Origin: a virus
Lineage: Duplodnaviria; Heunggongvirae; Uroviricota; Caudoviricetes
Virus record (IMG/VR): IMGVR_UViG_3300037313_000454
Location: 33,490 to 97,489 of that record
DNA: 64,000 bases
Direction: 5' to 3' (one strand)
This document shows, piece by piece, positions 1 to 64,000 of this stretch; positions within the stretch are counted from its first letter, which is position 1; the number at the start of each line of letters is the position of its first letter. The notes under the pieces were generated by a model. That model saw only the letters and a program-made list of their open reading frames with translations. It was not told where the DNA came from and did no database searches. Both the position numbers and the translations under genes were made by a program.

Positions 1-159
1 GTGTTTGGTTTATCTGACGCACTGGCCGCGAGACTAGGTATATCACATAACACAACCAACAACATTAACGTTACAGTTACGGTTAGTGGTTTGAATGGTA
101 GCGGTGGCTTAGGTGATGAGATTGCTGACGCTATTAACAGAGGAATGCGAGTTCTATAA
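1..159 (+). CDS. 3' end of a structural (tail) protein gene, partial
   Basis: Frame 1 is open from the window edge to TAA at 157-159. Translation ends ...NINVTVTVSGLNGSGGLGDEIADAINRGMRVL. Same strand as the tail fiber gene that follows. Confidence 0.4.
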   Translation: MFGLSDALAARLGISHNTTNNINVTVTVSGLNGSGGLGDEIADAINRGMRVL

Positions 160-522
160 ATGCGTGATTTCAACGCAACGCACATAGATGCGAATTGTGA
201 GGACGTTTCGGGCTTCCATGAGAACGAACTATTCTTCAACTGTATGTTCAAGAAACTAAATGGACTTACACTGAAGAACTGCGACTTAAATCGCAGCCAG
301 TTCAATCCAGAGGAAGTCCGAGACGCTCTCGGATTTACTGTGACACTTGATTGTCATAGCTTTGCCGACGTGAAGTTAAATCCGTTGGCTTTTGATTTAA
401 TTCTCTGCCTGCTCATTAAGAGTGCAGGTAACGACACGAAACGTCGCAAGCTTGTGGATGTCATTGGTAAGGACAGACTACTCGCTTTGCTAAAGGAAAT
501 GTCTACACTGGAAGGTAACTAA
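160..522 (+). CDS. hypothetical protein (tail module)
   Basis: 120-aa ORF starts right after the upstream stop. Its stop overlaps the tail fiber start (TAATG). No recognisable motifs. Confidence 0.45.
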   Translation: MRDFNATHIDANCEDVSGFHENELFFNCMFKKLNGLTLKNCDLNRSQFNPEEVRDALGFTVTLDCHSFADVKLNPLAFDLILCLLIKSAGNDTKRRKLVDVIGKDRLLALLKEMSTLEGN

Positions 523-3500
523 TGCCGTTAACTTTTACAACTACTGCCGCAGGAGCTTCCTCGGATTATATCCGTTACTTGGAAGGTAAAGCAAAGAAGG
601 TGGATAAGCAGGGTCAACCGACCACGCTAGAATTCACCCTTGTCCCGGTGGATGGTTCGTTCGTCAAGCTGGTGCGCGGCAACTATATAAAGTTTGACAC
701 AGTCACCTATCCCAACTGGTTCACTGGCTTCATCACTAACGCCCCGGAATATGAATATCTAGGCACCAAGAGTGGTGTGCCTACTTGGGGATACCGCTAC
801 AAGGCAGTCAGTGACGAATATCTTTTAAATCTAAAACCCATCGGTCTTGTTCCCCCGTTTGTGAACATGACCATGGGAGCTATCCTACGTTACCTCGTCG
901 GTGTGCTGGCTCCCGGTCTGTATACCACGACTGGTATCCTAGATGGCCCGACGATATCTCGGTATGTCCCCGACCCTGAGAAGACCTTTTCTCAAATCGT
1001 GCAGGACTTCTGCGACAAGGCCCAATACAAGTTCCGTGCTAACAACATGGCCTTGACGTTCAAGCCGCAGGACTCCGGTGCTATCGGTATCACGGTGGAT
1101 GGCAGCAACAAACATTTCAGCCCCAACCTGCTAGACATTACGCCTAGCACTGACCCGGTGATTAACGAGGCAGTGGTTATGGGTGCGGTTGAGCCACAGA
1201 ACTACATCAATGAGTACTGGTATGGCGATGGTCTAACTGGTACGTTCCCGCTGCTTGAAAGTATCTATGGTACTGACCGGACGCTACTTCTTGATGAAGT
1301 CTTCTCCGGCAACACTCTGGATAGCTCTAAGTGGACAGAATTTGACGATGCCAATGATTGGCTCAAAGTAGCCAACGGTTACTTGAATGCGTTGGGCGGT
1401 AACTTTGACCACGCTTTCAACCGTTATGTCACATCTGCCAATCTGATTCCACTTGAAGGTACTTTACGTATAACTCACGGTGAATGGGATTTTGTTAATA
1501 CGGGAACTGTTAACCGTGTACAGGGTATTATTGGTGGGTTGTGGACTACAACACCTAACTACGGAGATGGCGCTAATAATTTCCCCGGCTGCATTTTTGG
1601 TATTCGCGTTATGCGTTGGAGTGATGGCACCGTTCATGTCACGCCATTATACAACAGTGTACTTAACGGAGGTCAAGACCTTCAAGTAGACACGACCAAA
1701 CGGTATATCATCCGCACTATGTTAGTGGCTGACCAAGCGGCCAGAACCACTACAGCGCAGAACTATCTCAGTAGCTCTGGTGTTGTGACATCAGTCAGCG
1801 GTACAAATCTGTCAACTGCTGTGACTATGACCACAACCTTGACGGAAATAAATCCGTCAACCGGAGCGGTTACTAATACCACGACTTGGACTAGCTCGAC
1901 CACGCTAAACTCTGCGCAGCTATATGCGTACTACGTCCCGATGGTTACGGACGACTTACATGCTACTGTAAGCGGAATCACCATCAGCAAGCCGATGGAG
2001 ATATTCCTTGAACAGAAACCTAGCGGTGGCTCGTTCAGCACAAAGTATGTTGGCCCTAATGACCTAGATTCATTCGACGGTACACAACCTATTGCTACCA
2101 TTACCAGTAGCAACAGTGGTGCCGTGACCAGAAGCTCTATGCTGGGAACTCGTCAGTACAATCCCGGCAGCGCGTCACTGACTTATTTCAAAGACACCAC
2201 GAAACAGATAAGCTATGTTCCCGGTGTAGGCGAATTGATTCATCTTCGCTATCGCAGTGCAGGTGCTTCTACGGCCCGTGTCCGTGACAATAGCAGTATT
2301 AGTTCAGAGGCATCGCTGTGGGGAGACAACGGTGTTCGTAGCAAGGTATTTACCAAGCTCGACCCACTACCGCGTACTAGCGTAGACTGTGAAGCAACGG
2401 CGTCAGCTATCGTTGGTGATAACAATTATCAACGTTACCAAGGCTCGTTTACACAGGTATCCACGTTCTTTACGGCGGAGCCGTATTCCGGTGGAATCCT
2501 GAGCTTCACCAACTTACCTTCAGGATTGTTGTCAGTTCCGTCATTGGAAGTTAACACGGTTGAGACTGAGATGATTTCGTCCAGACCGTCAGAATTGTTC
2601 AGTCACAAATTAAGCTTTGGACAGAAGGATGTGGTTAATCGCTTTGTCAATCAGTATAGACAACCGACGGATGTATTCGCGCCGGAAGACTCTGCCGAAA
2701 TACCTTCGTATATTAACCCGGCAGGTGTTGGGCTAGCGTTTGCGCCGGATGTTATCGCGCCTACGTTTACCAGCTTAACCTCTACTGACTTAAGCTTTAA
2801 TACCAATCAAGCTGCACCGACTGTTCCTAACCTATTGCTTTGGACGCAAGCCTTCGATAACGCTGCGTGGTCTACGTCTGGTGGAGTTATTCTACCGACG
2901 ATTACCGCCAATGCAGCTACAGCCCCAGATGGCACGGCCACTGCGGATGTATTAGTGTGGGCGGGTGCAACTACAAGTTATGGTATCGGCCAACAAATTA
3001 CTCCTACGGCAGATATTCTTGTTGCTGGACAAAGATTTACTTTTAGCTGTTGGATGAAGGTGGCTAGCGGTACAGCTAACCTTTCATTGCTGTTAGAAGA
3101 CCAAGCCTTTGGTTTTGTAACAACGACTGCATTCGCTCTAACAACGTCATGGCAGCGGTTCTCTATCACAGGAACGATGCTATCTACATCAACGGGCATT
3201 AAGGCGTTTTTGTATAACCCATCCAGTGCTGCTGCTACCTACCATGTGTGGGGTGCGCAGTTGGAAGCTGGAAATGTTTGTACGCCGTATTTCAAAAATG
3301 ACGGCTCACGCACAACCGCTGGTGGTTTTGAAGTTCGCTATAGTGACGAATCTTGGGGGGTAGATGACGCCAAGAACTTAATCACTAGAACTTCTTCGCA
3401 GACATTCTCTATACCGCGTAGTGTACGCGGACGTATAGCTTATGTTAAAGCATATGATGCCCGTAACTACCTGAAGAATTCAGAGGACTTAACTGGTACG

Positions 3501-5648
3501 GGATGGAGCGTCAACGGTGCGGTGACTAGAACTAACTCGTCACAAACCGACCCTGACGGTAATACTTCGACTGTTACTTCAGTGGCGTTTCCGGCTAGTG
3601 CAGCGGCAAACATATTTCAGATTTCCACTGTTCCTGCACAGGGAAGCACTGCCTGCTTCTCTATTAGCATGAAAGGTACGGCGGGTAATCAAGTTCGTAT
3701 CCGCATAGAATCTGAAACCAGCCCGTTTCCCGGCACTAACTTAACAGTTACGTTTAACGGTAAATGGCAAAGAGTTTCGGTATCTAATGCATGGGCAGCT
3801 AGTGACCCATATGGTTTGATTACTGTCATTGTTCAGAATTTTACTGGTGTAGCACAAACGGTTCTTATGACGAGAGCTTCTGCGGAAGCTGGTTCATCTG
3901 AGACAGTTTATTGTAAAACTCTGACGACAGCATACGGTGCTAACTCACGGTTTGCTGCCGGGTTGCGTTGTAGCTTTCCGTTGGTTCCGTCTGCACCTAC
4001 CAGTGCGACGATAGATATAACCGATTACATCAATCCAAAGATTACTGTAGGGTTACCGACTAACCAACAGGACATCTGGGGTATTGAGGTTAGAGCCAGC
4101 GACAACAGTACTGTGTTGTATAAGAAAGACTTAGTAGCGGCAGAATTTAACCCAGTCATTACGGTGGCTGGTAACAACAAATTCTCATTAAGCTATTTTG
4201 TCTATTTTTATAATTTGCTGGGTGAGTATAGCTCTAGCTATAACGCGACTACGACGCTTCCGACCATCTTGTTGGAAAAAGCCACTACAGGTAAGAACGC
4301 TGTTTACAATCCTAGCTTTGAACTGAATAATACTGGCACTGTACACAATAACAGTACGTATTACACGACTGAAGCTATCTATCTCTGTGATGACTGGTAC
4401 AATGAATCACCAAGCAATACGATGTGGAGATTCCATTTAGACAGTCCTTCGTATACTGGTGATACTTCAGCATCATATAGTGGTAACTACTCCTTCCGAG
4501 CGGAATTGAAACCCAGCTTGGCTATTCCTAACGGAACAACTAACTCTGAGTTTCGCGTAAAAAGTAACTTGATTAAAGTTACACCGGGAGACACAGTAGT
4601 TGTGGCCGCTAGGATGCGTTGGGATGCAAACACCTTTTTCCCTGCGGGTGTCAGCGCAATTCAACGTATTGGAATTGTTTTCCGACAAGCTGATGGTACG
4701 GATATCAGTGAACACGTAGCAGACCTAACTGGCGGTGTAGGTTGGACTTTGAAAGCGAAGGCTGCTGTAGCCCCGTCCAATGCTGCTTATGCTGAAGTTG
4801 AGCTAGCTGCCTTTGTTAGCAACAGCAGTGGTAGTACTTTCAATACCAGCACTAACATATACGCGCAGTTGCGCTGGGATGATATATATTTTGCATCCCA
4901 GTCTACGACGTTAGAGCATTCCGGTGTCAATACCGGAAATACTCCGAGTCCAAATCCGTTATCGCAGTCAGGTACGGCGACAACGATAAACGTATCTTCA
5001 TTCTCTATATACTATGGTTTCGGCACAGTGTCCTATAACTCAGGCTCTATAACCGGATTGGCATATGGGGTTAAGTACTATGTCTTCGTTGATGACCCGT
5101 CATATAGTGGCGGCTCTGTATCTTATCAGCAAACCACTAATAGTCGTGACCTAACTAATCAGGAAGGCCGCATTTACATAGGCAGCATCACTCTTTCAGC
5201 GGGTGGTGGCGGTGTAGGTGGTGGTGGTGGTTCTGGTGCCTGTCTGGTTGCTGGTACACCCATACGGCTATTCAACGGTACGGAGAAGCCTGTAGAGACT
5301 TTAACGTTGGGTGACGTACTGATGTCTCCTTATGAGACAGAAGGTGCCGAATTCCAGAGCATGGATGTTGTTGAAGACGTACAGCTTTATCGTATCACAC
5401 TGTCCGATGGTAGGAGCATTACCTGTTCCGGTAAGCATCACATTCTAGTCAATGGTTTGTGGCTGCGTGTCGAGGATGTGTATTGGCCGAATGCCAAGGT
5501 CTGGTGTGAAGGTGAAGAAATCGGTCTTCCCGCTACATGCGAGACGTTGGGTACAGGAACGGTGTATCGACTACACCTAAGCAGCCCCCATATTTATTTG
5601 GGCGGCGGTGTCTGGTCACATAACATGATTGACCCGAGTAACAAATAA
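522..5648 (+). CDS. tail fiber / host-specificity protein with three carbohydrate-binding-like repeats and a C-terminal Hint (intein-like) domain
   Basis: 1708-aa ORF. Three jelly-roll carbohydrate-binding-module-like repeats, for example ...WGAQLEAGNVCTPYFKNDG and NPSFELNNTG...WDDIYFAS. A Gly-rich linker GGGGVGGGGGSGA is followed by C-LVAGTPI...TCSGKHHILV...VWSHN, which carries the Hint block A Cys, TxxH and terminal HN. Confidence 0.85.
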   Translation: MPLTFTTTAAGASSDYIRYLEGKAKKVDKQGQPTTLEFTLVPVDGSFVKLVRGNYIKFDTVTYPNWFTGFITNAPEYEYLGTKSGVPTWGYRYKAVSDEYLLNLKPIGLVPPFVNMTMGAILRYLVGVLAPGLYTTTGILDGPTISRYVPDPEKTFSQIVQDFCDKAQYKFRANNMALTFKPQDSGAIGITVDGSNKHFSPNLLDITPSTDPVINEAVVMGAVEPQNYINEYWYGDGLTGTFPLLESIYGTDRTLLLDEVFSGNTLDSSKWTEFDDANDWLKVANGYLNALGGNFDHAFNRYVTSANLIPLEGTLRITHGEWDFVNTGTVNRVQGIIGGLWTTTPNYGDGANNFPGCIFGIRVMRWSDGTVHVTPLYNSVLNGGQDLQVDTTKRYIIRTMLVADQAARTTTAQNYLSSSGVVTSVSGTNLSTAVTMTTTLTEINPSTGAVTNTTTWTSSTTLNSAQLYAYYVPMVTDDLHATVSGITISKPMEIFLEQKPSGGSFSTKYVGPNDLDSFDGTQPIATITSSNSGAVTRSSMLGTRQYNPGSASLTYFKDTTKQISYVPGVGELIHLRYRSAGASTARVRDNSSISSEASLWGDNGVRSKVFTKLDPLPRTSVDCEATASAIVGDNNYQRYQGSFTQVSTFFTAEPYSGGILSFTNLPSGLLSVPSLEVNTVETEMISSRPSELFSHKLSFGQKDVVNRFVNQYRQPTDVFAPEDSAEIPSYINPAGVGLAFAPDVIAPTFTSLTSTDLSFNTNQAAPTVPNLLLWTQAFDNAAWSTSGGVILPTITANAATAPDGTATADVLVWAGATTSYGIGQQITPTADILVAGQRFTFSCWMKVASGTANLSLLLEDQAFGFVTTTAFALTTSWQRFSITGTMLSTSTGIKAFLYNPSSAAATYHVWGAQLEAGNVCTPYFKNDGSRTTAGGFEVRYSDESWGVDDAKNLITRTSSQTFSIPRSVRGRIAYVKAYDARNYLKNSEDLTGTGWSVNGAVTRTNSSQTDPDGNTSTVTSVAFPASAAANIFQISTVPAQGSTACFSISMKGTAGNQVRIRIESETSPFPGTNLTVTFNGKWQRVSVSNAWAASDPYGLITVIVQNFTGVAQTVLMTRASAEAGSSETVYCKTLTTAYGANSRFAAGLRCSFPLVPSAPTSATIDITDYINPKITVGLPTNQQDIWGIEVRASDNSTVLYKKDLVAAEFNPVITVAGNNKFSLSYFVYFYNLLGEYSSSYNATTTLPTILLEKATTGKNAVYNPSFELNNTGTVHNNSTYYTTEAIYLCDDWYNESPSNTMWRFHLDSPSYTGDTSASYSGNYSFRAELKPSLAIPNGTTNSEFRVKSNLIKVTPGDTVVVAARMRWDANTFFPAGVSAIQRIGIVFRQADGTDISEHVADLTGGVGWTLKAKAAVAPSNAAYAEVELAAFVSNSSGSTFNTSTNIYAQLRWDDIYFASQSTTLEHSGVNTGNTPSPNPLSQSGTATTINVSSFSIYYGFGTVSYNSGSITGLAYGVKYYVFVDDPSYSGGSVSYQQTTNSRDLTNQEGRIYIGSITLSAGGGGVGGGGGSGACLVAGTPIRLFNGTEKPVETLTLGDVLMSPYETEGAEFQSMDVVEDVQLYRITLSDGRSITCSGKHHILVNGLWLRVEDVYWPNAKVWCEGEEIGLPATCETLGTGTVYRLHLSSPHIYLGGGVWSHNMIDPSNK

Positions 5649-5650
5649 CT

Positions 5651-5893
5651 ATGGCGCATGAAGCAAAAATTGTAGGTGACCCGGTAGAGTTAGCTGACGG
5701 AGCTATTGCGGTGACGGTTCGTTGTTGTGACGACCCGTCCACCGACTCTGTCCTAACTCTATATGGGTTACATGAACTTTCGACAAATGACGTGATTCGG
5801 CATGTCCGCGACCACCAAGCAAATGTCGAGATTAAACACGTTGCCAAGCAGCGAGGGCGGTTGGCAATCGACGCTATTAAAGCCCTGCAATAA
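5651..5893 (+). CDS. hypothetical protein (possible fiber-associated)
   Basis: 80-aa ORF starting 3 nt after the fiber stop. Confidence 0.45.
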   Translation: MAHEAKIVGDPVELADGAIAVTVRCCDDPSTDSVLTLYGLHELSTNDVIRHVRDHQANVEIKHVAKQRGRLAIDAIKALQ

Positions 5894-5911
5894 TAAACTA
5901 GGAAAAGACCT

Positions 5912-6229
5912 ATGGACTTAAACACCGGGGTCACAATCGCAAGTACGATAATCAGTAGCGGGGCTGTAGGATACATTTACAAATCTGCTGTGAGACTTGA
6001 AGTTCTTGAGCGTCTCTTTGAGGAAAAAAAGACTGCGGTTGATACTCTAAAATCGAGTCACGACAATATGGACAAGCGCCTTGCTCTCGTCGAGCAAGCT
6101 GTGGTTGGCCTAAACGAATGTCTCCCAGAGATGCGGAAATTCGGACAGGTTGCAGAGCGTCTAGCCCTTCTCGTAGAGATGGGCAATAAACGACTCGACA
6201 ACTTGGAAGAGAAGGCAGCACAGAAGTAA
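5912..6229 (+). CDS. membrane-anchored coiled-coil protein
   Basis: RBS aggaaaag precedes the start. N-terminal TM segment GVTIASTIISSGAVGYIY, then a coiled-coil region. Type II membrane topology. Confidence 0.5.
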   Translation: MDLNTGVTIASTIISSGAVGYIYKSAVRLEVLERLFEEKKTAVDTLKSSHDNMDKRLALVEQAVVGLNECLPEMRKFGQVAERLALLVEMGNKRLDNLEEKAAQK

Positions 6230-6240
6230 GTAGTTATTAC

Positions 6241-6269
6241 TTGACAAACAGTACTTTTTATGTTATAAT
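6241..6269 (+). promoter_or_regulatory. sigma70-type promoter, TTGACA-17-TGtTATAAT
   Basis: ttgaca at 6241-6246, a 17-nt spacer, then tataat at 6264-6269 with TGn extended -10. Both hexamers match consensus perfectly. Sits upstream of the 6355 operon. Confidence 0.7.
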
Positions 6270-6354
6270 AGATACTGTTAGCAAGAATTCCACGAAACAA
6301 TGGGGGTAGGTTCTGCACACTGTGCAACGACCGCCCCCGTCTGTTTGGAGATGA

Positions 6355-7491
6355 ATGACTGAACCGCTAAAACGTGAGGAGCTACTTCGCCGCCAGCTTG
6401 AAAAAGCCCGGATGGAGCTAGCTGACCAACGTTCTTTGAATAAGCGGCTGATGCGCAATCAAGGGGTAAGCTTCGAGCAAGTTATCGAAGAACTCCGTAA
6501 CTGTGCCAACAGCCCTGAACCGTTCCAGATTACTCCTGTCCCTGTAAGTAAACTCAAGGCGAAATCTATTCCCCCTGTGTCAGCGGGACACTCTGAAACG
6601 GCGACGTGTATTTTGTCAGATTGGCACACGTCAGAAGTAGTAAGAGAAGAGGAGTCAAACGGAATCAATGCGTATAACAGCATGATTCTATCCAATCGTG
6701 TTTGGGAGTTGGTGCAGACCATCAAACAGATTCTTGGACTCCATTTAACAATGTATAAGCTCGACAAGATATGGCTACCCATTCTTGGCGACATGATTAA
6801 CGGGTCTATCCACCCTGAGTTGGCCTTGACCAACGATTTGACCGACCCTGCGGCTACTGTCCTTGCCGCCCGTCTACTCCAAATGTTGATTGTAGAACTG
6901 AAGGTTCTCGGTCTACCCATTGAGATTGACTGCGTCGTCGGAAACCATCCCCGTCTCCTCGCAAAGATGCCTACCAAACGGCAGGCTCACCTATCCTTTG
7001 ACTGGATTGTGTACGAGATGTTGGCGGATATGTTCAAAGGTGACGACCAGATTAAAATTACCATCCACACCGGACAGCTTGGAATCGTGGAACAGTACGG
7101 TCACCGCTTTGTGGTTGAACACGGTATTGACGTGTCCAGCGGTAAAGAGGAGCAGATTGAAGACCGTCTCCGCGCCTTGTTTGATGACCCTGTCTATCGT
7201 AAGGCTACGGGCTTGAAAGGCTCGGCTTTCGACATGATTCTTCAGGGTAATATGCACAAGCCCAAGATGCTTGAGCGTACCATCATCAACGGTTGTCTCA
7301 CTGGACAGAACGAACTTGGCATGGGTTGGCGATTGAAGCCAATCAAATGCATCCAGCAAATGTTCGGTATCAGTGAAGGTCACGTTACTACGTGGCACTA
7401 CCCTGTGGATGTTACGTCCGTTAAGTCGGACAAAGCACAAAACCCCTTCAGCGATTATACGCGCTGGTATATGAAGCGTCACGGACGTTAA
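6355..7491 (+). CDS. putative calcineurin-like metallophosphoesterase
   Basis: Ordered motifs ILSDWH, ILGDMING, VVGNHPR and GHRFVVEHG resemble the MPP motifs DxH / GD / GNH / GH. N-terminal coiled coil. Confidence 0.45.
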   Translation: MTEPLKREELLRRQLEKARMELADQRSLNKRLMRNQGVSFEQVIEELRNCANSPEPFQITPVPVSKLKAKSIPPVSAGHSETATCILSDWHTSEVVREEESNGINAYNSMILSNRVWELVQTIKQILGLHLTMYKLDKIWLPILGDMINGSIHPELALTNDLTDPAATVLAARLLQMLIVELKVLGLPIEIDCVVGNHPRLLAKMPTKRQAHLSFDWIVYEMLADMFKGDDQIKITIHTGQLGIVEQYGHRFVVEHGIDVSSGKEEQIEDRLRALFDDPVYRKATGLKGSAFDMILQGNMHKPKMLERTIINGCLTGQNELGMGWRLKPIKCIQQMFGISEGHVTTWHYPVDVTSVKSDKAQNPFSDYTRWYMKRHGR

Positions 7492-7506
7492 GGACTTGAC
7501 AAATAA

Positions 7507-8190
7507 ATGAGTATAGTAGTCGGATTCGGGTATAAAGCCCGAAATGGCAAAGATACAGTTGTACAGACAATCATCGAGAAGTTCGGCAAAGACTACGACA
7601 TTCGTCGCTACGCCTTCGCTGACGCTCTTAAACGTGAAGCAAATTCGGCTGCCGCTCAGTGCGGTGGCTTTCCGCAGCTAATCGAATGGCTGCGTCGTGA
7701 AGTGGGACTGCCTGACTGGGTCGAGCTAGACACCAATCCAGACATGACTGACCCGCTATGTCCACTGGGTAAACACAGGAAGCTGTTGCAGTGGTGGGGT
7801 ACTGAATACCGCCGCTCCAAAGACCCGTACTACTGGGTGAAGCAGCTAGAGAAGACCATCAAGGAAGATAATCCGATGGTCGCTCTCATCTCCGACATGC
7901 GCTTTAAGAACGAGTTCTACTGGGTCAAGTCCTTCAAAGAAGAGGGCTGGACAGTGAAAGTCGAGCGTGTGGGATATGGTGCTGACAATAACAACGAACA
8001 TGCATCTGAGAAAGACCTTGACGGTATGCAGTTCGACGCGGTGATTTCTGCTGGGGATGGAGAAGTAGACCACCTGAAGCAGTGTGCCGTGGCGTTGTTT
8101 GAGAAACATATTAAGAAAGCATATGACGTTGACGAGTCGGAACTTGATTTCAGCGTCCCTATTGCAGAGGAGAAAAATGGCTCTAATTAA
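7507..8190 (+). CDS. deoxynucleoside monophosphate kinase-like P-loop protein
   Basis: N-terminal VGFGYKARNGKDT resembles the T4 gp1 P-loop GVKRSGKDT. WGTEYRR and ISDMRFKNE blocks follow. Confidence 0.5.
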   Translation: MSIVVGFGYKARNGKDTVVQTIIEKFGKDYDIRRYAFADALKREANSAAAQCGGFPQLIEWLRREVGLPDWVELDTNPDMTDPLCPLGKHRKLLQWWGTEYRRSKDPYYWVKQLEKTIKEDNPMVALISDMRFKNEFYWVKSFKEEGWTVKVERVGYGADNNNEHASEKDLDGMQFDAVISAGDGEVDHLKQCAVALFEKHIKKAYDVDESELDFSVPIAEEKNGSN

Positions 8191-8407
8191 GAAGTATACA
8201 GGTGACACCTTCCGTAACCTAATCCGTCAATACTCGTTCGACCGTATGGCATACGACCCTCAGTACCGTCGTGCTGTACGCAAGGCGAAGGCCGAGAAAA
8301 AGGCTGCGAGGGCAGCCAAGGTGTCAAATGAAAAAGCTAGCTCTCCTTCTAGCTCTACTAGTGGCGGGTTGTCACGCCAAGCCACAAACGAAACCCAAGC
8401 CTCGTAA
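8177..8407 (+). CDS. small basic hypothetical protein
   Basis: ATG at 8177 with RBS gaggagaaaa. In frame with the longer 8084 ORF. Lys/Arg-rich. Confidence 0.35.
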   Translation: MALIKKYTGDTFRNLIRQYSFDRMAYDPQYRRAVRKAKAEKKAARAAKVSNEKASSPSSSTSGGLSRQATNETQAS

Positions 8408-8972
8408 TCAAGCCGCCCTATCCTCTGTTCAGTTGGTTATGGAACGAGAGGACGGTAAAGAGGCTACGTGTACAGCCACTATAGTTGGTTCCCACGCACT
8501 TATCACAGCCCAGCACTGCACGGCTGTTATTACAGCGGATATCAAAGTATCGGTAGGGAATTATCCAATCACAGTGGATGAGATTATACCTCTTAAGTAT
8601 GACCAAGCTTTTATCCTTGAAAGCGGCGTAGAGTTCCCGGCGATGTACATAGCGCCGATGGACTTGAATAACATTCATCAAGAAGATGTCCTAAAGGGTT
8701 ATGGTAACCCTAAAGAACTTACGAGAATGTACCGACAAGGTGTGGTCATGGGGTTTGATACCAAAGACGGTGTTCCATGCGCCATCATAGACATGCATGT
8801 TGCTCCCGGTGATTCGGGAATGGGTCTGTTTAAAGATGGTAAGTTGGTAGCCGTAGTGAGTGGAGTACTAGGGTGGGATGAAACCCCCAGTTTGATTCCG
8901 GTGTACGTAGAACGAATCGACGCTACTCCTGAGCAGATTAAGAAAGTAACAACCTATGCCGGACGTAAGTAA
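8331..8972 (+). CDS. trypsin-like serine protease lipoprotein
   Basis: MKKLALLLALLVAGC has a lipobox. Catalytic triad context TAQHC ... D ... GDSGMGL. The track ORF 8271..8972 is in frame; the likely start is 8331. Confidence 0.7.
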   Translation, partial: KKLALLLALLVAGCHAKPQTKPKPRNQAALSSVQLVMEREDGKEATCTATIVGSHALITAQHCTAVITADIKVSVGNYPITVDEIIPLKYDQAFILESGVEFPAMYIAPMDLNNIHQEDVLKGYGNPKELTRMYRQGVVMGFDTKDGVPCAIIDMHVAPGDSGMGLFKDGKLVAVVSGVLGWDETPSLIPVYVERIDATPEQIKKVTTYAGRK

Positions 8973-9657
8973 TTATTTGAACGTGGTGCGCTCTGAGGCC
9001 GATAGCCTTAAAGCGCATCATGTTACCCTTAGCTGGTTTCGACTAGCTGAGATTGCCTTGTGCCTAGCGATTATCGGTGGAATGTACGTGCACAGTGTGC
9101 GTAAGGATGCCGAGAACCTAGGACGGTTCCAAGCCATGTTTGAAGAGTATCGGGCGGACTCAAAGAAGGCTGCCGAGGATATGAAGGCTAGTTTTGAACA
9201 GCGGCTTAAAGAAGCCGAGACTCGGAGTAAGACCGAGGTTGTTGTGGCGAACCGCACCAAGGACAACGATAAACATAAAGATGAAGTCCTGAACAATCAG
9301 GACAAGGTTCAAGCGCAGACTGACTTCTACGGGGCGTATAAGCGGTCGGTGGTCATCGTGCCGGAAGGCTTTACGATGGACTTGGACACGTTGAAACAAA
9401 CCATTGTAGCCAAACTGGACGCTGGTACTTTGAAGGCGAACTTCGAGGACACCCAGAAGAACTACGAGTCTGCCAAGGCATCTCTGGCTAGCGCCGAGAA
9501 AGACCTAGATACACAGAAAGGCTTGACCGCGCAGTGCGATGCTTCGCTTGCGCAGTTGAAGAAAGTAAAGACACCTTCCAAATTCAGAAAGGCATTGGGC
9601 GATGCTTTGAAGTTTGGACTGGGTGTACTTGTTGGAAAGGGCTTGGGGGCACTATAG
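8956..9657 (+). CDS. membrane-anchored coiled-coil protein
   Basis: TM segment WFRLAEIALCLAIIGGMYVH, then a long charged coiled-coil. C-terminal GLGVLVGKGLGAL. Confidence 0.5.
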   Translation: MPDVSNYLNVVRSEADSLKAHHVTLSWFRLAEIALCLAIIGGMYVHSVRKDAENLGRFQAMFEEYRADSKKAAEDMKASFEQRLKEAETRSKTEVVVANRTKDNDKHKDEVLNNQDKVQAQTDFYGAYKRSVVIVPEGFTMDLDTLKQTIVAKLDAGTLKANFEDTQKNYESAKASLASAEKDLDTQKGLTAQCDASLAQLKKVKTPSKFRKALGDALKFGLGVLVGKGLGAL

Positions 9658-9662
9658 CCCCC
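9645..9662. terminator. GC hairpin between convergent genes (possible bidirectional terminator)
   Basis: gggggc-actata-gccccc lies exactly between the stop of 8956..9657 (+) and the stop of 9662..9880 (-). There is no strong U-tract. Confidence 0.3.
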
Positions 9663-9880
9663 TAGTCCAAAAGTGTCTTAAGGTTTCTGAACATTCTGTT
9701 CTTCGCCTCTCGAAACATCTCCCGCGCTATTGCCCTTCCTTTTTCAATCGAGTACTCCGTGAGTATCTCGGTGAACTGCTCTTTTTGTTCCGCTGACAAC
9801 CCCTTCCCGAACGTCTTTATTTTCTCCGTCAATTCAGGACTAGGCTGCACCATGTGCAGAATTATCAGTTCGTGCTTCAT
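9662..9880 (-). CDS. hypothetical protein
   Basis: 72-aa ORF. First gene of the long minus-strand block, read convergently. Confidence 0.45.
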   Translation of the reverse strand: MKHELIILHMVQPSPELTEKIKTFGKGLSAEQKEQFTEILTEYSIEKGRAIAREMFREAKNRMFRNLKTLLD

Positions 9881-10115
9881 CGGCCTGCTCCTGTTCGTAG
9901 GCTAGCTTTTCAGCGATGTCCCGCAGAACAAACGCCGCACGTTCTTGTTGAGCGCGTAGTTTACTATGTTCGTCACGGATGGGCTTTGCCTTGCGGTTGT
10001 GCGCGGCTAAAGCCCCCATAGACTCCTTGTTAGCTACGTAGTAGTCAACGCGTCTACGTGCCGCTGTTGCGTAATTACGAGCAGCAACCAATACCTCTTC
10101 TTCAAGCGGCTTCAT
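9840..10115 (-). CDS. hypothetical protein
   Basis: 91-aa ORF in the minus-strand series. Confidence 0.4.
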   Translation of the reverse strand: MKPLEEEVLVAARNYATAARRRVDYYVANKESMGALAAHNRKAKPIRDEHSKLRAQQERAAFVLRDIAEKLAYEQEQADEARTDNSAHGAA

Positions 10116-10371
10116 CGACGTTCTCCTCTAAAGCAGGGATGTCATCCCGGTCAACCAAGATAGTATCCTGCCCCAATGCGCGACATAGATACATGTGGTG
10201 CCGCACCCTGAGACGCACTAGCTTACGTTGAATGGCGTCTCGCTCCGCAATGAGCTTGTCAAACTCCTCAGAGCCAGACGAGACTTTCTCCCATTCATTC
10301 TTAGCCTCTGTCTGCGACATCGCTTTGATATCAGCATCCAGAGGCCAATTCTGCGAACGCGGTTTAGCCAT
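10102..10371 (-). CDS. hypothetical protein
   Basis: 89-aa ORF, tandem with its neighbours. Confidence 0.45.
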   Translation of the reverse strand: MAKPRSQNWPLDADIKAMSQTEAKNEWEKVSSGSEEFDKLIAERDAIQRKLVRLRVRHHMYLCRALGQDTILVDRDDIPALEENVDEAA

Positions 10372-10373
10372 GA

Positions 10374-10619
10374 CTAAGCCGCCTGTTGGGTCTGACCGGA
10401 CATAGCGCGTTCACGCTCACGCCGACGCTGTTGAGCCTCAGAGAGCTTCCGGCGCGTCTCAGCGGATAGCCGACGACGACCTGTGCGCTTCTGCTTGTTT
10501 CGATTGTGGATAGGGGTAGGTGCTACGGGCTGTAGCTGCCGAGGGGCGATGAGGTCAGCCGCCTTGATGAGACGGTCTGCCTCTGCCCTCATTTGACTTG
10601 CGATTTCGATGGTATTCAT
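10374..10619 (-). CDS. hypothetical basic protein
   Basis: 81 aa. Arg-rich C-terminus. RBS aaagaaaggacgg before the ATG. Confidence 0.45.
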   Translation of the reverse strand: MNTIEIASQMRAEADRLIKAADLIAPRQLQPVAPTPIHNRNKQKRTGRRRLSAETRRKLSEAQQRRRERERAMSGQTQQAA

Positions 10620-10677
10620 ATACCGTCCTTTCTTTAGGTACGGTACATTAGATGTGTCCCTGTGTCAAGGGTTGTAT

Positions 10678-10926
10678 TTAAAAAGCGTCGCCGTAGCTGT
10701 AATCTACGCGGTCTAACTTCTCCAAGACCTTACGAATGTCCTTTGCCACTTGCATACCACAGTACGAACAGAACTTGTCGTAATAATTTCGTGGCATACC
10801 GCAAGGACAGCTATTTGGTTTGGGGTCTAATTCAGTACCACAGAGATTGCAGAACTTCTCCCCATTGTATCGCTGCACTACGCATTTGGGGCAGTACTTG
10901 ATTCGCCTATCTACATAAACTGCCAT
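10678..10926 (-). CDS. double zinc-ribbon protein
   Basis: CPKC...CNLC...CPC...CSYC, four Cys pairs. Confidence 0.5.
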   Translation of the reverse strand: MAVYVDRRIKYCPKCVVQRYNGEKFCNLCGTELDPKPNSCPCGMPRNYYDKFCSYCGMQVAKDIRKVLEKLDRVDYSYGDAF

Positions 10927-11111
10927 ATAAATCCTTTCCTTTCAGCGGGGTACTTCGCCGCTTCCTTCCTGCTTTTCCCCCACCGTAGAATAAGACCACC
11001 CCCTCGTTAGTAAGATACAATCGTTTTTCTGGTTCCCCAGCTACCGCCTTGCCATCCACCACCGAGGTAATAATTACTCATAAGGGTAGTCTCCTTTCTT
11101 GAACGCAGTAG

Positions 11112-11735
11112 CTACGTGCGCTCAATCTTCTCCACGGCCAGACACACTTCTAACGATAACTCATAGGGAATCAATGACTTGATTGCAGGGTCGTTAGACG
11201 CTTGTGTACCTGTACGTGAGCCTCTGGGTGCTGCCTCATGGCATGGGTCACCCTTACGGCACGGGGGCCGGAATGAAAACCCCTCTGGCATCTTGTGCCA
11301 TAAATCTGTAGGCTTCATACGCCGTTCTCCATACTGGCAATACGTCACCGTACTACGTGGGAACTGCTTTAAAACCTCTACGTTCCGCATCATTCCACGC
11401 GGATTCTCAATCACCCAATACTTGGGGTTGGCCTGTTCTATGAGCCGGACAGTATGCTCTATAATGGCGATACCGTTAAGCGCCCCGTAGCTCTTGGGGG
11501 TCTTGTCCGGGTTCCAATGTTTGCTAATGGACTGTACGCTGAAAGCTGTACAAGGTGGGCTGGCTAAGATGATGTCACACTTTGGCAGTGCATCCACCAT
11601 AAGGATGTCGGCACAGATATCAGGCTTGAACCGTGATTCGTAGTCCAGAGTGATGACCTTGTGCCCCCTATCCCTAAATGCCTTGCCCCAACCACCTAAA
11701 CCACAGAACAGGTCTAAGACCTGTAGTGTCAGACC
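11112..11735 (-). CDS. DNA cytosine-5 methyltransferase-like protein
   Basis: Motif IV ASPPCTAFS and motif VI ENPRGMM lie in the canonical ORF 11112..11600. Motif I LDLFCGLGGWGKAF is in frame upstream of the first ATG, with no stop back to 11735. The only start-like codon there is CTG at 11730-11732, overlapping the thyX TGA. Confidence 0.5.
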   Translation of the reverse strand, partial: GLTLQVLDLFCGLGGWGKAFRDRGHKVITLDYESRFKPDICADILMVDALPKCDIILASPPCTAFSVQSISKHWNPDKTPKSYGALNGIAIIEHTVRLIEQANPKYWVIENPRGMMRNVEVLKQFPRSTVTYCQYGERRMKPTDLWHKMPEGFSFRPPCRKGDPCHEAAPRGSRTGTQASNDPAIKSLIPYELSLEVCLAVEKIERT

Positions 11736-12616
11736 TTAATACCTGTCTTGTTCATAACAGCACGAAGCTGCTTTAGTTCTTCGTCATTCCAGCCGTTTAG
11801 ATGAACCTGCGGCATAACCGACAGGAAGTAGCAGCGCAGAGCTTCTACCTCACTGGCACTGAGCGAAACCGCTTTAAGAACGTGTTCATCAAACGCCGCC
11901 CAAGCCCACGGGAAGGCTTCCTGAACCACCTGAGCAAGAGCATTGGCATACTGTCGAATCTCCCACTGAGCGTGAGAGTCCATACGCAGCCTGAGGAAGT
12001 GCAAGAGGTTGTGTAGGTCGCATTGCCAAACCCACTTGGTATAAATACTGAGGGGTAAATCAATACGCGCCGTTTCTTTAGCGATTCCAGATTCCAGCAT
12101 GGATTCATAGTCAGCATAGACTTTCTTTACATTCTCCTCATGCAGATACAGGAACGTCTCCCGCGCTTCAGCGGGTAGCTCACCTTCTGAACCCTGCTTA
12201 TTAGTCTTCCCCTGCCCCATAATCCGTTCAGCAGTGGGGGTATAGACTTCGAACGGTAGCTGCGTGTAGCGGCCTGACATCTCGTTGAGACGGGCGGTAC
12301 GATGACGCACCCATTCCCGAGCCACGAAAATAGGCATCTTACACTCGAAGGTAAGAACGCACTGCTCGAACGGTGAGGTATGCTTGTTACGGAGCAGGTA
12401 GTTAATCAGCCCCTTATCCTTGTCCTCACCCTTGCTACCCTGATTGTAGGACACACGGGCCGCGTTAGCGATACTGGTGTCAGTACCTAAGTAGTCTACT
12501 AGAGTTACGTAGCCCCCATTCAGAACTGAAATCTGATGGTAAAGCCACTTCTCTGCGCCCGGATTGACGGGACGCTTCGTAATCCCCGCATCCACTGAGG
12601 GGCTTGCCGTAAGCAT
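11729..12616 (-). CDS. thyX: flavin-dependent thymidylate synthase ThyX
   Basis: ThyX signature RHRTARLNEMSGRY (RHRx7S) and overall ThyX architecture. Confidence 0.85.
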   Translation of the reverse strand: MLTASPSVDAGITKRPVNPGAEKWLYHQISVLNGGYVTLVDYLGTDTSIANAARVSYNQGSKGEDKDKGLINYLLRNKHTSPFEQCVLTFECKMPIFVAREWVRHRTARLNEMSGRYTQLPFEVYTPTAERIMGQGKTNKQGSEGELPAEARETFLYLHEENVKKVYADYESMLESGIAKETARIDLPLSIYTKWVWQCDLHNLLHFLRLRMDSHAQWEIRQYANALAQVVQEAFPWAWAAFDEHVLKAVSLSASEVEALRCYFLSVMPQVHLNGWNDEELKQLRAVMNKTGIKV

Positions 12617-12983
12617 AATCTTCTCTTCCTAAAATTTGTATTGTGACTAATCCAGTCCCTTTGCCAAGAATCCCGATTTTGTTGGCAGCAGCGTAGCTCA
12701 GGTCTAACTCACGGCCCTTTACATAGGGGCCACGGTCGGTTATCTGAACCACTGCATCAGTACCAGTCTCCACGTTTGTTACTAGGACACAGGTGCCAAG
12801 CGGCAAGGTCTTATGCGCGGCGGTCATGGCATACATATTGAACTTCGTTCCCGAAGCTGCCTTCCTACCGTGATGAGGTTTGCCGTACCAACTCGCTCGT
12901 ACCGACTTTAGGGTGGACGCGCCAAGTGTGGCGCACACGCCTAATATGAAAGCCAGTACGTAGGCGTTAACCCGGTTTAACAA
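12480..12983 (-). CDS. RlpA-like DPBB (lytic transglycosylase-like) exported protein
   Basis: Signal peptide MLNRVNAYVLAFILGVCATLGAS. Motifs SWYGKPHHGRK...AAHKTLPLGT...ITDRGPY...DLS. The 3' end overlaps the thyX start by about 137 nt. Confidence 0.65.
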   Translation of the reverse strand: MLNRVNAYVLAFILGVCATLGASTLKSVRASWYGKPHHGRKAASGTKFNMYAMTAAHKTLPLGTCVLVTNVETGTDAVVQITDRGPYVKGRELDLSYAAANKIGILGKGTGLVTIQILGREDYAYGKPLSGCGDYEASRQSGRREVALPSDFSSEWGLRNSSRLLRY

Positions 12984-13233
12984 TACCCTTACCTTCGTAA
13001 GAGCATGTATCAGGATTAACTACTCTCTTGGCAGCCGGACTCGGCTTGTAATAACCTTCAGGAGAACCATGCAGATGCGCCGGGAATGGAATCCCTAGCT
13101 GCTTGCCTGCCCTTTGCTTGCACTTCGGACAATCAATAAAGTCCGTGGCCTCGGCTTCCTTAAAGGTTAGAAATACCTTTTCGGTTGTATGCCCCTTAGG
13201 ACATGTAAAGTCGAATATTGGCATTGCGGCCAA
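12967..13233 (-). CDS. FmdB-family zinc-ribbon protein
   Basis: MPIFDFTCPKGH...CPKC pattern typical of the FmdB zinc ribbon. Confidence 0.5.
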   Translation of the reverse strand: MAAMPIFDFTCPKGHTTEKVFLTFKEAEATDFIDCPKCKQRAGKQLGIPFPAHLHGSPEGYYKPSPAAKRVVNPDTCSYEGKGIVKPG

Positions 13234-13837
13234 CTCCTAGAATCATGGTGTATAAACCCATTTGGAATATTTCCTTCTGCATTAGTTCATACCCATTGAA
13301 TTTGAACCAGTTCTCAAAGTCTTCTTCACTGAAAGACCATTGGTGTTCACCCGCTGCAATCAGCGAGTCCACTGGTTCGTTAAGTGGATGACTGATGACT
13401 GCATAGTTTGCATTCACCATCCACGGTTTGATTAGTTTGAGCGGGTCTTCCATGTGTTCAAGGAACTCACACATAATTAGCACGTCGCTCGGTATAGGTT
13501 CCGCCTCAGTTACGTTCTTGAGGCAGGTGGTCATGTCAGGAAACCGCTCCTTGGCTTTATCAAGGGCAGGCTGACTGGCGTCAATACCAATAACCTTGCA
13601 CTTGCGCCGTGTGAACGGGCCACTAATATCTGCCGTACCACAACCCAGTTCGACAACAACAAGCGGGTTGGTACGCAAAGGAAAGGTATGTAAGTACTCT
13701 GACAATGCTTCAGTGACCATCACCTGAGCGCGGATTATTCTGTCCCGCTGGATAGGGTCTTCACTGTACACACGTACTGGGATAGAACGATGTTCCTGAA
13801 ATCCCTCGTCCGCTGTTCTTTGCTTCATCGACTGCAC
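13196..13837 (-). CDS. class I SAM-dependent methyltransferase
   Basis: Motif I VVELGCGTAD with downstream IGID. The start may be at the internal Met, 117 nt downstream. Confidence 0.6.
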   Translation of the reverse strand: MQSMKQRTADEGFQEHRSIPVRVYSEDPIQRDRIIRAQVMVTEALSEYLHTFPLRTNPLVVVELGCGTADISGPFTRRKCKVIGIDASQPALDKAKERFPDMTTCLKNVTEAEPIPSDVLIMCEFLEHMEDPLKLIKPWMVNANYAVISHPLNEPVDSLIAAGEHQWSFSEEDFENWFKFNGYELMQKEIFQMGLYTMILGVGRNANIRLYMS

Positions 13838-14699
13838 GTTTGATACCTTCTTCTAAGGTGATTTTGGCCGTCCATCCAAAGTGGGCAGCTTGCTTCGTAT
13901 TGGCTACACGGCGTGGGCTGGACTCAGCCTTAAACGACAGAGCCTCAATGTGGGGTACATATCCAACCTCGTTAGCCATCTTCCGGGCCAAGTCCATAAA
14001 GTTAGTTCCTCGGCCCGTACCAATATCAATCGGCACACCGGACGGGAAGCATTTAATACCGTGCATGAATGCATCGGTCAGGTCATCAATGTGAACGAAG
14101 TCACGAACCTGTAGACCGCTACCCCACACCTGTAATGGATTCTCCTGCTTCAACGCCCGACCAAGGATGGCAGGGAATGGATAGCTCAAGGCTTGGTCAC
14201 CGCCGTAGCCACTGAATGGACGCAGCATGACCGTTCTAATCCCTTGCTTGTCAAGGCATTTGAACAGTCGCTCACCCGTCAACTTCACCCAAGCATAGGG
14301 GTCATCCGGGTTATCCACCGCACAGCTAGTCGGCCAGACAAAGGCTTCCTTGGGTGGGTTCTCCATAACAAATTCTGCCACCACCATGTCAAGCTGTATG
14401 TCAGAGTATGTGTAGATACCACCTTTAAGGCGTTTATCTACGTCTTCAATATTCGCTCCAAGGTGGACAATTACGTCATAGTTGAAGACATCATTCGCGG
14501 CTCCGGCGACGAGTGACCAACTGCCAACTCGATGAACCCAGTTCTCAAATGTAGTATTAAAGAACCAGTAGTTATCCCCATCACGCATAGCATCATACTT
14601 AGGGTCTACAGACTCTACGTAATATCCAGCAGCCATTAGCTTAGGAATAAGATGGCGTCCAACAAATCCTGCCCCGCCAATCACCAATGCTTTTTTCAT
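13761..14699 (-). CDS. NAD-dependent epimerase/dehydratase (SDR family)
   Basis: Rossmann motif VIGGAGFVGRHL. 312 aa. Typical nucleotide-sugar epimerase/dehydratase organisation. Confidence 0.7.
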   Translation of the reverse strand: MKKALVIGGAGFVGRHLIPKLMAAGYYVESVDPKYDAMRDGDNYWFFNTTFENWVHRVGSWSLVAGAANDVFNYDVIVHLGANIEDVDKRLKGGIYTYSDIQLDMVVAEFVMENPPKEAFVWPTSCAVDNPDDPYAWVKLTGERLFKCLDKQGIRTVMLRPFSGYGGDQALSYPFPAILGRALKQENPLQVWGSGLQVRDFVHIDDLTDAFMHGIKCFPSGVPIDIGTGRGTNFMDLARKMANEVGYVPHIEALSFKAESSPRRVANTKQAAHFGWTAKITLEEGIKRAVDEAKNSGRGISGTSFYPSTCVQ

Positions 14700-15586
14700 T
14701 AAAAGAATCCCATCCTATCAATCACGTCCTGTAGACGCTGGTCTAGTCGATGCTTGTCCCTAATCTCTCGTACTGCGGATGCTGACATCGCCTCAGCTTC
14801 TTCTGGGTGGTCAAGTAGATACTTAGCCATGCTTGCCCCCGTCAAAGCCGTATGGTAGTAGAGTAGCTGTCCGCCGGGAAAGAAGGATTGCATGTTAGCT
14901 TCTCCACCCTCGGGTATAGGTGTTACAAGCGGTACACCGCAGGCCATAACCTCTGTAACCTTGGTCACTAGCAGCCTAGACAGCGACGGCAGGTTTATAA
15001 ATACCTTACAACGCTGGTATGCGTCTGCTAGGTTATAGGTAGTAGCAAAATCATTGTAGCTAAATGGTGCTTCAATCTTCTTTACGGGAAGGTGAAGGGT
15101 TAGCTGGTTCCAAAAGTCTTTACGCTTATCGTATAGATTACCAATGAAGCCTACATCATAAATCTTCTCTACAGGCCGTGGGTAAAATATGCTCACATCT
15201 ACACCGAACGGCAACCACTCGCCATTGTACTTCTCCGCGTCCTGTATAGCAGGAAAGAAGTGTACATTCGCTAGGTCTTTGAACTTCTCAAAATCCCAGT
15301 CCCGGTCATCTCGGTGTAAGGACTCATGGTATAACGCAGCCATCGGCGCTAGGTCACGCAGGTTTGTATCGTAATAGCTGCGAACTGTTTCGTAACACCA
15401 CTCCAAACCGCTGAAGATAATCAGGTCAGGCTTGAAGGCTATAAGCTCGTCGTAGTGGGGGAATCGGTCGTTGACATTAATGTCAAAGACTTCGTGCCCC
15501 ATGCGCTTGAGGGTGTAGGGGATACCGCCAGCCACCGACCATGCAGCCCCCAACACACCCCCAACTCTAAATACTACTATCTTCAT
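14699..15586 (-). CDS. glycosyltransferase (GT-B / GT1-like)
   Basis: C-terminal motif TEVMACGVPLVTPIPEGGE resembles the GT1 E-x7-E / AMAxGxPVV block. Confidence 0.55.
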   Translation of the reverse strand: MKIVVFRVGGVLGAAWSVAGGIPYTLKRMGHEVFDINVNDRFPHYDELIAFKPDLIIFSGLEWCYETVRSYYDTNLRDLAPMAALYHESLHRDDRDWDFEKFKDLANVHFFPAIQDAEKYNGEWLPFGVDVSIFYPRPVEKIYDVGFIGNLYDKRKDFWNQLTLHLPVKKIEAPFSYNDFATTYNLADAYQRCKVFINLPSLSRLLVTKVTEVMACGVPLVTPIPEGGEANMQSFFPGGQLLYYHTALTGASMAKYLLDHPEEAEAMSASAVREIRDKHRLDQRLQDVIDRMGFF

Positions 15587-15812
15587 CGTTTGAAATTTTC
15601 TCTAGCCAAACTAGGTCTATGAGTTCATCTGACGCATAGATTGTTTTCATGATACGCTGGGCTACAACCCAGTCGTAGGCTATGTTTTCCTGACCCTGCT
15701 CACGGGCATACTTCTCGTTGTACTCCATAATCTTGAGTACTTCCATCAAGAATTCGCCGCGAGTTAGTGTTTCGTATGGGTCACGGAAGCCATCACGCGA
15801 TGCGTTTATCAA
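15567..15812 (-). CDS. hypothetical protein
   Basis: 81-aa ORF. Confidence 0.4.
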   Translation of the reverse strand: MINASRDGFRDPYETLTRGEFLMEVLKIMEYNEKYAREQGQENIAYDWVVAQRIMKTIYASDELIDLVWLEKISNDEDSSI

Positions 15813-16290
15813 TCTCAGCCCACACCGTCGGCAAGCCGCCGTGCGAGTAAAGTAGATTAGCCTCGTTCAAAGTAAGGCCCATAGTAAGTTCTACGTGCGG
15901 ATAGTCCTTAAGAGACTTCCAGAAACCACCCCAGTCCAGCCCTACCATCTTGGCAAAGTCGCCAATACGTAGGTAGTCTGCGGTGTTTGACCAGTCCCAT
16001 TGGACACCCACTTTATCAGGGTCGCCGTCTTCGACGAGGTCAACGGCCAATCCAAAATTATGCCATGATTGTCCACCCCTAGCATTCGTAACGCGATTGC
16101 CCGGTGTAGTACGTCCTTTAGCATAAAGTGCGTCCTGTTCTTCTATGGTGCGCAGTCCCATGAAGGCTGCGAAGTATAGGCCATTAGCTGCTAACAGCTT
16201 GATTAGTGCGTTCGTCTTCAGGCGTACCGTCGGATGAACTTGTGCCAGTGCTTTCTGACTGGCTATCAGCATTTCTGATTCGCTGCTCAT
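15793..16290 (-). CDS. endolysin, peptidase M15 (L-Ala-D-Glu peptidase / VanY-like)
   Basis: Zn-binding motifs SWHNFGLAVDL and DYPHVE. Confidence 0.75.
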   Translation of the reverse strand: MSSESEMLIASQKALAQVHPTVRLKTNALIKLLAANGLYFAAFMGLRTIEEQDALYAKGRTTPGNRVTNARGGQSWHNFGLAVDLVEDGDPDKVGVQWDWSNTADYLRIGDFAKMVGLDWGGFWKSLKDYPHVELTMGLTLNEANLLYSHGGLPTVWAEIDKRIA

Positions 16291-16732
16291 TTAGCTTGTT
16301 CTGCAATTCCTCAAATTCTTCAGCGGTGTAACTTGGCTTCTTGCGGCTGTATCCGGCATAGCGGACATACTTACCCAAACGACTCGGCTTCTGCTTCTTA
16401 GGGCGGTTAGCCTTGTCCCTGCACGGTGTGCAGAGGAAACGCTTATAGTTCGGGTCAGGATTAAACTCCTCACCATTTATGCCGACCGACACCATGACTT
16501 GCTTATGCTCTGCGAACATGTAGCACTCGGCACACTTCTGTTGGAAAACCTTATCGCCAACCGTATATCCGAATTCACTCTCGTCCATCGGAACATACTC
16601 AAACCGCTGAACTGACCACGCGCCTGTACCCTTGAACGCAGGGAATACAACCTTGGCTTGGTCTTTAAGCTGCTGAGTTTCCTCGGGGGTTGAGCCTAAT
16701 AGTTCTGAGATAGGTACTGACGCTGGTTGCAT
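16184..16732 (-). CDS. hypothetical protein
   Basis: 182 aa. TAAATG coupling with the upstream small ORF. Overlaps the endolysin start by about 107 nt. Confidence 0.45.
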   Translation of the reverse strand: MQPASVPISELLGSTPEETQQLKDQAKVVFPAFKGTGAWSVQRFEYVPMDESEFGYTVGDKVFQQKCAECYMFAEHKQVMVSVGINGEEFNPDPNYKRFLCTPCRDKANRPKKQKPSRLGKYVRYAGYSRKKPSYTAEEFEELQNKLNEQRIRNADSQSESTGTSSSDGTPEDERTNQAVSS

Positions 16733-16897
16733 TTAGATTTTCATTCCTTGTCCCGGCGTGGGTGGAACCACACTCGGTTCATTAAAGTGTTTGTCAAGGA
16801 TTTCCTTGATACGTTGCTGACGAAGGTGGTAAGCGACGCCGCCGATAGCAGCGTCAATCTCTTCGGCAATATGCTGGTTCTTAGGGATAGCCATTAT
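16733..16897 (-). CDS. small hypothetical protein (about 54 aa)
   Basis: MAIPKNQHIAEEIDAAIGG... ATG overlaps the holin-like stop (TAATG). Ends TAA immediately before the ATG of the 16732 ORF. Below the track cutoff. Confidence 0.3.
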   Translation of the reverse strand: MMAIPKNQHIAEEIDAAIGGVAYHLRQQRIKEILDKHFNEPSVVPPTPGQGMKI

Positions 16898-17205
16898 CGA
16901 CCTTTCTTAATTAGAATCTTCATCATATGGACAGAGCCTTCGGTGGTCGAAATGACATAGACCAACCCGGTCAGCCCGACAATAAAGAAGTTGCCTTTGG
17001 TAAGGGCAGCCCACATGGTGCCCCAGATAGTCACCTGCATGATGTACCAAACTCCGTTGGAACACCAAGCGGCCTTGCGATGCTCGTCCGGGTCATTCTG
17101 ATTGCGGGTGCGGCTTGACCAAGTAAAGGCCATGTTCTGGAAGTATCCAAGAACGCCTAGCACCGCGAGAAGCCCGACCGTGCTTAGAATATTTGTGATT
17201 GACAT
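16894..17205 (-). CDS. holin-like small membrane protein (3 TM)
   Basis: 103 aa with three hydrophobic segments. Lies in the lysis neighbourhood. The ATG sits about 8 nt downstream of a consensus -10, so the transcript is leaderless. Confidence 0.5.
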   Translation of the reverse strand: MSITNILSTVGLLAVLGVLGYFQNMAFTWSSRTRNQNDPDEHRKAAWCSNGVWYIMQVTIWGTMWAALTKGNFFIVGLTGLVYVISTTEGSVHMMKILIKKGR

Positions 17206-17213
17206 TGTAGAGT

Positions 17214-17242
17214 ATTATAGCAAAAAATCTTTGATTTGTCAA
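17214..17242 (-). promoter_or_regulatory. sigma70-type promoter, TTGACA-17-TGcTATAAT (minus strand)
   Basis: Reverse complement of 17237-17242 is TTGACA and of 17214-17219 is TATAAT. 17-nt spacer. Extended -10 TGC. Confidence 0.7.
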
Positions 17243-17243
17243 G

Positions 17244-17277
17244 TAAAAAAGGCGGGGCTATTAACCCCGCGCTTTTT
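17244..17277 (-). terminator. rho-independent terminator (hairpin usable on both strands)
   Basis: gcgggg-ctattaa-ccccgc flanked by an A-run and a T-run. On the minus strand it reads stem + UUUUUU after gene 17276..17518. Confidence 0.65.
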
Positions 17278-17518
17278 AAGATTCTGCTGGCGTAAAGTCC
17301 ACGTAGTAGGCTTTACCAAGCTCGAACTGCTTGGCAGCTTCCTCGTTCACCGTTCCAAGTTCAATAGTTCCGCTTGGCGTTGCCGCGTAGAACGATTTGT
17401 TCTCGTCGCTGCCTGACGTTACAGGCATCAGTTTAATCGTCTGAACTTCGCCTTTATTAGCGTCCCAGTGTTTAGTGCGGGTGATACTGTTGACAATAAA
17501 TTTAGCTCGTACTGACAT
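17276..17518 (-). CDS. hypothetical protein
   Basis: 80-aa ORF ending at the terminator. Confidence 0.45.
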   Translation of the reverse strand: MSVRAKFIVNSITRTKHWDANKGEVQTIKLMPVTSGSDENKSFYAATPSGTIELGTVNEEAAKQFELGKAYYVDFTPAES

Positions 17519-17660
17519 TACTTCTCCAATTTAAATCCGCAATGAGTCTCTACGACCTTGCGCAATTCTAGTCTTTGTTTTTCTATAGTCACCGATTGAT
17601 ACGCAATAATCCATACCAATGTTAAGACTATAAAACACACGGCAAGCTGTTCTCCTACAC

Positions 17661-19526
17661 CTACCTTACGGGACATACGCCGCCTTCACATTCCATACCA
17701 TCCAGCATCCCGCCCTCGACAACATCGTCGTCTTGTATAGGCTTAATCTTACTGGACAGCTTGTCATATTCCTCGGCAGTGATAGGCTCTTTCGGAGCCT
17801 GTACGAAGCCATGTCCGCTGTACTTAAGAAAGCTGATAGTCTTGATTTCACTCAAGTTGTTAGCCAGCCATTCCTTAATCAACGGGATTTCCTCGGCCTT
17901 GTAGTACACGGTCACCGACACAGACTGGTCAGCCCAGTGCTTCTGTGCCATCTTGAGTACTTCAAGCTGCTTCCAAGTATCCCAGCCCGTCTCCACCGTG
18001 GGTGCGCCTTGCGGTGCTGCCACGTAGAAGTCCACTACATAGGTACGCGGGTCAACCGAACCGTCAAAGTTCCTGAGCGGTTCCATATGGTGACCAGCCG
18101 CCTTTAGCTTAGGAAGCTGTGGGTCGGTAGCTGCGAATTGTACGCGCTGGATAATGTACGGAGCGAGTGCGGCGTGGATTCCTTCTTCACCTTCGCAATC
18201 GTGTACCTTACCCATCGTGCCGGACGGCTTCACGACCGTATGGCGTATGCTTAGAGGAGTTCCAAGCTCAGTGGAGTACTTCCTGTCCTCGTCCAGAATC
18301 GCGCCATACACTCTGTCGAGTACGTCACCCCGGAAAAGTCGGCTGGAAAGACACCCTGTAATACCAACTCCCACACGCCTGTTTCGTTTAATGACTTCAT
18401 CGCATAGTTCGTGATGGTAATTCTCAAGCGTAACCCTTTTACCAGCGCGGAAGCATAGTCGAGCAACTCGCTCAAACTCATCTTCTGATTGGAGATTACA
18501 CAGCGGAATTTCGAGAAGGTTGCAGGGTTCGCCATTTTCAAGTGTCGCCTCAGCGCAGGGGTTTACACCCTCTGCGGTATCTTTCATTAACTCACCCATG
18601 CGTCCATACTTCTGGATGTTCTTACGGTTGACGATGCCATACGGTTCACCAATCTCGTAGGTCTTCCAGAACGACGGGTGCAAGTCTTCAATGTCGTCAC
18701 AGACGACTGAATAGTTTGCACGGGCACGGTGGGCGGGTAGAGTCTGTAAATCCCACCGCTTGGCTTTAAGGTACTCTTTGTCCCACGGGTCACCGAGGAT
18801 GATGATGGCGGAACGACGAACGTTACCTGCCACAACCATCTGACCAATACTGGTCATTACATCGGCACAATCTATAGGCCGTAAATGCTTTCCCTCGCGT
18901 CCCACAAGGATGGTGCATAAGTTCGTGACGAATTCGACGAGGGGAATCGCACCACTAGCAATTCCGCCAAAGCCTTTAATTGGCTCTCCAAAACCACGGA
19001 GACAAACGGTAGAGTAAGTAAATGACTTGCCACTGACGAAGAAACTTTCAAGGACACGTCGGGTGAGTTCACACCATCCTTCTCTACTGTCAGGGACAAT
19101 GAAATCCGCGTCGTTGGTTGGCTTGTGGATGATTGTGACATTCTTCTTGACTTTCGGTAGTTTGCTTGAGAATCTGTGTTCAACGCTAAAACCGACACCG
19201 CCCCCTAGCATGAGCAGGTCTTGGGCTATCACAAAGTGATACCAGTCTGACGCGTTGAGATACCAGCAGTTGTTAAGGGCGACACCACCAATGCGGTAGT
19301 GTGCAGGGCTGCCTGAGAACCAGTAGCCCCGGCCAGCGAAGCCGCCCTTACGTTCCTTGCAAATCTTGAGGAACTCTTTTACTTCTGCTTCTGGCACGTT
19401 GCGGCCCCGGACGTTTCCGGCGACCGCACGTTCACAAATCTCGTCCCAGTTTTCTAATGTACCGTTATCCTTTCGGGCGTAGGTACGACGCATTACAATC
19501 TTGGCTAGGTTTGACCAAGGTTTCAA
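17661..19526 (-). CDS. ribonucleotide reductase, class II-like (monomeric)
   Basis: Active-site block [21 protein letters not shown] (NPCGE...CNL). C-terminal Cys pair CEGGVCPVR. 621 aa. Confidence 0.7.
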
Positions 19527-20518
19527 TTATCTGCTTTTATTAGTTCGTTATATAACTGCTCGAACTTCTTTGGGTTGTCGAGGAAATACTGTCGAGCTTG
19601 AAGTCTTCCCTGACCAATACGTTCGCCCCCGTATGAATACCATGCGCCAGATTTCTTAACGATTTCTCGTTCAGCGGCAAGGTCGAGGACATTCCCCACT
19701 GAATCAAAACCACTGTCGAACAGCAGATTGACGGTGGCTTCTTTGAATGGGGCAGCTACCTTGTTCTTGGCAGCTTTGATTTTTACTTGGTTACCAATGA
19801 TGACTTCACCATCTTTGACGGCACCGATACGGCGCACATCTAGACGGATACTGGCGTAGAACTTCAGCGCACGGCCACCAGTGGTAGTCTCCGGGTTACC
19901 GAACATGACACCAATCTTTTCCCTCACCTGATTGATGAAGATAAGGGTGGTGTTGCTCTTGTTAACTGCTCCGGTTAGTTTGCGTAGGGCTTGCGACATG
20001 AGCCTAGCTTGTAGACCCATATGACTGTCGCCCATCTCGCCTTCTAGTTCTGCCCGAGGTACAAGCGCAGCAACAGAATCAACGCCAACGACGCCAAAGG
20101 CACCAGACCTGACAAGTACATCGGCAATTTCAAGGGCTTCTTCTCCGCAACTGGGCTGAGAAACCAATAACTCATCTACGTTTGCTCCATTGATAGCAGC
20201 CCACTGGGGACTGAATGCGTGTTCAGCATCTATGAGAGCGCATTTCTCTCCGTTCTTCTGTGCGGTGGCGATGGCTCGAAGGAGCATCGTGGTCTTGCCA
20301 CCCGCCTCTGGCCCGAATATCTCAATCACACGGCCACGCGGGAAACCACCTACACCAAGTACCTTTGTATCTATGTCGTAGATACCAGTAGCGATAGACG
20401 GTACAGGTAATGCTACGCGCTCACCTAGCTTAACGATGGAGCCTTTACCATATGTAGTTTCAATGGTGGCTACAGCGTCAGCGGCGGCTTTATCTTTGTC
20501 TGCCTGTGTGCGCGGCAG
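19523..20518 (-). CDS. recA: RecA recombinase
   Basis: GPEAGGKTT Walker [36 protein letters not shown]. The canonical GTG start is at 20329. However a clear RecA N-terminus ([16 protein letters not shown]...[15 protein letters not shown]) continues in frame upstream to 20581 with no ATG/GTG/TTG. The candidate start is CTG at 20516-20518. Confidence 0.8.
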
Positions 20519-20532
20519 TTCAACCGCTATAC

Positions 20533-21099
20533 TTATGCTCTTGCTCCATATAGCTGCTTGAACCTCAGCAAGAAGTTCTGTTCAGCTACGTAAGGTGACC
20601 ACGGTTTAATGTGGAATGAGTAAGGTTCTACACCCATGCGCTCGACCATAAGCTTTAGAATCTCAGGGTCACCGGGACGAAGGTCGCGCTGCTCAGTGCA
20701 GAGCATACGATTGTCCGCTTCCTTAACGCTGGGATGCATCTCCAAAGGTAAGCCGTATTTCATGTTGATGACATTCTGCACGTTCTCTTCAATCTCGCGG
20801 TAGCCTGACATGGCGGTGCAATACTTGAGGGGACGGGGAATGTCAACAATGTAAGCTTCTGAGGCGTCATGCATAAGAAACTCAAACGCATATTCCTCAG
20901 GAACTTCAAAGCTGCCACGGACACTGTGTTCCGCAACGCTATAGAAGTCTCGTAAGTGTCCCGCGAAACGACAACCCAATGACAGTGCATGGGCTATGTC
21001 CTCGATACAGATATCCTCTGGGCGAGGGTCTAGCGGGTAGAACCGTTTGCACGTATACGTTGAGTAAAACGAGCCACGGTCTTGTGGTGTAACTATCAT
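20533..21099 (-). CDS. HD-domain phosphohydrolase
   Basis: H...HD motifs [13 protein letters not shown] and [10 protein letters not shown]. Confidence 0.55.
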
Positions 21100-21521
21100 C
21101 GTAAGTCTTTTGGACGTAGGTACTTAGCGATGGGGTACATACCCCGTGCCTTGAACGCTAGTCCCATCTTTTCCTGAACTGTATGTTTCAGTTTATTAAA
21201 TTTATTGTCCGGCGATTTGTCTTCCAGTAGCCCGATAATCTCTGCGTCTTTCTGTAGATATACCAGCTTGAAGAACCGATGTTCTTCTTTGGTGAGGACA
21301 CGACGGGCCGCTAGTTCAAGGTCGCAGATGAAGTCTGACGGTGTGGCACGGACAACGCGGGGATTGAACTTACCGCCGTTGGTGCCTTCCCTTGATAGTG
21401 CCTTGTAGAATCCCTCACATGAATTAGTCCCGTGTGACGATTTAAGCTCGTCATAGTAGGACATTACTTTACGAAAGACTGAACGCCAGAACTCTTTTTT
21501 ATTGCGTCTGGGCTGTTCCAT
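21096..21521 (-). CDS. hypothetical protein
   Basis: 141-aa ORF. Confidence 0.45.
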   Translation of the reverse strand: MEQPRRNKKEFWRSVFRKVMSYYDELKSSHGTNSCEGFYKALSREGTNGGKFNPRVVRATPSDFICDLELAARRVLTKEEHRFFKLVYLQKDAEIIGLLEDKSPDNKFNKLKHTVQEKMGLAFKARGMYPIAKYLRPKDLR

Positions 21522-21867
21522 TGGTCGCTGCTAGTTGTAGCAGACTTAGAAGGTCTTCCCACCGTAGCGTAGCCAAAGTGAGTGACCTGTTTTTACTATG
21601 AATAAGTAGTTTAAGTGCTTTGCTGTCCTTATACTTCTCGTAATGCTCCGTGAATATCTTATGGACGTTAAGAGTCTCACAGTTTTTTGCTTCGATGGCT
21701 AGGTCAAGGATACGTCGGGCGGCTGGCGACAGGATAACGTCTACCCCCGCTTGGCCCATACCCCTTGATTCACAGTCGCCGTCTTCTAGCTTGTACAGAA
21801 GTCTCAGGTCATCCCTGATTTTCTGTTGAAGCCGCCGACCCTTAGCCTTAGCTGAGGATGTTTTCAA
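21499..21867 (-). CDS. putative PD-(D/E)XK nuclease-like protein
   Basis: GVDVIL...LDLAIEAKN matches a D...ExK pattern. Confidence 0.3.
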   Translation of the reverse strand: MKTSSAKAKGRRLQQKIRDDLRLLYKLEDGDCESRGMGQAGVDVILSPAARRILDLAIEAKNCETLNVHKIFTEHYEKYKDSKALKLLIHSKNRSLTLATLRWEDLLSLLQLAATNGTAQTQ

Positions 21868-22151
21868 AGCCTATCGTCGATACTTGCCAAGAACATACTT
21901 AGGTCATGAATACGAACACTAGCGTCAGTTAGCAGAGAAGGAATAGTATCCTTCTGCTTATCTGTACAATTTTTTGCCTCCGAAGCATACGTAGGCAAAC
22001 CTAGTTTATTGACAATACTTAAGGCAATCTCGGTTGTCTTAGCAATGTCTTGGTTCAGACGCCGTGACTGGTCAAATACCGTGTCAGGCTTAATCGTCTC
22101 CACCTTCTCACCAATAATAGCGGTAGCGGTGGGATATTTTTTATCGTACAT
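21864..22151 (-). CDS. hypothetical protein
   Basis: 95-aa ORF. Confidence 0.4.
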   Translation of the reverse strand: MYDKKYPTATAIIGEKVETIKPDTVFDQSRRLNQDIAKTTEIALSIVNKLGLPTYASEAKNCTDKQKDTIPSLLTDASVRIHDLSMFLASIDDRL

Positions 22152-22530
22152 ATCCAGAATCCTCGTCTATAACTGTTTTTCCAATGTGTTTGTTGGACGG
22201 TCGGTTCTCACTGCCGACCCGTTCTCCGGTGTCTTTAATCACCTGTACAGCCCGGTCATCCCAAAGCTGATACATACTGTAGTCTTTATCACACCTGACA
22301 GGCAGAGCCTCACCAATATACTTCAGGCACCACTCCTGTACATGCTTACGCTGGGCTTCAATGTCCCAATTGTCAGCGGTGCGAGGACTCACACGGGCGG
22401 TTACGATATGTACAGGAATACCTAGACTACGCCAGCGTTTAACTCGTTCGACCATTGCTGGGATAGGGCTGCTATCCGCGTCCATGGCCAGTGTACCGTC
22501 GAAATCTACTCCAATCCATCCCATATTCAT
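22141..22530 (-). CDS. HAD-superfamily phosphatase-like protein
   Basis: Motif I GVDFDGTLA (DxDGT). Confidence 0.5.
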   Translation of the reverse strand: MNMGWIGVDFDGTLAMDADSSPIPAMVERVKRWRSLGIPVHIVTARVSPRTADNWDIEAQRKHVQEWCLKYIGEALPVRCDKDYSMYQLWDDRAVQVIKDTGERVGSENRPSNKHIGKTVIDEDSGYVR

Positions 22531-22742
22531 CGTGGCTCCACAAAATGTGCTGTACTACGCAGTTCATCGGCCTGATTATCACTTAATCCTAAACGAGCCT
22601 GTGCATCAGGAACAATAACCTCTTTGAAATACTTCATCTCTTCTTCAACGGTATTCTGGCCGCTCACCCATTCAACTAGCTGTTCGCCATTCGCAGTCGA
22701 GCAACCACCGATTACTACTGTAGCTTTTTTATTCATCCTCAT
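22527..22742 (-). CDS. hypothetical protein
   Basis: 71-aa ORF. Confidence 0.4.
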   Translation of the reverse strand: MRMNKKATVVIGGCSTANGEQLVEWVSGQNTVEEEMKYFKEVIVPDAQARLGLSDNQADELRSTAHFVEPR

Positions 22743-23004
22743 CTACTTCTACTAAGAATCTAGGCTGAACGAATACGGCGTATTTGATGTTCTTACCTTC
22801 CTCAATACCGAACAGTGTGCAGCGAACACCTTTTCTGGTGTACTGCTCTCGGGCGTACTTCATCAAGGCTTCGATGCCTTCCTTGCGGAACTCCCATACT
22901 GTCGCTCGATTCTCTTCTCGAATCGGTATACCGTCTACAATCTCTCCCCAGACCCCTGTCTTAATTCCCTGCCTGTCGGCCCAACTCTTACGTCTAGGGA
23001 GCAT
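22729..23004 (-). CDS. hypothetical protein
   Basis: 91-aa ORF. Confidence 0.4.
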   Translation of the reverse strand: MLPRRKSWADRQGIKTGVWGEIVDGIPIREENRATVWEFRKEGIEALMKYAREQYTRKGVRCTLFGIEEGKNIKYAVFVQPRFLVEVDEDE

Positions 23005-23260
23005 ACTTATCGTATACGTACCTCGCGTTCCCTATGACCCCGGTAAAGCCGCATGAACAAGAAGCGTCTTGTCCTTGCGGATTAACTACCAACTCACACT
23101 CGGACGTATGTACCGCGTAATTACTCATCAGTGCCATTGTGTCTCGGAGTGCTTCAATATCTTTGCGCGTATAAAGCTGGATAATCTTTGCCATTGTAAG
23201 GTGAAAGGGGATGCGACCAACATCCCCCTTCGGTTTTTTCCCATGTAACACAACGTACAA
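22994..23260 (-). CDS. hypothetical protein
   Basis: 88-aa ORF downstream of a consensus promoter. Confidence 0.4.
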   Translation of the reverse strand: MYVVLHGKKPKGDVGRIPFHLTMAKIIQLYTRKDIEALRDTMALMSNYAVHTSECELVVNPQGQDASCSCGFTGVIGNARYVYDKYAP

Positions 23261-23291
23261 CTTGGGGGCGAGTTCCCCCCTTCTTCAATCT

Positions 23292-23320
23292 ATTATACCA
23301 CAAAGTGCCTTATTTGTCAA
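23292..23320 (-). promoter_or_regulatory. sigma70-type promoter, TTGACA-17-TGgTATAAT (minus strand)
   Basis: Reverse complement of 23315-23320 is TTGACA and of 23292-23297 is TATAAT. Spacer 17 nt. Confidence 0.7.
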
Positions 23321-23324
23321 GCAC

Positions 23325-23891
23325 TTAATTGCGTTTATAACTAAATTTCTTACCGAACTTCTGGGTAATCAAGGCGTGAGAAATGGCGTTAATCGCCTGT
23401 TCTACGTCTCGCTCCCGAGTATCCTTACCTTCACACCATGCAAAAGGAATGTGGAGTAGTTCATGAACAATGGTATGTTCCACAGCCATCTGGTCAGGTT
23501 CACCATATCCGGCTGGGTCAAAGAACTTAGGGTGAAGAATCTTAATCAAAGCACCACGATGTTCTATGGAAGGCTGACATTCTCCAATACGTTCAGGCGC
23601 ACCCATATGACAAGGCTCTGCCCACGCTACGTGAATCTCCCAGTCGGCCAGCTTGAGTAGTCGTTGCCATTCTCCGGCGGTATCCTGAAGCCACGTACCC
23701 TCATAGAACGGGACGGCTTTCTTCTTCGCCTTGGCCCGTGCTACAGCGGCGGACGTACCCTTAGACAGCTTGCTTTTCTTCTTCAACTTGTATACCCCCA
23801 AATGATGGCTTCGGTAGGTTATCCAACTCATCAGGGTTGAACTCACGTACCGTGCTGATATGTCCTTCCATGAGCAGGGTAGTGATACCAC
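23325..23891 (-). CDS. hypothetical protein with HExxH motif
   Basis: IVHELLHIPF suggests a zinc metallopeptidase-like fold. The 5' end overlaps the primase-helicase gene. Confidence 0.4.
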   Translation of the reverse strand: MVSLPCSWKDISARYVSSTLMSWITYRSHHLGVYKLKKKSKLSKGTSAAVARAKAKKKAVPFYEGTWLQDTAGEWQRLLKLADWEIHVAWAEPCHMGAPERIGECQPSIEHRGALIKILHPKFFDPAGYGEPDQMAVEHTIVHELLHIPFAWCEGKDTRERDVEQAINAISHALITQKFGKKFSYKRN

Positions 23892-25605
23892 CCGGCCCGT
23901 ACCTATTCAAGTCCACCTTCACCATCATCTGTGGTTCAAAGGTAGACTCTGTGTCCATGAAGCCAAAGAAGTCATTGTCTTTAACCTGCCCGATACGCTT
24001 CCTGTGTAGGGCAATCATAGAGTCTACATCCTTTTCTATGGCTGAAGAACCATGAGCATTTCTCGCACCCACGATTTCACCTTCTCGAACTCTGTTGGGC
24101 TGCACCACAAGCAATATGACAATTCCAAGTTCCATTGCCAGTTCTTTAAATTGCTTCGTGATGACACTGGTTTCCTGAGCGGAATGGTCAATTGAGCGGC
24201 ACAGCAATTGCAGGTTATCGAAACATACGACTTTAATTCCATACAATCGAACGGCGCTTCGTATTGTATCGAACACGACATCTTTACTAACCCCTCGGGT
24301 GTACCCGAAAAGAAGGTCGGCATCTCGTCCAAGGGCAATTTGTTTAGCTGCTCGTATACTGTCTTTACAAAGTTGACTCCTGCCGGGAGTGTCGTCTGTA
24401 CTTGTAACAAAACTGCACCACTTTCTAGCAAGACGTTTGGGTAGCATCTCAAGGCAGTACATCATGCAAGGGATACCCTGCTTGACGTAGTAATCCAGCC
24501 AGTTGAGACAGAGGGTGGTCTTGCCAATCTTACCCTCAGCGATGATACCGATTAGGTCACCCCACTCGGCTCCACCCAGTTTGTTGTCAAGTGATTTCCA
24601 AGGTGTCTTGAGTGTCGGTTCTAGGGTGCCACGCTGTTCTAGCTCGGCCTCAATCTCGTCCAAGGCTGCAACGATGTTGCTGACACCTTCAACGGGAAAG
24701 GGCTTGGCCTGTGCCAGTAGGATAGAGAACTCTTCCGGTGTGCCCCCAGCCTTCCACCACTCATTGATATCCTTGACCGCAACCCCGTTAACCTCGGTCG
24801 GTAGAACCACGTTAACGCAGCGTTCAAGGCCGATACGCTTGGCTATTTCCTGAGCAGCCTTCTGCCCTACCTTGTCATTGTCATAGAGGAGATAGACCTT
24901 CTTGGTCGCCTCGACCACGCGCTGAATCCACGTTGCCTTCTTGACGTTGGCACCGGGGACACCGACCACGTTGGACACATGGTTAGATAGGCATGATAGA
25001 CAGTCTGCCTCGCCTTCAACCATGATTAGCTCTTGAGTCTCACCGATACAATCGGCGTTGAATAGCCCAGCCTCACGCCCAGCCAACGCTCGGAAAGCCT
25101 TCTCCGCAGGAGGCAGGGAACGATACTTGACGAAGGTAACATTCTCCTTAGAGATGTAAGGAATGACTAACCACTTGATAGAGTTGAACATCTCAACCCC
25201 TAGCTGGTACTTCTCAATCACTTCGATAGAGAAGCCGCGTTCACCAACTAGATAATCAAGTGCCTCTTCATCATCCATTAACGCTTTATGGAACGCAGCG
25301 ATGTTCGGGATTCGCTCCGGTGTTTGCAGGCCAGCCGATGCCTCTTTCATGGACATCACGCCCTGCAAAGAATCCCCTTGCTGCTCCATTAGCTTGTGTA
25401 GGTTCCCTGCCTCATTGCATACAAAGCACTGCCACAGACCATCCTTCTTATCCCCGCCAACATTGATATAGAACTTCCAATTGTCGTTGGGACAGAAAGG
25501 ACACTGCCGAATTTTGATTTGGTCTACGCCACTCTTTTCATAGTCCCAGCCTTTGGATAGGACATAGTTAAGTGTGCGTGACTCAACAGGAATTTCTGTT
25601 TGCAT
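23761..25605 (-). CDS. bifunctional DNA primase-helicase (T7 gp4-like)
   Basis: Zinc finger CPFCPNDNW...CFVCNEAGN. Toprim block LIMVEGEADCLS. DnaB-like Walker A GIIAEGKIGKTTL. Confidence 0.85.
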   Translation of the reverse strand: MQTEIPVESRTLNYVLSKGWDYEKSGVDQIKIRQCPFCPNDNWKFYINVGGDKKDGLWQCFVCNEAGNLHKLMEQQGDSLQGVMSMKEASAGLQTPERIPNIAAFHKALMDDEEALDYLVGERGFSIEVIEKYQLGVEMFNSIKWLVIPYISKENVTFVKYRSLPPAEKAFRALAGREAGLFNADCIGETQELIMVEGEADCLSCLSNHVSNVVGVPGANVKKATWIQRVVEATKKVYLLYDNDKVGQKAAQEIAKRIGLERCVNVVLPTEVNGVAVKDINEWWKAGGTPEEFSILLAQAKPFPVEGVSNIVAALDEIEAELEQRGTLEPTLKTPWKSLDNKLGGAEWGDLIGIIAEGKIGKTTLCLNWLDYYVKQGIPCMMYCLEMLPKRLARKWCSFVTSTDDTPGRSQLCKDSIRAAKQIALGRDADLLFGYTRGVSKDVVFDTIRSAVRLYGIKVVCFDNLQLLCRSIDHSAQETSVITKQFKELAMELGIVILLVVQPNRVREGEIVGARNAHGSSAIEKDVDSMIALHRKRIGQVKDNDFFGFMDTESTFEPQMMVKVDLNRYGPGGITTLLMEGHISTVREFNPDELDNLPKPSFGGIQVEEEKQAV

Positions 25606-25840
25606 TCACTCGGTCGTAAATCTTGGTAAGACGTTCTAATTTATAAGGAACGTCAGCGAAGGTGTGATTGTATTTACCATGAGGGTCAAGTAAAAACTTT
25701 AGTTCATTTACGGTAAAGTTACGCGACCCCATCTTACATAGTTCTTCGTATTTGCGCTGTGCTTCACGCTCTGCTTTACCGAACTCTCGTTCCCAACGCT
25801 CTTTCTCTTGGTCGGCGGCCCAGTCTAAAATACTTCCCAT
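25583..25840 (-). CDS. hypothetical protein
   Basis: 85-aa ORF. Confidence 0.45.
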   Translation of the reverse strand: MGSILDWAADQEKERWEREFGKAEREAQRKYEELCKMGSRNFTVNELKFLLDPHGKYNHTFADVPYKLERLTKIYDRVNANRNSC

Positions 25841-26022
25841 GTTACCTCACAGTGATGAGTCGATTTCATCTACGATGCCTTCTTCTTCCATCTGGGTGGC
25901 TAGGTTACGCAGTGCCTCAGCACTGGTCTTACCTACGCCTACCGTTCCATCGTGTAAATCTTGGCCGTATAGAGCGCAGACCTGATTCCCTTCTCGAAAT
26001 AGAAGTACTGCTGTTTGCTCGT

Positions 26023-27753
26023 TCATTGTCCCACTCCTACCGCCTTGGTTAGCTTCTTATCAATCAGCGCCGATGCTTCGCCTCGACTGAGGTTGGGAAT
26101 CATAGCTAGAATCTGCGGGTCGTACTTATACAGTTGCTTAATAAGTTCTCTTTGGGGCGTGGATATTGTATTCTTGTGCCACTTCGCCTCTCGACGCAGC
26201 AGCTTTAGTAAATGCCTACCGTGTATCTGCACGAAGTTGTCCGCTTGCGTGAACGCTTCTTGCAGGTTCGGTAAGTCTTTGATTTCAAACGTGTTACCGT
26301 TTACTGTTCCCTTTACATTCCACTTATCGAGCAAGTCTTGAGTAAGGGAAACGTGTTCTTTATTGGGTAGGTTGAGTGCGTAGCCGTCGTTCGATACCTT
26401 CTGCCACCGTAGCTTACTGTTGGTGGCTACCTCTTCCGGTATCTTGAACTCGAATAGCTCGACCTTTTGTACCTGTGCCTGAATGTCGTCAACAGTTTCA
26501 ATCTTGTCAACGTCCAGCGATGGGTACTTCTCTAAAGCCTCATCAATCTTTTCCTTGGCATAGACAATCGACTTACCTTTAAGGTCAGTCTTAGCCCCAA
26601 GGCCGAAGAGAGAGGCCAGAGTTACTAAGGAGTGGCGACCAGTATTGTCCACCACGTCCATTAGTATACAATCTTTTTTCGGAATTGTCAAGCCCTTTGT
26701 TTGGGCTTCTAGTAAACTTATTCCGTCGGGAAAGTCGGGAATCCTAGTTCCGCGACCAGCCATTTGTACAAAGAGTAGTTGGCTCTTTGTAGGTCGGGCC
26801 ATGATGACGCAACCAATTCGCCAGTCGTCGTACCCCTCAACAAGTACTCCACAATTGGTGAGGACTTGGAGTGCCCCAGACTTATGCAGACGCAACTTCT
26901 CTCGTCTATCTGGGTCTGTTCCCCAAATAGCTTCGGCAGATACGCCATAAGCTTTGAAGGTGTCAGCGAGTCGTTTGGCGTGGGCGATATCCACACAAAA
27001 CGCGATTGTTTGACGGGATTCTCCACGTACAAGCCAGTTCTGTACAATGAGATGGTTACGGGCATCCACATTGACGGCGGCTTCAAGCTCTCCTGTTGCA
27101 AAGTCTCCAGCCCGGACATGAACTCCCGATAGGTCAACGGTGGACTGGACTTTGAATCCTCTGACATCAGAGAGCCAACCATCCTTGATAGCGTCAAGGA
27201 TGGACATTCGGTATATGATTTCGTCATAGACCTGTCCTAATCCCTGCCCGTCCCCACGATTCGGTGTTGCGGTAACTCCGAGGAGTAGTTTCCCAAGAGG
27301 TAACGAATCTCCTGTAGCTCCATCTCCGAATCCGAAGTGGTCGAACACTCGCTTGTATGTTGGTGCAATGGCATGGTGCGCCTCGTCACAGACGACCGCG
27401 TCGAATGCACCGGGGCTAAAACGCTCGATTCTCCGGTTTGCAATCGAGCCGATACTTTGGACAGAAGCAACCACGACATCGTCGTTATTAGAAGCACTGC
27501 GCTCACCCATCTCGACGCCGACGCGAAAGGACGGGTTCCAATGAGAGATTTTATCAGCCGCTTGGTCAGCGAGTTCCTCGCGGTGTACGAGGACGAGCAT
27601 CCGGTTGTCGAAGCAGTGGTGGGCTTTGAGGTTGGCGAAGACGGCTGTTTTACCAGTCCCGGTAGGTAATTGAATAAGCTGTCTTTGTATTCCATCCTTT
27701 AACCTCTGTTCGGAGATGTCCAAACAATCAACTTGGTATGGGCGTAGGGGCAT
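26023..27753 (-). CDS. SF2 DEAH-box helicase
   Basis: Walker A LPTGTGKTAVF and motif II VVCDEAHH. Confidence 0.75.
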   Translation of the reverse strand: MPLRPYQVDCLDISEQRLKDGIQRQLIQLPTGTGKTAVFANLKAHHCFDNRMLVLVHREELADQAADKISHWNPSFRVGVEMGERSASNNDDVVVASVQSIGSIANRRIERFSPGAFDAVVCDEAHHAIAPTYKRVFDHFGFGDGATGDSLPLGKLLLGVTATPNRGDGQGLGQVYDEIIYRMSILDAIKDGWLSDVRGFKVQSTVDLSGVHVRAGDFATGELEAAVNVDARNHLIVQNWLVRGESRQTIAFCVDIAHAKRLADTFKAYGVSAEAIWGTDPDRREKLRLHKSGALQVLTNCGVLVEGYDDWRIGCVIMARPTKSQLLFVQMAGRGTRIPDFPDGISLLEAQTKGLTIPKKDCILMDVVDNTGRHSLVTLASLFGLGAKTDLKGKSIVYAKEKIDEALEKYPSLDVDKIETVDDIQAQVQKVELFEFKIPEEVATNSKLRWQKVSNDGYALNLPNKEHVSLTQDLLDKWNVKGTVNGNTFEIKDLPNLQEAFTQADNFVQIHGRHLLKLLRREAKWHKNTISTPQRELIKQLYKYDPQILAMIPNLSRGEASALIDKKLTKAVGVGQ

Positions 27754-27965
27754 TAGTAATCGAAGTCATCTTTTTGTTGCGCCCACTCTTCAATGTGGGC
27801 TTGCTTGTCGGTGCTATCTTTAAAATCTGCAAAATCAGGACGACCAGCAGAATCCCTGACCACAAGCCAGTCGTATCCTTCAGCCTCTATTCTCTTATCA
27901 TCATAAGAATCGCGGCCAAAATAACCATTACAATAACCATGTAAAACTCTACCGACGTTACTCAT
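27753..27965 (-). CDS. hypothetical protein
   Basis: 70-aa ORF. Confidence 0.4.
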   Translation of the reverse strand: MSNVGRVLHGYCNGYFGRDSYDDKRIEAEGYDWLVVRDSAGRPDFADFKDSTDKQAHIEEWAQQKDDFDY

Positions 27966-27973
27966 AAGTGCTC

Positions 27974-28162
27974 CTAATAGTTGTCTAGACCGCAGTCAAG
28001 GCATTTATCGAGCAACGCGCCTTTTTCCCATCGTTTATGGGGACAGGTCTTCTGTGCTTTGTACAGTCTGGCGTATGCTTTCTTACGTCTTACTTCTAAC
28101 TGTTCTTGGATAGCGTCCAAAGCATCTATTACTTCATAACATTGTTCAAGAGGAGTCTTCAT
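27974..28162 (-). CDS. hypothetical protein
   Basis: 62-aa ORF. Confidence 0.35.
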   Translation of the reverse strand: MKTPLEQCYEVIDALDAIQEQLEVRRKKAYARLYKAQKTCPHKRWEKGALLDKCLDCGLDNY

Positions 28163-28371
28163 AGTCGCTCCTTAGTTGCCTCACCTAGTAAGCTGGGTGT
28201 AACATATGGTGCATTGTAGCAGACAGGACAATTTAAATACCTGTAGTACATCTTGTTGCATTTATTGCAAAAGAAACCACAGCTATTCCACCACAATCTA
28301 ACTAGCCAACGTTGACCGCACGAATCAATGAATGTGTAGGTGATATCTTCACAGTCTACTTTTAGCATCAC
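28159..28371 (-). CDS. Cys-rich zinc-finger protein
   Basis: CNKCNK...CPVC clusters. Confidence 0.4.
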   Translation of the reverse strand: MMLKVDCEDITYTFIDSCGQRWLVRLWWNSCGFFCNKCNKMYYRYLNCPVCYNAPYVTPSLLGEATKERL

Positions 28372-28615
28372 TCACTAGCTCGGGCGGGTAATGGTCTTCT
28401 AGGTCAGACCCGCAGCATACAGTAGGACAGATGGCGAAGTAAGGTGCTTCAGTTGCTTCGTCAGGGAATTTATCACATAGACGCGACAACTCCTTCTCCA
28501 TCATGTCGTAGTCATAGTCCGAGATTACCGGGCGTGAAAAGACATAGTAAAGGATACGGTTGATGATACACTCTTTACGGAGCCATTCAATACGCTGACG
28601 GACTGTGTATGCCAT
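28349..28615 (-). CDS. hypothetical protein
   Basis: 88-aa ORF. Confidence 0.4.
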   Translation of the reverse strand: MAYTVRQRIEWLRKECIINRILYYVFSRPVISDYDYDMMEKELSRLCDKFPDEATEAPYFAICPTVCCGSDLEDHYPPELVSDAKSRL

Positions 28616-28852
28616 CTAGATTATCTCCGATAATAGCTTATGAACAGCCTTATAGTTCTCGGTTACCCAAATATCTTGGTCGGCATGGGCTAAAGTGATA
28701 GCTGTAAATTCATCACCGTCGAAGTTAACAACGGGAAAAACAGCAACTATCATAGCGGTATTTATCGAAATGGGAACGTCTTCTTTAACTCCACCATTTC
28801 TAGTTTTTCTTTGATGAAAAACAATCATCGTACCGTCCTCTTGGGCTTCCAC
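28616..28852 (-). CDS. hypothetical protein
   Basis: 78-aa ORF. Confidence 0.4.
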   Translation of the reverse strand: MEAQEDGTMIVFHQRKTRNGGVKEDVPISINTAMIVAVFPVVNFDGDEFTAITLAHADQDIWVTENYKAVHKLLSEII

Positions 28853-29151
28853 CCATTAACACGCAGAATCTTTATACCTTCGTCGGCGTTCACCGGGTCA
28901 TCCGGCTTGCCAGATTTGGCGAGAATGATTACGTAGCGACTGTGTATGGCTTCGTGGCAGTCCGAACAGACCGTCACAAGGTTGAATGTGGCATCTGGCC
29001 CACGTTGAGAGCGGAACACGATGTGGTGGGCGTGTAGGTCTTGTCTGAACCTGCACACCCTGCACTTCCATCCATCACGCTCATGAACCAGTTCACATAG
29101 TTTCTTGTATTCTTTTAGGGGCAACCGGACACGACTGCGTTTTGACCCCAT
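28825..29151 (-). CDS. HNH endonuclease
   Basis: CRVC...HAHHIV...CSDCHEAIH, an HNH motif with zinc ligands. Confidence 0.7.
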   Translation of the reverse strand: MGSKRSRVRLPLKEYKKLCELVHERDGWKCRVCRFRQDLHAHHIVFRSQRGPDATFNLVTVCSDCHEAIHSRYVIILAKSGKPDDPVNADEGIKILRVNGWKPKRTVR

Positions 29152-29154
29152 TGT

Positions 29155-29469
29155 TTACATCTTCCATTCCGGTTTAGGTTTCGGGGCAGGAGACGGCTCG
29201 TCTTCCTCGTCTTCGTCGTCCTCATCAATCGGGCCATCACCATCCGTGACGGTGATGTGCTTACAGATAGTCTTGCTGACCGCTGCTGCACCCTTAGCCA
29301 AGGTGGACACTTCGGTGGGGCTTAGGTCAAAGCCGCTGTGCATCATCTCTTTAGAGGTAGCATTAGCTTGCGCCACGGTAATCTGTTTCAGCACATTCAT
29401 CATGGCCTTGAACTCAACCGCGTCAAAAATGGTGTGGACATTACGTCCGTCGAACTGGGCGATAATCAC
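29155..29469 (-). CDS. hypothetical acidic protein
   Basis: 104 aa with an Asp/Glu-rich tail DEDDEDEEDE. Confidence 0.4.
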   Translation of the reverse strand: MIIAQFDGRNVHTIFDAVEFKAMMNVLKQITVAQANATSKEMMHSGFDLSPTEVSTLAKGAAAVSKTICKHITVTDGDGPIDEDDEDEEDEPSPAPKPKPEWKM

Positions 29470-29657
29470 TTTGCTTTGTACCTCTTAAGGATGTCAAAAT
29501 AATTGAAGCGTACATCGTCACCGCAGCGTATGTGCAGGGGCGTACCTGCTCCGTTACGTAAGCGTGAGAACGCCTCGTCAAGTGCTGAGTTCTCGTCTAG
29601 GAAGTTCGCTTCTTGAACTCCACCTTCATAGATATACCGCAATGCCCACTGGGTCAT
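29466..29657 (-). CDS. hypothetical protein
   Basis: 63-aa ORF. Confidence 0.35.
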   Translation of the reverse strand: MTQWALRYIYEGGVQEANFLDENSALDEAFSRLRNGAGTPLHIRCGDDVRFNYFDILKRYKAK

Positions 29658-29660
29658 TGA

Positions 29661-30371
29661 CTACTCCGCGTCGATGATTGCGTAACTGTCTTCTTGTTGT
29701 TCTCGAATCTGCATCTTGGCTTCATCTAGAAACATCGGGGCGATTACGTCGGCCAACAGTGTGCCGTCGGTCGCCTCTCGAACTTCTCCATCAGGCAGGA
29801 CGACTTGACCGTAGAGCATCCGCGCCATCTCTAGCGCGTTAGCAATCATCTCAGCTTGGGTGTCCGTGACACGGAAGTTACACCAGCGAGTGGCTTCAAG
29901 TCCCCCTTTCTGGCGAATTTCGTTGACACGGGTGCGAACCTTATCCAGCGTCATGTCCGCAGACTGTGCAACCAATTCTTTGATTTGTTCAGCATTTACT
30001 GCTGGGTCAAGGGCAAAGATTTCCTTGAGCTTAGATAGCTTAGAGGCTTGGAGTAGGTCGCGGTCGATACCTAACGCTCGGCTATTGTCTACGATTTTGA
30101 CGAGGTAGTAGGCTTGCCGCTCCGACATGTCCAGCCCGGATGATTCCAGCCACTCACCGAATGACTGGAAACCAAGCAGTTCTGGGTACGAGTTCGCACG
30201 GGCTTCGGACAATAGCTCTCCCAGATAGAGCATATTGTCCACCAGTGACGACTTGATGCGCTTGATTTCGTTGGTGACTTCTGATGCGCGTTCTTTACTA
30301 ATCGTTAAGGCAGTGGTCATTTCCAATTCCGTCCAGTTGGAACGCATGAAAGGCTGTAAATACCGTTCCAA
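29661..30371 (-). CDS. hypothetical protein (possible regulator)
   Basis: 236 aa, helical, no catalytic motifs seen. Confidence 0.45.
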   Translation of the reverse strand: MERYLQPFMRSNWTELEMTTALTISKERASEVTNEIKRIKSSLVDNMLYLGELLSEARANSYPELLGFQSFGEWLESSGLDMSERQAYYLVKIVDNSRALGIDRDLLQASKLSKLKEIFALDPAVNAEQIKELVAQSADMTLDKVRTRVNEIRQKGGLEATRWCNFRVTDTQAEMIANALEMARMLYGQVVLPDGEVREATDGTLLADVIAPMFLDEAKMQIREQQEDSYAIIDAE

Positions 30372-30562
30372 CGACCAGTGCAGACAAATTCCAGTCCACT
30401 CTCTTTGTCATGTACCGCACTCACAATCAAGTCCGAGATAGGAGCGTTGATATATTCCTGTCGTTTTAGTTCAAACCGTGGCCCCTGTTCTGCACGGGCT
30501 ACACTGTATCCTACAACCAGAGCCAAAGCAAGCCCTAGGATATACTTAAGTTTTTTGTTCAT
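30317..30562 (-). CDS. small secreted protein
   Basis: Signal peptide MNKKLKYILGLALALVVGYSVARA. Confidence 0.4.
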   Translation of the reverse strand: MNKKLKYILGLALALVVGYSVARAEQGPRFELKRQEYINAPISDLIVSAVHDKESGLEFVCTGRWNGIYSLSCVPTGRNWK

Positions 30563-31082
30563 TGAAGCAACCTCTAATCTGGAAGATTTGTTTGGCTTCC
30601 TCTAAGCTAATCGGCGTGTAATCAATGACTTCCACAGATACGTTGAGATAGTTGGGGCCGAAGTGAAGCGGGGATACATTGTTGTGGACGTGTCCGTGGA
30701 TGTTTACCCCGCGCCCCATCAGACTCTCAGGGTGGACAGGGATATGGGACAGCAGCATATTGTCTAGTAGCCGCGTGGCATATATCTCCTCGAAGAACGG
30801 TAGATACAGCTTGATGCTGTGGTCATCGTGGTTACCCCGCACCAGCCGTTTGTGACCATTGCAGCGGCCCACCAAGGGGATGTCCCGCTTGTGCATAGCC
30901 ACATCACCCAGATGGTATACCTTGTCCTCAGGCTTGACCACCTTGTTCCACCGCTCAATCATCATCTCGTTCATCTCATCGACAGAAGCAAAGTCACGAA
31001 CCTTACCGCCGTCCCGAGTGGTGAAGTTGAGGATGTTAGCGTGGCCGAAGTGGGTGTCAGATACTAGAAAGATGTTAGCCAT
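30546..31082 (-). CDS. calcineurin-like metallophosphoesterase
   Basis: VSDTHFGH, HLGDV and RGNHDD motifs. Confidence 0.7.
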   Translation of the reverse strand: MANIFLVSDTHFGHANILNFTTRDGGKVRDFASVDEMNEMMIERWNKVVKPEDKVYHLGDVAMHKRDIPLVGRCNGHKRLVRGNHDDHSIKLYLPFFEEIYATRLLDNMLLSHIPVHPESLMGRGVNIHGHVHNNVSPLHFGPNYLNVSVEVIDYTPISLEEAKQIFQIRGCFNEQKT

Positions 31083-31345
31083 TGACAGACACTTTCTCCT
31101 ACACCTTTTAAAAGGAAGAAGCTAGCCGTACCAGCACCACCTAAAACTAGTGTTAGCAGCACAGCCAGCAGTGTTGCAGCACTTCTATATATCACTCTGT
31201 CAGCTAAGTCGCGTTTAAGGAAACTAGACTTTATTTCGTAGCCAAAGTGTCTATCCATGAAGAAATTACCAAACGGAAAAAACACTAGGTAAACTACAAA
31301 GAACACCACGACTACCGATGTAAGACCACAGAGGAATGTACTCAT
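31064..31345 (-). CDS. small membrane protein
   Basis: Two hydrophobic segments. Confidence 0.4.
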   Translation of the reverse strand: MSTFLCGLTSVVVVFFVVYLVFFPFGNFFMDRHFGYEIKSSFLKRDLADRVIYRSAATLLAVLLTLVLGGAGTASFFLLKGVGESVCQWLTSF

Positions 31346-31542
31346 CGGTCATCCTTATAATCAGAGCCATCACAAAACGGTTCAAACTCTAACTGGCTCC
31401 TGTCAATAAACGTCTGCGTATAATGTCCGTTGATACCCTTGAACATGAACCAGAGACGCTTACACGCTAGACAGTCAGCCGTTGGTTTACGCCATGCTGC
31501 ATAACGTGGGTGCTTTTTACAGAACACTTCTACTTTAATCAT
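31342..31542 (-). CDS. hypothetical protein
   Basis: 66-aa ORF. Confidence 0.35.
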   Translation of the reverse strand: MIKVEVFCKKHPRYAAWRKPTADCLACKRLWFMFKGINGHYTQTFIDRSQLEFEPFCDGSDYKDDR

Positions 31543-31548
31543 AATATT

Positions 31549-31634
31549 TGGTGGTCAATGTAGGAATCGAACCTACACGTCCGAAGACACTAGCTCCTAA
31601 GGCTAGCGCGTCTGCCAATTCCGCCAATTGACCG
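31549..31634 (-). tRNA. tRNA-Leu (anticodon UAG), type II with long variable arm, CCA encoded
   Basis: Minus-strand GGTCAATTGGCGGAATTGGCAGACGCG-CTAGC-CTTAGGA-GCTAG-TGTCTTCGGACGTG-GTAGGTTCGATTCCTAC-ATTGACC-A-CCA. Acceptor stem is a perfect 7 bp. D-arm closely matches E. coli tRNA-Leu. Anticodon loop is C-U-UAG-G-A. Confidence 0.8.
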
Positions 31635-31642
31635 TGACAGGC

Positions 31643-31894
31643 TTACGCCTGTGCTGCGCCGTCGGCTTGGTCTAGTGCCTCAGCTAGCTCATCGGGGATT
31701 TCGATTTCAACAATCTCTTCCTTGATGCTAAAGCTGACGACACGGTACACATCCATGTCTCCATTGACCGGGATGACAGCGATGATGTTTGCATTCGCTT
31801 CTGCTAGCGAATTTAGTCGCGTATCCAGTGCTTCGCCCTTAACAATCTCGGACGCGAACACCTTGCTACGCTTAATAGTATTAGTCTTGGCCAT
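31643..31894 (-). CDS. hypothetical protein
   Basis: 83-aa ORF. Confidence 0.4.
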   Translation of the reverse strand: MAKTNTIKRSKVFASEIVKGEALDTRLNSLAEANANIIAVIPVNGDMDVYRVVSFSIKEEIVEIEIPDELAEALDQADGAAQA

Positions 31895-31901
31895 TATTTC
31901 C

Positions 31902-32156
31902 TTACAGCAGCGAGTTAACCGCCGCTAGCTTATCGGCAATCTTGCCGCTTTCATTGTGGACAGCCTCAGCCGCCTTCTGCAATTCATCCAGAACCGCGTG
32001 TTCCGCTTTGTGGGCGGCTTCGATGGCGATGACCTTGCCTTTGGCTTCGAGAATCTGCACTTCGCGTTCAGCAATCTTAACGAAGGCTGACCCCTTGGCT
32101 ACGGTCTGTCCGGTAACTTTACGGAACAGGTTGCGGAGAAAATTAAAATTAAACAT
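31902..32156 (-). CDS. hypothetical coiled-coil protein
   Basis: 84 aa. RBS gaaggtg before the ATG. Confidence 0.45.
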   Translation of the reverse strand: MFNFNFLRNLFRKVTGQTVAKGSAFVKIAEREVQILEAKGKVIAIEAAHKAEHAVLDELQKAAEAVHNESGKIADKLAAVNSLL

Positions 32157-32870
32157 CTATACACCTTCAGTGTTGGGTTGTACTAAACTTATACTCGCTG
32201 CCGTGGATTCCCCACTTTATCCACCACGGACGCCTCTTCATTCACACCGTTCGAGGCTAGGTCTGTGAAATACGGCCTTGCGACCGCCCGTCTAAACCTA
32301 GTGTCTACTTTTTCCAACCTTATCTACCCCCAACCAGTTCTGCGTAGCAGATGTATACGTTTTAGGGAGAGCCACAGTTGGCATGGTCTATTGCACCACA
32401 GCGAGTTGATATGGCCATGACGTAATCAGCAGGACATGCTGCGACAGAGGACTTGGCCGTATGACGTTGGTAGGCAGTGTCTTATTGACGACTCCACTTA
32501 TCACGGTCTTTTACCGTGCCTACCAAAATGGTTCCGTAAGGGCTGAGTTCCACGTTACTTACATTCCCTCGCTAGCAAGGGCAGCCACCATGTTATCTCA
32601 ATTAAGCGGAGTTTTACCGCGCTATCCTCTTACGGAAATTTTGTGCGGGGAACAAGCGACTACAGTTGTTTTGGTTTTCATAGGCAATGAAAGAAGTAAC
32701 TGTAATCTACACCACCGCAACTAAACTTTTATACACGGGACGGCTAATCTTAGCTGTTATGTACGATTCAATCGGTTCCAAACCGTAGATTTATTCTGAC
32801 CGGAGCGGCTACGGGTCGCCAGTCAGCTACATTACCGAACTACCTGCCGTTACACAGCCCGTGTATCTTG
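32157..32870 (-). ncRNA. noncoding region with repeat units related to the Y-RNA-like modules
   Basis: A 714-nt ORF-free stretch between minus-strand genes. It contains TATAAAAGTTTAG-TTGCGGTGGTGTAGATTACAGTTACTTC...GCTTGTTCCCCGCACAA and GTATAAGTTTAG, the same stem module and junction motif as the 53.7-54.5 kb array. Confidence 0.35.
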
Positions 32871-33629
32871 TTAGACTTCTACGTTAGTCGCAGAGTCAAA
32901 CTCTTGGTCAACTGCTTCGTCCGCAGTCTCCGGCGTAGCTTCTTGTGCGCGTTTGACGAACATCTCGTACATCGCACCGAATTCACCCGGATTCTGAATC
33001 TTACGCAGTTCGACAAAGGTCAGTTCGTAGTAATTGCCCTTCCGACCCTGTACCGAAATCGGCTGCATCTTGAAGGTAAAGTCATAGATGCTGCGAACTT
33101 CGCCCTGCATCTTGAGCTTCAGTACTTCACGGAAGATTGCCGCCTTGAGAGCCTTCAGTTGGCTGATGCTCTTACCGCTAATGGTAATCCAGTAGGGCAG
33201 CCCCGTCTCACGGTCAATGAAAAGCATCCGTGCTTTCTCTTGACAGTCGGGCTTCTTACCTGTCGAGCGGTAATTTGCCCAGTTCTTGGGGCCGAAGTCA
33301 CAGGTCGCACACTTGGGGGACTGTGGTGCCTGCGCAGTCGGAGACGGAACCACACCATCGTCAGAGCGACACAGAGGTTCCGCGCCTAGCTCACCGCCCG
33401 GTGGGAAGAGTACTCGTCCCATGCGGATAGCCAGAGGCACAACCTGCATGGACTCGTAGTTGGTCTTGGAAAGCGTGTCAAACAGCTTCCCTTTGACCGC
33501 GCCTTCGTCCGTGGTGGTGTTCTGTACCAGCTTCATCTGGGCTGGTTTGAGATAAAAGTCCTCAAGACCTTCGCCAGCGACCGCCAGAGCAGTGCTACCA
33601 GCAGGTTGAATCTTTACTAAATCGGACAT
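32871..33629 (-). CDS. hypothetical protein
   Basis: 252-aa ORF. RBS gagaaagga. Downstream of a consensus promoter. Confidence 0.5.
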   Translation of the reverse strand: MSDLVKIQPAGSTALAVAGEGLEDFYLKPAQMKLVQNTTTDEGAVKGKLFDTLSKTNYESMQVVPLAIRMGRVLFPPGGELGAEPLCRSDDGVVPSPTAQAPQSPKCATCDFGPKNWANYRSTGKKPDCQEKARMLFIDRETGLPYWITISGKSISQLKALKAAIFREVLKLKMQGEVRSIYDFTFKMQPISVQGRKGNYYELTFVELRKIQNPGEFGAMYEMFVKRAQEATPETADEAVDQEFDSATNVEV

Positions 33630-33655
33630 TGCAATCCTTTCTCGATTGTGACAAC

Positions 33656-33684
33656 ATTATAGCACGAAATGGTTTATTTGTCAA
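33656..33684 (-). promoter_or_regulatory. sigma70-type promoter, TTGACA-17-TGcTATAAT (minus strand)
   Basis: Reverse complement of 33679-33684 is TTGACA and of 33656-33661 is TATAAT. Confidence 0.7.
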
Positions 33685-34325
33685 GTTAAATCTACCACCA
33701 CAGGGCTGTTTACTACCGAGTAAATCTCATTCACCACGGAAGCATTAACAAAATGCGTACCGTTAAAGAACTGTTCCCCGGCAGAGCCGTGAATGTGCCC
33801 GAATACGTGCAATTTGGGCTTAACCCTATTTACAACGCTCATCAAATCCTCACAGCCCACACGGTCGTGCTTTCCGAATGGCCTGTCCCCAAAACCATAC
33901 GGTGGCCCGTGAGTGATAAGTACGTTGGTATTGTCTGGGATTAAATTCCAGTGTTCCTTAATCTCGGCACCACGCATCCGGTTAAATGCCCAGTTATGGA
34001 ACCAAGGAGTGATAGGCGACCCCCAGAACTTAACTCCATCAATCTCACAGCCGGAATCATTCAGGTATGTAATACCCTTCTGTGCCATGAGTTCAGCTAT
34101 TCCTTCCACGTAACTGTGGTTATCAGGGTCAAATCCAAAGTCATGGTTTCCCGCAATCATCACCTTGTGCTTATGAGGAAGAGACGCCAGCCAATCTGTA
34201 GACCGTTCAATGGCTAGCTGGTCACCACGATAAGTGAGGTCACCAGCGTGTACCAGAACATCACCGTCAGGTACGTTTACCTTATAGTGCTGCTCATGGG
34301 TATCGGATATACAGACTATCTTCAT
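33681..34325 (-). CDS. calcineurin-like metallophosphoesterase
   Basis: ISDTHEQH, HAGDLTYRGD and AGNHDF motifs. Confidence 0.7.
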   Translation of the reverse strand: MKIVCISDTHEQHYKVNVPDGDVLVHAGDLTYRGDQLAIERSTDWLASLPHKHKVMIAGNHDFGFDPDNHSYVEGIAELMAQKGITYLNDSGCEIDGVKFWGSPITPWFHNWAFNRMRGAEIKEHWNLIPDNTNVLITHGPPYGFGDRPFGKHDRVGCEDLMSVVNRVKPKLHVFGHIHGSAGEQFFNGTHFVNASVVNEIYSVVNSPVVVDLT

Positions 34326-34344
34326 TTACCAGTCTCCGTCTGAA

Positions 34345-34653
34345 TCAATGTGGTTTACCGTCCCATTTACCATCCATGATGTTGTTGATTTCAGCGGCCA
34401 TTTTAGTAGCTTGCTCTAACGACTGGGGCTTACTCAGTAACGGGTCAGTCCCGATAGCTCCGATGTATACACAATATTGTCCTTTACACGGAGCTACATA
34501 GGCAGTGTAGGGAAATTCAGGTATAAAGCCAGTAATCAATACCAGCCCTATCACTAGCCCAAACAGAAAAGCTAACCACAGAGGCCCACTACTATTATCG
34601 TTTTTCACTTGACAAACTCCTAATTTTGTGCTATAATAAAACCACTTCGTCAA
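34345..34653 (-). CDS. small membrane protein
   Basis: TM segment LWLAFLFGLVIGLVLITGFI. Confidence 0.4.
   Translation of the reverse strand: MTKWFYYSTKLGVCQVKNDNSSGPLWLAFLFGLVIGLVLITGFIPEFPYTAYVAPCKGQYCVYIGAIGTDPLLSKPQSLEQATKMAAEINNIMDGKWDGKPH
34609..34637 (+). promoter_or_regulatory. sigma70-type promoter on the plus strand (antisense to the local genes)
   Basis: ttgaca at 34609-34614, a 17-nt spacer, TGc then tataat at 34632-34637. Both hexamers are perfect, but the promoter points into minus-strand gene 34687..35628. Confidence 0.5.
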
Positions 34654-34686
34654 CGTCGGTAATATATACCTTGTTCTCTCCGGCGT

Positions 34687-35628
34687 TTAACCATTGCTAG
34701 CCTGAGTATCAGCCCGTTCGTTCTGTAATACACGTTCTAAGGCATCCCATTCAACAAACTCGTCATACACACTTGGTACGGGGTTTGGAGCCGGAGTGGG
34801 TGCTGGAATAGTTTCTGTATCAAATACATAACGGTACGTTGTATTACCGTTGACACGACGAACAGGTATAGCACGGGGCGTTGCGTGTATATTTACGTTT
34901 GCCCAATTACTGACTTCATTACTGACCTCAACTACTCTTTTCTTCGCCTTGCTAATTTTACCTACACAGTTGAGACAAGTTTGTTTCATCCGTTTGATAC
35001 ATTGCGGGGCGAAGCAGCGATGTACTTGTCTGCACCGTGTGCAGAGATGGTGATGGTGGTGTACCCCTGTGGTATAATCATAAGAATCCCAAGCACTTAA
35101 ACACTGTACTTTAATATACTTATATAAAATACCGTCGAACCTAGAAGGCACTGTATTCCAGTTAATCGTCGCTGGTCTGTAGGTGTGGTCGTAAACCTGT
35201 ACTTGGATAACTGATTCATTTGCAGACAGCGGTGAACCTAGCCATGAGAGGTCAGAAAGCATAGTCGCCATTCGACCATCCCGCATGATGTAATGCTCTG
35301 CGACTTGTCCTTCCTGATAACCTTTGGCCTGTACTTTATACACGACTGCATTATAGGGACGGTCAGGGTTCTCCACTACAAACCGCAGCCAATCGACACT
35401 GGTAGGTATATCTTTTATGTCGTCAACGAAAAACTCTCTGATATAGTATGCTCCGTTACGAATAGCAGACGGCCCTTCATGTGACCAATCGCTGAACAGG
35501 TCGTAATAGGCGTCCGGGAAGTGCTTGTGAAACCACCGCTGATTAACACTCTTTACCACCCACGGATGTCCGCAGAGATATGAGTTCTCACTGATGTCGA
35601 AAATGAGTGGCCGCTGATGTGATGGCAT
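34687..35628 (-). CDS. hypothetical protein with His5 run and Cys-rich segment
   Basis: 313 aa. Contains ...GVHHHHHLCTRCRQVHRCFAPQCIKRMKQTCLNC... Confidence 0.5.
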   Translation of the reverse strand: MPSHQRPLIFDISENSYLCGHPWVVKSVNQRWFHKHFPDAYYDLFSDWSHEGPSAIRNGAYYIREFFVDDIKDIPTSVDWLRFVVENPDRPYNAVVYKVQAKGYQEGQVAEHYIMRDGRMATMLSDLSWLGSPLSANESVIQVQVYDHTYRPATINWNTVPSRFDGILYKYIKVQCLSAWDSYDYTTGVHHHHHLCTRCRQVHRCFAPQCIKRMKQTCLNCVGKISKAKKRVVEVSNEVSNWANVNIHATPRAIPVRRVNGNTTYRYVFDTETIPAPTPAPNPVPSVYDEFVEWDALERVLQNERADTQASNG

Positions 35629-36206
35629 TAGAAGCTCCGGCTGAGAGTGACCTGCATTACGATACCAATACGTTTGTCGTGGGGATTATCGGTGTAATGG
35701 AACAACATGACCCCGTACTCTGGCTCGAAGTTAAACTTGTTGGGCAGAGTGAGTCGTACCCCGCTGGTGATTTCCCGCACACGATTACGGTTGTCATTAC
35801 CCGATAAAATGTACCGACCAAATACCAACGAGTCCCTTGTATCGTTGAATTTAAAGAACTTACCCACTTCGACGACAGGGTGGTAGGCGTTCTTTGTGTA
35901 CTGCTCAACACGAAGTTCAGACCACAGGATGCCACCACCTACGTAGGTTTGTTTTCCTACGCTGACATGGATGCGTCCTTCCCCGCCCCACGTCACGCCT
36001 TTACCACCGTCTTGTTTGCTACTGTACAGGGCTTTGCCGGACGTGGCGAACCACAATCCCTTGGCCCGGATATCAGAGTTCAGCGACATACCGATACTGG
36101 GTGCAGTATACCCAGCATTGGCGGTGTAGTTGACGGGCACACCGACCCGGAAATCTTTCTGCGCGAACGCAGATACCGTGAGGATAAACAACAACAGTTT
36201 TTTCAT
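35628..36206 (-). CDS. outer-membrane beta-barrel protein (OmpX/OmpW-like)
   Basis: Signal peptide MKKLLLFILTVSAFA. Alternating amphipathic strands. C-terminal aromatic ...TLSRSF. Confidence 0.55.
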   Translation of the reverse strand: MKKLLLFILTVSAFAQKDFRVGVPVNYTANAGYTAPSIGMSLNSDIRAKGLWFATSGKALYSSKQDGGKGVTWGGEGRIHVSVGKQTYVGGGILWSELRVEQYTKNAYHPVVEVGKFFKFNDTRDSLVFGRYILSGNDNRNRVREITSGVRLTLPNKFNFEPEYGVMLFHYTDNPHDKRIGIVMQVTLSRSF

Positions 36207-36208
36207 AC

Positions 36209-36736
36209 TTACTCCTCTGTGAGAATTCTCATGGCCTTTTTGTAACGCTCTACAATACCCCGCTCGTTGGGTGGTAGCTTATCTAGCCGCGCTGGACTCA
36301 TATTGTGCGTCAGGTCAGCTATCTTTACTCGGACAGCAGCAGGGCCGTAGCTCTTAGTGCGCCGGACAAAGTCAAAGTACTTCTCACCTTCGCGCCGTGT
36401 GAGGGCATCCACAATGTAGACCACAGGTTCAGGGAACCCCTCTTTACGAAGCCCATCCAGAGTCACACCGCAATCTTCCACCACGTCATGAAGTAGGGCT
36501 GCGGCTTTCTCTACTTCGTCGTCGAGCATGGCAGCGACAGCGATGGGGTGATAGATATAATCCACCCCACTCTTGTCTTTCTGCCCACGGTGTGCTTCCC
36601 AAGCAAAGTCTAATGCCTGCTGATATAGTGAGTCATACACTCGTCGCTTCACGTATACCTTCTTTAATGGCAGAGATAATTCGTTCTCGCAGATTATGGA
36701 TAGTCTGACTATGACTACACGGCCAGCACCAATCAC
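36209..36736 (-). CDS. small alarmone hydrolase (RelA/SpoT-type HD domain)
   Basis: HPIAVAAML...AALLHDVVEDC matches the ppGpp hydrolase HD signature. Confidence 0.6.
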   Translation of the reverse strand: MIGAGRVVIVRLSIICENELSLPLKKVYVKRRVYDSLYQQALDFAWEAHRGQKDKSGVDYIYHPIAVAAMLDDEVEKAAALLHDVVEDCGVTLDGLRKEGFPEPVVYIVDALTRREGEKYFDFVRRTKSYGPAAVRVKIADLTHNMSPARLDKLPPNERGIVERYKKAMRILTEE

Positions 36737-36807
36737 CCATACAACCTACTGCCGAACATAAATTTATCGTTGCTGCGTGTTTTTCTGCTAACTGCTGTAT
36801 CTCATCA

Positions 36808-37983
36808 TCACTCAACAGGGATGGCATCATCTACCTCCACCACTCTCTTCTCACCTGTCGTCAGGTTGTATTTGTCACACGCTTCCCTGACTTGGTCAGG
36901 GCAGTAGCCGTCGCACTTCCATAGGCGCATCTCAGGCGGACACATCGGTGGCATTTCGCCGTTATTGAACGCCCGAACCAAGATAGGCACGGTCTTTAGG
37001 ACGAACTCTTCGATTTCATCAAGAGGTAGAAGTGGTACATCAGGCACGGCATAAGTAAGCTTGAACTTACGATATGTTTTAAGCTCGTAATCATCCGGCG
37101 TAGCCGTCGCATGTCGTTTGCCTTTCTTGAGAACCATCTTCTCGTTCTCACCAAGCACGTAGGGTTCCCCTACCATGTTGGGGTGCGTGGTCGGGTCGCT
37201 GACCCGCCAATCCGTGTTCTCGGTGAGCAGACCACCCGTTTTAACCACCTGCATCATGGTCATGTAGAAGGCGACAATCTTGTCAATCTTAATGGGCTTG
37301 TATGTCTCGCGCTGGCCGACCGGGTATCCCCGTTCGACAAGGAAGCGATACATATTGAACTGCATGATGTGGTCTTTCTTCGCCCCATCCTTGATGATGC
37401 CTAAACCCTTGTCACCAATGGTCTTATAGTCATACATCTCGCCCGACTCTGGGCGTAGCACGTCAATTGTACCGCGCAGATAGCGCATCTTCCCGTCGAT
37501 TTCACCGATGGGGTACTCGTATTCCGTCTCTGCCTGCCAGTTTGGAATCTCATACTTGGGTAGCAGTTCAGCTAGGTCGAATAACTTGGCCTCAATTTCA
37601 ATCCAACGCTGCTCAATATCATCGCGGTTACCTTCGCCCTTTTTCAATAGGCGGTATACCTCAGAGCGCATGTCCTCAATCTGAGAGACAAGGCCGGGGT
37701 TCTCAAGCAGGCGGTGCAGGATAGAACCACGCAGACTCCACCACGACTTGGGCGGCTCCACATAGTAGTCAATGGTGCGCTCCAAGTATAGCTGCCGGAG
37801 ACAGCCGAGCAGACTGGTGACCGAGATGTAGTCCCCGATGTGCTTGTCGGTGCGTCGCTGGTTTTCGATATGCACCAAGACAGAGGCCGGGACACACTGA
37901 TGGTCACACGATTTGAGACAATAGCCGGACTCGAAGGTGTGGTACTCGTTAAGACCGGGGCATTTGTTACCGATTTGGGCCAT
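36808..37983 (-). CDS. PD-(D/E)XK exonuclease with Fe-S cluster cysteines (Cas4/RecB-like)
   Basis: IDVLRPESGEMYDYKT matches the D...E.YDYK motif. An N-terminal Cys and a C-terminal C...C..C...C cluster are present. Confidence 0.55.
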   Translation of the reverse strand: MAQIGNKCPGLNEYHTFESGYCLKSCDHQCVPASVLVHIENQRRTDKHIGDYISVTSLLGCLRQLYLERTIDYYVEPPKSWWSLRGSILHRLLENPGLVSQIEDMRSEVYRLLKKGEGNRDDIEQRWIEIEAKLFDLAELLPKYEIPNWQAETEYEYPIGEIDGKMRYLRGTIDVLRPESGEMYDYKTIGDKGLGIIKDGAKKDHIMQFNMYRFLVERGYPVGQRETYKPIKIDKIVAFYMTMMQVVKTGGLLTENTDWRVSDPTTHPNMVGEPYVLGENEKMVLKKGKRHATATPDDYELKTYRKFKLTYAVPDVPLLPLDEIEEFVLKTVPILVRAFNNGEMPPMCPPEMRLWKCDGYCPDQVREACDKYNLTTGEKRVVEVDDAIPVE

Positions 37984-38234
37984 CAGTATTCCTTATTTAA
38001 AAGGTAAAACCTTACGAACGATAGTAATTCTTCCCCGAACTCAGTGGGAACCATGCCTGTTCCTTTACACTTAGGGCACCTTTCTCCACTCTTTTTAACA
38101 CTGCGACCGTAGACCTTGCCCTCACGACAACATTGCCAATCGTACACGCCTTTGGATACTTCAACGTAGTTAGAGTAGTCGCATTGTTTTTCTAAGGAAA
38201 TGCTAATGTCAGGCATAGAGTACCACGAAATCAC
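37983..38234 (-). CDS. zinc-ribbon protein
   Basis: CCREGK...CPKCKGTG. Confidence 0.4.
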   Translation of the reverse strand: MISWYSMPDISISLEKQCDYSNYVEVSKGVYDWQCCREGKVYGRSVKKSGERCPKCKGTGMVPTEFGEELLSFVRFYLLNKEY

Positions 38235-38565
38235 TTTCTTGTCAAGTTGTTTCTACCAGCGATAGGAAGGATAGCGTTCTTGGCGCTGCTGCACAGTTCT
38301 CCCGCAGTCATAGTAGCCACAGTCGATGTAGGTTCCCGGCGGCGGTTTCTTGAACACACGCACTCGCCACCCACAGGCTTTGCACTTCACGGTTTTAAAC
38401 AGCTTCTTTGTTTTAGTCTTAGCCATGTTTTATTTCTCCGTCCGCACCCCGGTGGCCTCTATGTGTTTTTGTCCATCCATTTGTCGTATTCCTCTTCTGG
38501 GTCTGGTAGCTGCCAGTAAACGACTAGCGCGATGATTGCGAACAGAGCTAATGCGATTAGGATTT

Positions 38566-39210
38566 TCATTCGGGCGCTTCCTGCTGTCGGGCGGGGGAGG
38601 GGGCCGGATTGTGTTCACACGGAAACTGTGGACACCAGCAATGAATCGCGGCGCGGGGCGGCTCTGGCGCGAACGTTTTGCAATCACAGCGATGCGTATG
38701 TCCTGGCGCAGATGTAAGGCAGCTATCGCGCTGCTCGGTGCAGACAATCCCGCCGGTAACGCAACCGGAGTCGATATGCGCAAAGTTGATGTGACCACAA
38801 TTCGCGCAGGTCGCTTGCGGGGCGGCGCACGCTTCTTCCGCTGCCATCACTGTAAAACCGTCGCCATCTTGGGCGGGTGCTGCCGTTGCGGAGTCGCGGC
38901 GGGCGGGAAGTTCAGCCAACGGAATGACCTGTAGCTTTCCTTCGGCCAAGTCCTTCAGCTCTTGGTCGTCAAACTGCATCGCGTGGCCCGTCTTGCGGTT
39001 TTGGAGAAACAGCGTCCGACCTTGCGTAATCGGCGCAGCCTCAGGAACGTGCTTCAATTCCCAATCGCTGGCCGCTACCGGGGTAGAGTCCTGAAGGGCG
39101 GCGGCGATTTTCCGCAAGTCATCCTTCGTTCCGTCCGACATCACGCGCTCATTGGCGATTTGAAGGATTTCGGCGGCGATGCGCTGCTCTCTAGTCTGTT
39201 CGTTAGGCAC
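38566..39210 (-). CDS. hypothetical Cys-rich protein in a GC-rich island
   Basis: Local GC is about 60% against about 48% elsewhere. GTG start. Several overlapping long ORFs, as expected for GC-rich DNA. Confidence 0.4.
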   Translation of the reverse strand: MPNEQTREQRIAAEILQIANERVMSDGTKDDLRKIAAALQDSTPVAASDWELKHVPEAAPITQGRTLFLQNRKTGHAMQFDDQELKDLAEGKLQVIPLAELPARRDSATAAPAQDGDGFTVMAAEEACAAPQATCANCGHINFAHIDSGCVTGGIVCTEQRDSCLTSAPGHTHRCDCKTFAPEPPRAAIHCWCPQFPCEHNPAPSPARQQEAPE

Positions 39211-39439
39211 AACAGCCTACCTTTCTCCATAATGGCTTAGAGTCAATCGGGACTCCACCAATGGTCAGCATAGTGTACTCCCTAGTCTTGGTATTGACTA
39301 GGAAAGAGTCGCCGGGAGTAGACCACGCCTCTACCCAGCCATGTCCCCATTCCGAATCAACATACGCACGGGTCAACGGCATGTTAATCATGCTAGCCAC
39401 TTTGTAAGTCTTCTTGATTGAAAGTCGTTGTCTTGCCAT
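39203..39439 (-). CDS. hypothetical protein
   Basis: 78-aa ORF. Confidence 0.4.
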   Translation of the reverse strand: MARQRLSIKKTYKVASMINMPLTRAYVDSEWGHGWVEAWSTPGDSFLVNTKTREYTMLTIGGVPIDSKPLWRKVGCCA

Positions 39440-39990
39440 TTAATTTTTCCTACGCGGGGACTTTTCTGCACATTGTGCAGTCTTACCATCGAGTTTACGT
39501 ATGATTCGACGCACTTCGTTTCTGAATAAGTGCATGTCACCATCTTTACCGCCGAATCGCCAGAACGTCTTTGTGATTGCGTCTACTGCTTCAGAAGCGC
39601 TCATACAAATCCTTAAAAAATAGGTGGGATAGCCTCATCATCGCCGCTGCGTATTCGCCGGGAACTGGACAGGTTCTTTTAGAAGCTTCCGGTTACTGAG
39701 GCAACTCGATTCTGCTGGACTTATTGCCATTGCCAGACAATCAGCTAGATGAACGATTTGACACTGTCCATGCTTCTCGTAACTAGCTACCCCACCATCT
39801 AGGGTAAAAACTCTTTATACTTCTTCTCTACAAGCCGCTTGGAAGTAGCTTATAAAGTACCAGAGAACTTGTTTAGCAATAAATCGACATTGACTACAAT
39901 CTTTGAATTTTTCAGGCCGAATAGGACAAGCCTTATTGCAGTCATGGATTATGATTGTTAGCCTATCTAGAATTTTATCTTTCATAAACT

Positions 39991-40370
39991 TTGGGGTGAC
40001 AGACGGGGCTTGAACCCGTAACCATCTGTGTCACTTTGTTGTGCACACTGTGCGGGGGTATTGTCCGCCCAGTCTGAATAACAAATGGTAAGGACTTACG
40101 TATTGCCTTACCGCAGTGCTTTACCTCGACTCGCCATAGTAGTAGACGGAATTCTAGCTGGCCAATGCTGCATCACCGGACGCTAACAGTGAACTTCAGG
40201 GAGTGGTTTGAATCTGTTTGCCAAACAATGGGCCGCGTCCTTGACCTACTACTAACTAGTGTCACGGGGCCTTGCACCCCCGCCGACTGCATTTTCAAAG
40301 GTCTTCGCCAGTATACACCTAATTACGCGGTAATGCACCACTCGATGTAAACTGATTAAGCTACTGTCAC
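39991..40370 (-). ncRNA. tRNA-like-bracketed structured RNA (Y-RNA-like family), about 380 nt, CCA encoded
   Basis: 5' GTGACAG at 40364-40370 pairs perfectly with the 3' CTGTCAC that follows T-arm ACGGG-TTCAAGC-CCCGT. Discriminator C and CCA are at 39991-39993, followed by AAGTTTATG. Confidence 0.45.
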
Positions 40371-40378
40371 CATAAACT

Positions 40379-40628
40379 TGGTGTAGGCAGTGGGACTCGA
40401 ACCCACTTACTGCTTTAATCCGCGCTGTTCTATAGAGACTTATTCTAATGCCCATAGGGACTCACATAGTTACGTCTCTATCTACGCATGGCGGGGACGT
40501 TACAACCACGAACTACTCCGAAGAACAGGCTCGAAAGCGTGACTTCAAGGACGAGAGGCCGAAGCGTCTCTAATAGTGCGTGTTTTGTCGTTGTAACCAC
40601 AGTGTTTTAACCTAATAAACTATGCCCA
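40379..40628 (-). ncRNA. tRNA-like-bracketed structured RNA (Y-RNA-like family), about 250 nt, CCA encoded
   Basis: 5' GTGGGCA-TA-GTTT-ATTAGGTTA-AAAC has a D-arm-like start. The 3' end is GTGGG-TTCGAGT-CCCAC-TGCCTAC-A-CCA. The acceptor pairs 7/7 with one G-U. A UUCG-capped hairpin is inside. Followed by AGTTTATG. Confidence 0.45.
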
Positions 40629-40636
40629 CATTTTGG

Positions 40637-41092
40637 CTACGTGTAGGATTCGTTGACAAGCTCTCTACACTGCTCTAACAAAAACTCTTTTTCTTCCTTT
40701 TCCGTCTCGAACGCTTCTGTCATGTTATAGGCGTGTTCGTTTTCGCCAGTGCGTTCACGGGTAAGGTGGCTGTCGTCGCCCAGTGCCACGTCAAAGGCAT
40801 CGTCAGGGGCGGGTTCGGTATTGACACGGCGCATTTGCCGTTCTATCGCTTTGTTCTTCGTAAAATGAGTGCTGATGAGGTCGCCGGATGGAGTGTATTC
40901 ATCGTAGCGGCGAAGTGGAAGGACATCCCCTTTAATTTCAAGGCAGGGGACACATTGCTCGGCGCGGGGATTCGCTTTCAGACGTTTATCTGACAGCGGT
41001 TCCCCGCACTCAGAGCATGACCGACCTGTTCCAACCATACTCCCGTTGGAATCTAGGGCGTTGCTTACTACTGCTAACGATGGTGAGGCCAT
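40637..41092 (-). CDS. DksA/TraR-family C4 zinc-finger protein
   Basis: CSECGEPLSDKRLKANPRAEQCVPC fits C-x2-C-x17-C-x2-C. Confidence 0.6.
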   Translation of the reverse strand: MASPSLAVVSNALDSNGSMVGTGRSCSECGEPLSDKRLKANPRAEQCVPCLEIKGDVLPLRRYDEYTPSGDLISTHFTKNKAIERQMRRVNTEPAPDDAFDVALGDDSHLTRERTGENEHAYNMTEAFETEKEEKEFLLEQCRELVNESYT

Positions 41093-41326
41093 GTGCCTTC
41101 ACTCTCTTTCGTTTTTGGAGTATACAGCAGACCGATTCACTTGCTTTTCATCCTTACACCGTCGAATCAGTGGTAAAGCCGGGGTAAGGTGTGACTGATG
41201 AGTCAGTCATTCGGTGTTTCATCGGGGTTCTCCTTTCGTATGAGAACTTTATATATTCTCTGCTCTCCCGTTCAGCCTCTCGCCAAGCTGTTGGTTGAGA
41301 ACCCCAGTTACCGATTTAGTGGACTC

Positions 41327-41355
41327 ACTATATCACAAATTTAGTTGTTTGTCAA
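41327..41355 (-). promoter_or_regulatory. sigma70-type promoter, TTGACA-17-TGaTATAGT (minus strand)
   Basis: Reverse complement of 41350-41355 is TTGACA and of 41327-41332 is TATAGT. Long leader of about 230 nt carrying a small uORF. Confidence 0.55.
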
Positions 41356-41587
41356 GCACTTTTTGCGCTCTAACCCATGCACAATCTGTTTGGTGAGGGT
41401 CTGTCTCGTAGCTATTGCACCATAAACAATATCCCCATTCTTCTCCATAAGGTACAGACGGATTTGCCGCGCCTGTTAATAGCGCACGAAGTGCTTCAAG
41501 TGCTTCATTCATGCTAGCTACCACGGCGGACATAACCCAAGTCCACCCATTTCTTGATTTTGTCGGCCAGTTTCTTGATGCCCTCAC
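41333..41587 (-). CDS. hypothetical protein
   Basis: 84-aa ORF. Confidence 0.35.
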   Translation of the reverse strand: MRASRNWPTKSRNGWTWVMSAVVASMNEALEALRALLTGAANPSVPYGEEWGYCLWCNSYETDPHQTDCAWVRAQKVLDKQLNL

Positions 41588-42305
41588 GGGTCAACCCAGC
41601 CACACCCGGCGCGGTATTGACTTCAAGGACATAGAATCTACCGTCCTTACCTTTGAGGATGTCCACCGCACCGAAGTCCAGTTCCATCGCCGCGACCGAC
41701 TTAGAGGCCAACTCGAACGCTTCGTTCGGCAATTCAGCGAAGGGTACGAACTTGAATGCAAAGCCGTTGCGATAGTTGCACCCGATGAACCGATACTTGT
41801 CAGGGTACACCATCTCTTTTTCGTATGCGCCAAGGTGACGCTTACGATATACCCAAAGACGATACTCCGTCAAGCGGGGAATGTACTCGGTAAAGAACGC
41901 TGCCCCAGCCGCCATACGCCACGACAGTTCTTCGGGTTGGAAGACAGGCATGATGTCCTTGCCGTGCATATGCGTTTCCTTACGCGCCAGCAATGGATAG
42001 GTGGGGGCGTCGTTGCGGTAGTCCCCACCAAGCTGCTCAAGCGACAGGGAACCATCGTCAACTTTCGGAACCCAGACTGGTACGGTACGAATACCACGAC
42101 GAACCAGTATTCCCAGTTCATCGAGCTTCGTGCGTCCGCCTGAATTGGCGTTGAGAGCAGGTTTGCTCCCTGTATACTTCACGCCATAGTTGACGACGGC
42201 ATCCCCGTCGCTATTCACGATTGACAAGCCGCGCTCACGCAGCAACTCGGCCAAAATGCGACCAGTCGGCTGACAATTCGCGGCAACGCGCAGTTCAATA
42301 CTCAT
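41514..42305 (-). CDS. ATP-grasp ligase (RimK-like)
   Basis: ELDFGAVDILKGKDGRFYVLEVNTAPGVAG is the ATP-grasp C-terminal signature. Confidence 0.65.
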   Translation of the reverse strand: MSIELRVAANCQPTGRILAELLRERGLSIVNSDGDAVVNYGVKYTGSKPALNANSGGRTKLDELGILVRRGIRTVPVWVPKVDDGSLSLEQLGGDYRNDAPTYPLLARKETHMHGKDIMPVFQPEELSWRMAAGAAFFTEYIPRLTEYRLWVYRKRHLGAYEKEMVYPDKYRFIGCNYRNGFAFKFVPFAELPNEAFELASKSVAAMELDFGAVDILKGKDGRFYVLEVNTAPGVAGLTREGIKKLADKIKKWVDLGYVRRGS

Positions 42306-42525
42306 TTCGTCTCCATCTCAGCGGCTTCTTGTAGCCGCATGAGCAGTTAAACTTGGGGTCGTAATACTCAGAAACGGTTGGCAGCGCGTCGTATACTTTA
42401 CGACCGCATGAGGGACAGTAGATACGTACTACTGGCCACGGTTTACGCGACGGCGGCTTGGAGGTTGGGTGTTTTGCCATAAGGGAAGCCACCTTTCGTA
42501 CCGACATCCATGCCGGAACTGGCAT
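42295..42525 (-). CDS. zinc-ribbon protein
   Basis: CPSCGRK...CSCGYKK. Confidence 0.4.
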   Translation of the reverse strand: MPVPAWMSVRKVASLMAKHPTSKPPSRKPWPVVRIYCPSCGRKVYDALPTVSEYYDPKFNCSCGYKKPLRWRRNEY

Positions 42526-42724
42526 AGGTACATTTCAGGCAACCCATATACATATGGTACAGGCCGTCTGAGTCAGCGATAGGGAGACGCTTCACAACCA
42601 AGTCATGGTCGCAAAACTGTTCCTCAATGTAGTTAATAATTTTGGTTATCAAAGTAGACACTCGCAAGGTTAGGGAAATTGTTCTTAAGCACTTGACGGA
42701 CGCGGCCAGCGTGGTAAGTGGCAT
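42443..42724 (-). CDS. hypothetical protein
   Basis: 93-aa ORF. Confidence 0.35.
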   Translation of the reverse strand: MPLTTLAASVKCLRTISLTLRVSTLITKIINYIEEQFCDHDLVVKRLPIADSDGLYHMYMGCLKCTYASSGMDVGTKGGFPYGKTPNLQAAVA

Positions 42725-42869
42725 GGAACTTGGTTCCCACGTTTTCAGACGGCTTTACCAAGGTACGGCAGGCAATAGCCGAACTGATTTGTAACGTCTG
42801 GAAATCGCCATACGGCATTCCCAAGACACGGCGGCTGAAAAAGTCACGGATTGCGTATTTAATCTTCAT
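42633..42869 (-). CDS. hypothetical protein
   Basis: 78-aa ORF. Confidence 0.35.
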   Translation of the reverse strand: MKIKYAIRDFFSRRVLGMPYGDFQTLQISSAIACRTLVKPSENVGTKFHATYHAGRVRQVLKNNFPNLASVYFDNQNY

Positions 42870-43345
42870 AAAAACTCCTCTTCATCAGGCGTTTCTGTAA
42901 ACGTGGGTACGTCGTTCCAGCTTCCAAAGCTGGCACTAAAAGTATTCTTCTTTGGTGTTCCAGCGCGTTTGGTTACAACCGCATCTTCAAACACCACGAC
43001 TACACCACGCTCGGCTAAGAATTTATGAATCTTGGACTCACGCTCATCTTCTTTAAGATGGGGGTCATCATTCAGCCGGATAAGCTCTAGTACATCCGCA
43101 GTATCGGCATGGGAGCGGGTCACCATCCAGTGTAGTGGCGGTGCGAACATCTCATTGCGTTGCAACACTTTGTGGGCAACGATAGAAGGTAACCGCTTCT
43201 TATCGCAGTAGTTAGCATAACCCATGTCGCCCAAGATGAATCCGACGATATCGAATTTCTGCGTTTCGGAGTTATACAGGTAGGCGTCTTTTTCAGCCGC
43301 TTCCTTACCGCGATGCCAGCGATTGCGCTGTACGTGCAAAGTCAT
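42866..43345 (-). CDS. hypothetical protein
   Basis: 159-aa ORF. Confidence 0.45.
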   Translation of the reverse strand: MTLHVQRNRWHRGKEAAEKDAYLYNSETQKFDIVGFILGDMGYANYCDKKRLPSIVAHKVLQRNEMFAPPLHWMVTRSHADTADVLELIRLNDDPHLKEDERESKIHKFLAERGVVVVFEDAVVTKRAGTPKKNTFSASFGSWNDVPTFTETPDEEEFL

Positions 43346-43354
43346 GACCGTTCC

Positions 43355-43714
43355 TTAAAGTATGGCATTATAAGGCTCGTTTGGGGTGAGGTTTAGAACT
43401 GTGTAAATCAGTTCCGGTTTGAGGGCAAATGGGTACATACCCTTTTGGCAACGTTTGACAGCCATTTCGCGCACATTGTCGTGAATGTCCGTGAGGAGTC
43501 TTTCCCGCTCTTTGTCGGGAAGACGCACGTTTGACTGGTTGGAGAACACAAGGTACTGGAATTTTGTGACCAATCCCTGTGGGAAACCTTCCCAATCTTC
43601 AGGTTTTTCGCTCTTAAGCATGTTGACCACCTGCTGGGCTTCCATGCAAAGGACAGCTTCCTTCTGTTGCCGTTCAAGCGCGAGGAAGGTGCATAAACAT
43701 TGATTTCTTGTCAT
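43355..43714 (-). CDS. hypothetical protein
   Basis: 119-aa ORF. Confidence 0.45.
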   Translation of the reverse strand: MTRNQCLCTFLALERQQKEAVLCMEAQQVVNMLKSEKPEDWEGFPQGLVTKFQYLVFSNQSNVRLPDKERERLLTDIHDNVREMAVKRCQKGMYPFALKPELIYTVLNLTPNEPYNAIL

Positions 43715-43812
43715 GTGATTTTTGTCACTCCATCAGGGGCAGGGTATCTCTACCCCGCCCCCAACTGTCCATCAGCGTAAGGACTTTAAGAATCCAATAG
43801 CCACTCGCCTTA

Positions 43813-45396
43813 CTAGTGACTTTGCTCGAAAGGGACGACTTCTCCGGGGGTGGATGGCTTATCCACTTCAACTTCCTGATAATGCAGCGGCAGTTTACCG
43901 CCATCATCAGTCATGCGTTCCAACTCTTCCAGCCGTTCTTTAGCGCGTTCCTGATAGGCTTCGTCAGCGGCAGCCGCTTGTTTTTCATAGTCAGCGTCCT
44001 CTTCTGGCGTCTCACCACCCGGAACAACGCCATCGCTGCCGTCGTCCGTGCCCATAGAGAAGCACTGCATACACATGAACGTCTTGTCTTGCGTAGCAAC
44101 CACCATGTCAGAGCCTTCGAGAACGTCGCCACACCCGTCACAATCCATCTTCTGGATTTCATCCGACTTGAACAGAGAGGTCACCATCATAACATCTTCC
44201 GGCAACCGATTCAAGCGGTATCCAGCAATGGTGTCAGGATACTGATTGGCACATGCTTCGCAAGCGAACTCGTCATTCTCCATGACATAGTAATAATCGC
44301 CATCGAAGATTTTGATGCCGCAGTAACCGCACGGCCAATTGTCCTTGGAGTGTTGATGACTGATGTCCTTGGCGGCATTTTCAATCATCCTCTTGATGCG
44401 CTCCGTGGAACTCATGTAGCGGTACTGCGCGTCCGACGTTTTGTCTTCGGTTTTAACAAGCGGTCGGTTATCGGTTCCCATAACGACCACTTTGTCGCTG
44501 CTTTGGCCTTGTGAAAGACGGGGCGTCTGGTTAGTCACAAAGTTCTGACCTGTGGTGCTGTCATGCACCCAGCGGCGTTTCTCAACGCCTTCACTGTCCT
44601 TGTAATTTTCCCAGTGCCCATTCACGTTGTCGTTCTTGCTGTTGCCGAGATTGTGCCAATAGGACTCATTCTCCCAGTCCTGCTCGGTGTAAACGCCATA
44701 CGAAGACTTGGAATTGTCCTGCCACGTACCATACTTACGGGTATCGTAGTCGGCAAATTCAAGCTTCATGTCACGGAAAAGGGAGTTGCCTTCCAAGCGA
44801 TAAAGCTGGTTCTCTTTAAGCTTGAACCACACTGCCCCTTTGAGCAGCCCCGCCATACGCAGTGCGACTTCCAGCGAATCTTTCGTGCTGGCGAAAATCC
44901 ATGCATTCTCGGTACGGGCAAGGGTTAACTCGCCCCCATTGAACCGTCCCAGATAGAGCTTATCGTCCTTCCAAAAGACGATTGCACCGTATGCAGAGAT
45001 TTCGGACAACGGACGTTCTTCTGCGATATGGTAGAAGATATGCTCGGAGTCAACTTCACACTTCCGCTCATATTTCTTCTGCAACTCATCGTGATTGCGC
45101 ACGACCCCATTGTGCATCCCCAGTACGTTCTTGATACGGAATGGGTGAGAGTTGTCCTTCACGGTTGCGCCCGTGGTTGGCTGCCGAGTATGGAGGGCAG
45201 CTTGTTTATGTCCAAGGAAAGTAGCGTTCATTCCCTCAGTGATTTCACCGAGAGATTTGATGATTTGCTCCTTTCCATCCGTCCAACCCCAAGATTTCCT
45301 ACCGCGAGTCTCCATATAAATCGCAAGGATGGGGTATGCAATGTTAATCCTGCTGTCGTACTGGTTCCAGCAAGAGTAGCCAGCTATTCCACACAT
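43813..45396 (-). CDS. class II (Ntn) glutamine amidotransferase with C-terminal zinc fingers
   Basis: N-terminal MCGIAG is the Cys nucleophile after Met. C-terminal CxxC...CxxC pairs follow. Confidence 0.6.
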   Translation of the reverse strand: MCGIAGYSCWNQYDSRINIAYPILAIYMETRGRKSWGWTDGKEQIIKSLGEITEGMNATFLGHKQAALHTRQPTTGATVKDNSHPFRIKNVLGMHNGVVRNHDELQKKYERKCEVDSEHIFYHIAEERPLSEISAYGAIVFWKDDKLYLGRFNGGELTLARTENAWIFASTKDSLEVALRMAGLLKGAVWFKLKENQLYRLEGNSLFRDMKLEFADYDTRKYGTWQDNSKSSYGVYTEQDWENESYWHNLGNSKNDNVNGHWENYKDSEGVEKRRWVHDSTTGQNFVTNQTPRLSQGQSSDKVVVMGTDNRPLVKTEDKTSDAQYRYMSSTERIKRMIENAAKDISHQHSKDNWPCGYCGIKIFDGDYYYVMENDEFACEACANQYPDTIAGYRLNRLPEDVMMVTSLFKSDEIQKMDCDGCGDVLEGSDMVVATQDKTFMCMQCFSMGTDDGSDGVVPGGETPEEDADYEKQAAAADEAYQERAKERLEELERMTDDGGKLPLHYQEVEVDKPSTPGEVVPFEQSH

Positions 45397-45408
45397 AATT
45401 GTTCGTCC

Positions 45409-47076
45409 TTAATCGTTCGTATCTAGGGATTGGTGCGCAAAAGCATCTTGTATCATCTGCTTAAAGCGCGGCATTTCATTGTCCTGCTGTTCCCACTTCG
45501 TTTTTGCATATTCTTGCAATTCACGGGGCAGGATAGCAAGTAAAGCTTCTCTCGAATCACGCGGCAACTGTCGAATCTGCTGCTCACTCATCTTGGAAGC
45601 GGCTTCCACTACATGACCGCAGATGAGTGCCCAGTTGACAATCTCGTTGTAATCCGTAGTTCCTTCTTTGTGTCGGAATTCCACCGTACCACGCATGAAG
45701 AAACTATGCAAGTTCAACGCCTTGTAGCGGACATCCTCATACTTATGAGACTTTGTCTTTGCCAACGCCGCGCCAATCTTGCGATATTCCTCTGACTTCT
45801 TTCGTTCGGGAACCATTGCGTACACTGGCGCACCAGTCTCGTCATAGCGAATCAGTTTACGCACTTTCTTGACGGGGAGCTTCTTCTTGTCTTTGCCACG
45901 AGTGTTCTCCGGCAACTTTGCTCCGTCCCGGTACATCTTGCTCAATTGTTCCTTACGGAAATCTTTCGGGTTCGTCTGCTTGGTCAGGTAGAACCTGCCA
46001 CAAGGCCGCGAATAACGGCTTTCCAAGCGGACAGGGTTAACCAAGCCAAACATAGCCTGCTCAACCCTGTAATACAGCATCACCAAACGCCGCAAGTCAT
46101 AATGGGTATATGCCGAACGCTGGTCATACACCATATCGCCTTGCGAGTTAGTGATTACCGTACCATCGTCCTTGACCAATGGAGTTCCTTTGACATTGAT
46201 GTGAACGTGCATACCGCAGGAAGTAGAACAGCCCGCCTTGATGTCAGCCAGACCGTCGCACAGTTCCTTAATATGCGTCAGGAACATATCACCGTTGCAA
46301 GGGTTAGTGTTAATCTCGAAACCGCCTTCATCGAGTGAACCGTCGCGCACCACCGGGTCTTTCCACTTGTTAATGGCGTTGTTGACCTTTGTACTGCGGC
46401 GGTTACGGTCTACTTTATCGACTTCCATCTCGACGGAGATGTGACGGCGCAATGGGTTGCGTTTAAACTGTCCTTTAGCAAATACCGAGTGGAACATCTG
46501 GAATTTGCCGTTGCGGAAGTCAACTCCGGTCATGTTACATGCACAACACCTGTGGCATAGACCACACGGCCTTTCTTCAGTGAAGTCATACCGTAAAGAG
46601 GTATGGAAATTGCTCTCAGACATCTCGGTGTAGCGGCGATTGCACTGTTCACAACGTACACAAGCGCAATGGTCTTTACACTGCTGGCAAGACTGGCAGA
46701 ATCCCCTGCGACTGGTCGTATGCATACTGTTATGCTGACACACAAGCTCTGCGCAGTGATTATGACAATGATGGCAATAGTTGCACCATTCTTCAGTCCG
46801 CTCTTTGTACGTGTTACCTTCAGGACACTTGGGACAAATCCAGCATTTGCAACACTTACCGAGACACAGTAAGCAGTTCTGACATAACACATCACTGCTG
46901 CGGGAAACCATGGTAAGGCAGGCACGACACGCCATACAGTTGCAGCAAGACTCAGCACAACGGCCACAGCCGGGGCACAGTTCTTCTGGTCGATAAGTGA
47001 TGCCGCAATTGCTACACGTACTGCATTCTGTGCATTGCGGTAGCCCACAACCGAGACAGTTTTCAAGTACAGGCAT
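45409..47076 (-). CDS. Cys-rich protein with C-terminal amidoligase-like (GS-fold) domain
   Basis: About 200 aa N-terminal with more than 60 Cys. The C-terminal part has EGGFEINTNP...GMHVHIN, resembling ORF 48604..49491. Confidence 0.4.
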   Translation of the reverse strand: MPVLENCLGCGLPQCTECSTCSNCGITYRPEELCPGCGRCAESCCNCMACRACLTMVSRSSDVLCQNCLLCLGKCCKCWICPKCPEGNTYKERTEEWCNYCHHCHNHCAELVCQHNSMHTTSRRGFCQSCQQCKDHCACVRCEQCNRRYTEMSESNFHTSLRYDFTEERPCGLCHRCCACNMTGVDFRNGKFQMFHSVFAKGQFKRNPLRRHISVEMEVDKVDRNRRSTKVNNAINKWKDPVVRDGSLDEGGFEINTNPCNGDMFLTHIKELCDGLADIKAGCSTSCGMHVHINVKGTPLVKDDGTVITNSQGDMVYDQRSAYTHYDLRRLVMLYYRVEQAMFGLVNPVRLESRYSRPCGRFYLTKQTNPKDFRKEQLSKMYRDGAKLPENTRGKDKKKLPVKKVRKLIRYDETGAPVYAMVPERKKSEEYRKIGAALAKTKSHKYEDVRYKALNLHSFFMRGTVEFRHKEGTTDYNEIVNWALICGHVVEAASKMSEQQIRQLPRDSREALLAILPRELQEYAKTKWEQQDNEMPRFKQMIQDAFAHQSLDTND

Positions 47077-47085
47077 ATCTATCCT

Positions 47086-47322
47086 TTATGCGAAGAGAAC
47101 CCGTTGTTTAATGACTTTTCCATCAGGTAAGGTCGTAATTTTGAGTAACCGATGGTCGCACTGGGTACAACCCTCTAATATCTTGCCGTACACTTCAGCA
47201 AGGCGGCGATTAGGCCACGCATTGGAGTCATTTTCCCAATGTTTGTGCTTCTTGCTCTTACGTTGCCATTGGTAATGAACGGTAGGTTTCATAGAAATCT
47301 TGTGTACAGATGGCGAATACAC
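47086..47322 (-). CDS. hypothetical protein
   Basis: 78-aa ORF. Confidence 0.35.
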   Translation of the reverse strand: MYSPSVHKISMKPTVHYQWQRKSKKHKHWENDSNAWPNRRLAEVYGKILEGCTQCDHRLLKITTLPDGKVIKQRVLFA

Positions 47323-47386
47323 CCGCTGATTTGGGGTATACAGTTACAGACAAACTGTAGGGCTGATGGAAGAATGACGGTTTCGA

Positions 47387-47710
47387 TTACGCACATGCCT
47401 TGTCTTCGACCTCATGGAGACGATGGACGTTAAGGAAAAGTTCCAGTGGATTGTCGGCGCGATAATAGCCGACAGTTTTGCCGTACTGCCGTATGACCTC
47501 ATACCACTTCCCGTCTTCGTCGAACCGGATGTAGCCAAACCACATCTTTTTGGTATGATGATTAGCTACCTTAGACGTATCGTTTTCCAATTCGTCTACC
47601 TTGGCTAAGTCAATCTGCATCTCGGTGCTGTCGAAGATTGTTCCAGCCGTTGGTCGTTTCAAGAACTGGTCAAACGTGTTATCTTCGATAGGTAATGCTT
47701 GGAAACTCAA
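47387..47710 (-). CDS. hypothetical protein
   Basis: 107-aa ORF. Confidence 0.4.
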   Translation of the reverse strand: MSFQALPIEDNTFDQFLKRPTAGTIFDSTEMQIDLAKVDELENDTSKVANHHTKKMWFGYIRFDEDGKWYEVIRQYGKTVGYYRADNPLELFLNVHRLHEVEDKACA

Positions 47711-47730
47711 GGGATTACTCCTGATTGTTG

Positions 47731-47760
47731 GTTATACCGCAACAACTAGTTCTTTGTCAA
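47731..47760 (-). promoter_or_regulatory. sigma70-type promoter, TTGACA-18-TATAAC (minus strand)
   Basis: Reverse complement of 47755-47760 is TTGACA and of 47731-47736 is TATAAC. Confidence 0.4.
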
Positions 47761-48595
47761 GTGAATTCAATAGCGGTTGTTTAGCTAGCTCGAAGGCCGC
47801 TCTAGCCGCTATGTAAGATTTGGTCTGAACTTTGGCACGATGGGTTATACGACCGCGAGTGGAGGAAATAACGTAACCCTCAAAGTTATCTCTCGTCTCT
47901 TCCGCCAAGTTAGTGAAATCCTTGGCGGCATAACAGCGGGGCATAGGAACACGGTATTCGTTAGCCCAACGACGTTGGTCAATCCTAGACCATTCAGACG
48001 AATCCAGCGTGAACGATATCAATACCAGCCCTTGGTAGGGATAATTGACTACTTTCTTAGTCTGTTCAGACAGTATTTCAAAGGTTGGATACGCCGAACG
48101 CGCCCATTTTATACCGTTATCATTAACCCATTTGGTAGCCCATTCTGATACAGGGTCTTCAAATCCACGGCGAGTGACCACGCCATAGTGTGTGCGGTAA
48201 CCGTTGGTGGTGTACTGCCAACCCAATCCCTGCTCACCGTCTACTTTTTCGTATACCTGAACGTAAGACGGGTCTTCTTCTTTCCATTCTTTATAGGTGC
48301 GAAGTGTAGTACAGCGGGATTTTAGCACAGGGTCGTTAACCGCACCGCGAAGCGGGTAGATACGCGATATGGCGCGAGAGATGATGTTATGACGAAGGTC
48401 GCTCTCTTCGCCATGGTACATCAGCATGTCAAACTTATCTAAATGCGGCCCCCACGAGCGGGATTTATCAACCGCTTCCCTGTCAACAACCAACAGAGTC
48501 AGCGGCAGGTTTGGGTGCTTGAATTTCTTGTACCAGCCACTAGCCACATATTGGTCGAGAACGGCTGGGGCGTAAATGTCTTCCAACCAAGGCAT
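47732..48595 (-). CDS. putative ATP-dependent RNA/nucleic-acid ligase (nucleotidyltransferase motifs)
   Basis: Motif I-like EKVDGEQG (KxDG), motif IV-like EGYVISS and motif V-like HRAKVQTK. Confidence 0.4.
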   Translation of the reverse strand: MPWLEDIYAPAVLDQYVASGWYKKFKHPNLPLTLLVVDREAVDKSRSWGPHLDKFDMLMYHGEESDLRHNIISRAISRIYPLRGAVNDPVLKSRCTTLRTYKEWKEEDPSYVQVYEKVDGEQGLGWQYTTNGYRTHYGVVTRRGFEDPVSEWATKWVNDNGIKWARSAYPTFEILSEQTKKVVNYPYQGLVLISFTLDSSEWSRIDQRRWANEYRVPMPRCYAAKDFTNLAEETRDNFEGYVISSTRGRITHRAKVQTKSYIAARAAFELAKQPLLNSLDKELVVAV

Positions 48596-48603
48596 CGTCG
48601 CTC

Positions 48604-49491
48604 CTAAGCGATGTGCTTAAAGTTTTCCCAACGGGGTTTCATGTCTTCGTCGAGACGGGGCGCGAACTTCTCAAGCGTCTCCATCTTGTCGTTCTTGAGG
48701 ATGCGCTTGGCCACCACAGCCGCGTCGAAATCGACGTTCTGGTAAGCCCGGAAGAACTTGACCAGCTTTTGGAACTTAGCTTCCTTCGTTCCCCGCAGCG
48801 GCAGCATCGTCTTGGCGAAGCCGGGATTCAACGCCGCCAACTTGGTCGCCGTGAGCATAATCATGGCGTTGTGCGGGTCAAACAACCAACTGCACGGTGT
48901 GCGGTACTCGGTGCGGTAGAAATGCGTTCCGTCCGCACTTTGCGTCTGTGTGTTTGCAATCGCCGTAGCGCCGAACTGACCGTAACCAGCCGGGTCAGTA
49001 CGCCGTCTGTCAGATTCTTCGCCGGGAAGCAAGTCGATGCTTTCCATGACTTCCGTGATGCGGTCACAGGCGTTCAGCCGCTCATCGAACACCTTGTCGG
49101 GGACACCATGCTTGCCTTTGAACGGCAGTTCCAGATGGATGTGGCCACCAATGGACATGTGACGTGGCGACCGAGAATATTCATCTTCCACCGGGGCGTT
49201 GGTATGTGTCACGACAGACGTGTACGGCACAAACGCTCCACTACGCCAGCGGAACTTACGGAACGGGCGTCCGGTCGGGCTTTCAAGGATGTCCTTGAGT
49301 TCATTGACGATGTCGGACGTGAAGTAACTGGCTGGGGGACGAAGCTCCACGCAATAGCCGCCGTGGTCTGCCCCGAAGCCCGATGAATTCACGTTACCGA
49401 CGGTGATGAGAGTGGTCGGGTTCTGCGGGTCTACCACGCAGAATTCCGGGTCACAACCCACTTTAAACGGGTTGACGTGCATTTTTTGCAT
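48604..49491 (-). CDS. amidoligase-like protein (glutamine-synthetase fold)
   Basis: VGCDPEF, GYCVELRP and GGHIHLELP blocks. Paralogous to the C-terminus of 45409..47076. Confidence 0.4.
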   Translation of the reverse strand: MQKMHVNPFKVGCDPEFCVVDPQNPTTLITVGNVNSSGFGADHGGYCVELRPPASYFTSDIVNELKDILESPTGRPFRKFRWRSGAFVPYTSVVTHTNAPVEDEYSRSPRHMSIGGHIHLELPFKGKHGVPDKVFDERLNACDRITEVMESIDLLPGEESDRRRTDPAGYGQFGATAIANTQTQSADGTHFYRTEYRTPCSWLFDPHNAMIMLTATKLAALNPGFAKTMLPLRGTKEAKFQKLVKFFRAYQNVDFDAAVVAKRILKNDKMETLEKFAPRLDEDMKPRWENFKHIA

Positions 49492-49642
49492 ACGCTGTGT
49501 CCTTTGGGAAAAGGTTTCATTGTCAAGCGGTTAGCCGCTTCGTGAGACACTGAATTCCTCACAATCTTAAACGGTTGCGACCCGTTTTAAAAGAAAGGTG
49601 TACTCTCAGTGACTCACGCAGAGGCTAACTCTGCGCTGGTTG

Positions 49643-50449
49643 TTACTTAACCGGAAGCGTCGGCACTGCATTCCCGCCGACTAGGAACGTACAAGTCGAA
49701 TGCGAACAGGCGTCGCGCTGCATCTTGATTGTCTCAAGGGCAATGTATTGCTGGGGACTCAGTTGCATGGCGACACGATAGGCATTGTCAGCTTCAGCAC
49801 GGCTCAACTCTGCCGCTTTACGCTGGTCTTCAGCCAATTTGCGCTGTTTCTCTGTGTTCACCCGTTGTTCTTGTGCCGCCGTCTCGATACGCTGGCTCTT
49901 GATAGAGTCCGGGGGATTGGCTTTTCCGACCGTGACCTGAATCAGCTTGATAGGCAGACCGGAGTCTCGGATGTACTGTTCCATTGCGCCGGACACTTCA
50001 TTGTCGATGGCTTCAATGGCCGTGGTACTGATAGCGGTTTCGTTCATTCCGTGTTTTCGCACAGCTTGTCGGACACGGTTGCGGAACTCCATCTCCACGT
50101 TTTTGTCATACCACTTGTCACCGAATTTACTGATAAGAGTTACGGAGTCAGTGACTTGCAGTCGGATGATTCCATCGAAGTCCAGTGGTACACCGTCGGA
50201 CGACATCAAGTCGTCGAAGTGTACGGAGAACTGTTGCGGCTGCATGTTCACCACTACCTCTTCTGTGCTGATGGCGATAACCTGCCGACCAGCCTTGACG
50301 GGCTGGGGGTCAACGCCACCGCTGCCGAAGATGTAGGGCTTTTTGATAAGCACCGCTTCATGCCCCGCATCGGGGGCTGAGAATCCACAGCCGATGAGTG
50401 ACAGAGACAGCACCAAGATGAAGGTGAGAGTTGTCAGTGTTTTTGTCAT
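49643..50449 (-). CDS. SPFH/band-7-like lipoprotein
   Basis: Lipobox LSLSLIGC. Central SPFH-like region. C-terminal coiled coil. Confidence 0.45.
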   Translation of the reverse strand: MTKTLTTLTFILVLSLSLIGCGFSAPDAGHEAVLIKKPYIFGSGGVDPQPVKAGRQVIAISTEEVVVNMQPQQFSVHFDDLMSSDGVPLDFDGIIRLQVTDSVTLISKFGDKWYDKNVEMEFRNRVRQAVRKHGMNETAISTTAIEAIDNEVSGAMEQYIRDSGLPIKLIQVTVGKANPPDSIKSQRIETAAQEQRVNTEKQRKLAEDQRKAAELSRAEADNAYRVAMQLSPQQYIALETIKMQRDACSHSTCTFLVGGNAVPTLPVK

Positions 50450-50483
50450 TGTTTTCCTTTTCTACCACAAAATCTTTATTTTG

Positions 50484-50729
50484 TCAAGCTTTTTCTAGAC
50501 CCAGCTTCTTGCGCCTGTTGTGCCACCGCCTAGCCGCCCGTCTAGCGGCTTGTTCATCATAAGGCTTACCTTGGCCTTCTCTATGCTTCGCACACAGGTT
50601 TACGACCACCGTATCCGCAGGCTTACCGTGGTAGATTTCATGCTCACCGTGGAAGATGAACAGGGGTTCGGCGTGAATCTCAGTGCAACGCACTAAGTCT
50701 TCATCTAATGCTTGGCATCTGGTACTCAT
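50484..50729 (-). CDS. hypothetical protein
   Basis: 81-aa ORF. Confidence 0.4.
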   Translation of the reverse strand: MSTRCQALDEDLVRCTEIHAEPLFIFHGEHEIYHGKPADTVVVNLCAKHREGQGKPYDEQAARRAARRWHNRRKKLGLEKA

Positions 50730-50974
50730 GCGGCTGGTTCTCCAAATTCAATAGTGCCATCGTCGTTTATACAGAGCCAAATCTCTTCGTCACCAAAGTC
50801 TAAATGAAGCCACAAACTAGACCGTTCTCCTTTTAGACCGGAGACACGACATAGATGTGGGTTCTGGATGAATTCCCTTAGCGATTTCTTAAACTCTTCC
50901 ATGTTGTTACCATTCAACATGAAACAGGTGTTAGCTTTTGGTTCTATTTTGCCGTAAAAGTGCGTGATTGCCAT
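50726..50974 (-). CDS. hypothetical protein
   Basis: 82 aa. Its ATG is the ATG of the AACTTTATG motif that follows the upstream tRNA-like RNA. Confidence 0.45.
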   Translation of the reverse strand: MAITHFYGKIEPKANTCFMLNGNNMEEFKKSLREFIQNPHLCRVSGLKGERSSLWLHLDFGDEEIWLCINDDGTIEFGEPAA

Positions 50975-50983
50975 AAAGTTATT

Positions 50984-51234
50984 GGGGTGACCGACGGGAA
51001 TTGAACCCGCGTAACGTCGGTAATAAGTAGCTTCCCTGTAATCAGGGACGAAAAGCTGTTTACGGAATGAGCCGGATTAGCACTTGGACATTGTCACAGG
51101 CGTTCACCATGAATCTTGAGCGGTTACTAGCTTTCGGAACTAGTCACTCGGCATTACGGTCTGACCGCATAACTTACTTCTTTTCAACTACTTATGACCG
51201 ATATGTTGTCTTCACCGTTTAAACGACGGTCACC
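50984..51234 (-). ncRNA. tRNA-like-bracketed structured RNA (Y-RNA-like family), about 250 nt, CCA encoded
   Basis: 5' G-GTGACCG at 51227-51234 pairs with the 3' CGGTCAC that follows T-arm GCGGG-TTCAATT-CCCGT. Discriminator C and CCA are at 50984-50986. An extra 5' G faces C73. Confidence 0.45.
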
Positions 51235-51239
51235 ATACC

Positions 51240-51614
51240 TTAATTCGTGAAATGTTGAATGCCCTTGTAAACCCCGTCCGCTATGAGAATGTCATGTTGC
51301 GACAAGTCACGTACCTCACCGACGTAAGCCAGTGCCTCTACAAAAGTATCCCCGACCAAAACTTTGACCGGGACTTTGTGATACCCAATCTCAAGGCGGT
51401 CGATGTAATGCATTGCCTTGTCTGTGACTTCGTAAAGTTCACCCTTTACTTTGTATGAGTCGTATGGTATCGCGGCTGGTACGCCGCCGTAGATAAGGAA
51501 AAGAGCGTAGTTACGAAGGGTGGCTTCCCCTAGGAAGCGGGACTGGGTGAGGGACAGGTACTTGTGATTGGCGTAATGCCGTTTGAGAGTGCCGTAGACA
51601 AAGAGCTTGGTCAT
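51240..51614 (-). CDS. gamma-glutamyl cyclotransferase (AIG2/GGCT-like)
   Basis: N-terminal FVYGTLKR, the YGTL signature. Confidence 0.6.
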   Translation of the reverse strand: MTKLFVYGTLKRHYANHKYLSLTQSRFLGEATLRNYALFLIYGGVPAAIPYDSYKVKGELYEVTDKAMHYIDRLEIGYHKVPVKVLVGDTFVEALAYVGEVRDLSQHDILIADGVYKGIQHFTN

Positions 51615-51694
51615 AGGCGGCTTTTTACGAAGGCTCTAAGCCCTCATCGGGGTTGGATGGATGTGGTGCTGGGGTGTAGTTTTTCATAAAGGAT

Positions 51695-51901
51695 TTAACC
51701 GGGGTAGACGCAATTTATCGCCACAGTGTGTAAGACATCTTTGCCAAAATACTCGTCTTGGCGTGTGACTTCGACTTCGATGCAGTCAACCTTTGTTAGA
51801 ATCTCTTCAACAAGAGCCATTAGCTGTTTTTTAGCCGCTTCATGCTGTTGCTTTCTGCGTTCATCGTCACCGCCGCAGAAGTCATAACTGTCATAAGTCA
51901 T
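51695..51901 (-). CDS. hypothetical protein
   Basis: 68-aa ORF. Confidence 0.35.
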   Translation of the reverse strand: MTYDSYDFCGGDDERRKQQHEAAKKQLMALVEEILTKVDCIEVEVTRQDEYFGKDVLHTVAINCVYPG

Positions 51902-52791
51902 GCGTAGAACTCCAAGTGTACGTCCGCTATCAGCTTCGATATAGCGGCACGGTCTACTTTTTCAGGTAGGGAAGATTTGTCACGGGCTTTCTCAGCCTCA
52001 GCGCGGATTTGCTCACCCATTTCCTGTAGCTCGGTCAGCTTGTACTTACCGCGCCGAATATCTTTTAACACTTCGACTTCAGGCCGGGGATAGGTGATTC
52101 GTCCATCTTCCATCAACTCTTTCGCCTCAGACAGCAGCCGGATGATGTGCATGGCATACTTGGTATCGTAGCCATACAAATCAACGAGCTTATCGCGGTT
52201 GATATTCTTCTGTCCCCTGAGTCCCATGAGGCGTTCCATCTGGTCTTGGGCGTAATAGATGAACGGCCAGTAATGGGACTTGGCAAGGAAAATCAATGTA
52301 TTGTCGAGAATACGTTGCCATGGTTCCAGTACAAGTTTTTCTTCGCCGTCACCGTCACATACAGTACAAGGTTCAACATCATAGGATGTTTCGCCAGCAC
52401 CGTAACAACGGTAGCAAATATCGTTATGCTCTTTTGTGTACTGGAACTCTAAGGTGGAAAACAGGAAGCTGAGGACGGTGGGATTGCCCTTAGCCACCAT
52501 ACCAGCCCACTTCTGCAAACTGTGCAGGGCAATGTCTACTTCGCCCGGTTCGCGTTCACCACGACTACGTTTGGTAGTGTCGCCGGGATAGACGAAATGC
52601 TCGAACGCGTCGATGCCCAGCGTCTTCTCTTTGGGTGGGATGAAGATACCGTAGTAATCGGTGTCGCTCTGACCGCCACAATCATCAGCCCGTGCCCCAT
52701 GTTGCGTGGAGCCGCCGATAAAGGCCATGATGAGATTGTCAGGGTAAGGAAAGCCGTGTTTGGCTAGGATTTCTTGAATGGACATATTCAC
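51898..52791 (-). CDS. Pol-beta-superfamily nucleotidyltransferase
   Basis: GGSTQHGARADDCGGQSDTDYYGIF is the hG[GS]...D.D nucleotidyltransferase signature. C-terminal Cys cluster. Confidence 0.5.
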   Translation of the reverse strand: MNMSIQEILAKHGFPYPDNLIMAFIGGSTQHGARADDCGGQSDTDYYGIFIPPKEKTLGIDAFEHFVYPGDTTKRSRGEREPGEVDIALHSLQKWAGMVAKGNPTVLSFLFSTLEFQYTKEHNDICYRCYGAGETSYDVEPCTVCDGDGEEKLVLEPWQRILDNTLIFLAKSHYWPFIYYAQDQMERLMGLRGQKNINRDKLVDLYGYDTKYAMHIIRLLSEAKELMEDGRITYPRPEVEVLKDIRRGKYKLTELQEMGEQIRAEAEKARDKSSLPEKVDRAAISKLIADVHLEFYA

Positions 52792-52994
52792 CTTCCCGGT
52801 GACATGTTAATGTACATCATTTCACCGCACTCACAGCGCACGTCAATGTCACTAATCCAGTTTGCTAACTCTGGAAAAACATGGATGATACCACATTTTT
52901 GACATCTACGTTCAAAACCTGTTTGCCCGTGGTCAACCATACGGACTGGTTCACGTTTACCGTTGATAAGAGCGGTGACAGAAAAGACTCTCAT
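52788..52994 (-). CDS. zinc-ribbon protein
   Basis: CQKCGI...CECGE. Confidence 0.4.
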   Translation of the reverse strand: MRVFSVTALINGKREPVRMVDHGQTGFERRCQKCGIIHVFPELANWISDIDVRCECGEMMYINMSPGR

Positions 52995-53239
52995 CCTGTT
53001 TTCCTTGACGGGCCAGTGATACAGGGTGGTAATGTACCTTCATACAAATCCACCCCGAAGTTACCATCATCGTCCCAGCAAAAGCGCAACTCCCCACCAG
53101 CTTTCAGCGGGAAACACACTTGTAGTGCAAAACAGCCGTGGTATTCATAGCCGCCGGGAATGGTGGCAAGGCCACGAAGTATCTTGCGAATTAAATCCTC
53201 TGGCATCTCGCTGAGGTCGAAGTTAGGCGGTGTTTTCAT
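52991..53239 (-). CDS. hypothetical protein (internal Met start preferred)
   Basis: The track ORF 52991..53476 overlaps 53328..53651. The internal Met at 53239 removes the overlap. Confidence 0.3.
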   Translation of the reverse strand: MKTPPNFDLSEMPEDLIRKILRGLATIPGGYEYHGCFALQVCFPLKAGGELRFCWDDDGNFGVDLYEGTLPPCITGPSRKTG

Positions 53240-53327
53240 ATGAGTGCATACTGTGCGGGAACAAACGGGCACGGTGTATTTTCGTAAAAGGAAGTAACCG
53301 AGTCCTTCACCACGCACAGTGAGGTTT

Positions 53328-53651
53328 TTAAAGCCCTGCGGCGGAAATGGAAACGCCAAGCCAATAACCAGCGGCTTGACGGGTGCGCTGCGGCATTTCT
53401 TTGTTCTTGTAGATGTTCTCCAAGACGCGGGTCTTGACCCCCATACCACCATCGACAACGCCAGTGAACTTGTCACTGTTCAGACGGGCTACGGCGATGC
53501 CACGGCCACGTTCTTTGTTAAAGTTGTCAAGGGGATTGCGGGTGGCAACGGCGAACTTGATTTTTCCGTCTTCGAGAAGGGTGGAAGCGACCGCAGCCAC
53601 AGGGTGGCCGTGGAGATTGCGGAGATAGAACAGCTTTACTTTCTGAGGCAT
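53328..53651 (-). CDS. hypothetical protein
   Basis: 107 aa. RBS aacaggag. First gene downstream of the Y-RNA-like array. Confidence 0.45.
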   Translation of the reverse strand: MPQKVKLFYLRNLHGHPVAAVASTLLEDGKIKFAVATRNPLDNFNKERGRGIAVARLNSDKFTGVVDGGMGVKTRVLENIYKNKEMPQRTRQAAGYWLGVSISAAGL

Positions 53652-54553
53652 AGAACTCCTGTTAGCTCTACTTTACAGCTTATGGGATTATTGCCGACGG
53701 GAACAGGCGAAAACGGATATTTTCGTGTGCTACCGTTACACTAACGCCCTACCGATTAGGCAGGACGTATGGGAGTCGAACCCATACCACGTCATCCAGA
53801 GTGAAGTAACCGTTCTCTTCACCACGTCAGCAAACTTTAAGGGCGGGAACAGGCGACAAGGCTCTTTTTGCCGATTGCTCTACCAGACTGAGCTATCTCC
53901 CTCACATTCTTAGGGAGAGTGGGATTCGAACCCACGACCCATCGTTCCGATTGAAGTATTCCTTATCTACACCACGCCCAAACTTTAAGTGAAGGGAACA
54001 TTTGGTAACAGGTATGCCGTGTCCTTTGGCGATTCTTTACCCCTTGCGGGGCGGGGACGGACTCATACCCTTCGCATGTAAGAAGTAACTGTTACACATC
54101 ACCACTTCACAAACTTATGCGTGACCCCGTTATTCAGGCAATCAAAGCCCGATTAAAATGCCAGCACCAAGCCTTTCGACAAGGGGGAGGCCAACATGCG
54201 TTATGGGTTCTAGGGACGATTACTCTCCATACATCGTCACCAAAGGTCACGCTTGGCAGGGCAAGTCATAAGCTTCCTATCCCTGCAAACTTAGCTTAGG
54301 AGAACAAGCGACACGGCACGTTTATTCACCAATTGAAGAAGTATCCGTATCTTTCACTACCTAAGCAGAATTTACTCGGGGCACTCGGATTCAGTTGAGT
54401 CTGAGCTAGGTGAGGTTACGGATTAGCCTAGCTTTTGTAGCTCTTGCACCACCGTAACGATACGGCAAGAGACGTACTTACAGAGTAACTGTCGTCTCGA
54501 ACGCTTTTACACTAGCCCCGAACTTTGAAGTCCCGCAGTGTATCCAGTTGCGC
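53652..54553 (-). ncRNA. tandem array of Y-RNA-like tRNA-mimic modules (at least 4 units)
   Basis: 900-nt ORF-free region. Units are delimited by (T)TAAAGTTTG at about 53831, 53979, 54110 and 54286. Two units carry T-arm (GTGGG-TTCGAAT-CCCAC; ATGGG-TTCGACT-CCCAT) plus 3' acceptor strand, then 8-10 nt, then the complementary 5' acceptor strand plus D-arm (AGGGAGA-TA-GCTC-AGTCTGGTA-GAGC; AGGGCGT-TA-GTGT-AACGGTA-GCAC). Unit ends pair with each other. Confidence 0.5.
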
Positions 54554-54874
54554 TTATGCTCCTGTTTTTTGAGAACCTATTAACGCTGATACATCTGACC
54601 AAGACTTATTATTGCGAAGATGATAGGTGCTGTCTTCACATCCTTCACAATAACTAATCACCTTATTATCTACCAAGATATCTACTTGCTCATTCGTGAC
54701 TATGCGCCATACATAAGGCACAGTCTCGCTGGCAATTACTGCGTCATATGGATATTTATCCCACGGTAATTCAGGAACATATCCTATGACTTTCTCTTTG
54801 TAGATAAGAGGTAGCATTCGTCTGAACATTGTATCGCCACACAAACTTTTATCTGTAGAGGAACAAGCGAACAC
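54554..54874 (-). CDS. hypothetical protein
   Basis: 106-aa ORF between the Rsr-like gene and the ncRNA array. Confidence 0.45.
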   Translation of the reverse strand: MFACSSTDKSLCGDTMFRRMLPLIYKEKVIGYVPELPWDKYPYDAVIASETVPYVWRIVTNEQVDILVDNKVISYCEGCEDSTYHLRNNKSWSDVSALIGSQKTGA

Positions 54875-54999
54875 AGTGTTTTGTCGTCTTTGATTGTCGA
54901 AGTAACTGTGTTCTTCACCATCTACAGGTATTTCATGATGCGGCGTTCATCTAGCCCCTATGGTGGGGCACATGGTCATTACTAACCGCACCATGAAAC

Positions 55000-56355
55000 T
55001 TAATCTTCGTTCTCAGTGGCCAGAATGAAGTCTACCACAGCTTCAGACCATCCGTCCACATGCTTCCATTTGCCGTAACCGACGCCATTCTGATAGGCAG
55101 CCACGTTGATAACGTAGCCCTTGTCGGTCAACGGGTTGGACAACGCCTGATGCGACTGCTCATCCGTGAGGATGATAAGGCGGTCATAGCCTTCCTTGTC
55201 CGCAACCAGCTTGGCGCGTTCGGTATACGTACCACCACCGAACTGACGCATGATAGCGTCACGCAAGGCAAATCCACGCCGTGCCGGAACCAGCTTGGCA
55301 TCGTTGGCGAACGTGTACACAACCACGCTCTCGCAAATCTCTCGGAGCAGGATAGCCAATCCGTTCGCAGCGTCGATACGGCTCAACTCCGACTTACTGG
55401 AGATAGCCGAAGTCATCGAACCCGATACGTCAATGAGCAGCACCGTCTTGCCCTTGAGTTTAGGGGCATCGGCCACACACTTGAACATGGCCTCTTCCAA
55501 GTACGGCTCAAACTTGGGTGCATACTTTGCAGCCGAGATGAACCGGAACGGCAACACACGCTCGGTGTTCATGGACTGCAAGCCATCGACAATGACGCGC
55601 TCCTCAACGCCCGACTGAATCATGTTCCGCAGGTTACGGAGCATGGCCAGCGCACCCAGCTTCTTCTCTTGGATGAGGCGAGTGAACGTAGCAGCTTTGT
55701 CTGCACCAGCGGACAGGGCGACTTCCCATGTATCCGGCGACGTAAGTGTGTTCTCGGCCAACATCTTGTACGTCTCGATGCATGGCGCGGTATCTCCGAC
55801 TTCCGGCCCCCAACCCGGAGTACGCTTTTCTTTGCGCGGGTCAGGATGCGTCAAGAACATAACGTCCCGCAGCTTCACAGCCCCATCACGGTTGTACTTG
55901 GCAAGGCTGTAGCGGTTGAACTTGTAGAACGCCCGTGCCAAGCCCTTCTTCACCTGTGCCGAAAGAGGCTGACGGCCATCCTTCCAATAGATGGCAAGGA
56001 ACTCGGTCAGTTCATCGGGACGCTGAATGATGCGCTCCAACGTGTCTGCTACCAACAGACGGGCTTCTTTGCTCCCCCGCGCCAATTCACGGGCAAGGAA
56101 CAGCGGTACGTGACGCAGCTTGAACTTCTCACGCGCCTCTACCGCGACATTAGCCACATCTTGGGGCTTGTTGTTCTTGATAGCCTCAGCCAGCACTTGG
56201 GCGTGGCTTTGGCCGTCGATGTAGAAGCTGTCTTCCCACAGAAGGCAGCACATCACCAACCGACGAAGCTGTTGGAGCGGGTTGATTCGCTTGGCCACCG
56301 CACCCTCATAGGTGCGCGGAGCAGCCGTAGCGATACGTTTATTCAGGGTCGCCAT
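55000..56355 (-). CDS. rsr: Ro60/Rsr ortholog (TROVE domain + von Willebrand A domain)
   Basis: TROVE-like blocks LRRLVMCCLLWEDSFY, PLFLARELA and MLRNLRNMIQSGV. vWA MIDAS motif LLIDVSGSM. 451 aa. Encoded just upstream of the tRNA-mimic RNA array. Confidence 0.7.
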   Translation of the reverse strand: MATLNKRIATAAPRTYEGAVAKRINPLQQLRRLVMCCLLWEDSFYIDGQSHAQVLAEAIKNNKPQDVANVAVEAREKFKLRHVPLFLARELARGSKEARLLVADTLERIIQRPDELTEFLAIYWKDGRQPLSAQVKKGLARAFYKFNRYSLAKYNRDGAVKLRDVMFLTHPDPRKEKRTPGWGPEVGDTAPCIETYKMLAENTLTSPDTWEVALSAGADKAATFTRLIQEKKLGALAMLRNLRNMIQSGVEERVIVDGLQSMNTERVLPFRFISAAKYAPKFEPYLEEAMFKCVADAPKLKGKTVLLIDVSGSMTSAISSKSELSRIDAANGLAILLREICESVVVYTFANDAKLVPARRGFALRDAIMRQFGGGTYTERAKLVADKEGYDRLIILTDEQSHQALSNPLTDKGYVINVAAYQNGVGYGKWKHVDGWSEAVVDFILATENED

Positions 56356-56386
56356 AGATTCTCTCTTTTTCTAGGAATGGAACTAC

Positions 56387-56415
56387 ATGATACCACAAAA
56401 AACTCGTTTTGTCAA
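56387..56415 (-). promoter_or_regulatory. sigma70-type promoter, TTGACA-17-TGgTATCAT (minus strand)
   Basis: Reverse complement of 56410-56415 is TTGACA and of 56387-56392 is TATCAT. Followed by an RBS and the rsr-like ATG. Confidence 0.55.
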
Positions 56416-56660
56416 GGACAAAGTGTACATGGGTAATCTTCGTGAGGCTCAAAATGTACAGGAAAGGCGGTAGTGTTCATCGCCATCATGAGTCTTTGAA
56501 CTTTCTGCCTATTCTCTTTAGTGTTATGTGTAGCGCACAACACCGAGTTGGGCCAGATAGTTTCACGCCTTGAGTCAAGATACCCGAAAAATTTATCGTT
56601 CATATGCAGGCTCAAACTTGTGATGGTCTTGGGGAGCTTTACAAGAGAAGCCAGCACCAC
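56412..56660 (-). CDS. hypothetical protein
   Basis: 82-aa ORF. Confidence 0.3.
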   Translation of the reverse strand: MVLASLVKLPKTITSLSLHMNDKFFGYLDSRRETIWPNSVLCATHNTKENRQKVQRLMMAMNTTAFPVHFEPHEDYPCTLCP

Positions 56661-56835
56661 CAGACTTACTACACTCTTCCATGGTCATGTGGAAGTTGCC
56701 CTTAGCCCCCTGCTCACACTTTTTACATACATCGGTGAATGGCTCAAGGGCATCGTCAACTTCTTTGAGCATCCCGTTTATCTGCATTTTCAAACGCAGA
56801 AGGAAGTCGAGTGAAGCGTGTTGTTCGTCGGTCAT
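56593..56835 (-). CDS. hypothetical protein
   Basis: 80 aa. Overlaps the 56412 ORF. Only one of the two may be real. Confidence 0.3.
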   Translation of the reverse strand: MTDEQHASLDFLLRLKMQINGMLKEVDDALEPFTDVCKKCEQGAKGNFHMTMEECSKSGGAGFSCKAPQDHHKFEPAYER

Positions 56836-56836
56836 A

Positions 56837-57091
56837 CTACTCCTTCAAAATTACGATAGGTTCAGGGAATGGGCAGCCATCCACGGTCATGACGATTCCC
56901 CTATCAGGCACTACACGCGGGGCCATCTTGCCTGTGCATTTTACCGCGCGGCCATCTTCGCGCCAGTACCACTTCCACTTCTTTTTGGGGGCGGTTTGAA
57001 CCTTGACCACATAGCGTAGCTCGACAGGCTTACGCTCCGGCAATAACTGTGGCTTACCGATGGACATGAACAAGGCAAGGGTTAGAATCAT
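56837..57091 (-). CDS. hypothetical protein
   Basis: 84-aa ORF. Confidence 0.4.
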   Translation of the reverse strand: MILTLALFMSIGKPQLLPERKPVELRYVVKVQTAPKKKWKWYWREDGRAVKCTGKMAPRVVPDRGIVMTVDGCPFPEPIVILKE

Positions 57092-57549
57092 TCTTTTGTC
57101 CTGAACTTAGCGGCCAGACTACGCTCTTTGTCTTCGACTTCGGCGCGATTGGGGGTAGCCACGGGTTTCCATTCCCAGTATTCCCTTAAACCGGGCGTCT
57201 GAATCCACTTTTTCCATTCGATGGGAAGTATACAGTTTGACGGCGCGAACATGAAGAAAGGTGCAATATAAGGGTCTTTGTACCCCGCTAAACCACACCC
57301 AATCCGACTGACCTTGAACCGATACCGTGGCTTAGACTCCGCATAGTCGAGGAACACATGGATGTGATGACGGATTCTGTCCAAAGACATGGTTTTGATA
57401 TTCATGTCCTTGGTGGGAATAGCGTAGGCTGAACCAGTACGCCCGATACCCTCACCCATCACGGCATGGCAGTTCTCATGCGCCCATTTCGCCGCACCTG
57501 CACCGTGGATACCTGCGAGATTGCTACCGAATACGAAGATTTCACTCAT
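57088..57549 (-). CDS. hypothetical protein
   Basis: 153 aa starting MSEIFVFGSNLAGIHGAGAA. Confidence 0.5.
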   Translation of the reverse strand: MSEIFVFGSNLAGIHGAGAAKWAHENCHAVMGEGIGRTGSAYAIPTKDMNIKTMSLDRIRHHIHVFLDYAESKPRYRFKVSRIGCGLAGYKDPYIAPFFMFAPSNCILPIEWKKWIQTPGLREYWEWKPVATPNRAEVEDKERSLAAKFRTKE

Positions 57550-57749
57550 TAAAGTTCTCCAATACCAAACGGGTTTGACTCCCGATACCGTTCCACTTGG
57601 CTGAAGGCATCATTTGCCATGCGGAAGATTTGCTGAATTTCTGGCATGAAATGACCACCCGCCATCACCGTGGCCATGAAATTAGCCACAAAGGTTGCGA
57701 TAAAGTCTTCTCGGTTCATAAGAGTCCTGCGGTCGTTCGATTCTTGCAC
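57549..57749 (-). CDS. hypothetical protein
   Basis: The track start is GTG. An internal ATG at 57719 lies immediately downstream of the 13-bp palindrome. Confidence 0.35.
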   Translation of the reverse strand: MQESNDRRTLMNREDFIATFVANFMATVMAGGHFMPEIQQIFRMANDAFSQVERYRESNPFGIGEL

Positions 57750-57948
57750 ACTGTGCGGGTTGCTTCTCCGGTTACATCGTTTTCACGGGTGAGTGTGGAA
57801 GCAATCGCGGGTAATGTACACCGCATACACTCAGCCGTAGCTATGTCGCTGGTTTGTCTCTTGAACACGCCGAGCAAATGACCACGCATCTCAGCTTGTT
57901 CACGGGCTTTGTTCTGTACAAACGCCAAATTGTAGGGCAAGGGGTCAC

Positions 57949-58131
57949 CTAGTTGTATTGAATAGCGTAGTAAATAACGTAGAACCATCCAAAGATACCA
58001 TGCAGGATAGCCCACAAGATGCTGTGCCATTTTGCATAGGAGATGACCATTGCAAGGCAAGCACCAAATCCAATTCCTTCACTCACATGGGAGTTGTCAG
58101 ACATATGTTTCCTTTTTAGCCATAAGGCCAT
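57949..58131 (-). CDS. small membrane protein
   Basis: 60 aa with two hydrophobic segments. Confidence 0.3.
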   Translation of the reverse strand: MALWLKRKHMSDNSHVSEGIGFGACLAMVISYAKWHSILWAILHGIFGWFYVIYYAIQYN

Positions 58132-58237
58132 GTTTTACCTCATGTAACGCGGTTCGTCGTAATCCCGGCTTTTGGTGCGGATTACCATGTCCAACTGGAT
58201 ACGGTCAAGCGGGTCTTTCAGGTCGTACCCGTCCGTA

Positions 58238-58537
58238 TCAATGGACAACAGCGTTGATTGTGAGTTTTCTTTTGGTGGGTACGTTGTGGACGGGATTGCT
58301 TTCTGCATAGGTCGGGGCTTCTCCATCTAAGACGATGCCAAGGTCATGCACAAAGTCATGTAACGCCGCGCTACTAGTGAAATACACTTGTACGGGCTGG
58401 CCGAAAGAATCCGTTAGCTCGATGAACAAGGAATCATCAGGGGCGTCGGTGTCAACGTGTTCGATGCGCGGGTTACAAATCACTTGAAGCAACTCCCATC
58501 TTTGTTGTGTTTGCTTTCCCAACCCATACACTTCCAA
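58238..58537 (-). CDS. hypothetical protein
   Basis: 99-aa ORF. Confidence 0.35.
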   Translation of the reverse strand: MEVYGLGKQTQQRWELLQVICNPRIEHVDTDAPDDSLFIELTDSFGQPVQVYFTSSAALHDFVHDLGIVLDGEAPTYAESNPVHNVPTKRKLTINAVVH

Positions 58538-58866
58538 CAGTGTGACTGAGGGATAGGAGCAGGCTGAATGTAGCCTTTCATCAACAAGTCGTTAGCTTCC
58601 GCTAAAGTCTTGGGAGTGAATATCTGATACCCATGCGCAACTTCTCGAATGAAGTGCGTGTGACGCTTGGGCATACCTTCCCATGCAAAAACTGTGCCAG
58701 ATTTCGGAAGCTGATAAGGTTCTTTCTTATCAAGGTCGTAGATGATTTGCTCTGAGTAGTACATGTTTATCTCCATCTCGGTGGCAAAGGGGCTTTGCTG
58801 ACACGGTGGCGATACTTCTTCACACGGCGCAAGAATACGAACATCAAACCGCCGAAGAATACCCAC
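58480..58866 (-). CDS. hypothetical protein
   Basis: 128-aa ORF. Confidence 0.4.
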   Translation of the reverse strand: MGILRRFDVRILAPCEEVSPPCQQSPFATEMEINMYYSEQIIYDLDKKEPYQLPKSGTVFAWEGMPKRHTHFIREVAHGYQIFTPKTLAEANDLLMKGYIQPAPIPQSHCWKCMGWESKHNKDGSCFK

Positions 58867-59370
58867 GGGAAGAAGATGATGAACAAACCAAGTGTTTTCA
58901 TTCGAATCTGTCCTCTAATTCGATTATCTTGAGCCGATTCAACTCTGCAAGTTGTGCAGCTATCTCAGCCAACAGATAATTGGTAAGACGCACATCTGAC
59001 GTGCCTGAGGATTCCTTTTGCACGAATTCACGAATCTCTTTAGCGTCCATTGAAGAACAACCTCATTTGTTTGGGTTTGGCCTGACACACAGAGATGAAA
59101 ATGTTATGGGGTGTGACCATCATGACCTTACCACAGAAACGGTGGTCACCTTTACAGCATTCAACCGTGGTGAGCCAGCGTTTAGCTCTGGGCGTCAAGG
59201 TCGAGTAGGAAGTCGATGACTTGCTCTCGTTCTTCTGGGGTGCTAATCGGCTTACATGCTGCGATGTGTTCAGCATCGTCTTTGGCTCCGATAGTCCATG
59301 CGGCTTGTTGCATTTCCAACAGTTCTTCGTTGGACTTAGCCTCCAACATCTCTCTGGTTAGCTCCACAAG

Positions 59371-59643
59371 CTATCTCCTAAGCCTCAATTCTTCAAGGGC
59401 TTGGTCGCAATACACGGTGATGCACAGCCCAATCACCCAGAACATACCGAACAGGGCGATGTTGGGGAAGTTGAAATCAATGACCCACAATGCCCACTCA
59501 ATGAGCATGGTAATGAACACGCCGAACGCAAAAGCATAGACCATGCTAATGACTCTGCGTAAGTTGTTGATTCGGTCGATTTCATTCCAGTGAGGCAGAC
59601 AATATCCACTAGGCAGATACTCTTCACATTCACCGTGACACAT
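59371..59643 (-). CDS. small membrane protein
   Basis: 90 aa. TM segments FAFGVFITMLIEWALWVI and MFWVIGLCITVY. Confidence 0.4.
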   Translation of the reverse strand: MCHGECEEYLPSGYCLPHWNEIDRINNLRRVISMVYAFAFGVFITMLIEWALWVIDFNFPNIALFGMFWVIGLCITVYCDQALEELRLRR

Positions 59644-59774
59644 AAGCCCTCCATTGGATATTGGGTAGCATTATCTGCGGCTATTGATTCACGCAACAGC
59701 ATTGCCGATTGCCTTGCGGATTTCTCAGACTCACACACCCAATATCCAATGCAGGGCTTAACCCTGCACGAAAC

Positions 59775-60245
59775 TTACACCGACTGAAGCAGAGTGACGT
59801 ACTCGCTGCCCATGTCGAGTTCGAGCGTCTCGTCCTTGGCCAGCTTCAGGATGAGAAGCTGCTTCTCATACAGATTCGGCTTCGGAATGGCGGCGCTGTC
59901 CTTGATGCCAAGACGCGAAAGGAGCGTAGTGACCGATGCTTGCACGTCTCCTTTGGTATAGCCCGGACGATTGAGCGTGTTTGGAGAGGTGAATTGCTTG
60001 TCGATGACAGCTTTTATCGCTGTCACCAACGAACCTTCCACATCATTGGCGGCTGCGGCAACGGCTGCATCGTATGCAGCTTGGTTGCTTTTCGCCTTGT
60101 CTTCGATGGCCTTGATAAGCTCAAGGCGATTGACGTTGATTTTAGTAGACATAGTTTCCTTTTTGCTGATGGATTTTGTTAAGCCCTGTACGAACTTAGT
60201 TCTTACCGAAGCCGATGTTCCATTCGATGTTACTCTCATGGTCAC
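59775..60245 (-). CDS. hypothetical protein
   Basis: 156 aa. Low-complexity N-terminus. The start may be at an internal Met. Confidence 0.4.
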   Translation of the reverse strand: MTMRVTSNGTSASVRTKFVQGLTKSISKKETMSTKINVNRLELIKAIEDKAKSNQAAYDAAVAAAANDVEGSLVTAIKAVIDKQFTSPNTLNRPGYTKGDVQASVTTLLSRLGIKDSAAIPKPNLYEKQLLILKLAKDETLELDMGSEYVTLLQSV

Positions 60246-60897
60246 CAGCCTGTTGCCAATACCGCACCTTCACCTTGTCCCCAGCATGGACTTGGAATAC
60301 GTGTCCATTGGCGGACTGTAGGTCTTCAGTGTGACCGTCGGCATCCACACCACGGGTGATAGTGTGAATCAACTGCCCGTTGATGTAATACTCAACCCGG
60401 CCAGATTGGTCACTGTTTCGTGTACCAATGGTGTCCGTATCGTCGATAGTGAAGTTGCCAATCCATCCATCTTCGGGGATGACTACTCCACCATTGACAT
60501 CAGGGGTAGTGCATCGCCCATCAAGGCGATTACCCAAGCCAAAGGGGACAACGGCTGCCACACTAACGGGTGGATTAGGCAATGTACCGCAAAAGCCCGA
60601 GATGTTGTTCCGGCCAATGGTTGGTACAGATGGGGCTTGCGCATTCGCCGTAGGTACAAGGCTCCAATTGAAGTCTTGTGCCACTGTCTTCTTTACCGAT
60701 TGCGTGGCATAGAAGAACGTCTTGCTTGGAGACATGCGAAATAGCTGTTTGACTACGGTGATTGTCGAACCACCGCCGCCATTGCTGGGTGGATTGTTGG
60801 GGTTTTGCGACGTTCCACCGCCGCCACAAGCGGCGATGAAAGCCACAAGGAGAAGCACCATGACCGCCGAGGTCAGGATGCGACGTACTGTGTTCAT
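60196..60897 (-). CDS. secreted lipoprotein
   Basis: Signal plus lipobox LLLVAFIAAC, then GGGGTSQNPNNPPSNGGGGS. Confidence 0.5.
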   Translation of the reverse strand: MNTVRRILTSAVMVLLLVAFIAACGGGGTSQNPNNPPSNGGGGSTITVVKQLFRMSPSKTFFYATQSVKKTVAQDFNWSLVPTANAQAPSVPTIGRNNISGFCGTLPNPPVSVAAVVPFGLGNRLDGRCTTPDVNGGVVIPEDGWIGNFTIDDTDTIGTRNSDQSGRVEYYINGQLIHTITRGVDADGHTEDLQSANGHVFQVHAGDKVKVRYWQQAGDHESNIEWNIGFGKN

Positions 60898-60914
60898 ATT
60901 GTCCTTATTGTCCG

Positions 60915-61139
60915 CTAGTTGCGGGGAACTGGGTCATACGCATAATCCCACTCATGAACGAGATAGGATATTGCGTCGGCTTCTCGCTGTGTATGGAGAT
61001 AGCCTTGAACTTTGGGACGAATCATGCCCTTGTCAATGGTGAAATTATCCTCAAGGACATCAAGGGCTTCAGAGTCGTCGCCGGGAAACTTATCACGCAA
61101 CCACTGTGGGGCTTGCGGCATATTTATTGCATCTCCCAA
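60915..61139 (-). CDS. hypothetical protein
   Basis: 74-aa ORF. Confidence 0.35.
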   Translation of the reverse strand: MGDAINMPQAPQWLRDKFPGDDSEALDVLEDNFTIDKGMIRPKVQGYLHTQREADAISYLVHEWDYAYDPVPRN

Positions 61140-61384
61140 CGGTCAGGATTAGGGATACCGCCCTTGTCATCTTCACCCCAAAACTGGGGCACTTTCCAAC
61201 ATGGTTCACAATTCTGGAACATCACCCAGTTATTGTACGCATCAGCGTACTGGCGATGGGTGATACGGTCAAGCGCGGCTTGCGCTTTGTTCCACAGCCA
61301 CATACGAATAGAATCCATTACGCCGCCTTTGCCATCGCTGAAACGCAGAGATGGGGATTGTCGCACGTCAAACACCCGGTACAT
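61124..61384 (-). CDS. hypothetical protein
   Basis: 86-aa ORF. Confidence 0.35.
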   Translation of the reverse strand: MYRVFDVRQSPSLRFSDGKGGVMDSIRMWLWNKAQAALDRITHRQYADAYNNWVMFQNCEPCWKVPQFWGEDDKGGIPNPDRWEMQ

Positions 61385-61539
61385 CTAGGGCAAATGTCGT
61401 GTTCAAGATGGGGATAATACTTAGACAGCACTCGCTCCACAATATCGTGGACAGTCTTTGGCCGTTGATGCGGGGCTGTCCAAACCAACGCGAGAGGTTT
61501 AGGACGGGCCATGGTTACTACCTGCTTTCTGAGGGTCAA
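61318..61539 (-). CDS. hypothetical Cys-containing protein
   Basis: 73 aa with CPRCTGCLTC. Confidence 0.35.
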   Translation of the reverse strand: MTLRKQVVTMARPKPLALVWTAPHQRPKTVHDIVERVLSKYYPHLEHDICPRCTGCLTCDNPHLCVSAMAKAA

Positions 61540-62040
61540 TTACAACGTATTGGCGAGTGGTCGCTACTGGGACACAAAGACCAGTACTCATCGCTGGTTT
61601 TGGGAGGTTCCGCTATAGCAGGATACTCCCTCTATCAATGTGTCCTAGTAGCCCCACTCGCTCAAAAATGAGGCTACTTACTGCTTACTACACACAATTT
61701 CAACTGTAATTCACACAATTAACTCATTTGGTTAACGGTATCGCATGGTCGTTTCTCCGTGTCGCTTGACGTTGTTTGCGTTACTGGTTTAGGGATTTAC
61801 CGTATCTGAACGGAGTTACCCCATCTGTATGACCGCAGAAATTCCCCTAGGGCGTTCCGCGTCCCGCCGACGTTTCATCCGACCTCACCCATTGATTAAA
61901 TAGATTTATCGGGTTATCAGGAATATATGCGGTCATTTGGACACTCTACTCAGTCCCTACTCAAAGGGGAAGATGGTTAATCCAATCGCGGCTGGATACT
62001 GAGCTATCCAATTAAGATTGTAGCATCTTCAAGAGTGCCC

Positions 62041-62070
62041 AAAAAACCGCACACTATGCAGTGTGTGCGG
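62041..62070 (-). terminator. rho-independent terminator (minus strand)
   Basis: ccgcacac-tatgcagt-gtgtgcgg is a perfect 8-bp stem. On the minus strand a T6 run follows it. It lies just downstream of gene 62094..62408. Confidence 0.6.
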
Positions 62071-62093
62071 CTGCGCATCATCGCGCAGAGGTT

Positions 62094-62408
62094 TTACGCG
62101 GCGACTTCGGTGGTCTTCTTGAACGAGAGGCTGCTGCGGTTCGCTTCGATGAACTGACCGATGGGCGATGCGGCAAACTGCTCGTGCGTGAGGCCGAAGG
62201 CTTCTTTGGCAACACGTTCCGCAGCCTGCGGATACATGTTGATGGGGAAGCGTCCCGTGCCGTAGATGCTGACGACGCCCTTGTTTTTGCTGGCCTTATA
62301 GGACAGTTTGGGGGCAACGCCAGCCTTTTTCTTCTGCGCTTCGGCAAGCGCAGCCTGCGTTTCGGCAAGCTGTGCTTCCAACTGCGCCCGAGTCAAACGG
62401 GTGGACAT
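62094..62408 (-). CDS. hypothetical protein (right-most minus-strand gene)
   Basis: 104 aa. Strong RBS aaggagaaacaaat before the ATG. A palindrome and a hairpin lie upstream. Confidence 0.5.
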   Translation of the reverse strand: MSTRLTRAQLEAQLAETQAALAEAQKKKAGVAPKLSYKASKNKGVVSIYGTGRFPINMYPQAAERVAKEAFGLTHEQFAASPIGQFIEANRSSLSFKKTTEVAA

Positions 62409-64000
62409 ATTTGTTTCTCCTTCGCTGATTGGACTGTGTACAGTCCATACCCCACCCTGAGGATGGGGTACACACTACACACAAGGAAGAACAATAGGCC
62501 ATCACACTCTTAGCCTAGCTAACCCACTAGTAGCCGTCCGCACCGGAGCGCATCAAACGACTGGTCGAGCCAGTGTGCTAGTGGTATCTAACGCAACGCG
62601 AGCGTTAGTAAAGTTGGGGATTGGCGCGACTTAGGGTATAGTGCATGAGTACCCAGTCAATGCCTAGGATTCTGCAATAGCCTGAGAATCCCTCAAAGTA
62701 ATAGAACTCTGATTCGTTGTGGGAAGCGAGAATCCATCGCTTCCAGAGGTAAAACAAGGCACCAGCCGTATACATAGTTTCACCTGTATGAGTAAGTCTT
62801 AGGACATTTGGGACAGAGTACGCACATACAGAGCGTAGCAGCGTTCCTCAGTGCCCAACACGTACACGGTACAGTCTTTGTACTCGTAGTACGAGAGAAG
62901 TCTGCCAAACTTAATTGGCGGCGGTAGCGGCATAATTCACCTGTATGGGCGATATGTTTTGGGTGGTTTATACGTAGGGAATTCCACCCACTTGCCCGGA
63001 TTCATCTCTGCCCTATATACCAGCGCAGAGACATCGTAATCCCCTATTTGCTCCAAGTCGAACTTACCCACTAGACACACTATGCCCGTGGGATTGCGAA
63101 CTTCAAAAGGCTTGGGAGCAAGGGGGTCGGCCATGCGTATAGCCATAGTTGCCATATGGTACACCCCTGCGTGAGTAAGTGACACAATCGCTTATCAGTC
63201 GCTTATGCGGCTTCGGACGTGGCCACAGGTTCCTGCGTGGTCAGTACAAGCATAGCTCACGTTAGTTGTAAGATAGTGTCACTTACACACGCCACGCACA
63301 GACCGTCCGCTAGGGCACTCTGCTGTGCGTGTACGTAGTGTTACCAAAGGGAAATTCACAGACATTGGTCGTGTCTGACTACTGCATTGGGGGTTAGGTT
63401 GGAATAATGGCCTACTCGATAGTCTGAGTCGCAACGTTTCCAGTCACCTATAGCCAATGGTTCATTAGCATTTTGTGACTACCGGAATTGTAGTCGCTTT
63501 ACGGGGCTGTATTGTCCGGTGCCATAGAGGGTAACGTATCGCCAGTGGCCTACTCCGTTACCATACGCATACATCGTGATTCCAGTATGGCTATCAGCCA
63601 TATCTTCACGCCGTATACTTACGACAGACTGCTTGCGTCTGCCGTGGGTGTTCGCTCACACCCATCCCTTATGTAGAAGGGACTCATCCCCACTTTTGGC
63701 TAGTGGAGGCGACCAGTCAATACAGCATGTGACACTCTCATCGTGCGTGTTAGGCACATTTCGGCGTTTCCCTAACCGACTCAACGTGATAGGGGATACT
63801 ATAGGCAAGCCAGAGGCGTATTACTGCCTCTAAGAGTCCGTTATTTCGGAGTAGGGGAGTGCCCCTACCTGTCGGTAGACACTTATCCGATAGCTGTTTC
63901 TGTGCAGGTCAGGGACTCTTAGTTGCGTCCACGAAGGATAGTGGGTACTAAACACATTCCCCCCTTATGGTGGCCGTTCCCGTTCGTGCGCCGTTTTAAT

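What the first reader, a model, noticed from the sequence alone, without database searches (positions are those of the whole stretch)
6314..57757. 13-bp palindrome TGCACAYTGTGC(R) present four times
TGCACACTGTGCA is at 6314-6326. That is in the 5' UTR between the 6241 promoter and the 6355 ATG, flanked by GGGGG...CCCCC. TGCACATTGTGCA is at 39468-39480, in the intergenic region upstream of 39439. TGCACACTGTGCG is at 40042-40054, inside the 380-nt tRNA-like RNA. TGCACACTGTGCG is at 57745-57757, at the start of gene 57549..57749. Expected count of any given 12-mer in this window is about 0.004. The perfect dyad symmetry suggests an operator for a dimeric DNA-binding protein, or a structured RNA hairpin recognised post-transcriptionally.
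Basis: seen in the sequence. Interest (0 to 1): 0.55.

Follow-up and report, generated by a model that had tools for sequence, protein, structure and literature searches.

The report
Dispersed palindromic operator in soil phages
The four-copy palindrome is real and is the tip of a larger family: a 15-17 bp perfect palindrome, (A)CTGCACA-S-TGTGCAG(T), scattered a dozen times through this phage and kept in related phages and mobile elements of Acidobacteriota, most likely the docking site of an unidentified dimeric DNA-binding regulator placed just in front of genes.

Summary
A fifth copy at 9089 was missed. The real unit is CTGCACA-N-TGTGCAG. The window has 12 sites with at most 2 mismatches (0.1 expected).

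The same word recurs in relatives:
- Tunturiibacter phage Tunturi_4: 19 sites (0.4 expected). Ten of 20 listed sites are intergenic, against 12% non-coding DNA.
- A related metagenomic phage, L173: 14 sites in 20 kb, mostly in stop-motif-Shine-Dalgarno-ATG junctions.
- Acidobacteriota integrative elements: tandem pairs beside Cro-like or Xis-like genes.

Two other Tunturiibacter phages lack it, so it is lineage-specific, not a general host feature.

Across 61 sites oriented by transcription, the two halves degenerate equally. The central base shows no strand preference. Wobble-compatible changes are not favoured. This fits a two-fold symmetric DNA site bound by a homodimer better than an RNA hairpin.

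Best reading: a dispersed operator or roadblock site, like mycobacteriophage stoperators, phiC31 CIRs or RK2 KorB operators. The binder is not identified. An RNA role remains possible, because two sites cap long hairpins.

The parts
6313..6327 (.). Site 1, CTGCACACTGTGCAA. It lies in the 5' UTR, about 38 nt downstream of the expected start of the 6241-6269 promoter, and ends 28 nt before ATG 6355 (exonuclease). It sits at the apex of a long hairpin.
6241..6269 (+). Perfect sigma-70-type promoter, TTGACA-17-TGnTATAAT. It drives the transcript that carries site 1.
6295..6346 (+). Extended stem-loop with site 1 at its tip; the paired bases run 6293-6348 in the fold of 6290-6350. Folding energy -29.3 kcal/mol, z = -3.9. 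The Shine-Dalgarno GGAG follows directly.
9088..9102 (.). Fifth copy of the 13-mer, TGCACAGTGTGCG, inside ORF 8956-9657 (+).
9845..9859 (.). CTGCACCATGTGCAG (1 mismatch). It lies where the + and - gene blocks converge and overlaps the last codons of ORF 9840-10115 (-).
16419..16433 (.). CTGCACGGTGTGCAG (1 mismatch) inside the 182-aa gene 16184-16732 (-). It encodes the conserved peptide LCTPCRD. The homologous site in relative L087 is a perfect 15-mer at the end of a shorter gene, 35 nt before the next ATG.
22808..22822 (.). CCGAACAGTGTGCAG (2 mismatches) inside ORF 22729-23004 (-).
35030..35044 (.). CTGCACCGTGTGCAG (1 mismatch) inside ORF 34687-35628 (-). It encodes CTRC.
39466..39480 (.). 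Site 2, CTGCACATTGTGCAG, the only perfect 15-mer in the window. It ends 27 nt before ATG 39439 (- strand gene 39203-39439).
40041..40055 (.). Site 3, GTGCACACTGTGCGG, in the ORF-poor region 39211-40636. It lies about 25 nt upstream (- strand) of a tRNA-like T-arm and acceptor module.
48890..48904 (.). CTGCACGGTGTGCGG (2 mismatches) inside ORF 48604-49491 (-).
52513..52527 (.). CTGCAAACTGTGCAG (1 mismatch) inside the RlaP-family gene 51898-52791 (-).
57744..57758 (.). Site 4, TTGCACACTGTGCGG. It is intergenic, 25 nt upstream of ATG 57719 of the 56-aa gene 57549-57719 (-), with the Shine-Dalgarno AGGA in between.
58945..58959 (.). CTGCAAGTTGTGCAG (2 mismatches), within a called 50-aa gene.
62047..62061 (.). 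CCGCACACTATGCAG (2 mismatches). It is intergenic, about 33 nt after the stop of the 104-aa gene 62094-62408 (-).
29661..30320 (-). Candidate binder (weak): a 219-aa protein, homologue of Tunturi_4 ORF50. Its fold hits to ParB/KorB/Spo0J HTH domains are weak. In Tunturi_4 and L173 a perfect motif lies 17 and 10 nt upstream of this gene.
21096..21521 (-). Candidate binder (weak): 'family X', 141 aa. The fold resembles sigma region 4, phage 21 Q and AlpA. In integrative elements L146, L151 and L167 this gene lies 500-700 nt upstream of tandem motif arrays.

Best explanation
The palindrome is the core of a 15-17 bp two-fold symmetric DNA site, (A)CTGCACA-S-TGTGCAG(T).

Inferred from the symmetry: a homodimeric sequence-specific DNA-binding protein, encoded by this phage lineage, recognises it.

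Shown:
- The sites are scattered through the genome.
- The best-conserved ones sit in the short gaps between a stop codon and the next ribosome-binding site, or in a 5' UTR.

Inferred: a bound dimer would block initiating or elongating host RNA polymerase just in front of individual genes. Dispersed operators of this kind are known as mycobacteriophage stoperators, phiC31 CIR sites and RK2 KorB operators.

Also shown: in related integrative elements the same word forms tandem pairs in the control regions of Cro-like and Xis-like genes, the classical operator layout.

Not shown: the direction of regulation (silencing in lysogeny, or a temporal switch) and the identity of the protein.
For: Enrichment:
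- Window: 12 sites within 2 mismatches against 0.1 expected.
- TGCA-N5-TGCA: 15 against 0.77. No enrichment at other spacings.

Conservation of the sequence itself in phages only about 43% identical in protein:
- Tunturi_4: 19 sites against 0.4 expected, 7 of them perfect 15-mers.
- L173: 14 in 20.6 kb. L174: 8. L172: 4.

Placement:
- 10 of 20 Tunturi_4 sites are intergenic, against 12% non-coding DNA (p = 3e-5).
- Seven sites (six intergenic, one overlapping the end of ORF94) lie 10-25 nt before an annotated start codon.
- L173 shows eight stop-motif-SD-ATG junctions.
- Window sites 1, 2 and 4 end 28, 27 and 25 nt before an ATG.

Symmetry test on 61 sites oriented by transcription:
- Mismatches: 34 in the 5' half against 38 in the 3' half (p = 0.72).
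- Central base: C 25, G 27.
- The per-position mismatch profile is roughly mirror-symmetric.
- Wobble-compatible transitions number 11, incompatible ones 15.

Tandem pairs at 21-33 bp spacing next to HTH genes:
- L019, L120 and L135: Cro-like genes.
- L139 and L007: HTH_17 genes.
- L014: HTH_3 gene.

Lineage specificity:
- All of Tunturi_3 (97.6 kb) has one weak site and 50 kb of Tunturi_1 has none, although both infect the same host genus.

Transcription:
- The phage uses host sigma-70 promoters of a strong consensus, so the motif is not needed as a promoter.
Against: - No binding protein is identified. The two candidates conserved with the motif (ORF50-like and family X) also occur in Tunturi_3, L161 and L162, which have few or no sites.
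- The HTH_3 family that lies beside sites in Tunturi_4 and L014 was not found in the window or in the 6.9 kb beyond it.
- Site 1 and Tunturi_4 site 64743 sit at the tip of long hairpins whose outer arms differ in sequence (-29 to -30 kcal/mol, z = -3.9 and -4.9). A plain DNA operator does not need that.
- In L173, 7 of 8 intergenic copies share one orientation, CTGCACACTGTGCA with a 3' A or G.
- About half of the window's sites are inside genes. Several coincide with CxxC codons, so not every copy need be functional.
- Unrelated elements (Cro-like, Xis-like, phage) share the word without any common regulator gene that I could detect.
Confidence: 0.5

Rival explanations
1. RNA-level element. 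Once transcribed, the motif forms a 6-bp stem with a 3-nt loop (CUGCAC-ASU-GUGCAG) just 5' of the Shine-Dalgarno sequence. A sequence-specific RNA-binding protein or endoribonuclease recognises it, or it acts as a stabilising 5' hairpin after processing. Either way it sets the translation or stability of individual cistrons in long operons.
For: - Regular stop-motif-SD-ATG placement in L173, Tunturi_4 and the window.
- The hairpin forms in the local fold of most sites tested (all but site 3; site 4 with a 4-bp stem).
- Site 1 and Tunturi_4 site 64743 extend it into long, significantly stable stems with unrelated outer arms.
- Window site 3 and three Tunturi_4 sites lie in non-coding RNA-rich regions.
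- L173 intergenic copies show an orientation bias of 7 to 1.
Against: - Across 61 oriented sites there is no strand asymmetry. Changes that keep G-U pairing are not preferred over those that make C-A mismatches: 11 against 15.
- The dyad symmetry runs through positions that would be loop bases (A6 and T8).
- The sequence, rather than just the pairing, is conserved between distant phages.
- Site 3 does not form the hairpin in the minimum-energy fold.
- Tandem arrays at 2-3 helical turns sit in divergent control regions.
Confidence: 0.22
2. Binding site of a host (Acidobacteriota) protein. Many unrelated mobile elements have acquired it, which plugs them into one host regulatory circuit, for example a stress or SOS-like repressor.
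For: - The same 15-17 bp word occurs in elements that share no detectable regulator: phages, Cro-type prophage fragments and integrase/Xis elements.
- 8 of 27 genomic stretches with tandem pairs come from Acidobacteriota genomes, spanning several families.
Against: - Two other phages of the same host genus lack it: Tunturi_3 (whole genome) and Tunturi_1 (50 kb).
- All of the acidobacterial tandem hits whose neighbourhood could be interpreted lie in mobile-element contexts, not upstream of chromosomal genes. The search for tandem pairs biases this result.
- From memory only: the LexA box reported for Acidobacterium capsulatum is GTTC-N7-GTTC, which is different.
Confidence: 0.12
3. Centromere or global-regulator site of a ParB/KorB-type protein, the ORF50-like protein at 29661-30320. 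This would be the equivalent of parS, or of the 12 KorB operators (TTTAGCSGCTAAA) of plasmid RK2.
For: - It is a 13-bp palindrome with central S in a dozen or more dispersed copies, like the KorB operators (that comparison is from general knowledge).
- One homologue is named 'ParB-like and HNH nuclease domain' by its source.
- Tunturi_4 and L173 have a perfect site 17 and 10 nt upstream of this gene.
Against: - The fold scores are weak and are mixed with generic three-helix bundles. There is no Pfam ParBc match.
- The family is present in Tunturi_3, L161 and L162, which have no or few sites.
- The window homologue has no site upstream.
Confidence: 0.1
4. Not a functional element. The copies are by-products of coding sequence (TGC-ACA-NNN-TGC = Cys-Thr-x-Cys) plus chance.
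For: - Five TGCA-N5-TGCA sites encode CxxC in frame.
- Site 16420 overlies a peptide, LCTxCRD, that is conserved in L087.
Against: - In-gene copies fall in all three frames.
- The best copies are non-coding.
- Enrichment is more than 100-fold.
- The word is conserved and preferentially intergenic in relatives.
Confidence: 0.02

Closest known systems
Stoperators of cluster A mycobacteriophages (L5 gp71 and the TipsytheTRex repressor; PMC9283540)
   Same: - More than twenty copies of a 13-bp site spread over the whole phage genome.
- Found both at promoters and in short intergenic spaces inside operons.
- Proposed to stop transcription initiation and elongation by host RNA polymerase.
   Different: - Stoperators are asymmetric, are bound by a monomer with two DNA-binding domains, and work in one orientation relative to transcription (PMC9283540).
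- This site is a perfect palindrome with no orientation bias.
- No related repressor was found.
- The host phylum is Acidobacteriota, not Actinobacteria.
Conserved inverted repeats (CIRs) of Streptomyces phage phiC31, bound by the c repressor (from general knowledge, not checked in a paper here)
   Same: A roughly 17-bp inverted repeat in about 18 dispersed copies, mostly intergenic in early operons, bound by the phage repressor.
   Different: - The sequence and the host differ.
- No repressor has been identified here.
- Sites here also occur in the structural (late) module of Tunturi_4.
KorB operators (OB, TTTAGCSGCTAAA) of IncP plasmid RK2, and ParB-parS (from general knowledge; structures 1r71 and 8qa8 appeared as weak fold hits)
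   Same: - A 13-bp perfect palindrome with a central C or G in about a dozen dispersed copies.
- A candidate protein in the phage (29661-30320) has weak fold similarity to KorB/ParB DNA-binding domains.
   Different: - There is no ParB N-terminal domain match by sequence.
- The candidate family does not co-vary with the motif.
- There is no evidence for action at a distance or for partition.
Lambda-type tandem operators next to cro/cI
   Same: In related elements L019, L120, L135 and L014, two copies 21-33 bp apart sit directly upstream of, or around, small HTH genes.
   Different: In the window itself there is no tandem pair and no adjacent HTH gene. The sites are single and dispersed.
Lambda O-type origin iterons
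   Same: A sister word, GTGCACASTGTGCAC, occurs as 2-4 tandem copies at 22-45 bp spacing inside HTH_36 Rep-like genes (L130, L147, L152, L144, L127, L134). This is the ori-within-the-initiator-gene layout.
   Different: The flanking bases differ (G...C rather than C...G). No such Rep gene or tandem array exists in the window or in Tunturi_4.

Membership tests
Stoperator system (cluster A mycobacteriophages) | Many copies of one short site dispersed over the genome | tested here: met
   Sites within 2 mismatches: window 12, Tunturi_4 19, and L173 14 in 20 kb.
Stoperator system (cluster A mycobacteriophages) | Sites preferentially in short intergenic spaces within operons | tested here: met
   Tunturi_4: 10 of 20 sites intergenic against 12% non-coding DNA, p = 3e-5. 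L173: eight stop-motif-SD-ATG junctions.
Stoperator system (cluster A mycobacteriophages) | Asymmetric site whose orientation follows the direction of transcription | tested here: not met
   The site is a perfect palindrome. Across 61 oriented sites there is no half-site or centre-base bias.
Stoperator system (cluster A mycobacteriophages) | Bound by the immunity repressor; blocks elongation | not testable with these tools
   No binder has been identified. This needs EMSA, footprinting and reporter assays.
ParB-parS / KorB-OB | Palindromic 13-16 bp site in multiple copies | tested here: met
ParB-parS / KorB-OB | A ParB/KorB-family protein encoded by the element | tested here: inconclusive
ParB-parS / KorB-OB | Protein and site co-occur | tested here: not met
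   The protein family is present in Tunturi_3, L161 and L162, which have no or few sites.
Lambda-type operator region | Two or three adjacent sites in the control region of a repressor or cro gene | tested here: not met
   Not met in the window: only single sites, and no HTH gene adjacent. Met in related elements L019, L120, L135 and L014.
Structured RNA element (conserved hairpin) | Base pairing maintained by compensatory or wobble-compatible changes on the transcribed strand | tested here: not met
   Wobble-compatible transitions 11, incompatible 15. The mismatch profile is symmetric.
Intrinsic terminator | G+C-rich hairpin followed by a U tract on the transcribed strand | tested here: not met
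   No terminator-like call at sites 1-3. At site 4 the call is on the antisense strand only. The flanks lack T runs.
N4-type hairpin promoter for a virion RNA polymerase | 5-7 bp stem with a 3-nt loop, limited to a few early promoters, plus a giant virion RNA polymerase | tested here: not met
   The geometry fits. However, sites number 12-19 and occur in all modules. The largest protein (1708 aa) matches tail or structural proteins. Host-type promoters abound. The N4 features are from general knowledge.
Host LexA (SOS) box | Site upstream of host lexA, recA and repair genes; matches the host clade's LexA motif | not tested
   No further genome-contig scan was available to examine host chromosomes. 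Other phages of the same host genus lack the site.
Lambda O-type origin iterons | Three or more tandem copies inside or next to an initiator gene | tested here: not met
   None in the window and no HTH_36 Rep homologue. Seen only for the sister word in other elements.

The most novel reading that the evidence does not exclude
The 17-bp word ACTGCACASTGTGCAGT may be a shared regulatory 'password' of Acidobacteriota mobile elements. One as yet unknown protein, either host-encoded or carried by some of the elements, would read it in phages, prophage fragments and integrase/Xis islands that share no other regulator. That would couple their silencing and induction: cross-immunity, or helper-satellite style cross-talk, across unrelated elements.
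Probability: 0.12. Interest if true: 0.75.

Novelty: new member of a known kind. Interest (0 to 1): 0.5.

Why it matters
Almost nothing is known about gene regulation in phages of Acidobacteriota, a dominant soil phylum. The only paper describing cultured isolates (PMC11924767) mentions no promoters, motifs or palindromes. The motif sequence itself gives no hit in the searchable literature.

A high-information, easily recognised site marks dozens of gene junctions in one cultured phage, Tunturi_4, in this uncultured relative, and in integrative elements of several acidobacterial families. That gives three things:
- A concrete handle for finding the regulator, for example by DNA-affinity pull-down from Tunturi_4 infections or lysogens.
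- A sequence tag for recognising related mobile elements in soil metagenomes.
- A possible palindromic, dimer-bound counterpart of the monomeric stoperator mechanism.

If the site turns out instead to be read as RNA, it would be an unusually uniform intercistronic signal.

Tried and rejected
- **Near-identical DNA in the phage collection:** none found.
- **Exact 15-mer scan of viral contigs:** It was useful only after filtering for contigs with several copies.
- **Pfam scans of 20 window ORFs for HTH proteins:** nothing apart from the DksA/TraR zinc finger.
- **Cro-like protein of L019/L120/L135:** no homologue in the window or Tunturi_4.
- **HTH_36 Rep family:** no homologue in the window or Tunturi_4.
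- **HTH_3 family of Tunturi_4 ORF104/105:** no homologue found, including a further viral-contig scan.
- **ORF50-like protein as the binder:** same outcome.
- **Cro/CI-type HTH just beyond the window end (homologue of Tunturi_4 ORF97):** no site near either gene.
- **Promoter reading:** rejected. The palindrome would fire both ways, several sites leave no room before the Shine-Dalgarno sequence, and strong host-type promoters exist.
- **Sigma-54 promoter:** rejected by spacing. GC to GC is 9 nt here, not 11 (by inspection; the consensus is from general knowledge).
- **Restriction-site reading:** the motif contains BsgI, PstI-like and ApaLI-like half words. Rejected because such sites are normally depleted in phages, not enriched (inference).
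- **Orientation asymmetry seen in the window alone (5' half intact in 7 of 7):** it disappeared when 61 sites from seven phages were pooled.
- **Literature:** a search for the motif sequence and for an acidobacterial LexA motif gave nothing usable.

Full report
**1. The observation**

TGCACAYTGTGC occurs four times in the window, at 6314, 39467, 40042 and 57745. None of 100 dinucleotide-preserving shuffles gave a match.

A fifth copy with central G (9089-9101) was missed.

The four copies belong to a larger family:
- GCAC-N3-GTGC occurs 10 times and never with spacers of 0, 1, 2 or 4.
- TGCA-N5-TGCA is the most over-represented spaced palindrome in the window, 15 against 0.77 expected.
- CTGCA-N5-TGCAG occurs 7 times against 0.05 expected.
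- Measured against the consensus CTGCACANTGTGCAG, the window has 1, 6 and 12 sites within 0, 1 and 2 mismatches. About 0.1 sites within 2 mismatches are expected.

**2. Genomic setting**

The window is from a tailed phage.
- Genes run on the + strand to about 9.7 kb (tail proteins, exonuclease). After that they run on the - strand (replication, nucleotide metabolism, many small ORFs).
- The nearest cultured relative is Tunturiibacter phage Tunturi_4, an 88-kb siphovirus of an acidobacterium. Its primase-helicase is 43% identical, and about 17 genes are shared in the same order.
- The window is 100% identical to part of a Logan contig and to JGI soil contigs.
- The phage carries strong host-type promoters of consensus TTGACAAA-N9-TTtnTGnTATAAT at 6241 (+) and at 56415, 41355, 38245, 33684, 23320 and 17242 (-).

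**3. Where the sites are in the window**

- Site 1 lies about 38 nt downstream of the expected start of the perfect promoter at 6241-6269. It ends 28 nt before the exonuclease ATG.
- Site 2 ends 27 nt before ATG 39439.
- Site 4 is intergenic, 25 nt before ATG 57719, with an AGGA ribosome-binding site in between.
- Site 3 is in a 1.4-kb ORF-poor stretch with tRNA-like modules.
- 62047 is intergenic, and 9845 sits at the junction of the converging gene blocks.
- The remaining sites are inside genes, in all three reading frames. Five of the TGCA-N5-TGCA sites encode CxxC.
- Site 16420 overlies the conserved peptide LCTxCRD. In relative L087 the homologous site is a perfect 15-mer at the end of a shorter gene, 35 nt before the next start.

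**4. Relatives**

- *Tunturi_4:* the identical word occurs 19 times within 2 mismatches (0.4 expected), 7 of them perfect. Ten of 20 listed sites are intergenic, against 12% non-coding DNA (p = 3e-5). Seven sites, six of them intergenic, lie 10-25 nt before an annotated start. Three lie in a 2.4-kb unannotated, repeat-rich gap. The aligned sites give (A)CTGCACASTGTGCAG(T).
- *L173, an 82.7-kb metagenomic relative:* 14 sites in 20.6 kb. Eight lie in stop-motif-Shine-Dalgarno-ATG junctions.
- *L174 and L172:* 8 and 4 sites.
- *L161, L162 and L163, also related:* 2, 0 and 0 sites.
- *Tunturi_3 (whole genome) and Tunturi_1 (50 kb):* at chance level, although they infect the same host genus.

The word is therefore a trait of one phage lineage, not of all phages of that host.

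**5. Beyond phages**

A search for two copies within 8-38 bp gave 27 genomic stretches, 8 of them from Acidobacteriota MAGs of several families. It also gave 7 viral contigs. Two classes emerge.

*Class O*, with the same C...G flanks as in the window, forms pairs 21-50 bp apart in three settings:
- directly upstream of small Cro-like genes (L019, L120, L135);
- upstream of HTH_17 Xis-like genes next to integrases (L139, L007);
- around an HTH_3 gene homologous to Tunturi_4 ORF104/105 (L014).

*Class R*, GTGCACASTGTGCAC, forms 2-4 tandem copies inside HTH_36 Rep-like genes. This is a lambda O-like origin layout and a different system. It has no counterpart in the window.

**6. DNA or RNA?**

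As RNA, the motif folds into a 6-bp stem with a 3-nt loop. Site 1 and Tunturi_4 site 64743 extend it into long hairpins with unrelated outer arms (-29.3 and -29.9 kcal/mol; z = -3.9 and -4.9). The other sites form only the small hairpin. Site 3 does not form it in the minimum-energy fold.

I pooled 61 sites within 2 mismatches from seven phage sequences and oriented each by the local direction of transcription:
- Mismatches are equally frequent in the 5' and 3' halves, 34 against 38.
- The central base is C 25 times and G 27 times.
- The per-position mismatch profile is roughly mirror-symmetric.
- Transitions that would keep a G-U pair in the transcript (11) are no more frequent than those that would make a C-A mismatch (15).

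The constraint is therefore two-fold symmetric and independent of strand. That is what a homodimer on duplex DNA predicts, and not what selection on RNA pairing predicts.

Tandem pairs beside HTH genes point the same way. The long hairpins, and an orientation bias among L173 intergenic copies (7 to 1), keep the RNA reading alive.

**7. Who binds?**

Not resolved.
- Pfam finds no HTH protein among 20 window ORFs.
- Both families also occur in Tunturi_3, L161 and L162, which lack the motif. Neither is therefore a specific predictor.
- A Cro/CI-type HTH gene lies just beyond the window end and is homologous to Tunturi_4 ORF97. It has no site nearby.
- The window covers about two thirds of a genome of at least 97 kb. 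The regulator may lie outside it.

**8. Comparison with known systems**

By function and layout the closest are:
- the stoperators of cluster A mycobacteriophages: more than 20 dispersed 13-bp sites in promoters and short intergenic spaces that stop initiation and elongation (PMC9283540);
- the conserved inverted repeats of phiC31;
- the 12 palindromic KorB operators of RK2.

The last two comparisons are from general knowledge.

It is not a member of the stoperator family, whose defining asymmetry and orientation dependence are not met here. Membership of the ParB/KorB family is unproven.

It is not an intrinsic terminator, because there is no U tract. It is not an N4-type hairpin promoter or a sigma-54 promoter.

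**9. Verdict**

This is a real, strongly non-random, evolutionarily conserved cis-element. It is most likely a dispersed palindromic operator for an unidentified dimeric regulator of this acidobacterial phage lineage (confidence about 0.5). An RNA-level intercistronic signal is the main rival.

It is a new member of a known kind of system, in a host phylum where phage regulation is unexplored.

Noticed in passing
window 55000-56355 (-) and 53873-53943 (-): The phage encodes a Ro60-type TROVE protein (Pfam PF05731 on the called gene). About 1 kb downstream lies a YrlA-like, tRNA-mimicking Y RNA (Rfam RF02553, 41 bits, E = 3e-7, below the gathering score). A second, weaker YrlA match is at 53694-53813. 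An RlaP-family gene (51898-52791) is nearby. Together these look like a phage-borne Ro/Y-RNA module.
   Followed up: partly
window 39211-40636 (- strand): A 1.4-kb ORF-poor region downstream of the DksA-like gene holds two tRNA-like 3' modules. The first is a 75-nt acceptor plus T-arm mini-RNA ending in ACCA (40379-40453; weak match to the tmRNA tRNA-like domain, E = 0.002). The second is a T-arm plus acceptor ending in CCA at about 39993-40030, whose 5' partner GGTGACAG lies 380 nt upstream. ARAGORN calls neither. The 389-nt fold is not more stable than shuffles (z = -0.8).
   Followed up: partly
window 6241, 17242, 23320, 33684, 38245, 41355, 56415: Seven promoters share an unusually long consensus, TTGACAAA-N9-TTtnTGnTATAAT (extended -10). 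An eighth perfect match at 34609 (+) points antisense to the surrounding genes.
   Followed up: partly
window 41514-47076 (-): A cluster of a RimK-like ATP-grasp enzyme, a glutamine amidotransferase-like protein (43813-45396) and an amidoligase-like protein (45409-47076). The combination resembles phage DNA base hypermodification clusters (the resemblance is from general knowledge).
   Followed up: no
L130, L147, L152, L144, L127, L134, L008: A sister palindrome, GTGCACASTGTGCAC, occurs as 2-4 tandem copies (22-45 bp apart) inside genes for HTH_36 (PF13730) Rep-like proteins. There it also encodes repeated peptides such as VVHSVHQGSAQCAP. The layout resembles the lambda O gene with ori iterons inside it. 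The elements come from several phyla.
   Followed up: partly
Tunturi_4 record 64452-66825 (L003 14452-16825): A 2.4-kb unannotated gap holds eight tandem copies of ACACACAGAC, many GACGACGT and CTAGGTGTG repeats, several TTGACA promoters and three copies of the palindrome. It may be an origin or control region. ARAGORN also reports a permuted tmRNA-like gene at record 43441-43975, next to the palindrome at 43008.
   Followed up: no
L131/L136 (Ilyomonas MAG), L128/L132/L137/L141/L145/L149 (Atopobiaceae MAG), L124/L129/L140/L142 (Acidimicrobiia): Unrelated genomes carry the 13-mer core in highly repeated units: an 883-bp tandem repeat in Ilyomonas, and multi-copy dispersed repeats in the other two. 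These are probably different repeat families that happen to contain the word.
   Followed up: no
L173 19161 and L174 19026: The palindrome sits at the same position in the N-terminal coding region of the RecA/UvsX-like gene of two related phages, encoding KAAQ(C/S)AV. In-gene copies can therefore persist at homologous codons.
   Followed up: no
window 6327-6334 and 57729-57736: The octamer ACGACCGC follows site 1 directly and follows site 4 after 8 nt, read in the direction of transcription. No other site shares it, so it may be coincidence.
   Followed up: no

Follow-up and report, generated by a model that had tools for sequence, protein, structure and literature searches.

A phage recA gene that probably starts at a near-cognate ATA codon inside a stop/start overlap

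The window analysed here, a 64,000-nucleotide stretch of viral DNA (IMGVR_UViG_3300037313_000454:33490-97489), holds a phage-like, tightly packed array of genes on the minus strand. Overlaps of 4 nt (ATGA, GTGA, TTGA) are a recurrent element of this array: they occur at 10 minus-strand junctions, about a tenth of all junctions, and SD-like (Shine-Dalgarno-like) motifs lie 4-9 nt upstream at the 4-nt-overlap junctions of the window. The recA gene belongs to a chain of them, formed by ATGA between an upstream ORF and the HD-domain gene, ATAA between the HD and RecA genes, and a TTGA that joins RecA to the class II ribonucleotide reductase (RNR). The features of interest are collected in Table 1.

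Table 1. Features of the recA region and of the methyltransferase gene, with positions counted from the first letter of the window.
Feature	Position	Strand	Remarks
HD-domain gene	20533..21099	minus	188 aa; weakly similar to YfbR-like 5'-deoxynucleotidase; ATGA overlap of its start with the preceding gene
GGAG, Shine-Dalgarno-like motif	20544..20547	minus	7 nt 5' of ATA, within the HD coding sequence
ATA, proposed near-cognate recA start	20534..20536	minus	aligned with the GTG/ATG/TTG start of every close relative
TAA stop of HD-domain gene	20533..20535	minus	two bases in common with ATA, giving the ATAA junction
Full-length recA CDS (proposed)	19523..20536	minus	337 codons plus stop TGA 19525-19523; same length as closest relative P0001
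Omitted N-terminal codons	20330..20536	minus	69 codons; oligomerisation helix/strand and first core strand
CTG, earlier candidate start	20516..20518	minus	more likely internal, coding for Leu at residue 7
GTG, first canonical start	20327..20329	minus	taken as start by the JGI and Logan callers (268 aa); no SD match
recA/class II RNR junction TTGA	19523..19526	minus	recA stop TGA overlaps RNR start TTG
C5 DNA-methyltransferase-like gene	11112..11732	minus	proposed start CTG 11732-11730, overlapping ThyX stop TGA 11731-11729 (CTGA)

The RecA frame is entered on the minus strand after a TGA at 20584-20582 and continues without interruption from 20581 as far as the stop codon (19525-19523). As a sequence-only reading of the window had reported, its first ATG, GTG or TTG is the GTG at 20329, and none of the three occurs in the 84 codons that precede it; the positions given there for the HD gene stop (TAA, 20535-20533) and for a CTG (20518-20516) are also correct. 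That reading had further taken the upstream segment for the N-terminus of RecA, and alignments with Pfam and with E. coli RecA bear this out. When the product is read from the ATA at 20536, PF00154 (RecA) matches residues 17-277 over model positions 2-261 (E = 7.6e-117) and PF21096 (RecA_C) follows with E = 6.1e-20, so that the two domains together span residues 17-333. Residues 5-320 of E. coli RecA align with residues 13-329 of the 337-residue product, and the N-terminal oligomerisation segment and the Walker A P-loop lie in one single reading frame. The likeness to E. coli RecA (PDB 2REB/3CMU) is thus one of full length and includes the N-terminal helix, Walker A and the C-terminal domain; the phage protein differs by ~8 extra N-terminal residues and by being encoded in an HD - RecA - class II RNR block.

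The JGI and Logan gene callers both begin the gene at GTG 20329 and report a RecA of 268 aa. This codon corresponds approximately to residue 61 of E. coli RecA, about 5 residues ahead of the Walker A P-loop (GPEAGGKT). A product begun there would be devoid of the N-terminal oligomerisation segment and of the first core strand, a truncation that the alignments make implausible.

How unusual is a recA gene that lacks a canonical start? Of the 80 related viral recA loci compared, 79 possess one 5' of the GKG motif, and the sole exception is a locus interrupted by a contig end, which leaves 79 complete loci. None of these (0/79) has a start-less leader like that of the window; since all of them carry a canonical start, its absence from the recA of the window is exceptional. 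Within the window itself, no other real gene has a start-less leader as long, with the exception of a methyltransferase gene that is discussed below.

The relatives also tell where the start would be expected. The closest one, P0001 (Logan contig L081), shares 83% identity, counts exactly 337 aa and begins at a GTG, and P0003-P0009 (66-71% identity) all begin with M/V/L-[S/A/G/P]-I, encoded from ATG, GTG or TTG, at the position equivalent to the ATA. By homology, the start position thus corresponds to ATA 20536-20534, and it is here, not at the CTG, that the start regions of the related phages place their canonical codons. The sequence-only reading had listed ATA merely as a candidate; that this triplet overlaps the HD stop and occupies the homologous start position had escaped it.

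The gene order HD - RecA - class II RNR is kept in the relatives, and the HD/RecA junction within it is labile, with a frame relation between the two genes that varies. In L081 the TAA is directly followed by GTG, a 4-nt indel with respect to the window; L086 and L090 have TAATG, L088 and L095 a 17-nt overlap, L091 a 12-nt spacer, and L093 a TTGA with the same 4-nt overlap geometry as the window. The correspondence with L093 is evident at the codon level: TTG-AGC-ATA-GCA (LSIA) in this relative and ATA-AGT-ATA-GCG in the window, where the serine at codon 2 is of the AGY type because a 4-nt overlap makes codon 2 start with A. The overlap geometry of the window is seen only in L093, which is more distant than L081.

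The ATA is accompanied by a suitable ribosome-binding motif. The duplex between the GGAG and the anti-SD sequence has an energy of -5.6 kcal/mol at a spacing of 6-7, similar to that of the SDs at the remaining 4-nt overlaps in the window. The junction shows no minus-strand terminator-like or promoter-like site, and the nearest promoter-like match falls within recA, at 19965-19938. As for RNA structure, the junction can fold into a 7-bp A/U-rich stem with the SD and the ATA in the loop, and this fold is no better than those of shuffled sequence (z = -1.69). A tRNA-Leu is the only tRNA encoded in the window, which thus has neither a phage initiator nor an Ile tRNA that could account for the use of AUA. 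A reassignment of AUA to Met was considered and ruled out: opposite an internal ATA, the relatives have ATC (Ile).

The junction, GGAGCAAGAGCATAAGTATAGC, is identical in three other assemblies. L082 (JGI 3300037420) comes from another sample and represents a distinct haplotype, with 98.26% identity to the window, 76 SNPs and no gaps, while L089 (SRR35147159) and L097 (SRR35147325) are Logan assemblies of separate SRA runs, both with ATAA. Wider searches were negative: the GenBank phage collection contains no close DNA relative, neither exact nor degenerate DNA patterns built on the junction and the N-terminus match anything in IMG/VR, and the degenerate pattern retrieves only three unrelated chance peptide matches from the JGI metagenome contigs. 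The matches listed from a search of 5.8 billion proteins include no full-length, ATG-bearing allele with more than 83% identity.

Is the upstream segment coding? In a comparison with L082, seven synonymous codon changes and a single non-synonymous one (T57V) fall within the 69-codon extension, corresponding to a pN/pS of 0.10; the other two frames of the same segment have one synonymous and eight non-synonymous changes, and the synonymous excess in the RecA frame has a binomial P of 6e-4. The remainder of recA has a pN/pS of 0.05. Over all 337 codons, the value is 0.07, with neither stops nor indels in either haplotype, and with the SNPs confined to what appear to be recombination patches. Indeed, the differences from L082 are clustered, 14 of them in 20525-20170 and 58 in 19116-18768; outside both clusters there are almost no SNPs, and none at all across 2.1 kb, a distribution that indicates recombination. 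The SNPs being in such patches, the synonymous excess may reflect selection in donor lineages with a normal start, and the dN/dS argument is weakened. As it stands, the signal proves that the RecA frame of the extension is coding in the population; the same signal does not prove selection after the ATA arose, and the ATA allele could be recent.

A second gene of the window presents the same anomaly. The frame of the C5 DNA-methyltransferase-like gene is open on the minus strand from 11735 to 11112, and the first ATG, at ~11600, comes only after motif I (VLDLFCGLGG). PF00145 spans residues 4-117 of the product, and the homologues (~203-215 aa) begin with M/L-[RK]-[VIL]-LDLF, their start being 1-4 residues before [VIL]LDLF. 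Ahead of motif I there is only one near-cognate codon, the CTG at 11732-11730. The frame is open just one codon upstream of this CTG, so a fusion with ThyX is impossible. Four other assemblies have the CTGA junction in identical form, and the JGI call for this gene is truncated to 162 aa. Both genes of the window without a canonical start thus have a near-cognate codon at the 4-nt overlap position, a class that makes up approximately a tenth of the junctions. The occurrence of both cases in this class points to coupling as the factor that would make weak start codons tolerable.

The interpretation that we favour, with a probability of about 0.6, is that full-length RecA is produced at reduced efficiency by SD-assisted, probably termination-coupled initiation at AUA 20536. 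In this mechanism, recA would be a full-length gene of 337 codons that shares a transcript with the HD-domain gene upstream. The GGAG 7 nt upstream would place ribosomes on the ATA, or they would arrive there through termination at the overlapping HD stop, or both, and the initiator tRNA would pair with AUA despite a third-position mismatch. By analogy with measured AUA starts, the output should fall far short of what an AUG start gives, with full-length protein still made. The use of the AUA and the contribution of coupling are both inferred from the sequence; the broader proposition, that translation of the N-terminal extension begins at one near-cognate codon or another, can be held with distinctly more confidence.

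How could such a junction have arisen? It would derive most simply from an NTGA overlap such as ATGA, in which a single G>A change would keep the HD stop (TGA>TAA) and weaken the start (ATG>ATA). An ATGA ancestor is plausible, and it is an inferred one, the closest relative L081 differing by a 4-nt indel; with its TAA followed by GTG, this relative leaves a plain ATGA>ATAA point change unconfirmed.

Published measurements give an idea of what an AUA start can achieve. In E. coli reporters, initiation at AUA, AUU, AUC and CUG amounts to ~0.02-3% of that at AUG (bioRxiv 10.1101/063800), while an AUG>AUA mutant of T4 rIIB kept ~15% of its translation and the hydrolase of phage HB-3 reached 7.5% with AUA (PMC5499595). 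Termination-reinitiation is supported at ATGA overlaps (Huber et al. 2019, PMC6728339). The only direct experiment that we found in the literature on whether coupling offsets a weak start codon is negative: changing AUGA to aUAA abolished downstream translation in an SD-less coupling reporter in E. coli (PMC9955659). In E. coli at least, reinitiation on its own would therefore work poorly at AUA. The sequence-only reading had offered termination-reinitiation as one possible route, and with the ATAA overlap, coupling to HD termination is a reasonable part of the mechanism; the negative result with aUAA in the SD-less reporter weighs against it.

The serious rival to near-cognate initiation is a recent loss of the start codon (ATG, GTG or TTG to ATA), which would have left recA silent or nearly so, a very young pseudogene with no further decay. 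The negative aUAA reporter and the general weakness of AUA starts in E. coli speak for it, and so does the near identity of the two ATA haplotypes outside the recombination patches: the allele may be young, and decay would not yet be expected. Several observations oppose it. All four assemblies, which come from several samples, carry ATA and no other allele, and an ATG allele is missing from the matches listed; both haplotypes keep all 337 codons open, and a well-placed GGAG is retained upstream. AUA with a good SD does give measurable initiation, as the reporters, the T4 rIIB mutant and the HB-3 hydrolase attest. Furthermore, the methyltransferase repeats the near-cognate-in-overlap arrangement in the same genome, and two independent random knock-outs would be unlikely to fall both at 4-nt overlaps (~10% of junctions). 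On balance, start-codon loss appears unlikely, while deserving to be taken seriously.

Less probable still is initiation at a different near-cognate codon: CTG 20518, reached by post-termination scanning, ATA 20530 or ATA 20551. All three are in frame and 5' of the conserved helix, and none is at the homologous start position. ATA 20551 has an SD-like GAGGU at a spacing of 9 (-6.3 kcal/mol), but it too is off that position. The CTG, which the sequence-only reading had put forward for CUG initiation, is 15 nt past the HD stop and thus inside a plausible reinitiation window (PMC6728339). However, neither it nor ATA 20530 has a correctly spaced SD (for the CTG, -2.4 kcal/mol at a spacing of 3), and in relatives that start upstream of it the CTG is an internal Leu codon. 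Residues 2-6 (SIAVE), which precede it, are conserved with respect to the 83% relative L081, the Ile and Val codons differing only silently, and this argues for a start upstream of the CTG. The canonical GTG 20329 is no better served, with -2.2 kcal/mol at a spacing of 14.

Recoding, the remaining route of the sequence-only reading, could supply the N-terminus in two ways: a -1 frameshift producing an HD-RecA fusion, or a start at TTG 20523 followed by a -1 shift at A-AAG. It is true that, relative to HD, RecA is read in the -1 frame, that this frame stays open over the 15 codons preceding the ATA, and that a TTG occurs in the +1 frame at 20523. But these 15 open codons are what chance would give, and the HD frame from 20622 to 20536 contains neither a slippery heptamer of the type X XXY YYZ nor a homopolymer run of 5 or more. 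In the relatives, HD and RecA are separately started and their frame relations are variable. The TTG opens an ORF of only 17 codons, has no SD and is missing in L081, and a fusion would leave the methyltransferase, with its single open codon 5' of the CTG, unaccounted for. Recoding is thus very improbable. As for a sequencing or assembly error at the start codon, named in the sequence-only reading as what would overturn it and plausible a priori for a single metagenomic contig, it is hardly credible with the same ATAA in the window, L089, L097 and the distinct haplotype L082, and with the methyltransferase CTGA in four further assemblies.

SD-assisted initiation at AUA 20536 is thus left as the favoured reading, and with it the broad lines of the earlier proposal are retained: the N-terminal segment is very probably translated, and by non-canonical initiation. 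Its specific routes, the CTG as start and the frameshift, are not.

This arrangement has elements in common with two known systems. As in near-cognate initiation (infC with AUU, the T4 rIIB AUG>AUA mutant, the reporters), an AUN or CUG codon occupies the start position with an SD upstream; in the known cases, such codons are decoded by the initiator tRNA at reduced efficiency, and the same is proposed here. The differences are that the ATA of the window is a natural allele, the only one in the sampled assemblies, that it belongs to a highly conserved recombinase gene, and that it sits within a stop/start overlap. Moreover, infC is autoregulated by IF3, whereas no such regulatory logic is evident for the recA of the window. 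The second system is ATGA/TGATG coupling (PMC6728339), with which the junction shares the 4-nt overlap of co-directional genes and the intragenic SD upstream, and of which the same phage holds many canonical examples (ATGA, GTGA and TTGA). In this comparison, what sets the two genes apart is the restart codon: ATA in recA and CTG in the methyltransferase, instead of ATG.

What does this mean for the annotation of such phages? Gene callers accept only ATG, GTG and TTG, and for this reason the public calls give a recA of 268 aa and a methyltransferase truncated to 162 aa. Any functional inference made from these truncated calls would be wrong.

The recA of the window is probably a new natural example of a phenomenon that is known but rare. 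With two proposed natural near-cognate starts in the overlaps of one phage, it also offers a compact test of whether coupling can offset a weak start codon. A bolder possibility, which we consider doubtful, is a phage-host system in which 4-nt overlaps relax the choice of start, and ribosomes that finish the upstream gene resume efficiently on AUA in recA and on CUG in the methyltransferase. If this were true, NTAA and CTGA junctions would be functional, selectable starts that current gene callers systematically miss.

Comparison with L082, a contig from JGI 3300037420 that carries the same proposed ATA start of recA, gave a mosaic pattern of haplotype divergence across 16633-20988 of the window. 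One patch lies in the reductase gene (19116-18768; 58 SNPs, ∼17% divergence), another in the 5′ part of recA (20525-20170; ∼4%), and outside both the flanks of the two haplotypes are identical.

Coordinates of genes discussed, all within the window
Gene	Position	Strand	Junction or neighbor
C5 DNA-methyltransferase-like	11112-11735	−	ThyX, at 11729-11732
Class II ribonucleotide reductase	17661-19526	−	TTGA overlap with recA at 19523-19526
HD-domain (HD hydrolase in the sequence-only reading)	20533-21099	−	upstream of recA

The gene preceding recA has kept that place in every related contig examined, and its match to the Pfam YfbR-like 5′-deoxynucleotidase is weak (E = 9.5e-4), under the curated cut-off. 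At the junction itself, a 7-bp, A/U-rich stem (GCUAUAU/GUAUAGC) is predicted at 20525-20555 (minus strand), and it would place the Shine-Dalgarno-like GGAG and the ATA in a 15-nt loop; folding of the 101-nt junction region gave no significant gain over shuffles (z = −1.69).

As for the reductase, its start is most likely TTG 19526, which overlaps the recA stop and gives a protein of 621 aa. Relatives have an N-terminus, (M/L)K-x-WSNL, at the same position. The JGI and Logan calls begin at an internal ATG 11 codons downstream (610 aa).

For the methyltransferase-like gene, the first ATG falls downstream of motif I, and CTG 11732, which shares bases with the ThyX stop as CTGA, is the sole plausible start. 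Public calls shorten this protein to 162 aa; four other assemblies carry the identical junction. The sole tRNA within the window is a tRNA-Leu with anticodon TAG (31549-31633, minus strand).

The mosaic divergence, two patches in otherwise identical flanks, indicates that these are recent recombination tracts, one boundary of which lies no more than 11 nt from the recA ATA.

What the first reader, a model, noticed from the sequence alone, without database searches (positions are those of the whole stretch)
39991..40628. Two consecutive long RNAs bracketed by tRNA acceptor stem + T-arm + CCA
On the minus strand an ORF-free stretch holds two elements. One (40379-40628, about 250 nt) starts GTGGGCA-TA-GTTT-ATTAGGTTA-AAAC, an acceptor plus D-arm-like start, and ends GTGGG-TTCGAGT-CCCAC-TGCCTAC-A-CCA. 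The other (39991-40370, about 380 nt) starts GTGACAG and ends ACGGG-TTCAAGC-CCCGT-CTGTCAC-C-CCA. In both, the 5' 7-mer pairs 7/7 with the 3' strand across 250-380 nt, and CCA is encoded. The inserts contain a UUCG tetraloop hairpin and a copy of the TGCACACTGTGCG palindrome. Each 3' CCA is followed by A(A)GTTTATG. This looks like a tRNA carrying a huge insertion, or a tmRNA/Y-RNA-like topology. I could not fit a canonical anticodon arm.
Basis: seen in the sequence. Interest (0 to 1): 0.65.

Follow-up and report, generated by a model that had tools for sequence, protein, structure and literature searches.

The report
Long tRNA-framed RNAs in a phage
An uncultured phage carries RNA genes of 250-380 nt (two flagged, a third found here) that have the ends, D arm and T arm of a tRNA but a large conserved folded domain where the anticodon should be; they belong to a conserved tRNA-mimic family that matches no family in Rfam and whose function is unknown.

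Summary
E1 is 40629->40379 (251 nt) and E2 is 40370->39992 (379 nt), both on the minus strand. Each has a 7-bp acceptor stem, U8, a D stem, a T arm, a discriminator base and an encoded CCA. Orthologues sit at the same place, after a DksA/TraR zinc-finger gene, in at least nine related uncultured phage genomes. Covariation is strong: 16 of 33 pairs (E1) and 12 of 26 pairs (E2) show compensatory changes, and 0 of 500 shuffles reach this. A third paralogue, E3, lies at 51233->50983.

These are not intron-containing tRNAs, because the "anticodon" differs in every orthologue and lies inside a covarying helix. They are not tmRNAs: there is no tag reading frame and no model hit. They are not Y RNAs either. 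Real YrlA-like Y RNAs lie next to a phage Ro60/Rsr gene in the same window, and their hallmark motifs are absent from the E RNAs.

The acceptor ends carry G-1:C73 (tRNA-His identity) or G3·U70 plus A73 (tRNA-Ala identity). The three positions switch together. All three types share a GURAGUY motif.

Best reading: a new family of tRNA-mimic stable RNAs, processed like tRNA and plausibly aminoacylated. Function is unknown.

The parts
40379..40629 (-). E1, a 251-nt tRNA-framed RNA with Ala-type ends (G3.U70, A73, CCA encoded).
   Evidence: Sequence. Nine distinct orthologues were aligned (A2/A3). 98.3% of cells are paired and 16 of 33 pairs are compensatory.
40604..40629 (-). E1 5' frame: acceptor 5' strand GUGGGCA (40629-40623), U8 A9, and the D arm GUUU-AUUAGGUUA-AAAC (40620-40604) with G18G19.
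   Evidence: Acceptor and D-stem pairs are 100% kept.
40499..40602 (-). E1 anticodon-side stem 5' strand CUGU (40602-40599). It is followed by arm A: helix Pa GUUACAAC/GUUGUAAC (40597-40590 with 40506-40499) enclosing an 83-nt variable insert that contains the UUCG hairpin.
   Evidence: In Pa, 6 of 7 pairs show compensatory changes. The insert is 82-139 nt long and unalignable between orthologues.
40414..40498 (-). E1 arm B, the conserved domain. It is a long irregular hairpin ending in UAUGUGAGUC (40468-40459) plus the mini-hairpin CCC-UAU-GGG.
   Evidence: Same architecture in all 9 orthologues. The middle pair of the mini-hairpin is C-G, G-C, A-U or U-A in different orthologues. GTGA.TC is invariant.
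40379..40413 (-). E1 3' frame: stem 3' strand GCAG (40413-40410), 3-nt variable loop, T arm GUGGG-UUCGAGU-CCCAC (40406-40390), acceptor 3' strand UGCCUAC (40389-40383), A73 (40382) and CCA (40381-40379).
   Evidence: The 4-bp stem covaries C-G/U-A and U-A/A-U.
39992..40371 (-). E2, a 379-nt tRNA-framed RNA with His-type ends: G-1 (40371) opposite C73 (39995), CCA at 39994-39992.
   Evidence: Sequence. Six distinct orthologues (A4/A5). 98.7% of cells paired and 12 of 26 pairs compensatory.
40118..40361 (-). E2 D arm: stem GCUU (40361-40358) paired with AAGC (40121-40118). The D loop carries a ~230-nt insertion placed before G18G19-U-A.
   Evidence: The D stem covaries: ACUU/AAGU in L136 and GCUU/AAGU in L005. 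In orthologues the D-loop insert is only a 10-40-nt hairpin.
40087..40116 (-). E2 anticodon-side stem 5' strand (CUG, 40116-40114) and hairpin H1 (40112-40087) with the conserved 12-nt loop CAAUACGUAAGU.
   Evidence: In H1, 5 of 6 pairs are compensatory. Loop bases are invariant or nearly so.
39992..40086 (-). E2 arm H2 (holds the palindrome CGCACAGUGUGCA at 40054-40042), stem 3' strand CACAG (40030-40026), variable loop, T arm (40019-40003) and acceptor 3' strand (40002-39996).
50983..51233 (-). E3, a third paralogue of 251 nt: G-1 GUGACCG-UC-GUUU-AAACGGUGA-AGAC ... GCGGG-UUCAAUU-CCCGU-CGGUCAC-C-CCA. It contains GAAGUAAGUUAUG.
   Evidence: Orthologues: L140 16291-16521, L141 9992-10222 and L009 ~1124-1405.
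40637..41092 (-). DksA/TraR-type zinc-finger gene. Its stop codon ends 7 nt before E1. It is the conserved upstream neighbour.
   Evidence: Pfam PF01258, E = 2.4e-9. Synteny holds in all E1-bearing loci.
41327..41355 (-). Sigma-70-like promoter TTGACA-17-TATAGT (11 of 12 matches, TG extension). It probably drives the zinc-finger gene plus E1 and E2.
   Evidence: This is a consensus match only. No terminator-like site lies between it and E2.

Best explanation
E1 and E2, together with E3 found here, belong to a conserved family of phage-encoded, non-decoding tRNA mimics that matches no family in Rfam.

**Anatomy.** Each RNA keeps a complete tRNA body: a 7-bp acceptor stem, U8, a D stem with G18G19, a T arm with UUCRA, a discriminator base and an encoded CCA. 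The anticodon stem-loop is replaced by a short 4-5-bp stem. That stem opens into a multi-helix domain of 130-300 nt. In E2 the D loop also carries an extra helix or domain.

**Shown here.** The frame and the main helices of the inserted domain are maintained by compensatory evolution. No conserved anticodon exists. The three paralogue types share a GURAGUY motif.

**Inferred.**
- The RNAs are co-transcribed with the upstream zinc-finger gene.
- They are cut out by the host tRNA machinery: RNase P at the 5' end, and endo- and exonucleases at the A/U-rich trailer after CCA.
- They fold into an L shape.
- Their acceptor ends make them substrates for HisRS (G-1:C73 in all E2, all E3 and the deeper-branching E1) or for AlaRS (G3.U70 plus A73 in one E1 subclade). 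These two synthetases rely mainly on the acceptor end rather than the anticodon (AlaRS does not use it at all).
- The inserted domain is the effector part and binds an unknown partner.

**Most likely role (weakest step).** A stable tRNA-mimic adapter or decoy in the RNA-damage and repair conflict. These phages invest heavily in that conflict, with Ro60/Rsr plus a Y-RNA cluster, RlaP, and Pnkp plus Rnl1 in relatives.

**My confidence in each step.** Structured tRNA-framed ncRNA family, about 0.9. tRNA-like processing, about 0.7. Aminoacylation, about 0.45. The decoy or adapter role, about 0.2.
For: **The frame is real and conserved.**
- E1: 9 distinct orthologues, 98.3% of cells paired, 16 of 33 pairs with changes on both sides, 0 of 500 shuffles as high, slid controls at most 6 pairs.
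- E2: 6 orthologues, 98.7% paired, 12 of 26 pairs compensatory, 0 of 500 shuffles.
- Synteny after the DksA-type zinc-finger gene holds in every locus. Gene callers left the stretch empty.

**The frame is tRNA-like.**
- ARAGORN with the intron option accepts 7 of 10 E1 loci as tRNA bodies.
- U8, A14, GG in the D loop and UUCRA in the T loop are all present.

**There is no conserved anticodon.**
- The triplet ARAGORN picks is tac, gtg, gta, gca, aac or agg depending on the orthologue, and it lies in helix Pa.

**Identity sets.**
- Ala-type E1 (window, L132, L005, L007, L009): position -1 is T or C, with G3.U70 and A73.
- His-type E1 (L004, L129, L135, L136): G-1, G3-C70 and C73.
- All E2 and all E3: G-1 and C73.
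- The three positions change together while neighbouring acceptor pairs covary freely.
- A canonical phage tRNA-His (anticodon GTG, G-1, C73) sits in a relative (L140 11549-11626). The frames are on average slightly closer to it than to other phage tRNAs.

**Shared motif.**
- GU[AG]A[GA]U[CU] occurs at one conserved position in each of 18 E RNAs; 3 also have a second, non-conserved match. About 0.09 matches per RNA are expected by chance.

**RNA-conflict context.**
- In the window: TROVE/Ro60 at 55000-56355, RlaP at 51898-52791, and YrlA-like RNAs at 53979-53694.
- Rsr is on the same 84-kb contig as the L004 element.
- Pnkp plus Rnl1 are present in relatives.

**Precedent.**
- M. smegmatis YrlA is cut by RNase P and receives CCA. 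Its authors raised the possibility of aminoacylation (PMC4201824).
Against: - No expression, end-mapping or charging data exist. Every sequence is a metagenome assembly, and no cultured relative is known (ATP-grasp identity at most 29% in INPHARED).
- Single-sequence folding energy is not better than shuffles (z = -0.45).
- The His-to-Ala switch in E1 may be one evolutionary event, plus one E1/E2 fusion in L004. The 'perfect correlation' therefore rests on few independent events.
- G-1:C73 could be kept for RNase P site choice or for 8-bp stem stability rather than for HisRS.
- The Ala-type acceptor has U2-A71, not the G2-C71 of tRNA-Ala and tmRNA.
- E1 and E3 have a 3-nt variable loop and only a 4-bp anticodon-side stem. 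The elbow geometry may therefore differ from a real tRNA.
- Nothing links the RNAs physically or genetically to Rsr or the repair enzymes beyond co-occurrence. Co-occurrence is documented for only two genomes.
Confidence: 0.55

Rival explanations
1. Intron-containing tRNA genes. The insert would be a self-splicing (group I) or enzyme-removed intron, and the mature product a decoding tRNA-Ala or tRNA-His.
For: The tRNA frame is complete, and ARAGORN in intron mode calls most E1 loci. Relatives encode Pnkp and Rnl1, which could seal tRNA halves. A homing-type HNH gene lies between E1 and E2 in L009/L010.
Against: - The putative anticodon differs in every orthologue (Val, His, Tyr, Cys, Val, Pro). 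It disagrees with the acceptor identity and lies in covarying helix Pa.
- No group I or other ribozyme family appears at E<=10 in the window stretch or E<=1 in six relatives.
- The anticodon-side stem has only 4 bp, and no conserved loop residues (such as U33 or R37) flank it.
- In E2 the largest insert is in the D loop.
- The most conserved part of the RNA is inside the 'intron' (arm B, the H1 loop). That is the opposite of what exon/intron constraints predict.
- The HNH gene lies between the elements, not within one.
Confidence: 0.04
2. tmRNA-like ribosome-rescue or translation-modulating RNAs. The charged tRNA-like domain would enter stalled ribosomes, and the conserved loop (sense triplet followed by UGA or UAA) would serve as a minimal message.
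For: - Length of 250-380 nt, an open acceptor with CCA, and a weak tmRNA model hit on the T arm and acceptor.
- E1 of the window has G3.U70 and A73, as tmRNA does.
- The motif reads NUG/ACG-UGA in E1 and NNN-UAA in E2.
Against: - ARAGORN tmRNA mode finds nothing in the window or in 9 of 10 loci, even at a relaxed threshold.
- The Rfam score is 14.8-17.3 bits against a gathering score of 47, covering only the frame.
- A well-formed D stem is present, whereas tmRNA has none.
- There is no tag reading frame and no pseudoknot ring.
- Most members have His-type ends, not Ala-type.
- In E3 the middle base of the motif varies (A, G, U), so a stop codon is not conserved.
Confidence: 0.07
3. Y RNAs: ligands of the phage Ro60/Rsr protein in a circularly permuted, open-acceptor form.
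For: - The same genome encodes Rsr, and so does the L004 phage.
- A crAss-like phage has a 145-nt Y RNA in which the tRNA frame has open ends and the Rsr-type motifs lie in the insert (L146 21538-21682).
- E3 lies 3.8 kb from rsr.
Against: - None of 18 E RNAs has GUUACUUC or UGUUCCC, and GGUGWAG-like matches are scattered and not positionally conserved. Together these motifs mark every Y-RNA cluster examined: the window, L140, Xanthomonas phage 10KY502B and CcrColossus show all three, and cr106_1 shows the first two.
- Rfam YrlA scores 41 bits on a true Y RNA at 53943-53873 but gives nothing on E1 or E2, even at E<=10.
- E1 and E2 are 14.4 kb from rsr and have their own conserved neighbourhood.
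Confidence: 0.1
4. Pure scaffold. The tRNA frame would serve only as a processing and stability cassette for an unrelated regulatory RNA, with no aminoacylation and no tRNA-related function.
For: tRNA frames are known to confer RNase P processing and nuclease resistance; engineered tRNA scaffolds exploit this (my own knowledge). The YrlA authors propose the same protective role (PMC4201824). T4 RNA C and RNA D are matured with the tRNA cluster and have no known role (PMC3014915; annotation).
Against: This does not explain why G-1 and C73 stay fixed in 13 His-type elements while 3-4 of the 7 acceptor pairs change. It also does not explain why positions -1, 70 and 73 switch together to the Ala set. 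It overlaps largely with the best explanation and differs only on charging.
Confidence: 0.2
5. Decayed tRNA pseudogenes disrupted by junk or mobile DNA, or a chance resemblance, or a missed protein-coding gene.
For: No Rfam family matches. The folding z-score is unremarkable. Short ORFs of 40-67 aa overlap the region.
Against: - Compensatory changes are seen across 9 and 6 orthologues.
- The inserted domains and motif are conserved.
- Three intact paralogues occur per genome.
- After an E1/E2 fusion (L004), acceptor pairing was kept or restored.
- No ORF is conserved or called in any orthologous locus.
- Arm lengths differ by amounts that are not multiples of three.
Confidence: 0.02

Closest known systems
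tmRNA (SsrA, Rfam RF00023)
   Same: A stable RNA of 250-400 nt whose 5' and 3' ends form a tRNA acceptor stem next to a T arm, with a CCA end. A large non-tRNA domain replaces the anticodon arm. Charging depends only on acceptor identity (G3.U70/A73, which E1 of the window also has).
   Different: The E RNAs have no tag reading frame, no pseudoknot ring, and no model or ARAGORN hit. They have a proper D stem with G18G19. Most members carry the His set (G-1:C73) instead of the Ala set.
Bacterial and phage Y RNAs of the YrlA type (Rfam RF02553), partners of Ro60/Rsr
   Same: A non-decoding tRNA mimic with T arm, D arm and acceptor stem, found in phages that encode Rsr. M. smegmatis YrlA is even opened by RNase P and given CCA (PMC4201824). 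Y RNAs occur in the same genome as E1-E3.
   Different: In YrlA the ends lie in the Rsr-binding stem and the acceptor is a closed hairpin. The conserved GGUGWAG, GUUACUUC and UGUUCCC motifs are absent from the E RNAs. E RNAs are 2-3 times longer, encode CCA, and are not adjacent to rsr.
Bacteriophage T4 RNA C and RNA D (species 1 and 2 stable RNAs)
   Same: Phage-encoded stable RNAs of unknown function that lie with the tRNA genes. RNA C ends in a T arm (CCGGG-UUCGAAU-CCCGG) followed by an acceptor-like strand. A homing endonuclease gene sits within the cluster (segB in T4; an HNH gene between E1 and E2 in L009).
   Different: The T4 RNAs are 119-139 nt long. There is no detectable sequence similarity: blastn of E1+E2 against 50,697 phage records found nothing. 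The RNA C acceptor is imperfect. No D arm or identity set was examined in T4.
Histidine-accepting tRNA-like structures (TLS-His) of plant RNA viruses
   Same: A viral RNA that mimics the tRNA-His acceptor end without being a decoding tRNA.
   Different: TLS-His sits at the 3' end of a +ssRNA genome. Its acceptor is built from a pseudoknot, not from paired 5' and 3' ends. The virus type and the host kingdom both differ.
tRNA genes with group I introns (for example cyanobacterial tRNA-Leu, Azoarcus tRNA-Ile)
   Same: A complete tRNA frame interrupted on the anticodon side by 200-300 nt of structured RNA.
   Different: The E RNAs have no group I core (no Rfam hit at E<=10). They have no conserved anticodon or loop residues. 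In E2 there is a second insertion in the D loop.

Membership tests
Canonical tRNA (RF00005) | 7-bp acceptor stem, discriminator base and 3' CCA | tested here: met
   E1, E2 and E3 pair 7/7 with encoded CCA. Acceptor pairs are 100% kept, with 3 compensatory pairs in each alignment.
Canonical tRNA (RF00005) | T arm (5 bp plus UUCRANY loop) and D arm with G18G19, U8 and A14 | tested here: met
   In E2 the D stem is kept (it covaries), but the D loop carries a large insert.
Canonical tRNA (RF00005) | 5-bp anticodon stem with a 7-nt loop and a conserved anticodon | tested here: not met
   ARAGORN in default mode and the Rfam tRNA model do not call these RNAs. In intron mode the anticodon differs in every orthologue. 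Only a 4-5-bp stem leading to a junction is present.
tRNA with group I intron (RF00028) | Group I catalytic core (P3-P8 and the P7 G-binding site) | tested here: not met
   No Intron_gpI match at E<=10 in 39800-40800 or at E<=1 in six orthologous loci.
tRNA with group I intron (RF00028) | Exons that join into a tRNA with a fixed anticodon matching its acceptor identity | tested here: not met
   Val, His, Tyr, Cys, Val and Pro for orthologues whose acceptor ends are Ala- or His-type.
tmRNA (RF00023) | tRNA-like domain with G3.U70, A73 and a T arm, and no D stem | tested here: inconclusive
   G3.U70 and A73 are present in 5 of 9 E1 but in no E2 or E3. A D stem is present in all.
tmRNA (RF00023) | Internal tag reading frame with resume codon and stop, flanked by pseudoknots | tested here: not met
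   ARAGORN tmRNA mode finds none in the window. At a relaxed threshold it makes one implausible permuted call in 10 loci. Rfam scores 14.8-17.3 bits against a gathering score of 47, on the frame only.
YrlA / bacterial Y RNA (RF02553) | Rsr-binding stem formed by the RNA ends, with conserved GGUGWAG...GUUACUUC and ...UGUUCCC | tested here: not met
   0 of 18 E RNAs have GUUACUUC or UGUUCCC within one mismatch. The Y clusters of the window, L140, L142 and L144 have all of these motifs, and L146 has the first two. No YrlA hit on E1 or E2 at E<=10.
YrlA / bacterial Y RNA (RF02553) | Gene adjacent to rsr | tested here: not met
   E1 and E2 are 14.4 kb from rsr (55000-56355). E3 is 3.8 kb away, with other genes in between.
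YrlA / bacterial Y RNA (RF02553) | Binding to Ro60/Rsr | not testable with these tools
   Needs a pull-down or gel shift with the phage Rsr.
Aminoacylatable tRNA mimic (functional class) | Identity determinants for a synthetase that reads mainly the acceptor end | tested here: met
   G-1:C73 in 13 elements. G3.U70 plus A73 with a non-G at -1 in 5 elements. There are no mixed combinations. Assigning these sets to HisRS and AlaRS rests on established identity rules (PMC9976931 surfaced as a review of these rules but was not opened).
Aminoacylatable tRNA mimic (functional class) | Actual charging in vivo or in vitro | not testable with these tools
   Needs charging assays.

The most novel reading that the evidence does not exclude
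E1-E3 are genuinely charged with histidine or alanine during infection and use that charge. Two uses seem possible. They could enter the ribosome or bind EF-Tu as tag-less tmRNA analogues or translation modulators. Or they could act as dedicated aminoacyl donors or adapters for a non-ribosomal reaction. One candidate is the peptide-ligase operon (amidoligase, GATase, RimK-like ATP-grasp) that always lies just upstream. Another is the Rsr/RNA-repair machinery. Either would be the first His-accepting tRNA mimic in a DNA phage, and a second bacterial-world example, after tmRNA, of a large RNA that exploits acceptor-only identity.
Probability: 0.12. Interest if true: 0.9.

Novelty: new variant of a known kind. 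Interest (0 to 1): 0.68.

Why it matters
Large non-decoding tRNA mimics are rare. tmRNA and the YrlA Y RNAs are the main bacterial examples, and T4 RNA C and D still have no known role (PMC3014915).

This family adds three things:
- A 250-380-nt architecture in which an intact, CCA-ended tRNA body carries a conserved multi-helix effector domain.
- Clean acceptor-identity sets for the two synthetases that rely mainly on the acceptor end rather than the anticodon, including an apparent His-to-Ala switch.
- Co-occurrence with a phage Ro60/Y-RNA cluster and RNA-repair enzymes.

The family gives a concrete, testable entry point into how phages use tRNA mimicry in the contest over host tRNA and RNA integrity. 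It is also a natural counterpart of the engineered 'tRNA scaffold'. Finally, it shows that tRNA finders and Rfam miss such genes entirely.

Tried and rejected
**Model and database searches that found nothing**
- Rfam at gathering thresholds over the whole window: only tRNA-Leu.
- Rfam at E<=10 on the region and at E<=1 on six orthologous loci: only sub-threshold tmRNA hits on the T arm and acceptor.
- ARAGORN in default and tmRNA modes: nothing.
- blastn of E1+E2 and megablast of 20 kb around them against 50,697 phage records: no match.

**IMG/VR scans**
- E1 3' end: 0 hits.
- E1 motif GTGAGTCNCTATGNGC: 37 hits, all chance. None has a T arm and most lack the covarying pair.
- E1 5' end: 0 hits.
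- E2 loop: 1 chance hit inside a coding region.
- The DksA-like protein: no relatives.
- Conclusion: the family is absent from IMG/VR.

**Wider collections**
- JGI metagenome scan with an ATP-grasp profile: 80 loci at up to 46% identity, none carrying an E element.
- GTDB genome scan with the E2 loop plus GTTAC pattern: 15 chance hits.
- Rsr-encoding reference phages (Xanthomonas 10KY502B, Microcystis Mvi-JY20, CcrColossus, RsoM2USA, crAss cr106_1): Y RNAs and tRNAs, but no E-type RNA.

**Ideas tested and dropped**
- Single-sequence folding z-scores were uninformative.
- Searching the E RNAs for an Rsr-binding module gave nothing.
- Reading the conserved motif as 'start-stop' or as a His/Tyr anticodon mimic. 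The flanking bases vary (AUG, ACG, CUG, GUG, ACA), and in E3 the middle base is A, G or U.
- Pfam scans of 40 window proteins found no aminoacyl-tRNA synthetase, CCA-adding enzyme, Thg1 or TGT.
Full report
**1. The observation**

Reading 39700-40900 on the minus strand confirms both elements.

- E1 is 40629->40379 (251 nt). It reads GUGGGCA-UA-GUUU-AUUAGGUUA-AAAC ... GUGGG-UUCGAGU-CCCAC-UGCCUAC-A-CCA.
- E2 is 40370->39992 (379 nt). It reads GUGACAG-UA-GCUU ... ACGGG-UUCAAGC-CCCGU-CUGUCAC-C-CCA.
- Also present are the UUCG hairpin, one copy of the palindrome (40042-40054), and A(A)GUUUAUG after each CCA.

ARAGORN and Rfam at curated thresholds see only one ordinary tRNA-Leu in the window, at 31549-31633. 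At E<=10 the region gives only a 14.8-bit tmRNA match covering the T arm and acceptor. It gives no group I intron, ribozyme or Y-RNA hit. Folding energies are no better than shuffles (z = -0.45).

**2. Context**

The window is a phage genome. It encodes a primase-helicase, a class II RNR, RecA, ThyX, a PD-(D/E)XK nuclease, and an amidoligase / GATase / RimK-like ATP-grasp cluster. It has no close relative among 50,697 deposited phages.

E1 starts 7 nt after the stop codon of a DksA/TraR-type zinc-finger gene (40637-41092). A strong sigma-70-like promoter lies upstream of that gene (41355-41327). No terminator-like site follows before E2. E2's CCA is followed almost at once by the ATG of a 56-aa ORF.

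**3. Relatives**

The identical phage occurs in three Logan samples. I found relatives through homologues of the ATP-grasp protein and of the zinc-finger protein. I then fetched their contigs.

The gene order ATP-grasp / small ORF / zinc-finger / gap is conserved, and gene callers left the gap empty. The gaps hold clear orthologues.

- E1-type, 9 distinct sequences: window, L132, L005, L007, L009, L004, L135, L136, L129.
- E2-type, 6 distinct sequences: window, L005, L007, L009, L135, L136.

A purpose-written frame detector looked for a T arm, a 7-nt 3' strand and a fully complementary 5' strand followed by U8. Over 662 kb, both strands, it found only normal tRNAs, these elements and a few artefacts.

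More distant phages lack them. These have ATP-grasp identity of at most 46%, or zinc-finger identity of 53%. IMG/VR and GTDB genomes also lack them.

**4. Structure of E1**

I removed the unalignable insert inside helix Pa (82-139 nt) and aligned the nine sequences (A3). RNAalifold recovers six helices:

- the acceptor stem
- the D stem
- a 4-bp anticodon-side stem
- helix Pa
- a distal mini-hairpin
- the T stem

Counting on that structure gives 98.3% of cells paired and 16 of 33 pairs with changes on both sides. No shuffle out of 500 reaches this, and slid-register controls give at most 6 pairs.

The 4-bp stem opens into a three-way junction.

- Arm A is Pa plus the variable insert. The insert begins with an A-rich GUUAAAAC-like strand.
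- Arm B is a conserved long irregular hairpin with the same layout in all nine sequences.
- Arm B ends in the invariant U-GUGA(G/A)UC, followed by a mini-hairpin. The middle pair of that hairpin is C-G, G-C, A-U or U-A in different orthologues, and in L136 its loop is UUCG.
- The variable loop is only 3 nt.

**5. Structure of E2**

The D stem GCUU/AAGC covaries (ACUU/AAGU in L136). It encloses an insertion placed before G18G19. This insertion is a 10-40-nt hairpin in relatives but about 230 nt in the window.

After N26 come these elements:

- a 4-5-bp stem: UGUG/CACA, AUCUG/CAGAU or ACUG/CAGU
- hairpin H1 of 6-7 bp with the conserved 12-nt loop CAAUAYGUAAGU
- a conserved GUUAC
- a variable arm
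- the variable loop and the T arm

On the trimmed alignment A5, 98.7% of cells pair and 12 of 26 pairs are compensatory, with 0 of 500 shuffles as high.

**6. Not a decoding tRNA**

With its intron option, ARAGORN accepts most E1 loci as tRNA bodies. The anticodon it assigns is tac, gtg, gta, gca, aac or agg in different orthologues, because the triplet lies in covarying helix Pa. There is no conserved anticodon loop. The most conserved sequence lies inside the would-be intron. E2 also has an insertion in the D loop. Together these reject the intron-tRNA reading.

**7. Acceptor identity**

- Five E1 (window, L132, L005, L007, L009) have a non-G at -1, with G3.U70 and A73.
- Four E1 (L004, L129, L135, L136) have G-1, G3-C70 and C73.
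- All E2 and all E3 have G-1 and C73.

No mixed combinations occur, although neighbouring acceptor pairs covary freely. G-1:C73 is the hallmark of bacterial tRNA-His. G3.U70 with A73 is the hallmark of tRNA-Ala and tmRNA. Both statements rest on established identity rules. HisRS and AlaRS are the two synthetases that rely mainly on the acceptor end, and AlaRS does not use the anticodon.

A canonical tRNA-His lies in the Y-RNA cluster of a relative (L140 11549-11626). The E frames are on average slightly closer to it than to other phage tRNAs.

The L004 element looks like an E1/E2 fusion. It has an E1 body with the E2-type T loop UUCAAUC and His-type end, and acceptor pairing is kept through G4.U69. 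In L009, E3 and E2 share an identical 3' end. The paralogues therefore recombine while the frame stays closed.

The caveat is that the His-to-Ala change may be a single event.

**8. A third copy and the wider RNA toolkit**

Pfam shows a Ro60/Rsr orthologue (TROVE plus vWA) at 55000-56355 and an RlaP nucleotidyltransferase at 51898-52791.

Downstream of rsr lie the following:

- Rfam YrlA scores 41 bits (below the gathering score of 69; E = 1.5e-6) at 53943-53873.
- By eye there are two YrlA-type RNAs, at 53979->53841 and 53830->53694. Each has a closed acceptor hairpin, a T arm and a D arm.
- A third Y-like RNA without a T arm lies at 54110->53989.

A T-arm scan led to E3 at 51233->50983 (251 nt, G-1/C73, CCA). 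E3 has orthologues in L140, L141 and L009.

Rsr is on the same 84-kb contig as the L004 element. Relatives encode Pnkp and T4-type Rnl1 a few kb upstream.

The E RNAs are not Y RNAs. The motifs GGUGWAG, GUUACUUC and UGUUCCC mark the Y clusters examined, including those of Xanthomonas phage 10KY502B and CcrColossus; the crAss-like phage cr106_1 shows the first two. GUUACUUC and UGUUCCC are absent from all 18 E RNAs.

**9. Shared motif**

GU[AG]A[GA]U[CU] occurs at one conserved position in each of the 18 E RNAs (three also carry a second, non-conserved match); about 0.09 matches per RNA are expected by chance. In E2 and E3 it sits at the 3' end of a hairpin loop. In E1 it sits in the distal part of arm B.

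In E3 the GUNA part can pair with UN'AC just 5' of the T stem: A-U in the window, U-A in L009, G.U in L140. In E2 the loop GUAA can pair with the conserved GUUAC. This hints at a common tertiary contact, but the data are too thin to settle it.

**10. Interpretation**

Shown:
- a conserved family of structured RNAs with three paralogous types
- built on an intact tRNA body
- without an anticodon
- with acceptor identity sets

Inferred from what is known of tRNA maturation, and from M. smegmatis YrlA being cut by RNase P and given CCA (PMC4201824):
- excision by RNase P and 3' trimming at the A/U-rich trailer
- a stable L-shaped fold
- probable charging by HisRS or AlaRS

The role is guessed from context only. 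The most likely role is a tRNA-mimic adapter or decoy in the RNA damage and repair conflict. The roles of phage Rsr, RlaP and RNA ligases in that conflict are reviewed in PMC7824862.

The closest classical analogues are tmRNA, YrlA, and the T4 RNAs C and D, whose roles are still unknown (PMC3014915). None of them passes a membership test here.

I found no description of this family in Rfam 15 or in six full-text literature searches.

**11. Verdict**

- The feature is real.
- It is a new variant of a known kind (a large tRNA mimic).
- Its function is open.
- It is directly testable with standard RNA biochemistry.

Noticed in passing
window 50983-51233 (-): A third long tRNA-framed RNA, E3 (251 nt, G-1/C73, CCA). 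It lies between small ORFs downstream of RlaP and contains GAAGUAAGUUAUG. It is conserved in L140 (16291-16521), L141 and L009 (~1124-1405).
   Followed up: partly
window 55000-56355 (-) and 53694-54110 (-): A phage Ro60/Rsr orthologue (TROVE plus vWA) is followed by a cluster of Y RNAs. Two are YrlA-type with a T arm, closed acceptor hairpin and D arm (53979->53841 and 53830->53694). One has no T arm (54110->53989). Each is separated from the next by UUAAAGUUUG. Rfam YrlA scores only 41 bits, below the gathering score of 69. More Y-like repeats may extend to about 54560.
   Followed up: partly
window 51898-52791 (-); L004-L009 and L129 upstream regions: An RNA-repair toolkit is present: RlaP in the window, and Pnkp (AAA_33 plus HAD_PNKP) with T4-type RNA ligase 1 in relatives. 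L140 also has NUDIX and NAMPT/NAPRTase between rsr and RlaP. No Rnl1 was detected in the 64-kb window itself.
   Followed up: partly
window 6314, 9089, 16420, 22809, 29958, 35031, 39467, 40042, 48891, 52514, 53245, 57745, 62048: The palindrome (C/T)GCACAGTGTGCA is strongly over-represented: 16 matches at up to 2 mismatches against 2.05 expected, with 0 of 100 shuffles reaching this. Similar copies lie near E1 in L135 and downstream of E2 in L136. It may be a phage regulatory or operator site. One copy lies inside the window-specific arm of E2.
   Followed up: partly
L146 21538-21682 (uncultured crAss-like phage cr106_1, MT774378.1): An unannotated 145-nt RNA lies just downstream of the TROVE gene. 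It has an open tRNA frame (GGAGGGA-UAGCUCAGUUGGUAGAGCA ... AUUGG-UUCAAGU-CCAAU-UCCCUCC-A). Its insert carries the Y-RNA motifs GGUGUAG and GUUACUUC. It is a Y RNA permuted relative to YrlA, with its ends in the acceptor stem.
   Followed up: partly
L110 229-383: In a distant phage (ATP-grasp 33% identical), a ~152-nt tRNA-framed element lies directly after a normal tRNA. It reads GCUGUGU-UA-ACAU-GAGUGGGAG-AUGU ... GGGGG-UUCGAUU-CCCCC-ACACAGC-A, with no encoded CCA. It carries an ~80-nt insert on the anticodon side. Its sequence type differs from E1-E3.
   Followed up: no
L004 11657-11946; L009 1376-1405 compared with 12568-12597: There are signs of recombination among the paralogues. L004 has a single element with an E1 body but an E2-type T loop and His-type end. 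In L009, E3 and E2 share an identical T arm and 3' acceptor strand, which leaves a G.A mismatch in the E3 acceptor.
   Followed up: partly
L009 ~11985-12390 and L010 2037-2555: An HNH_3 homing-type endonuclease gene is inserted between E1 and E2. This is reminiscent of segB inside the T4 tRNA cluster. It was called as a gene in L010 but left uncalled in L009.
   Followed up: no
L006 12065-12350 compared with L005 12051-12264: E2 of L006 carries a 72-nt tandem duplication spanning part of the D-loop insert through hairpin H1. This is either a real variant or an assembly artefact.
   Followed up: no
L140 11549-11626 and 11849-11925: Canonical tRNA-His (GTG, with G-1 and C73) and tRNA-Cys genes are embedded within the Y-RNA cluster downstream of rsr.
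   Followed up: partly
window 51175-51181 compared with 54079-54073 and 53806-53800: E3's GAAGUAA is perfectly complementary to UUACUUC, which lies within the GUUACUUC motif conserved in two of the three Y RNAs of the same genome (Y2 and the T-arm-less Y RNA). In L140, 6 nt of this complementarity are kept. It could be chance, at about 1-2% per RNA.
   Followed up: no
L139 2554-2672 (-) (T4 rnaD): T4 RNA D (species 2) contains GGUAAGUCG, which matches the family motif GURAGUY, and ends in an encoded CCA. A single 7-mer match like this is expected by chance about 6% of the time.
   Followed up: no
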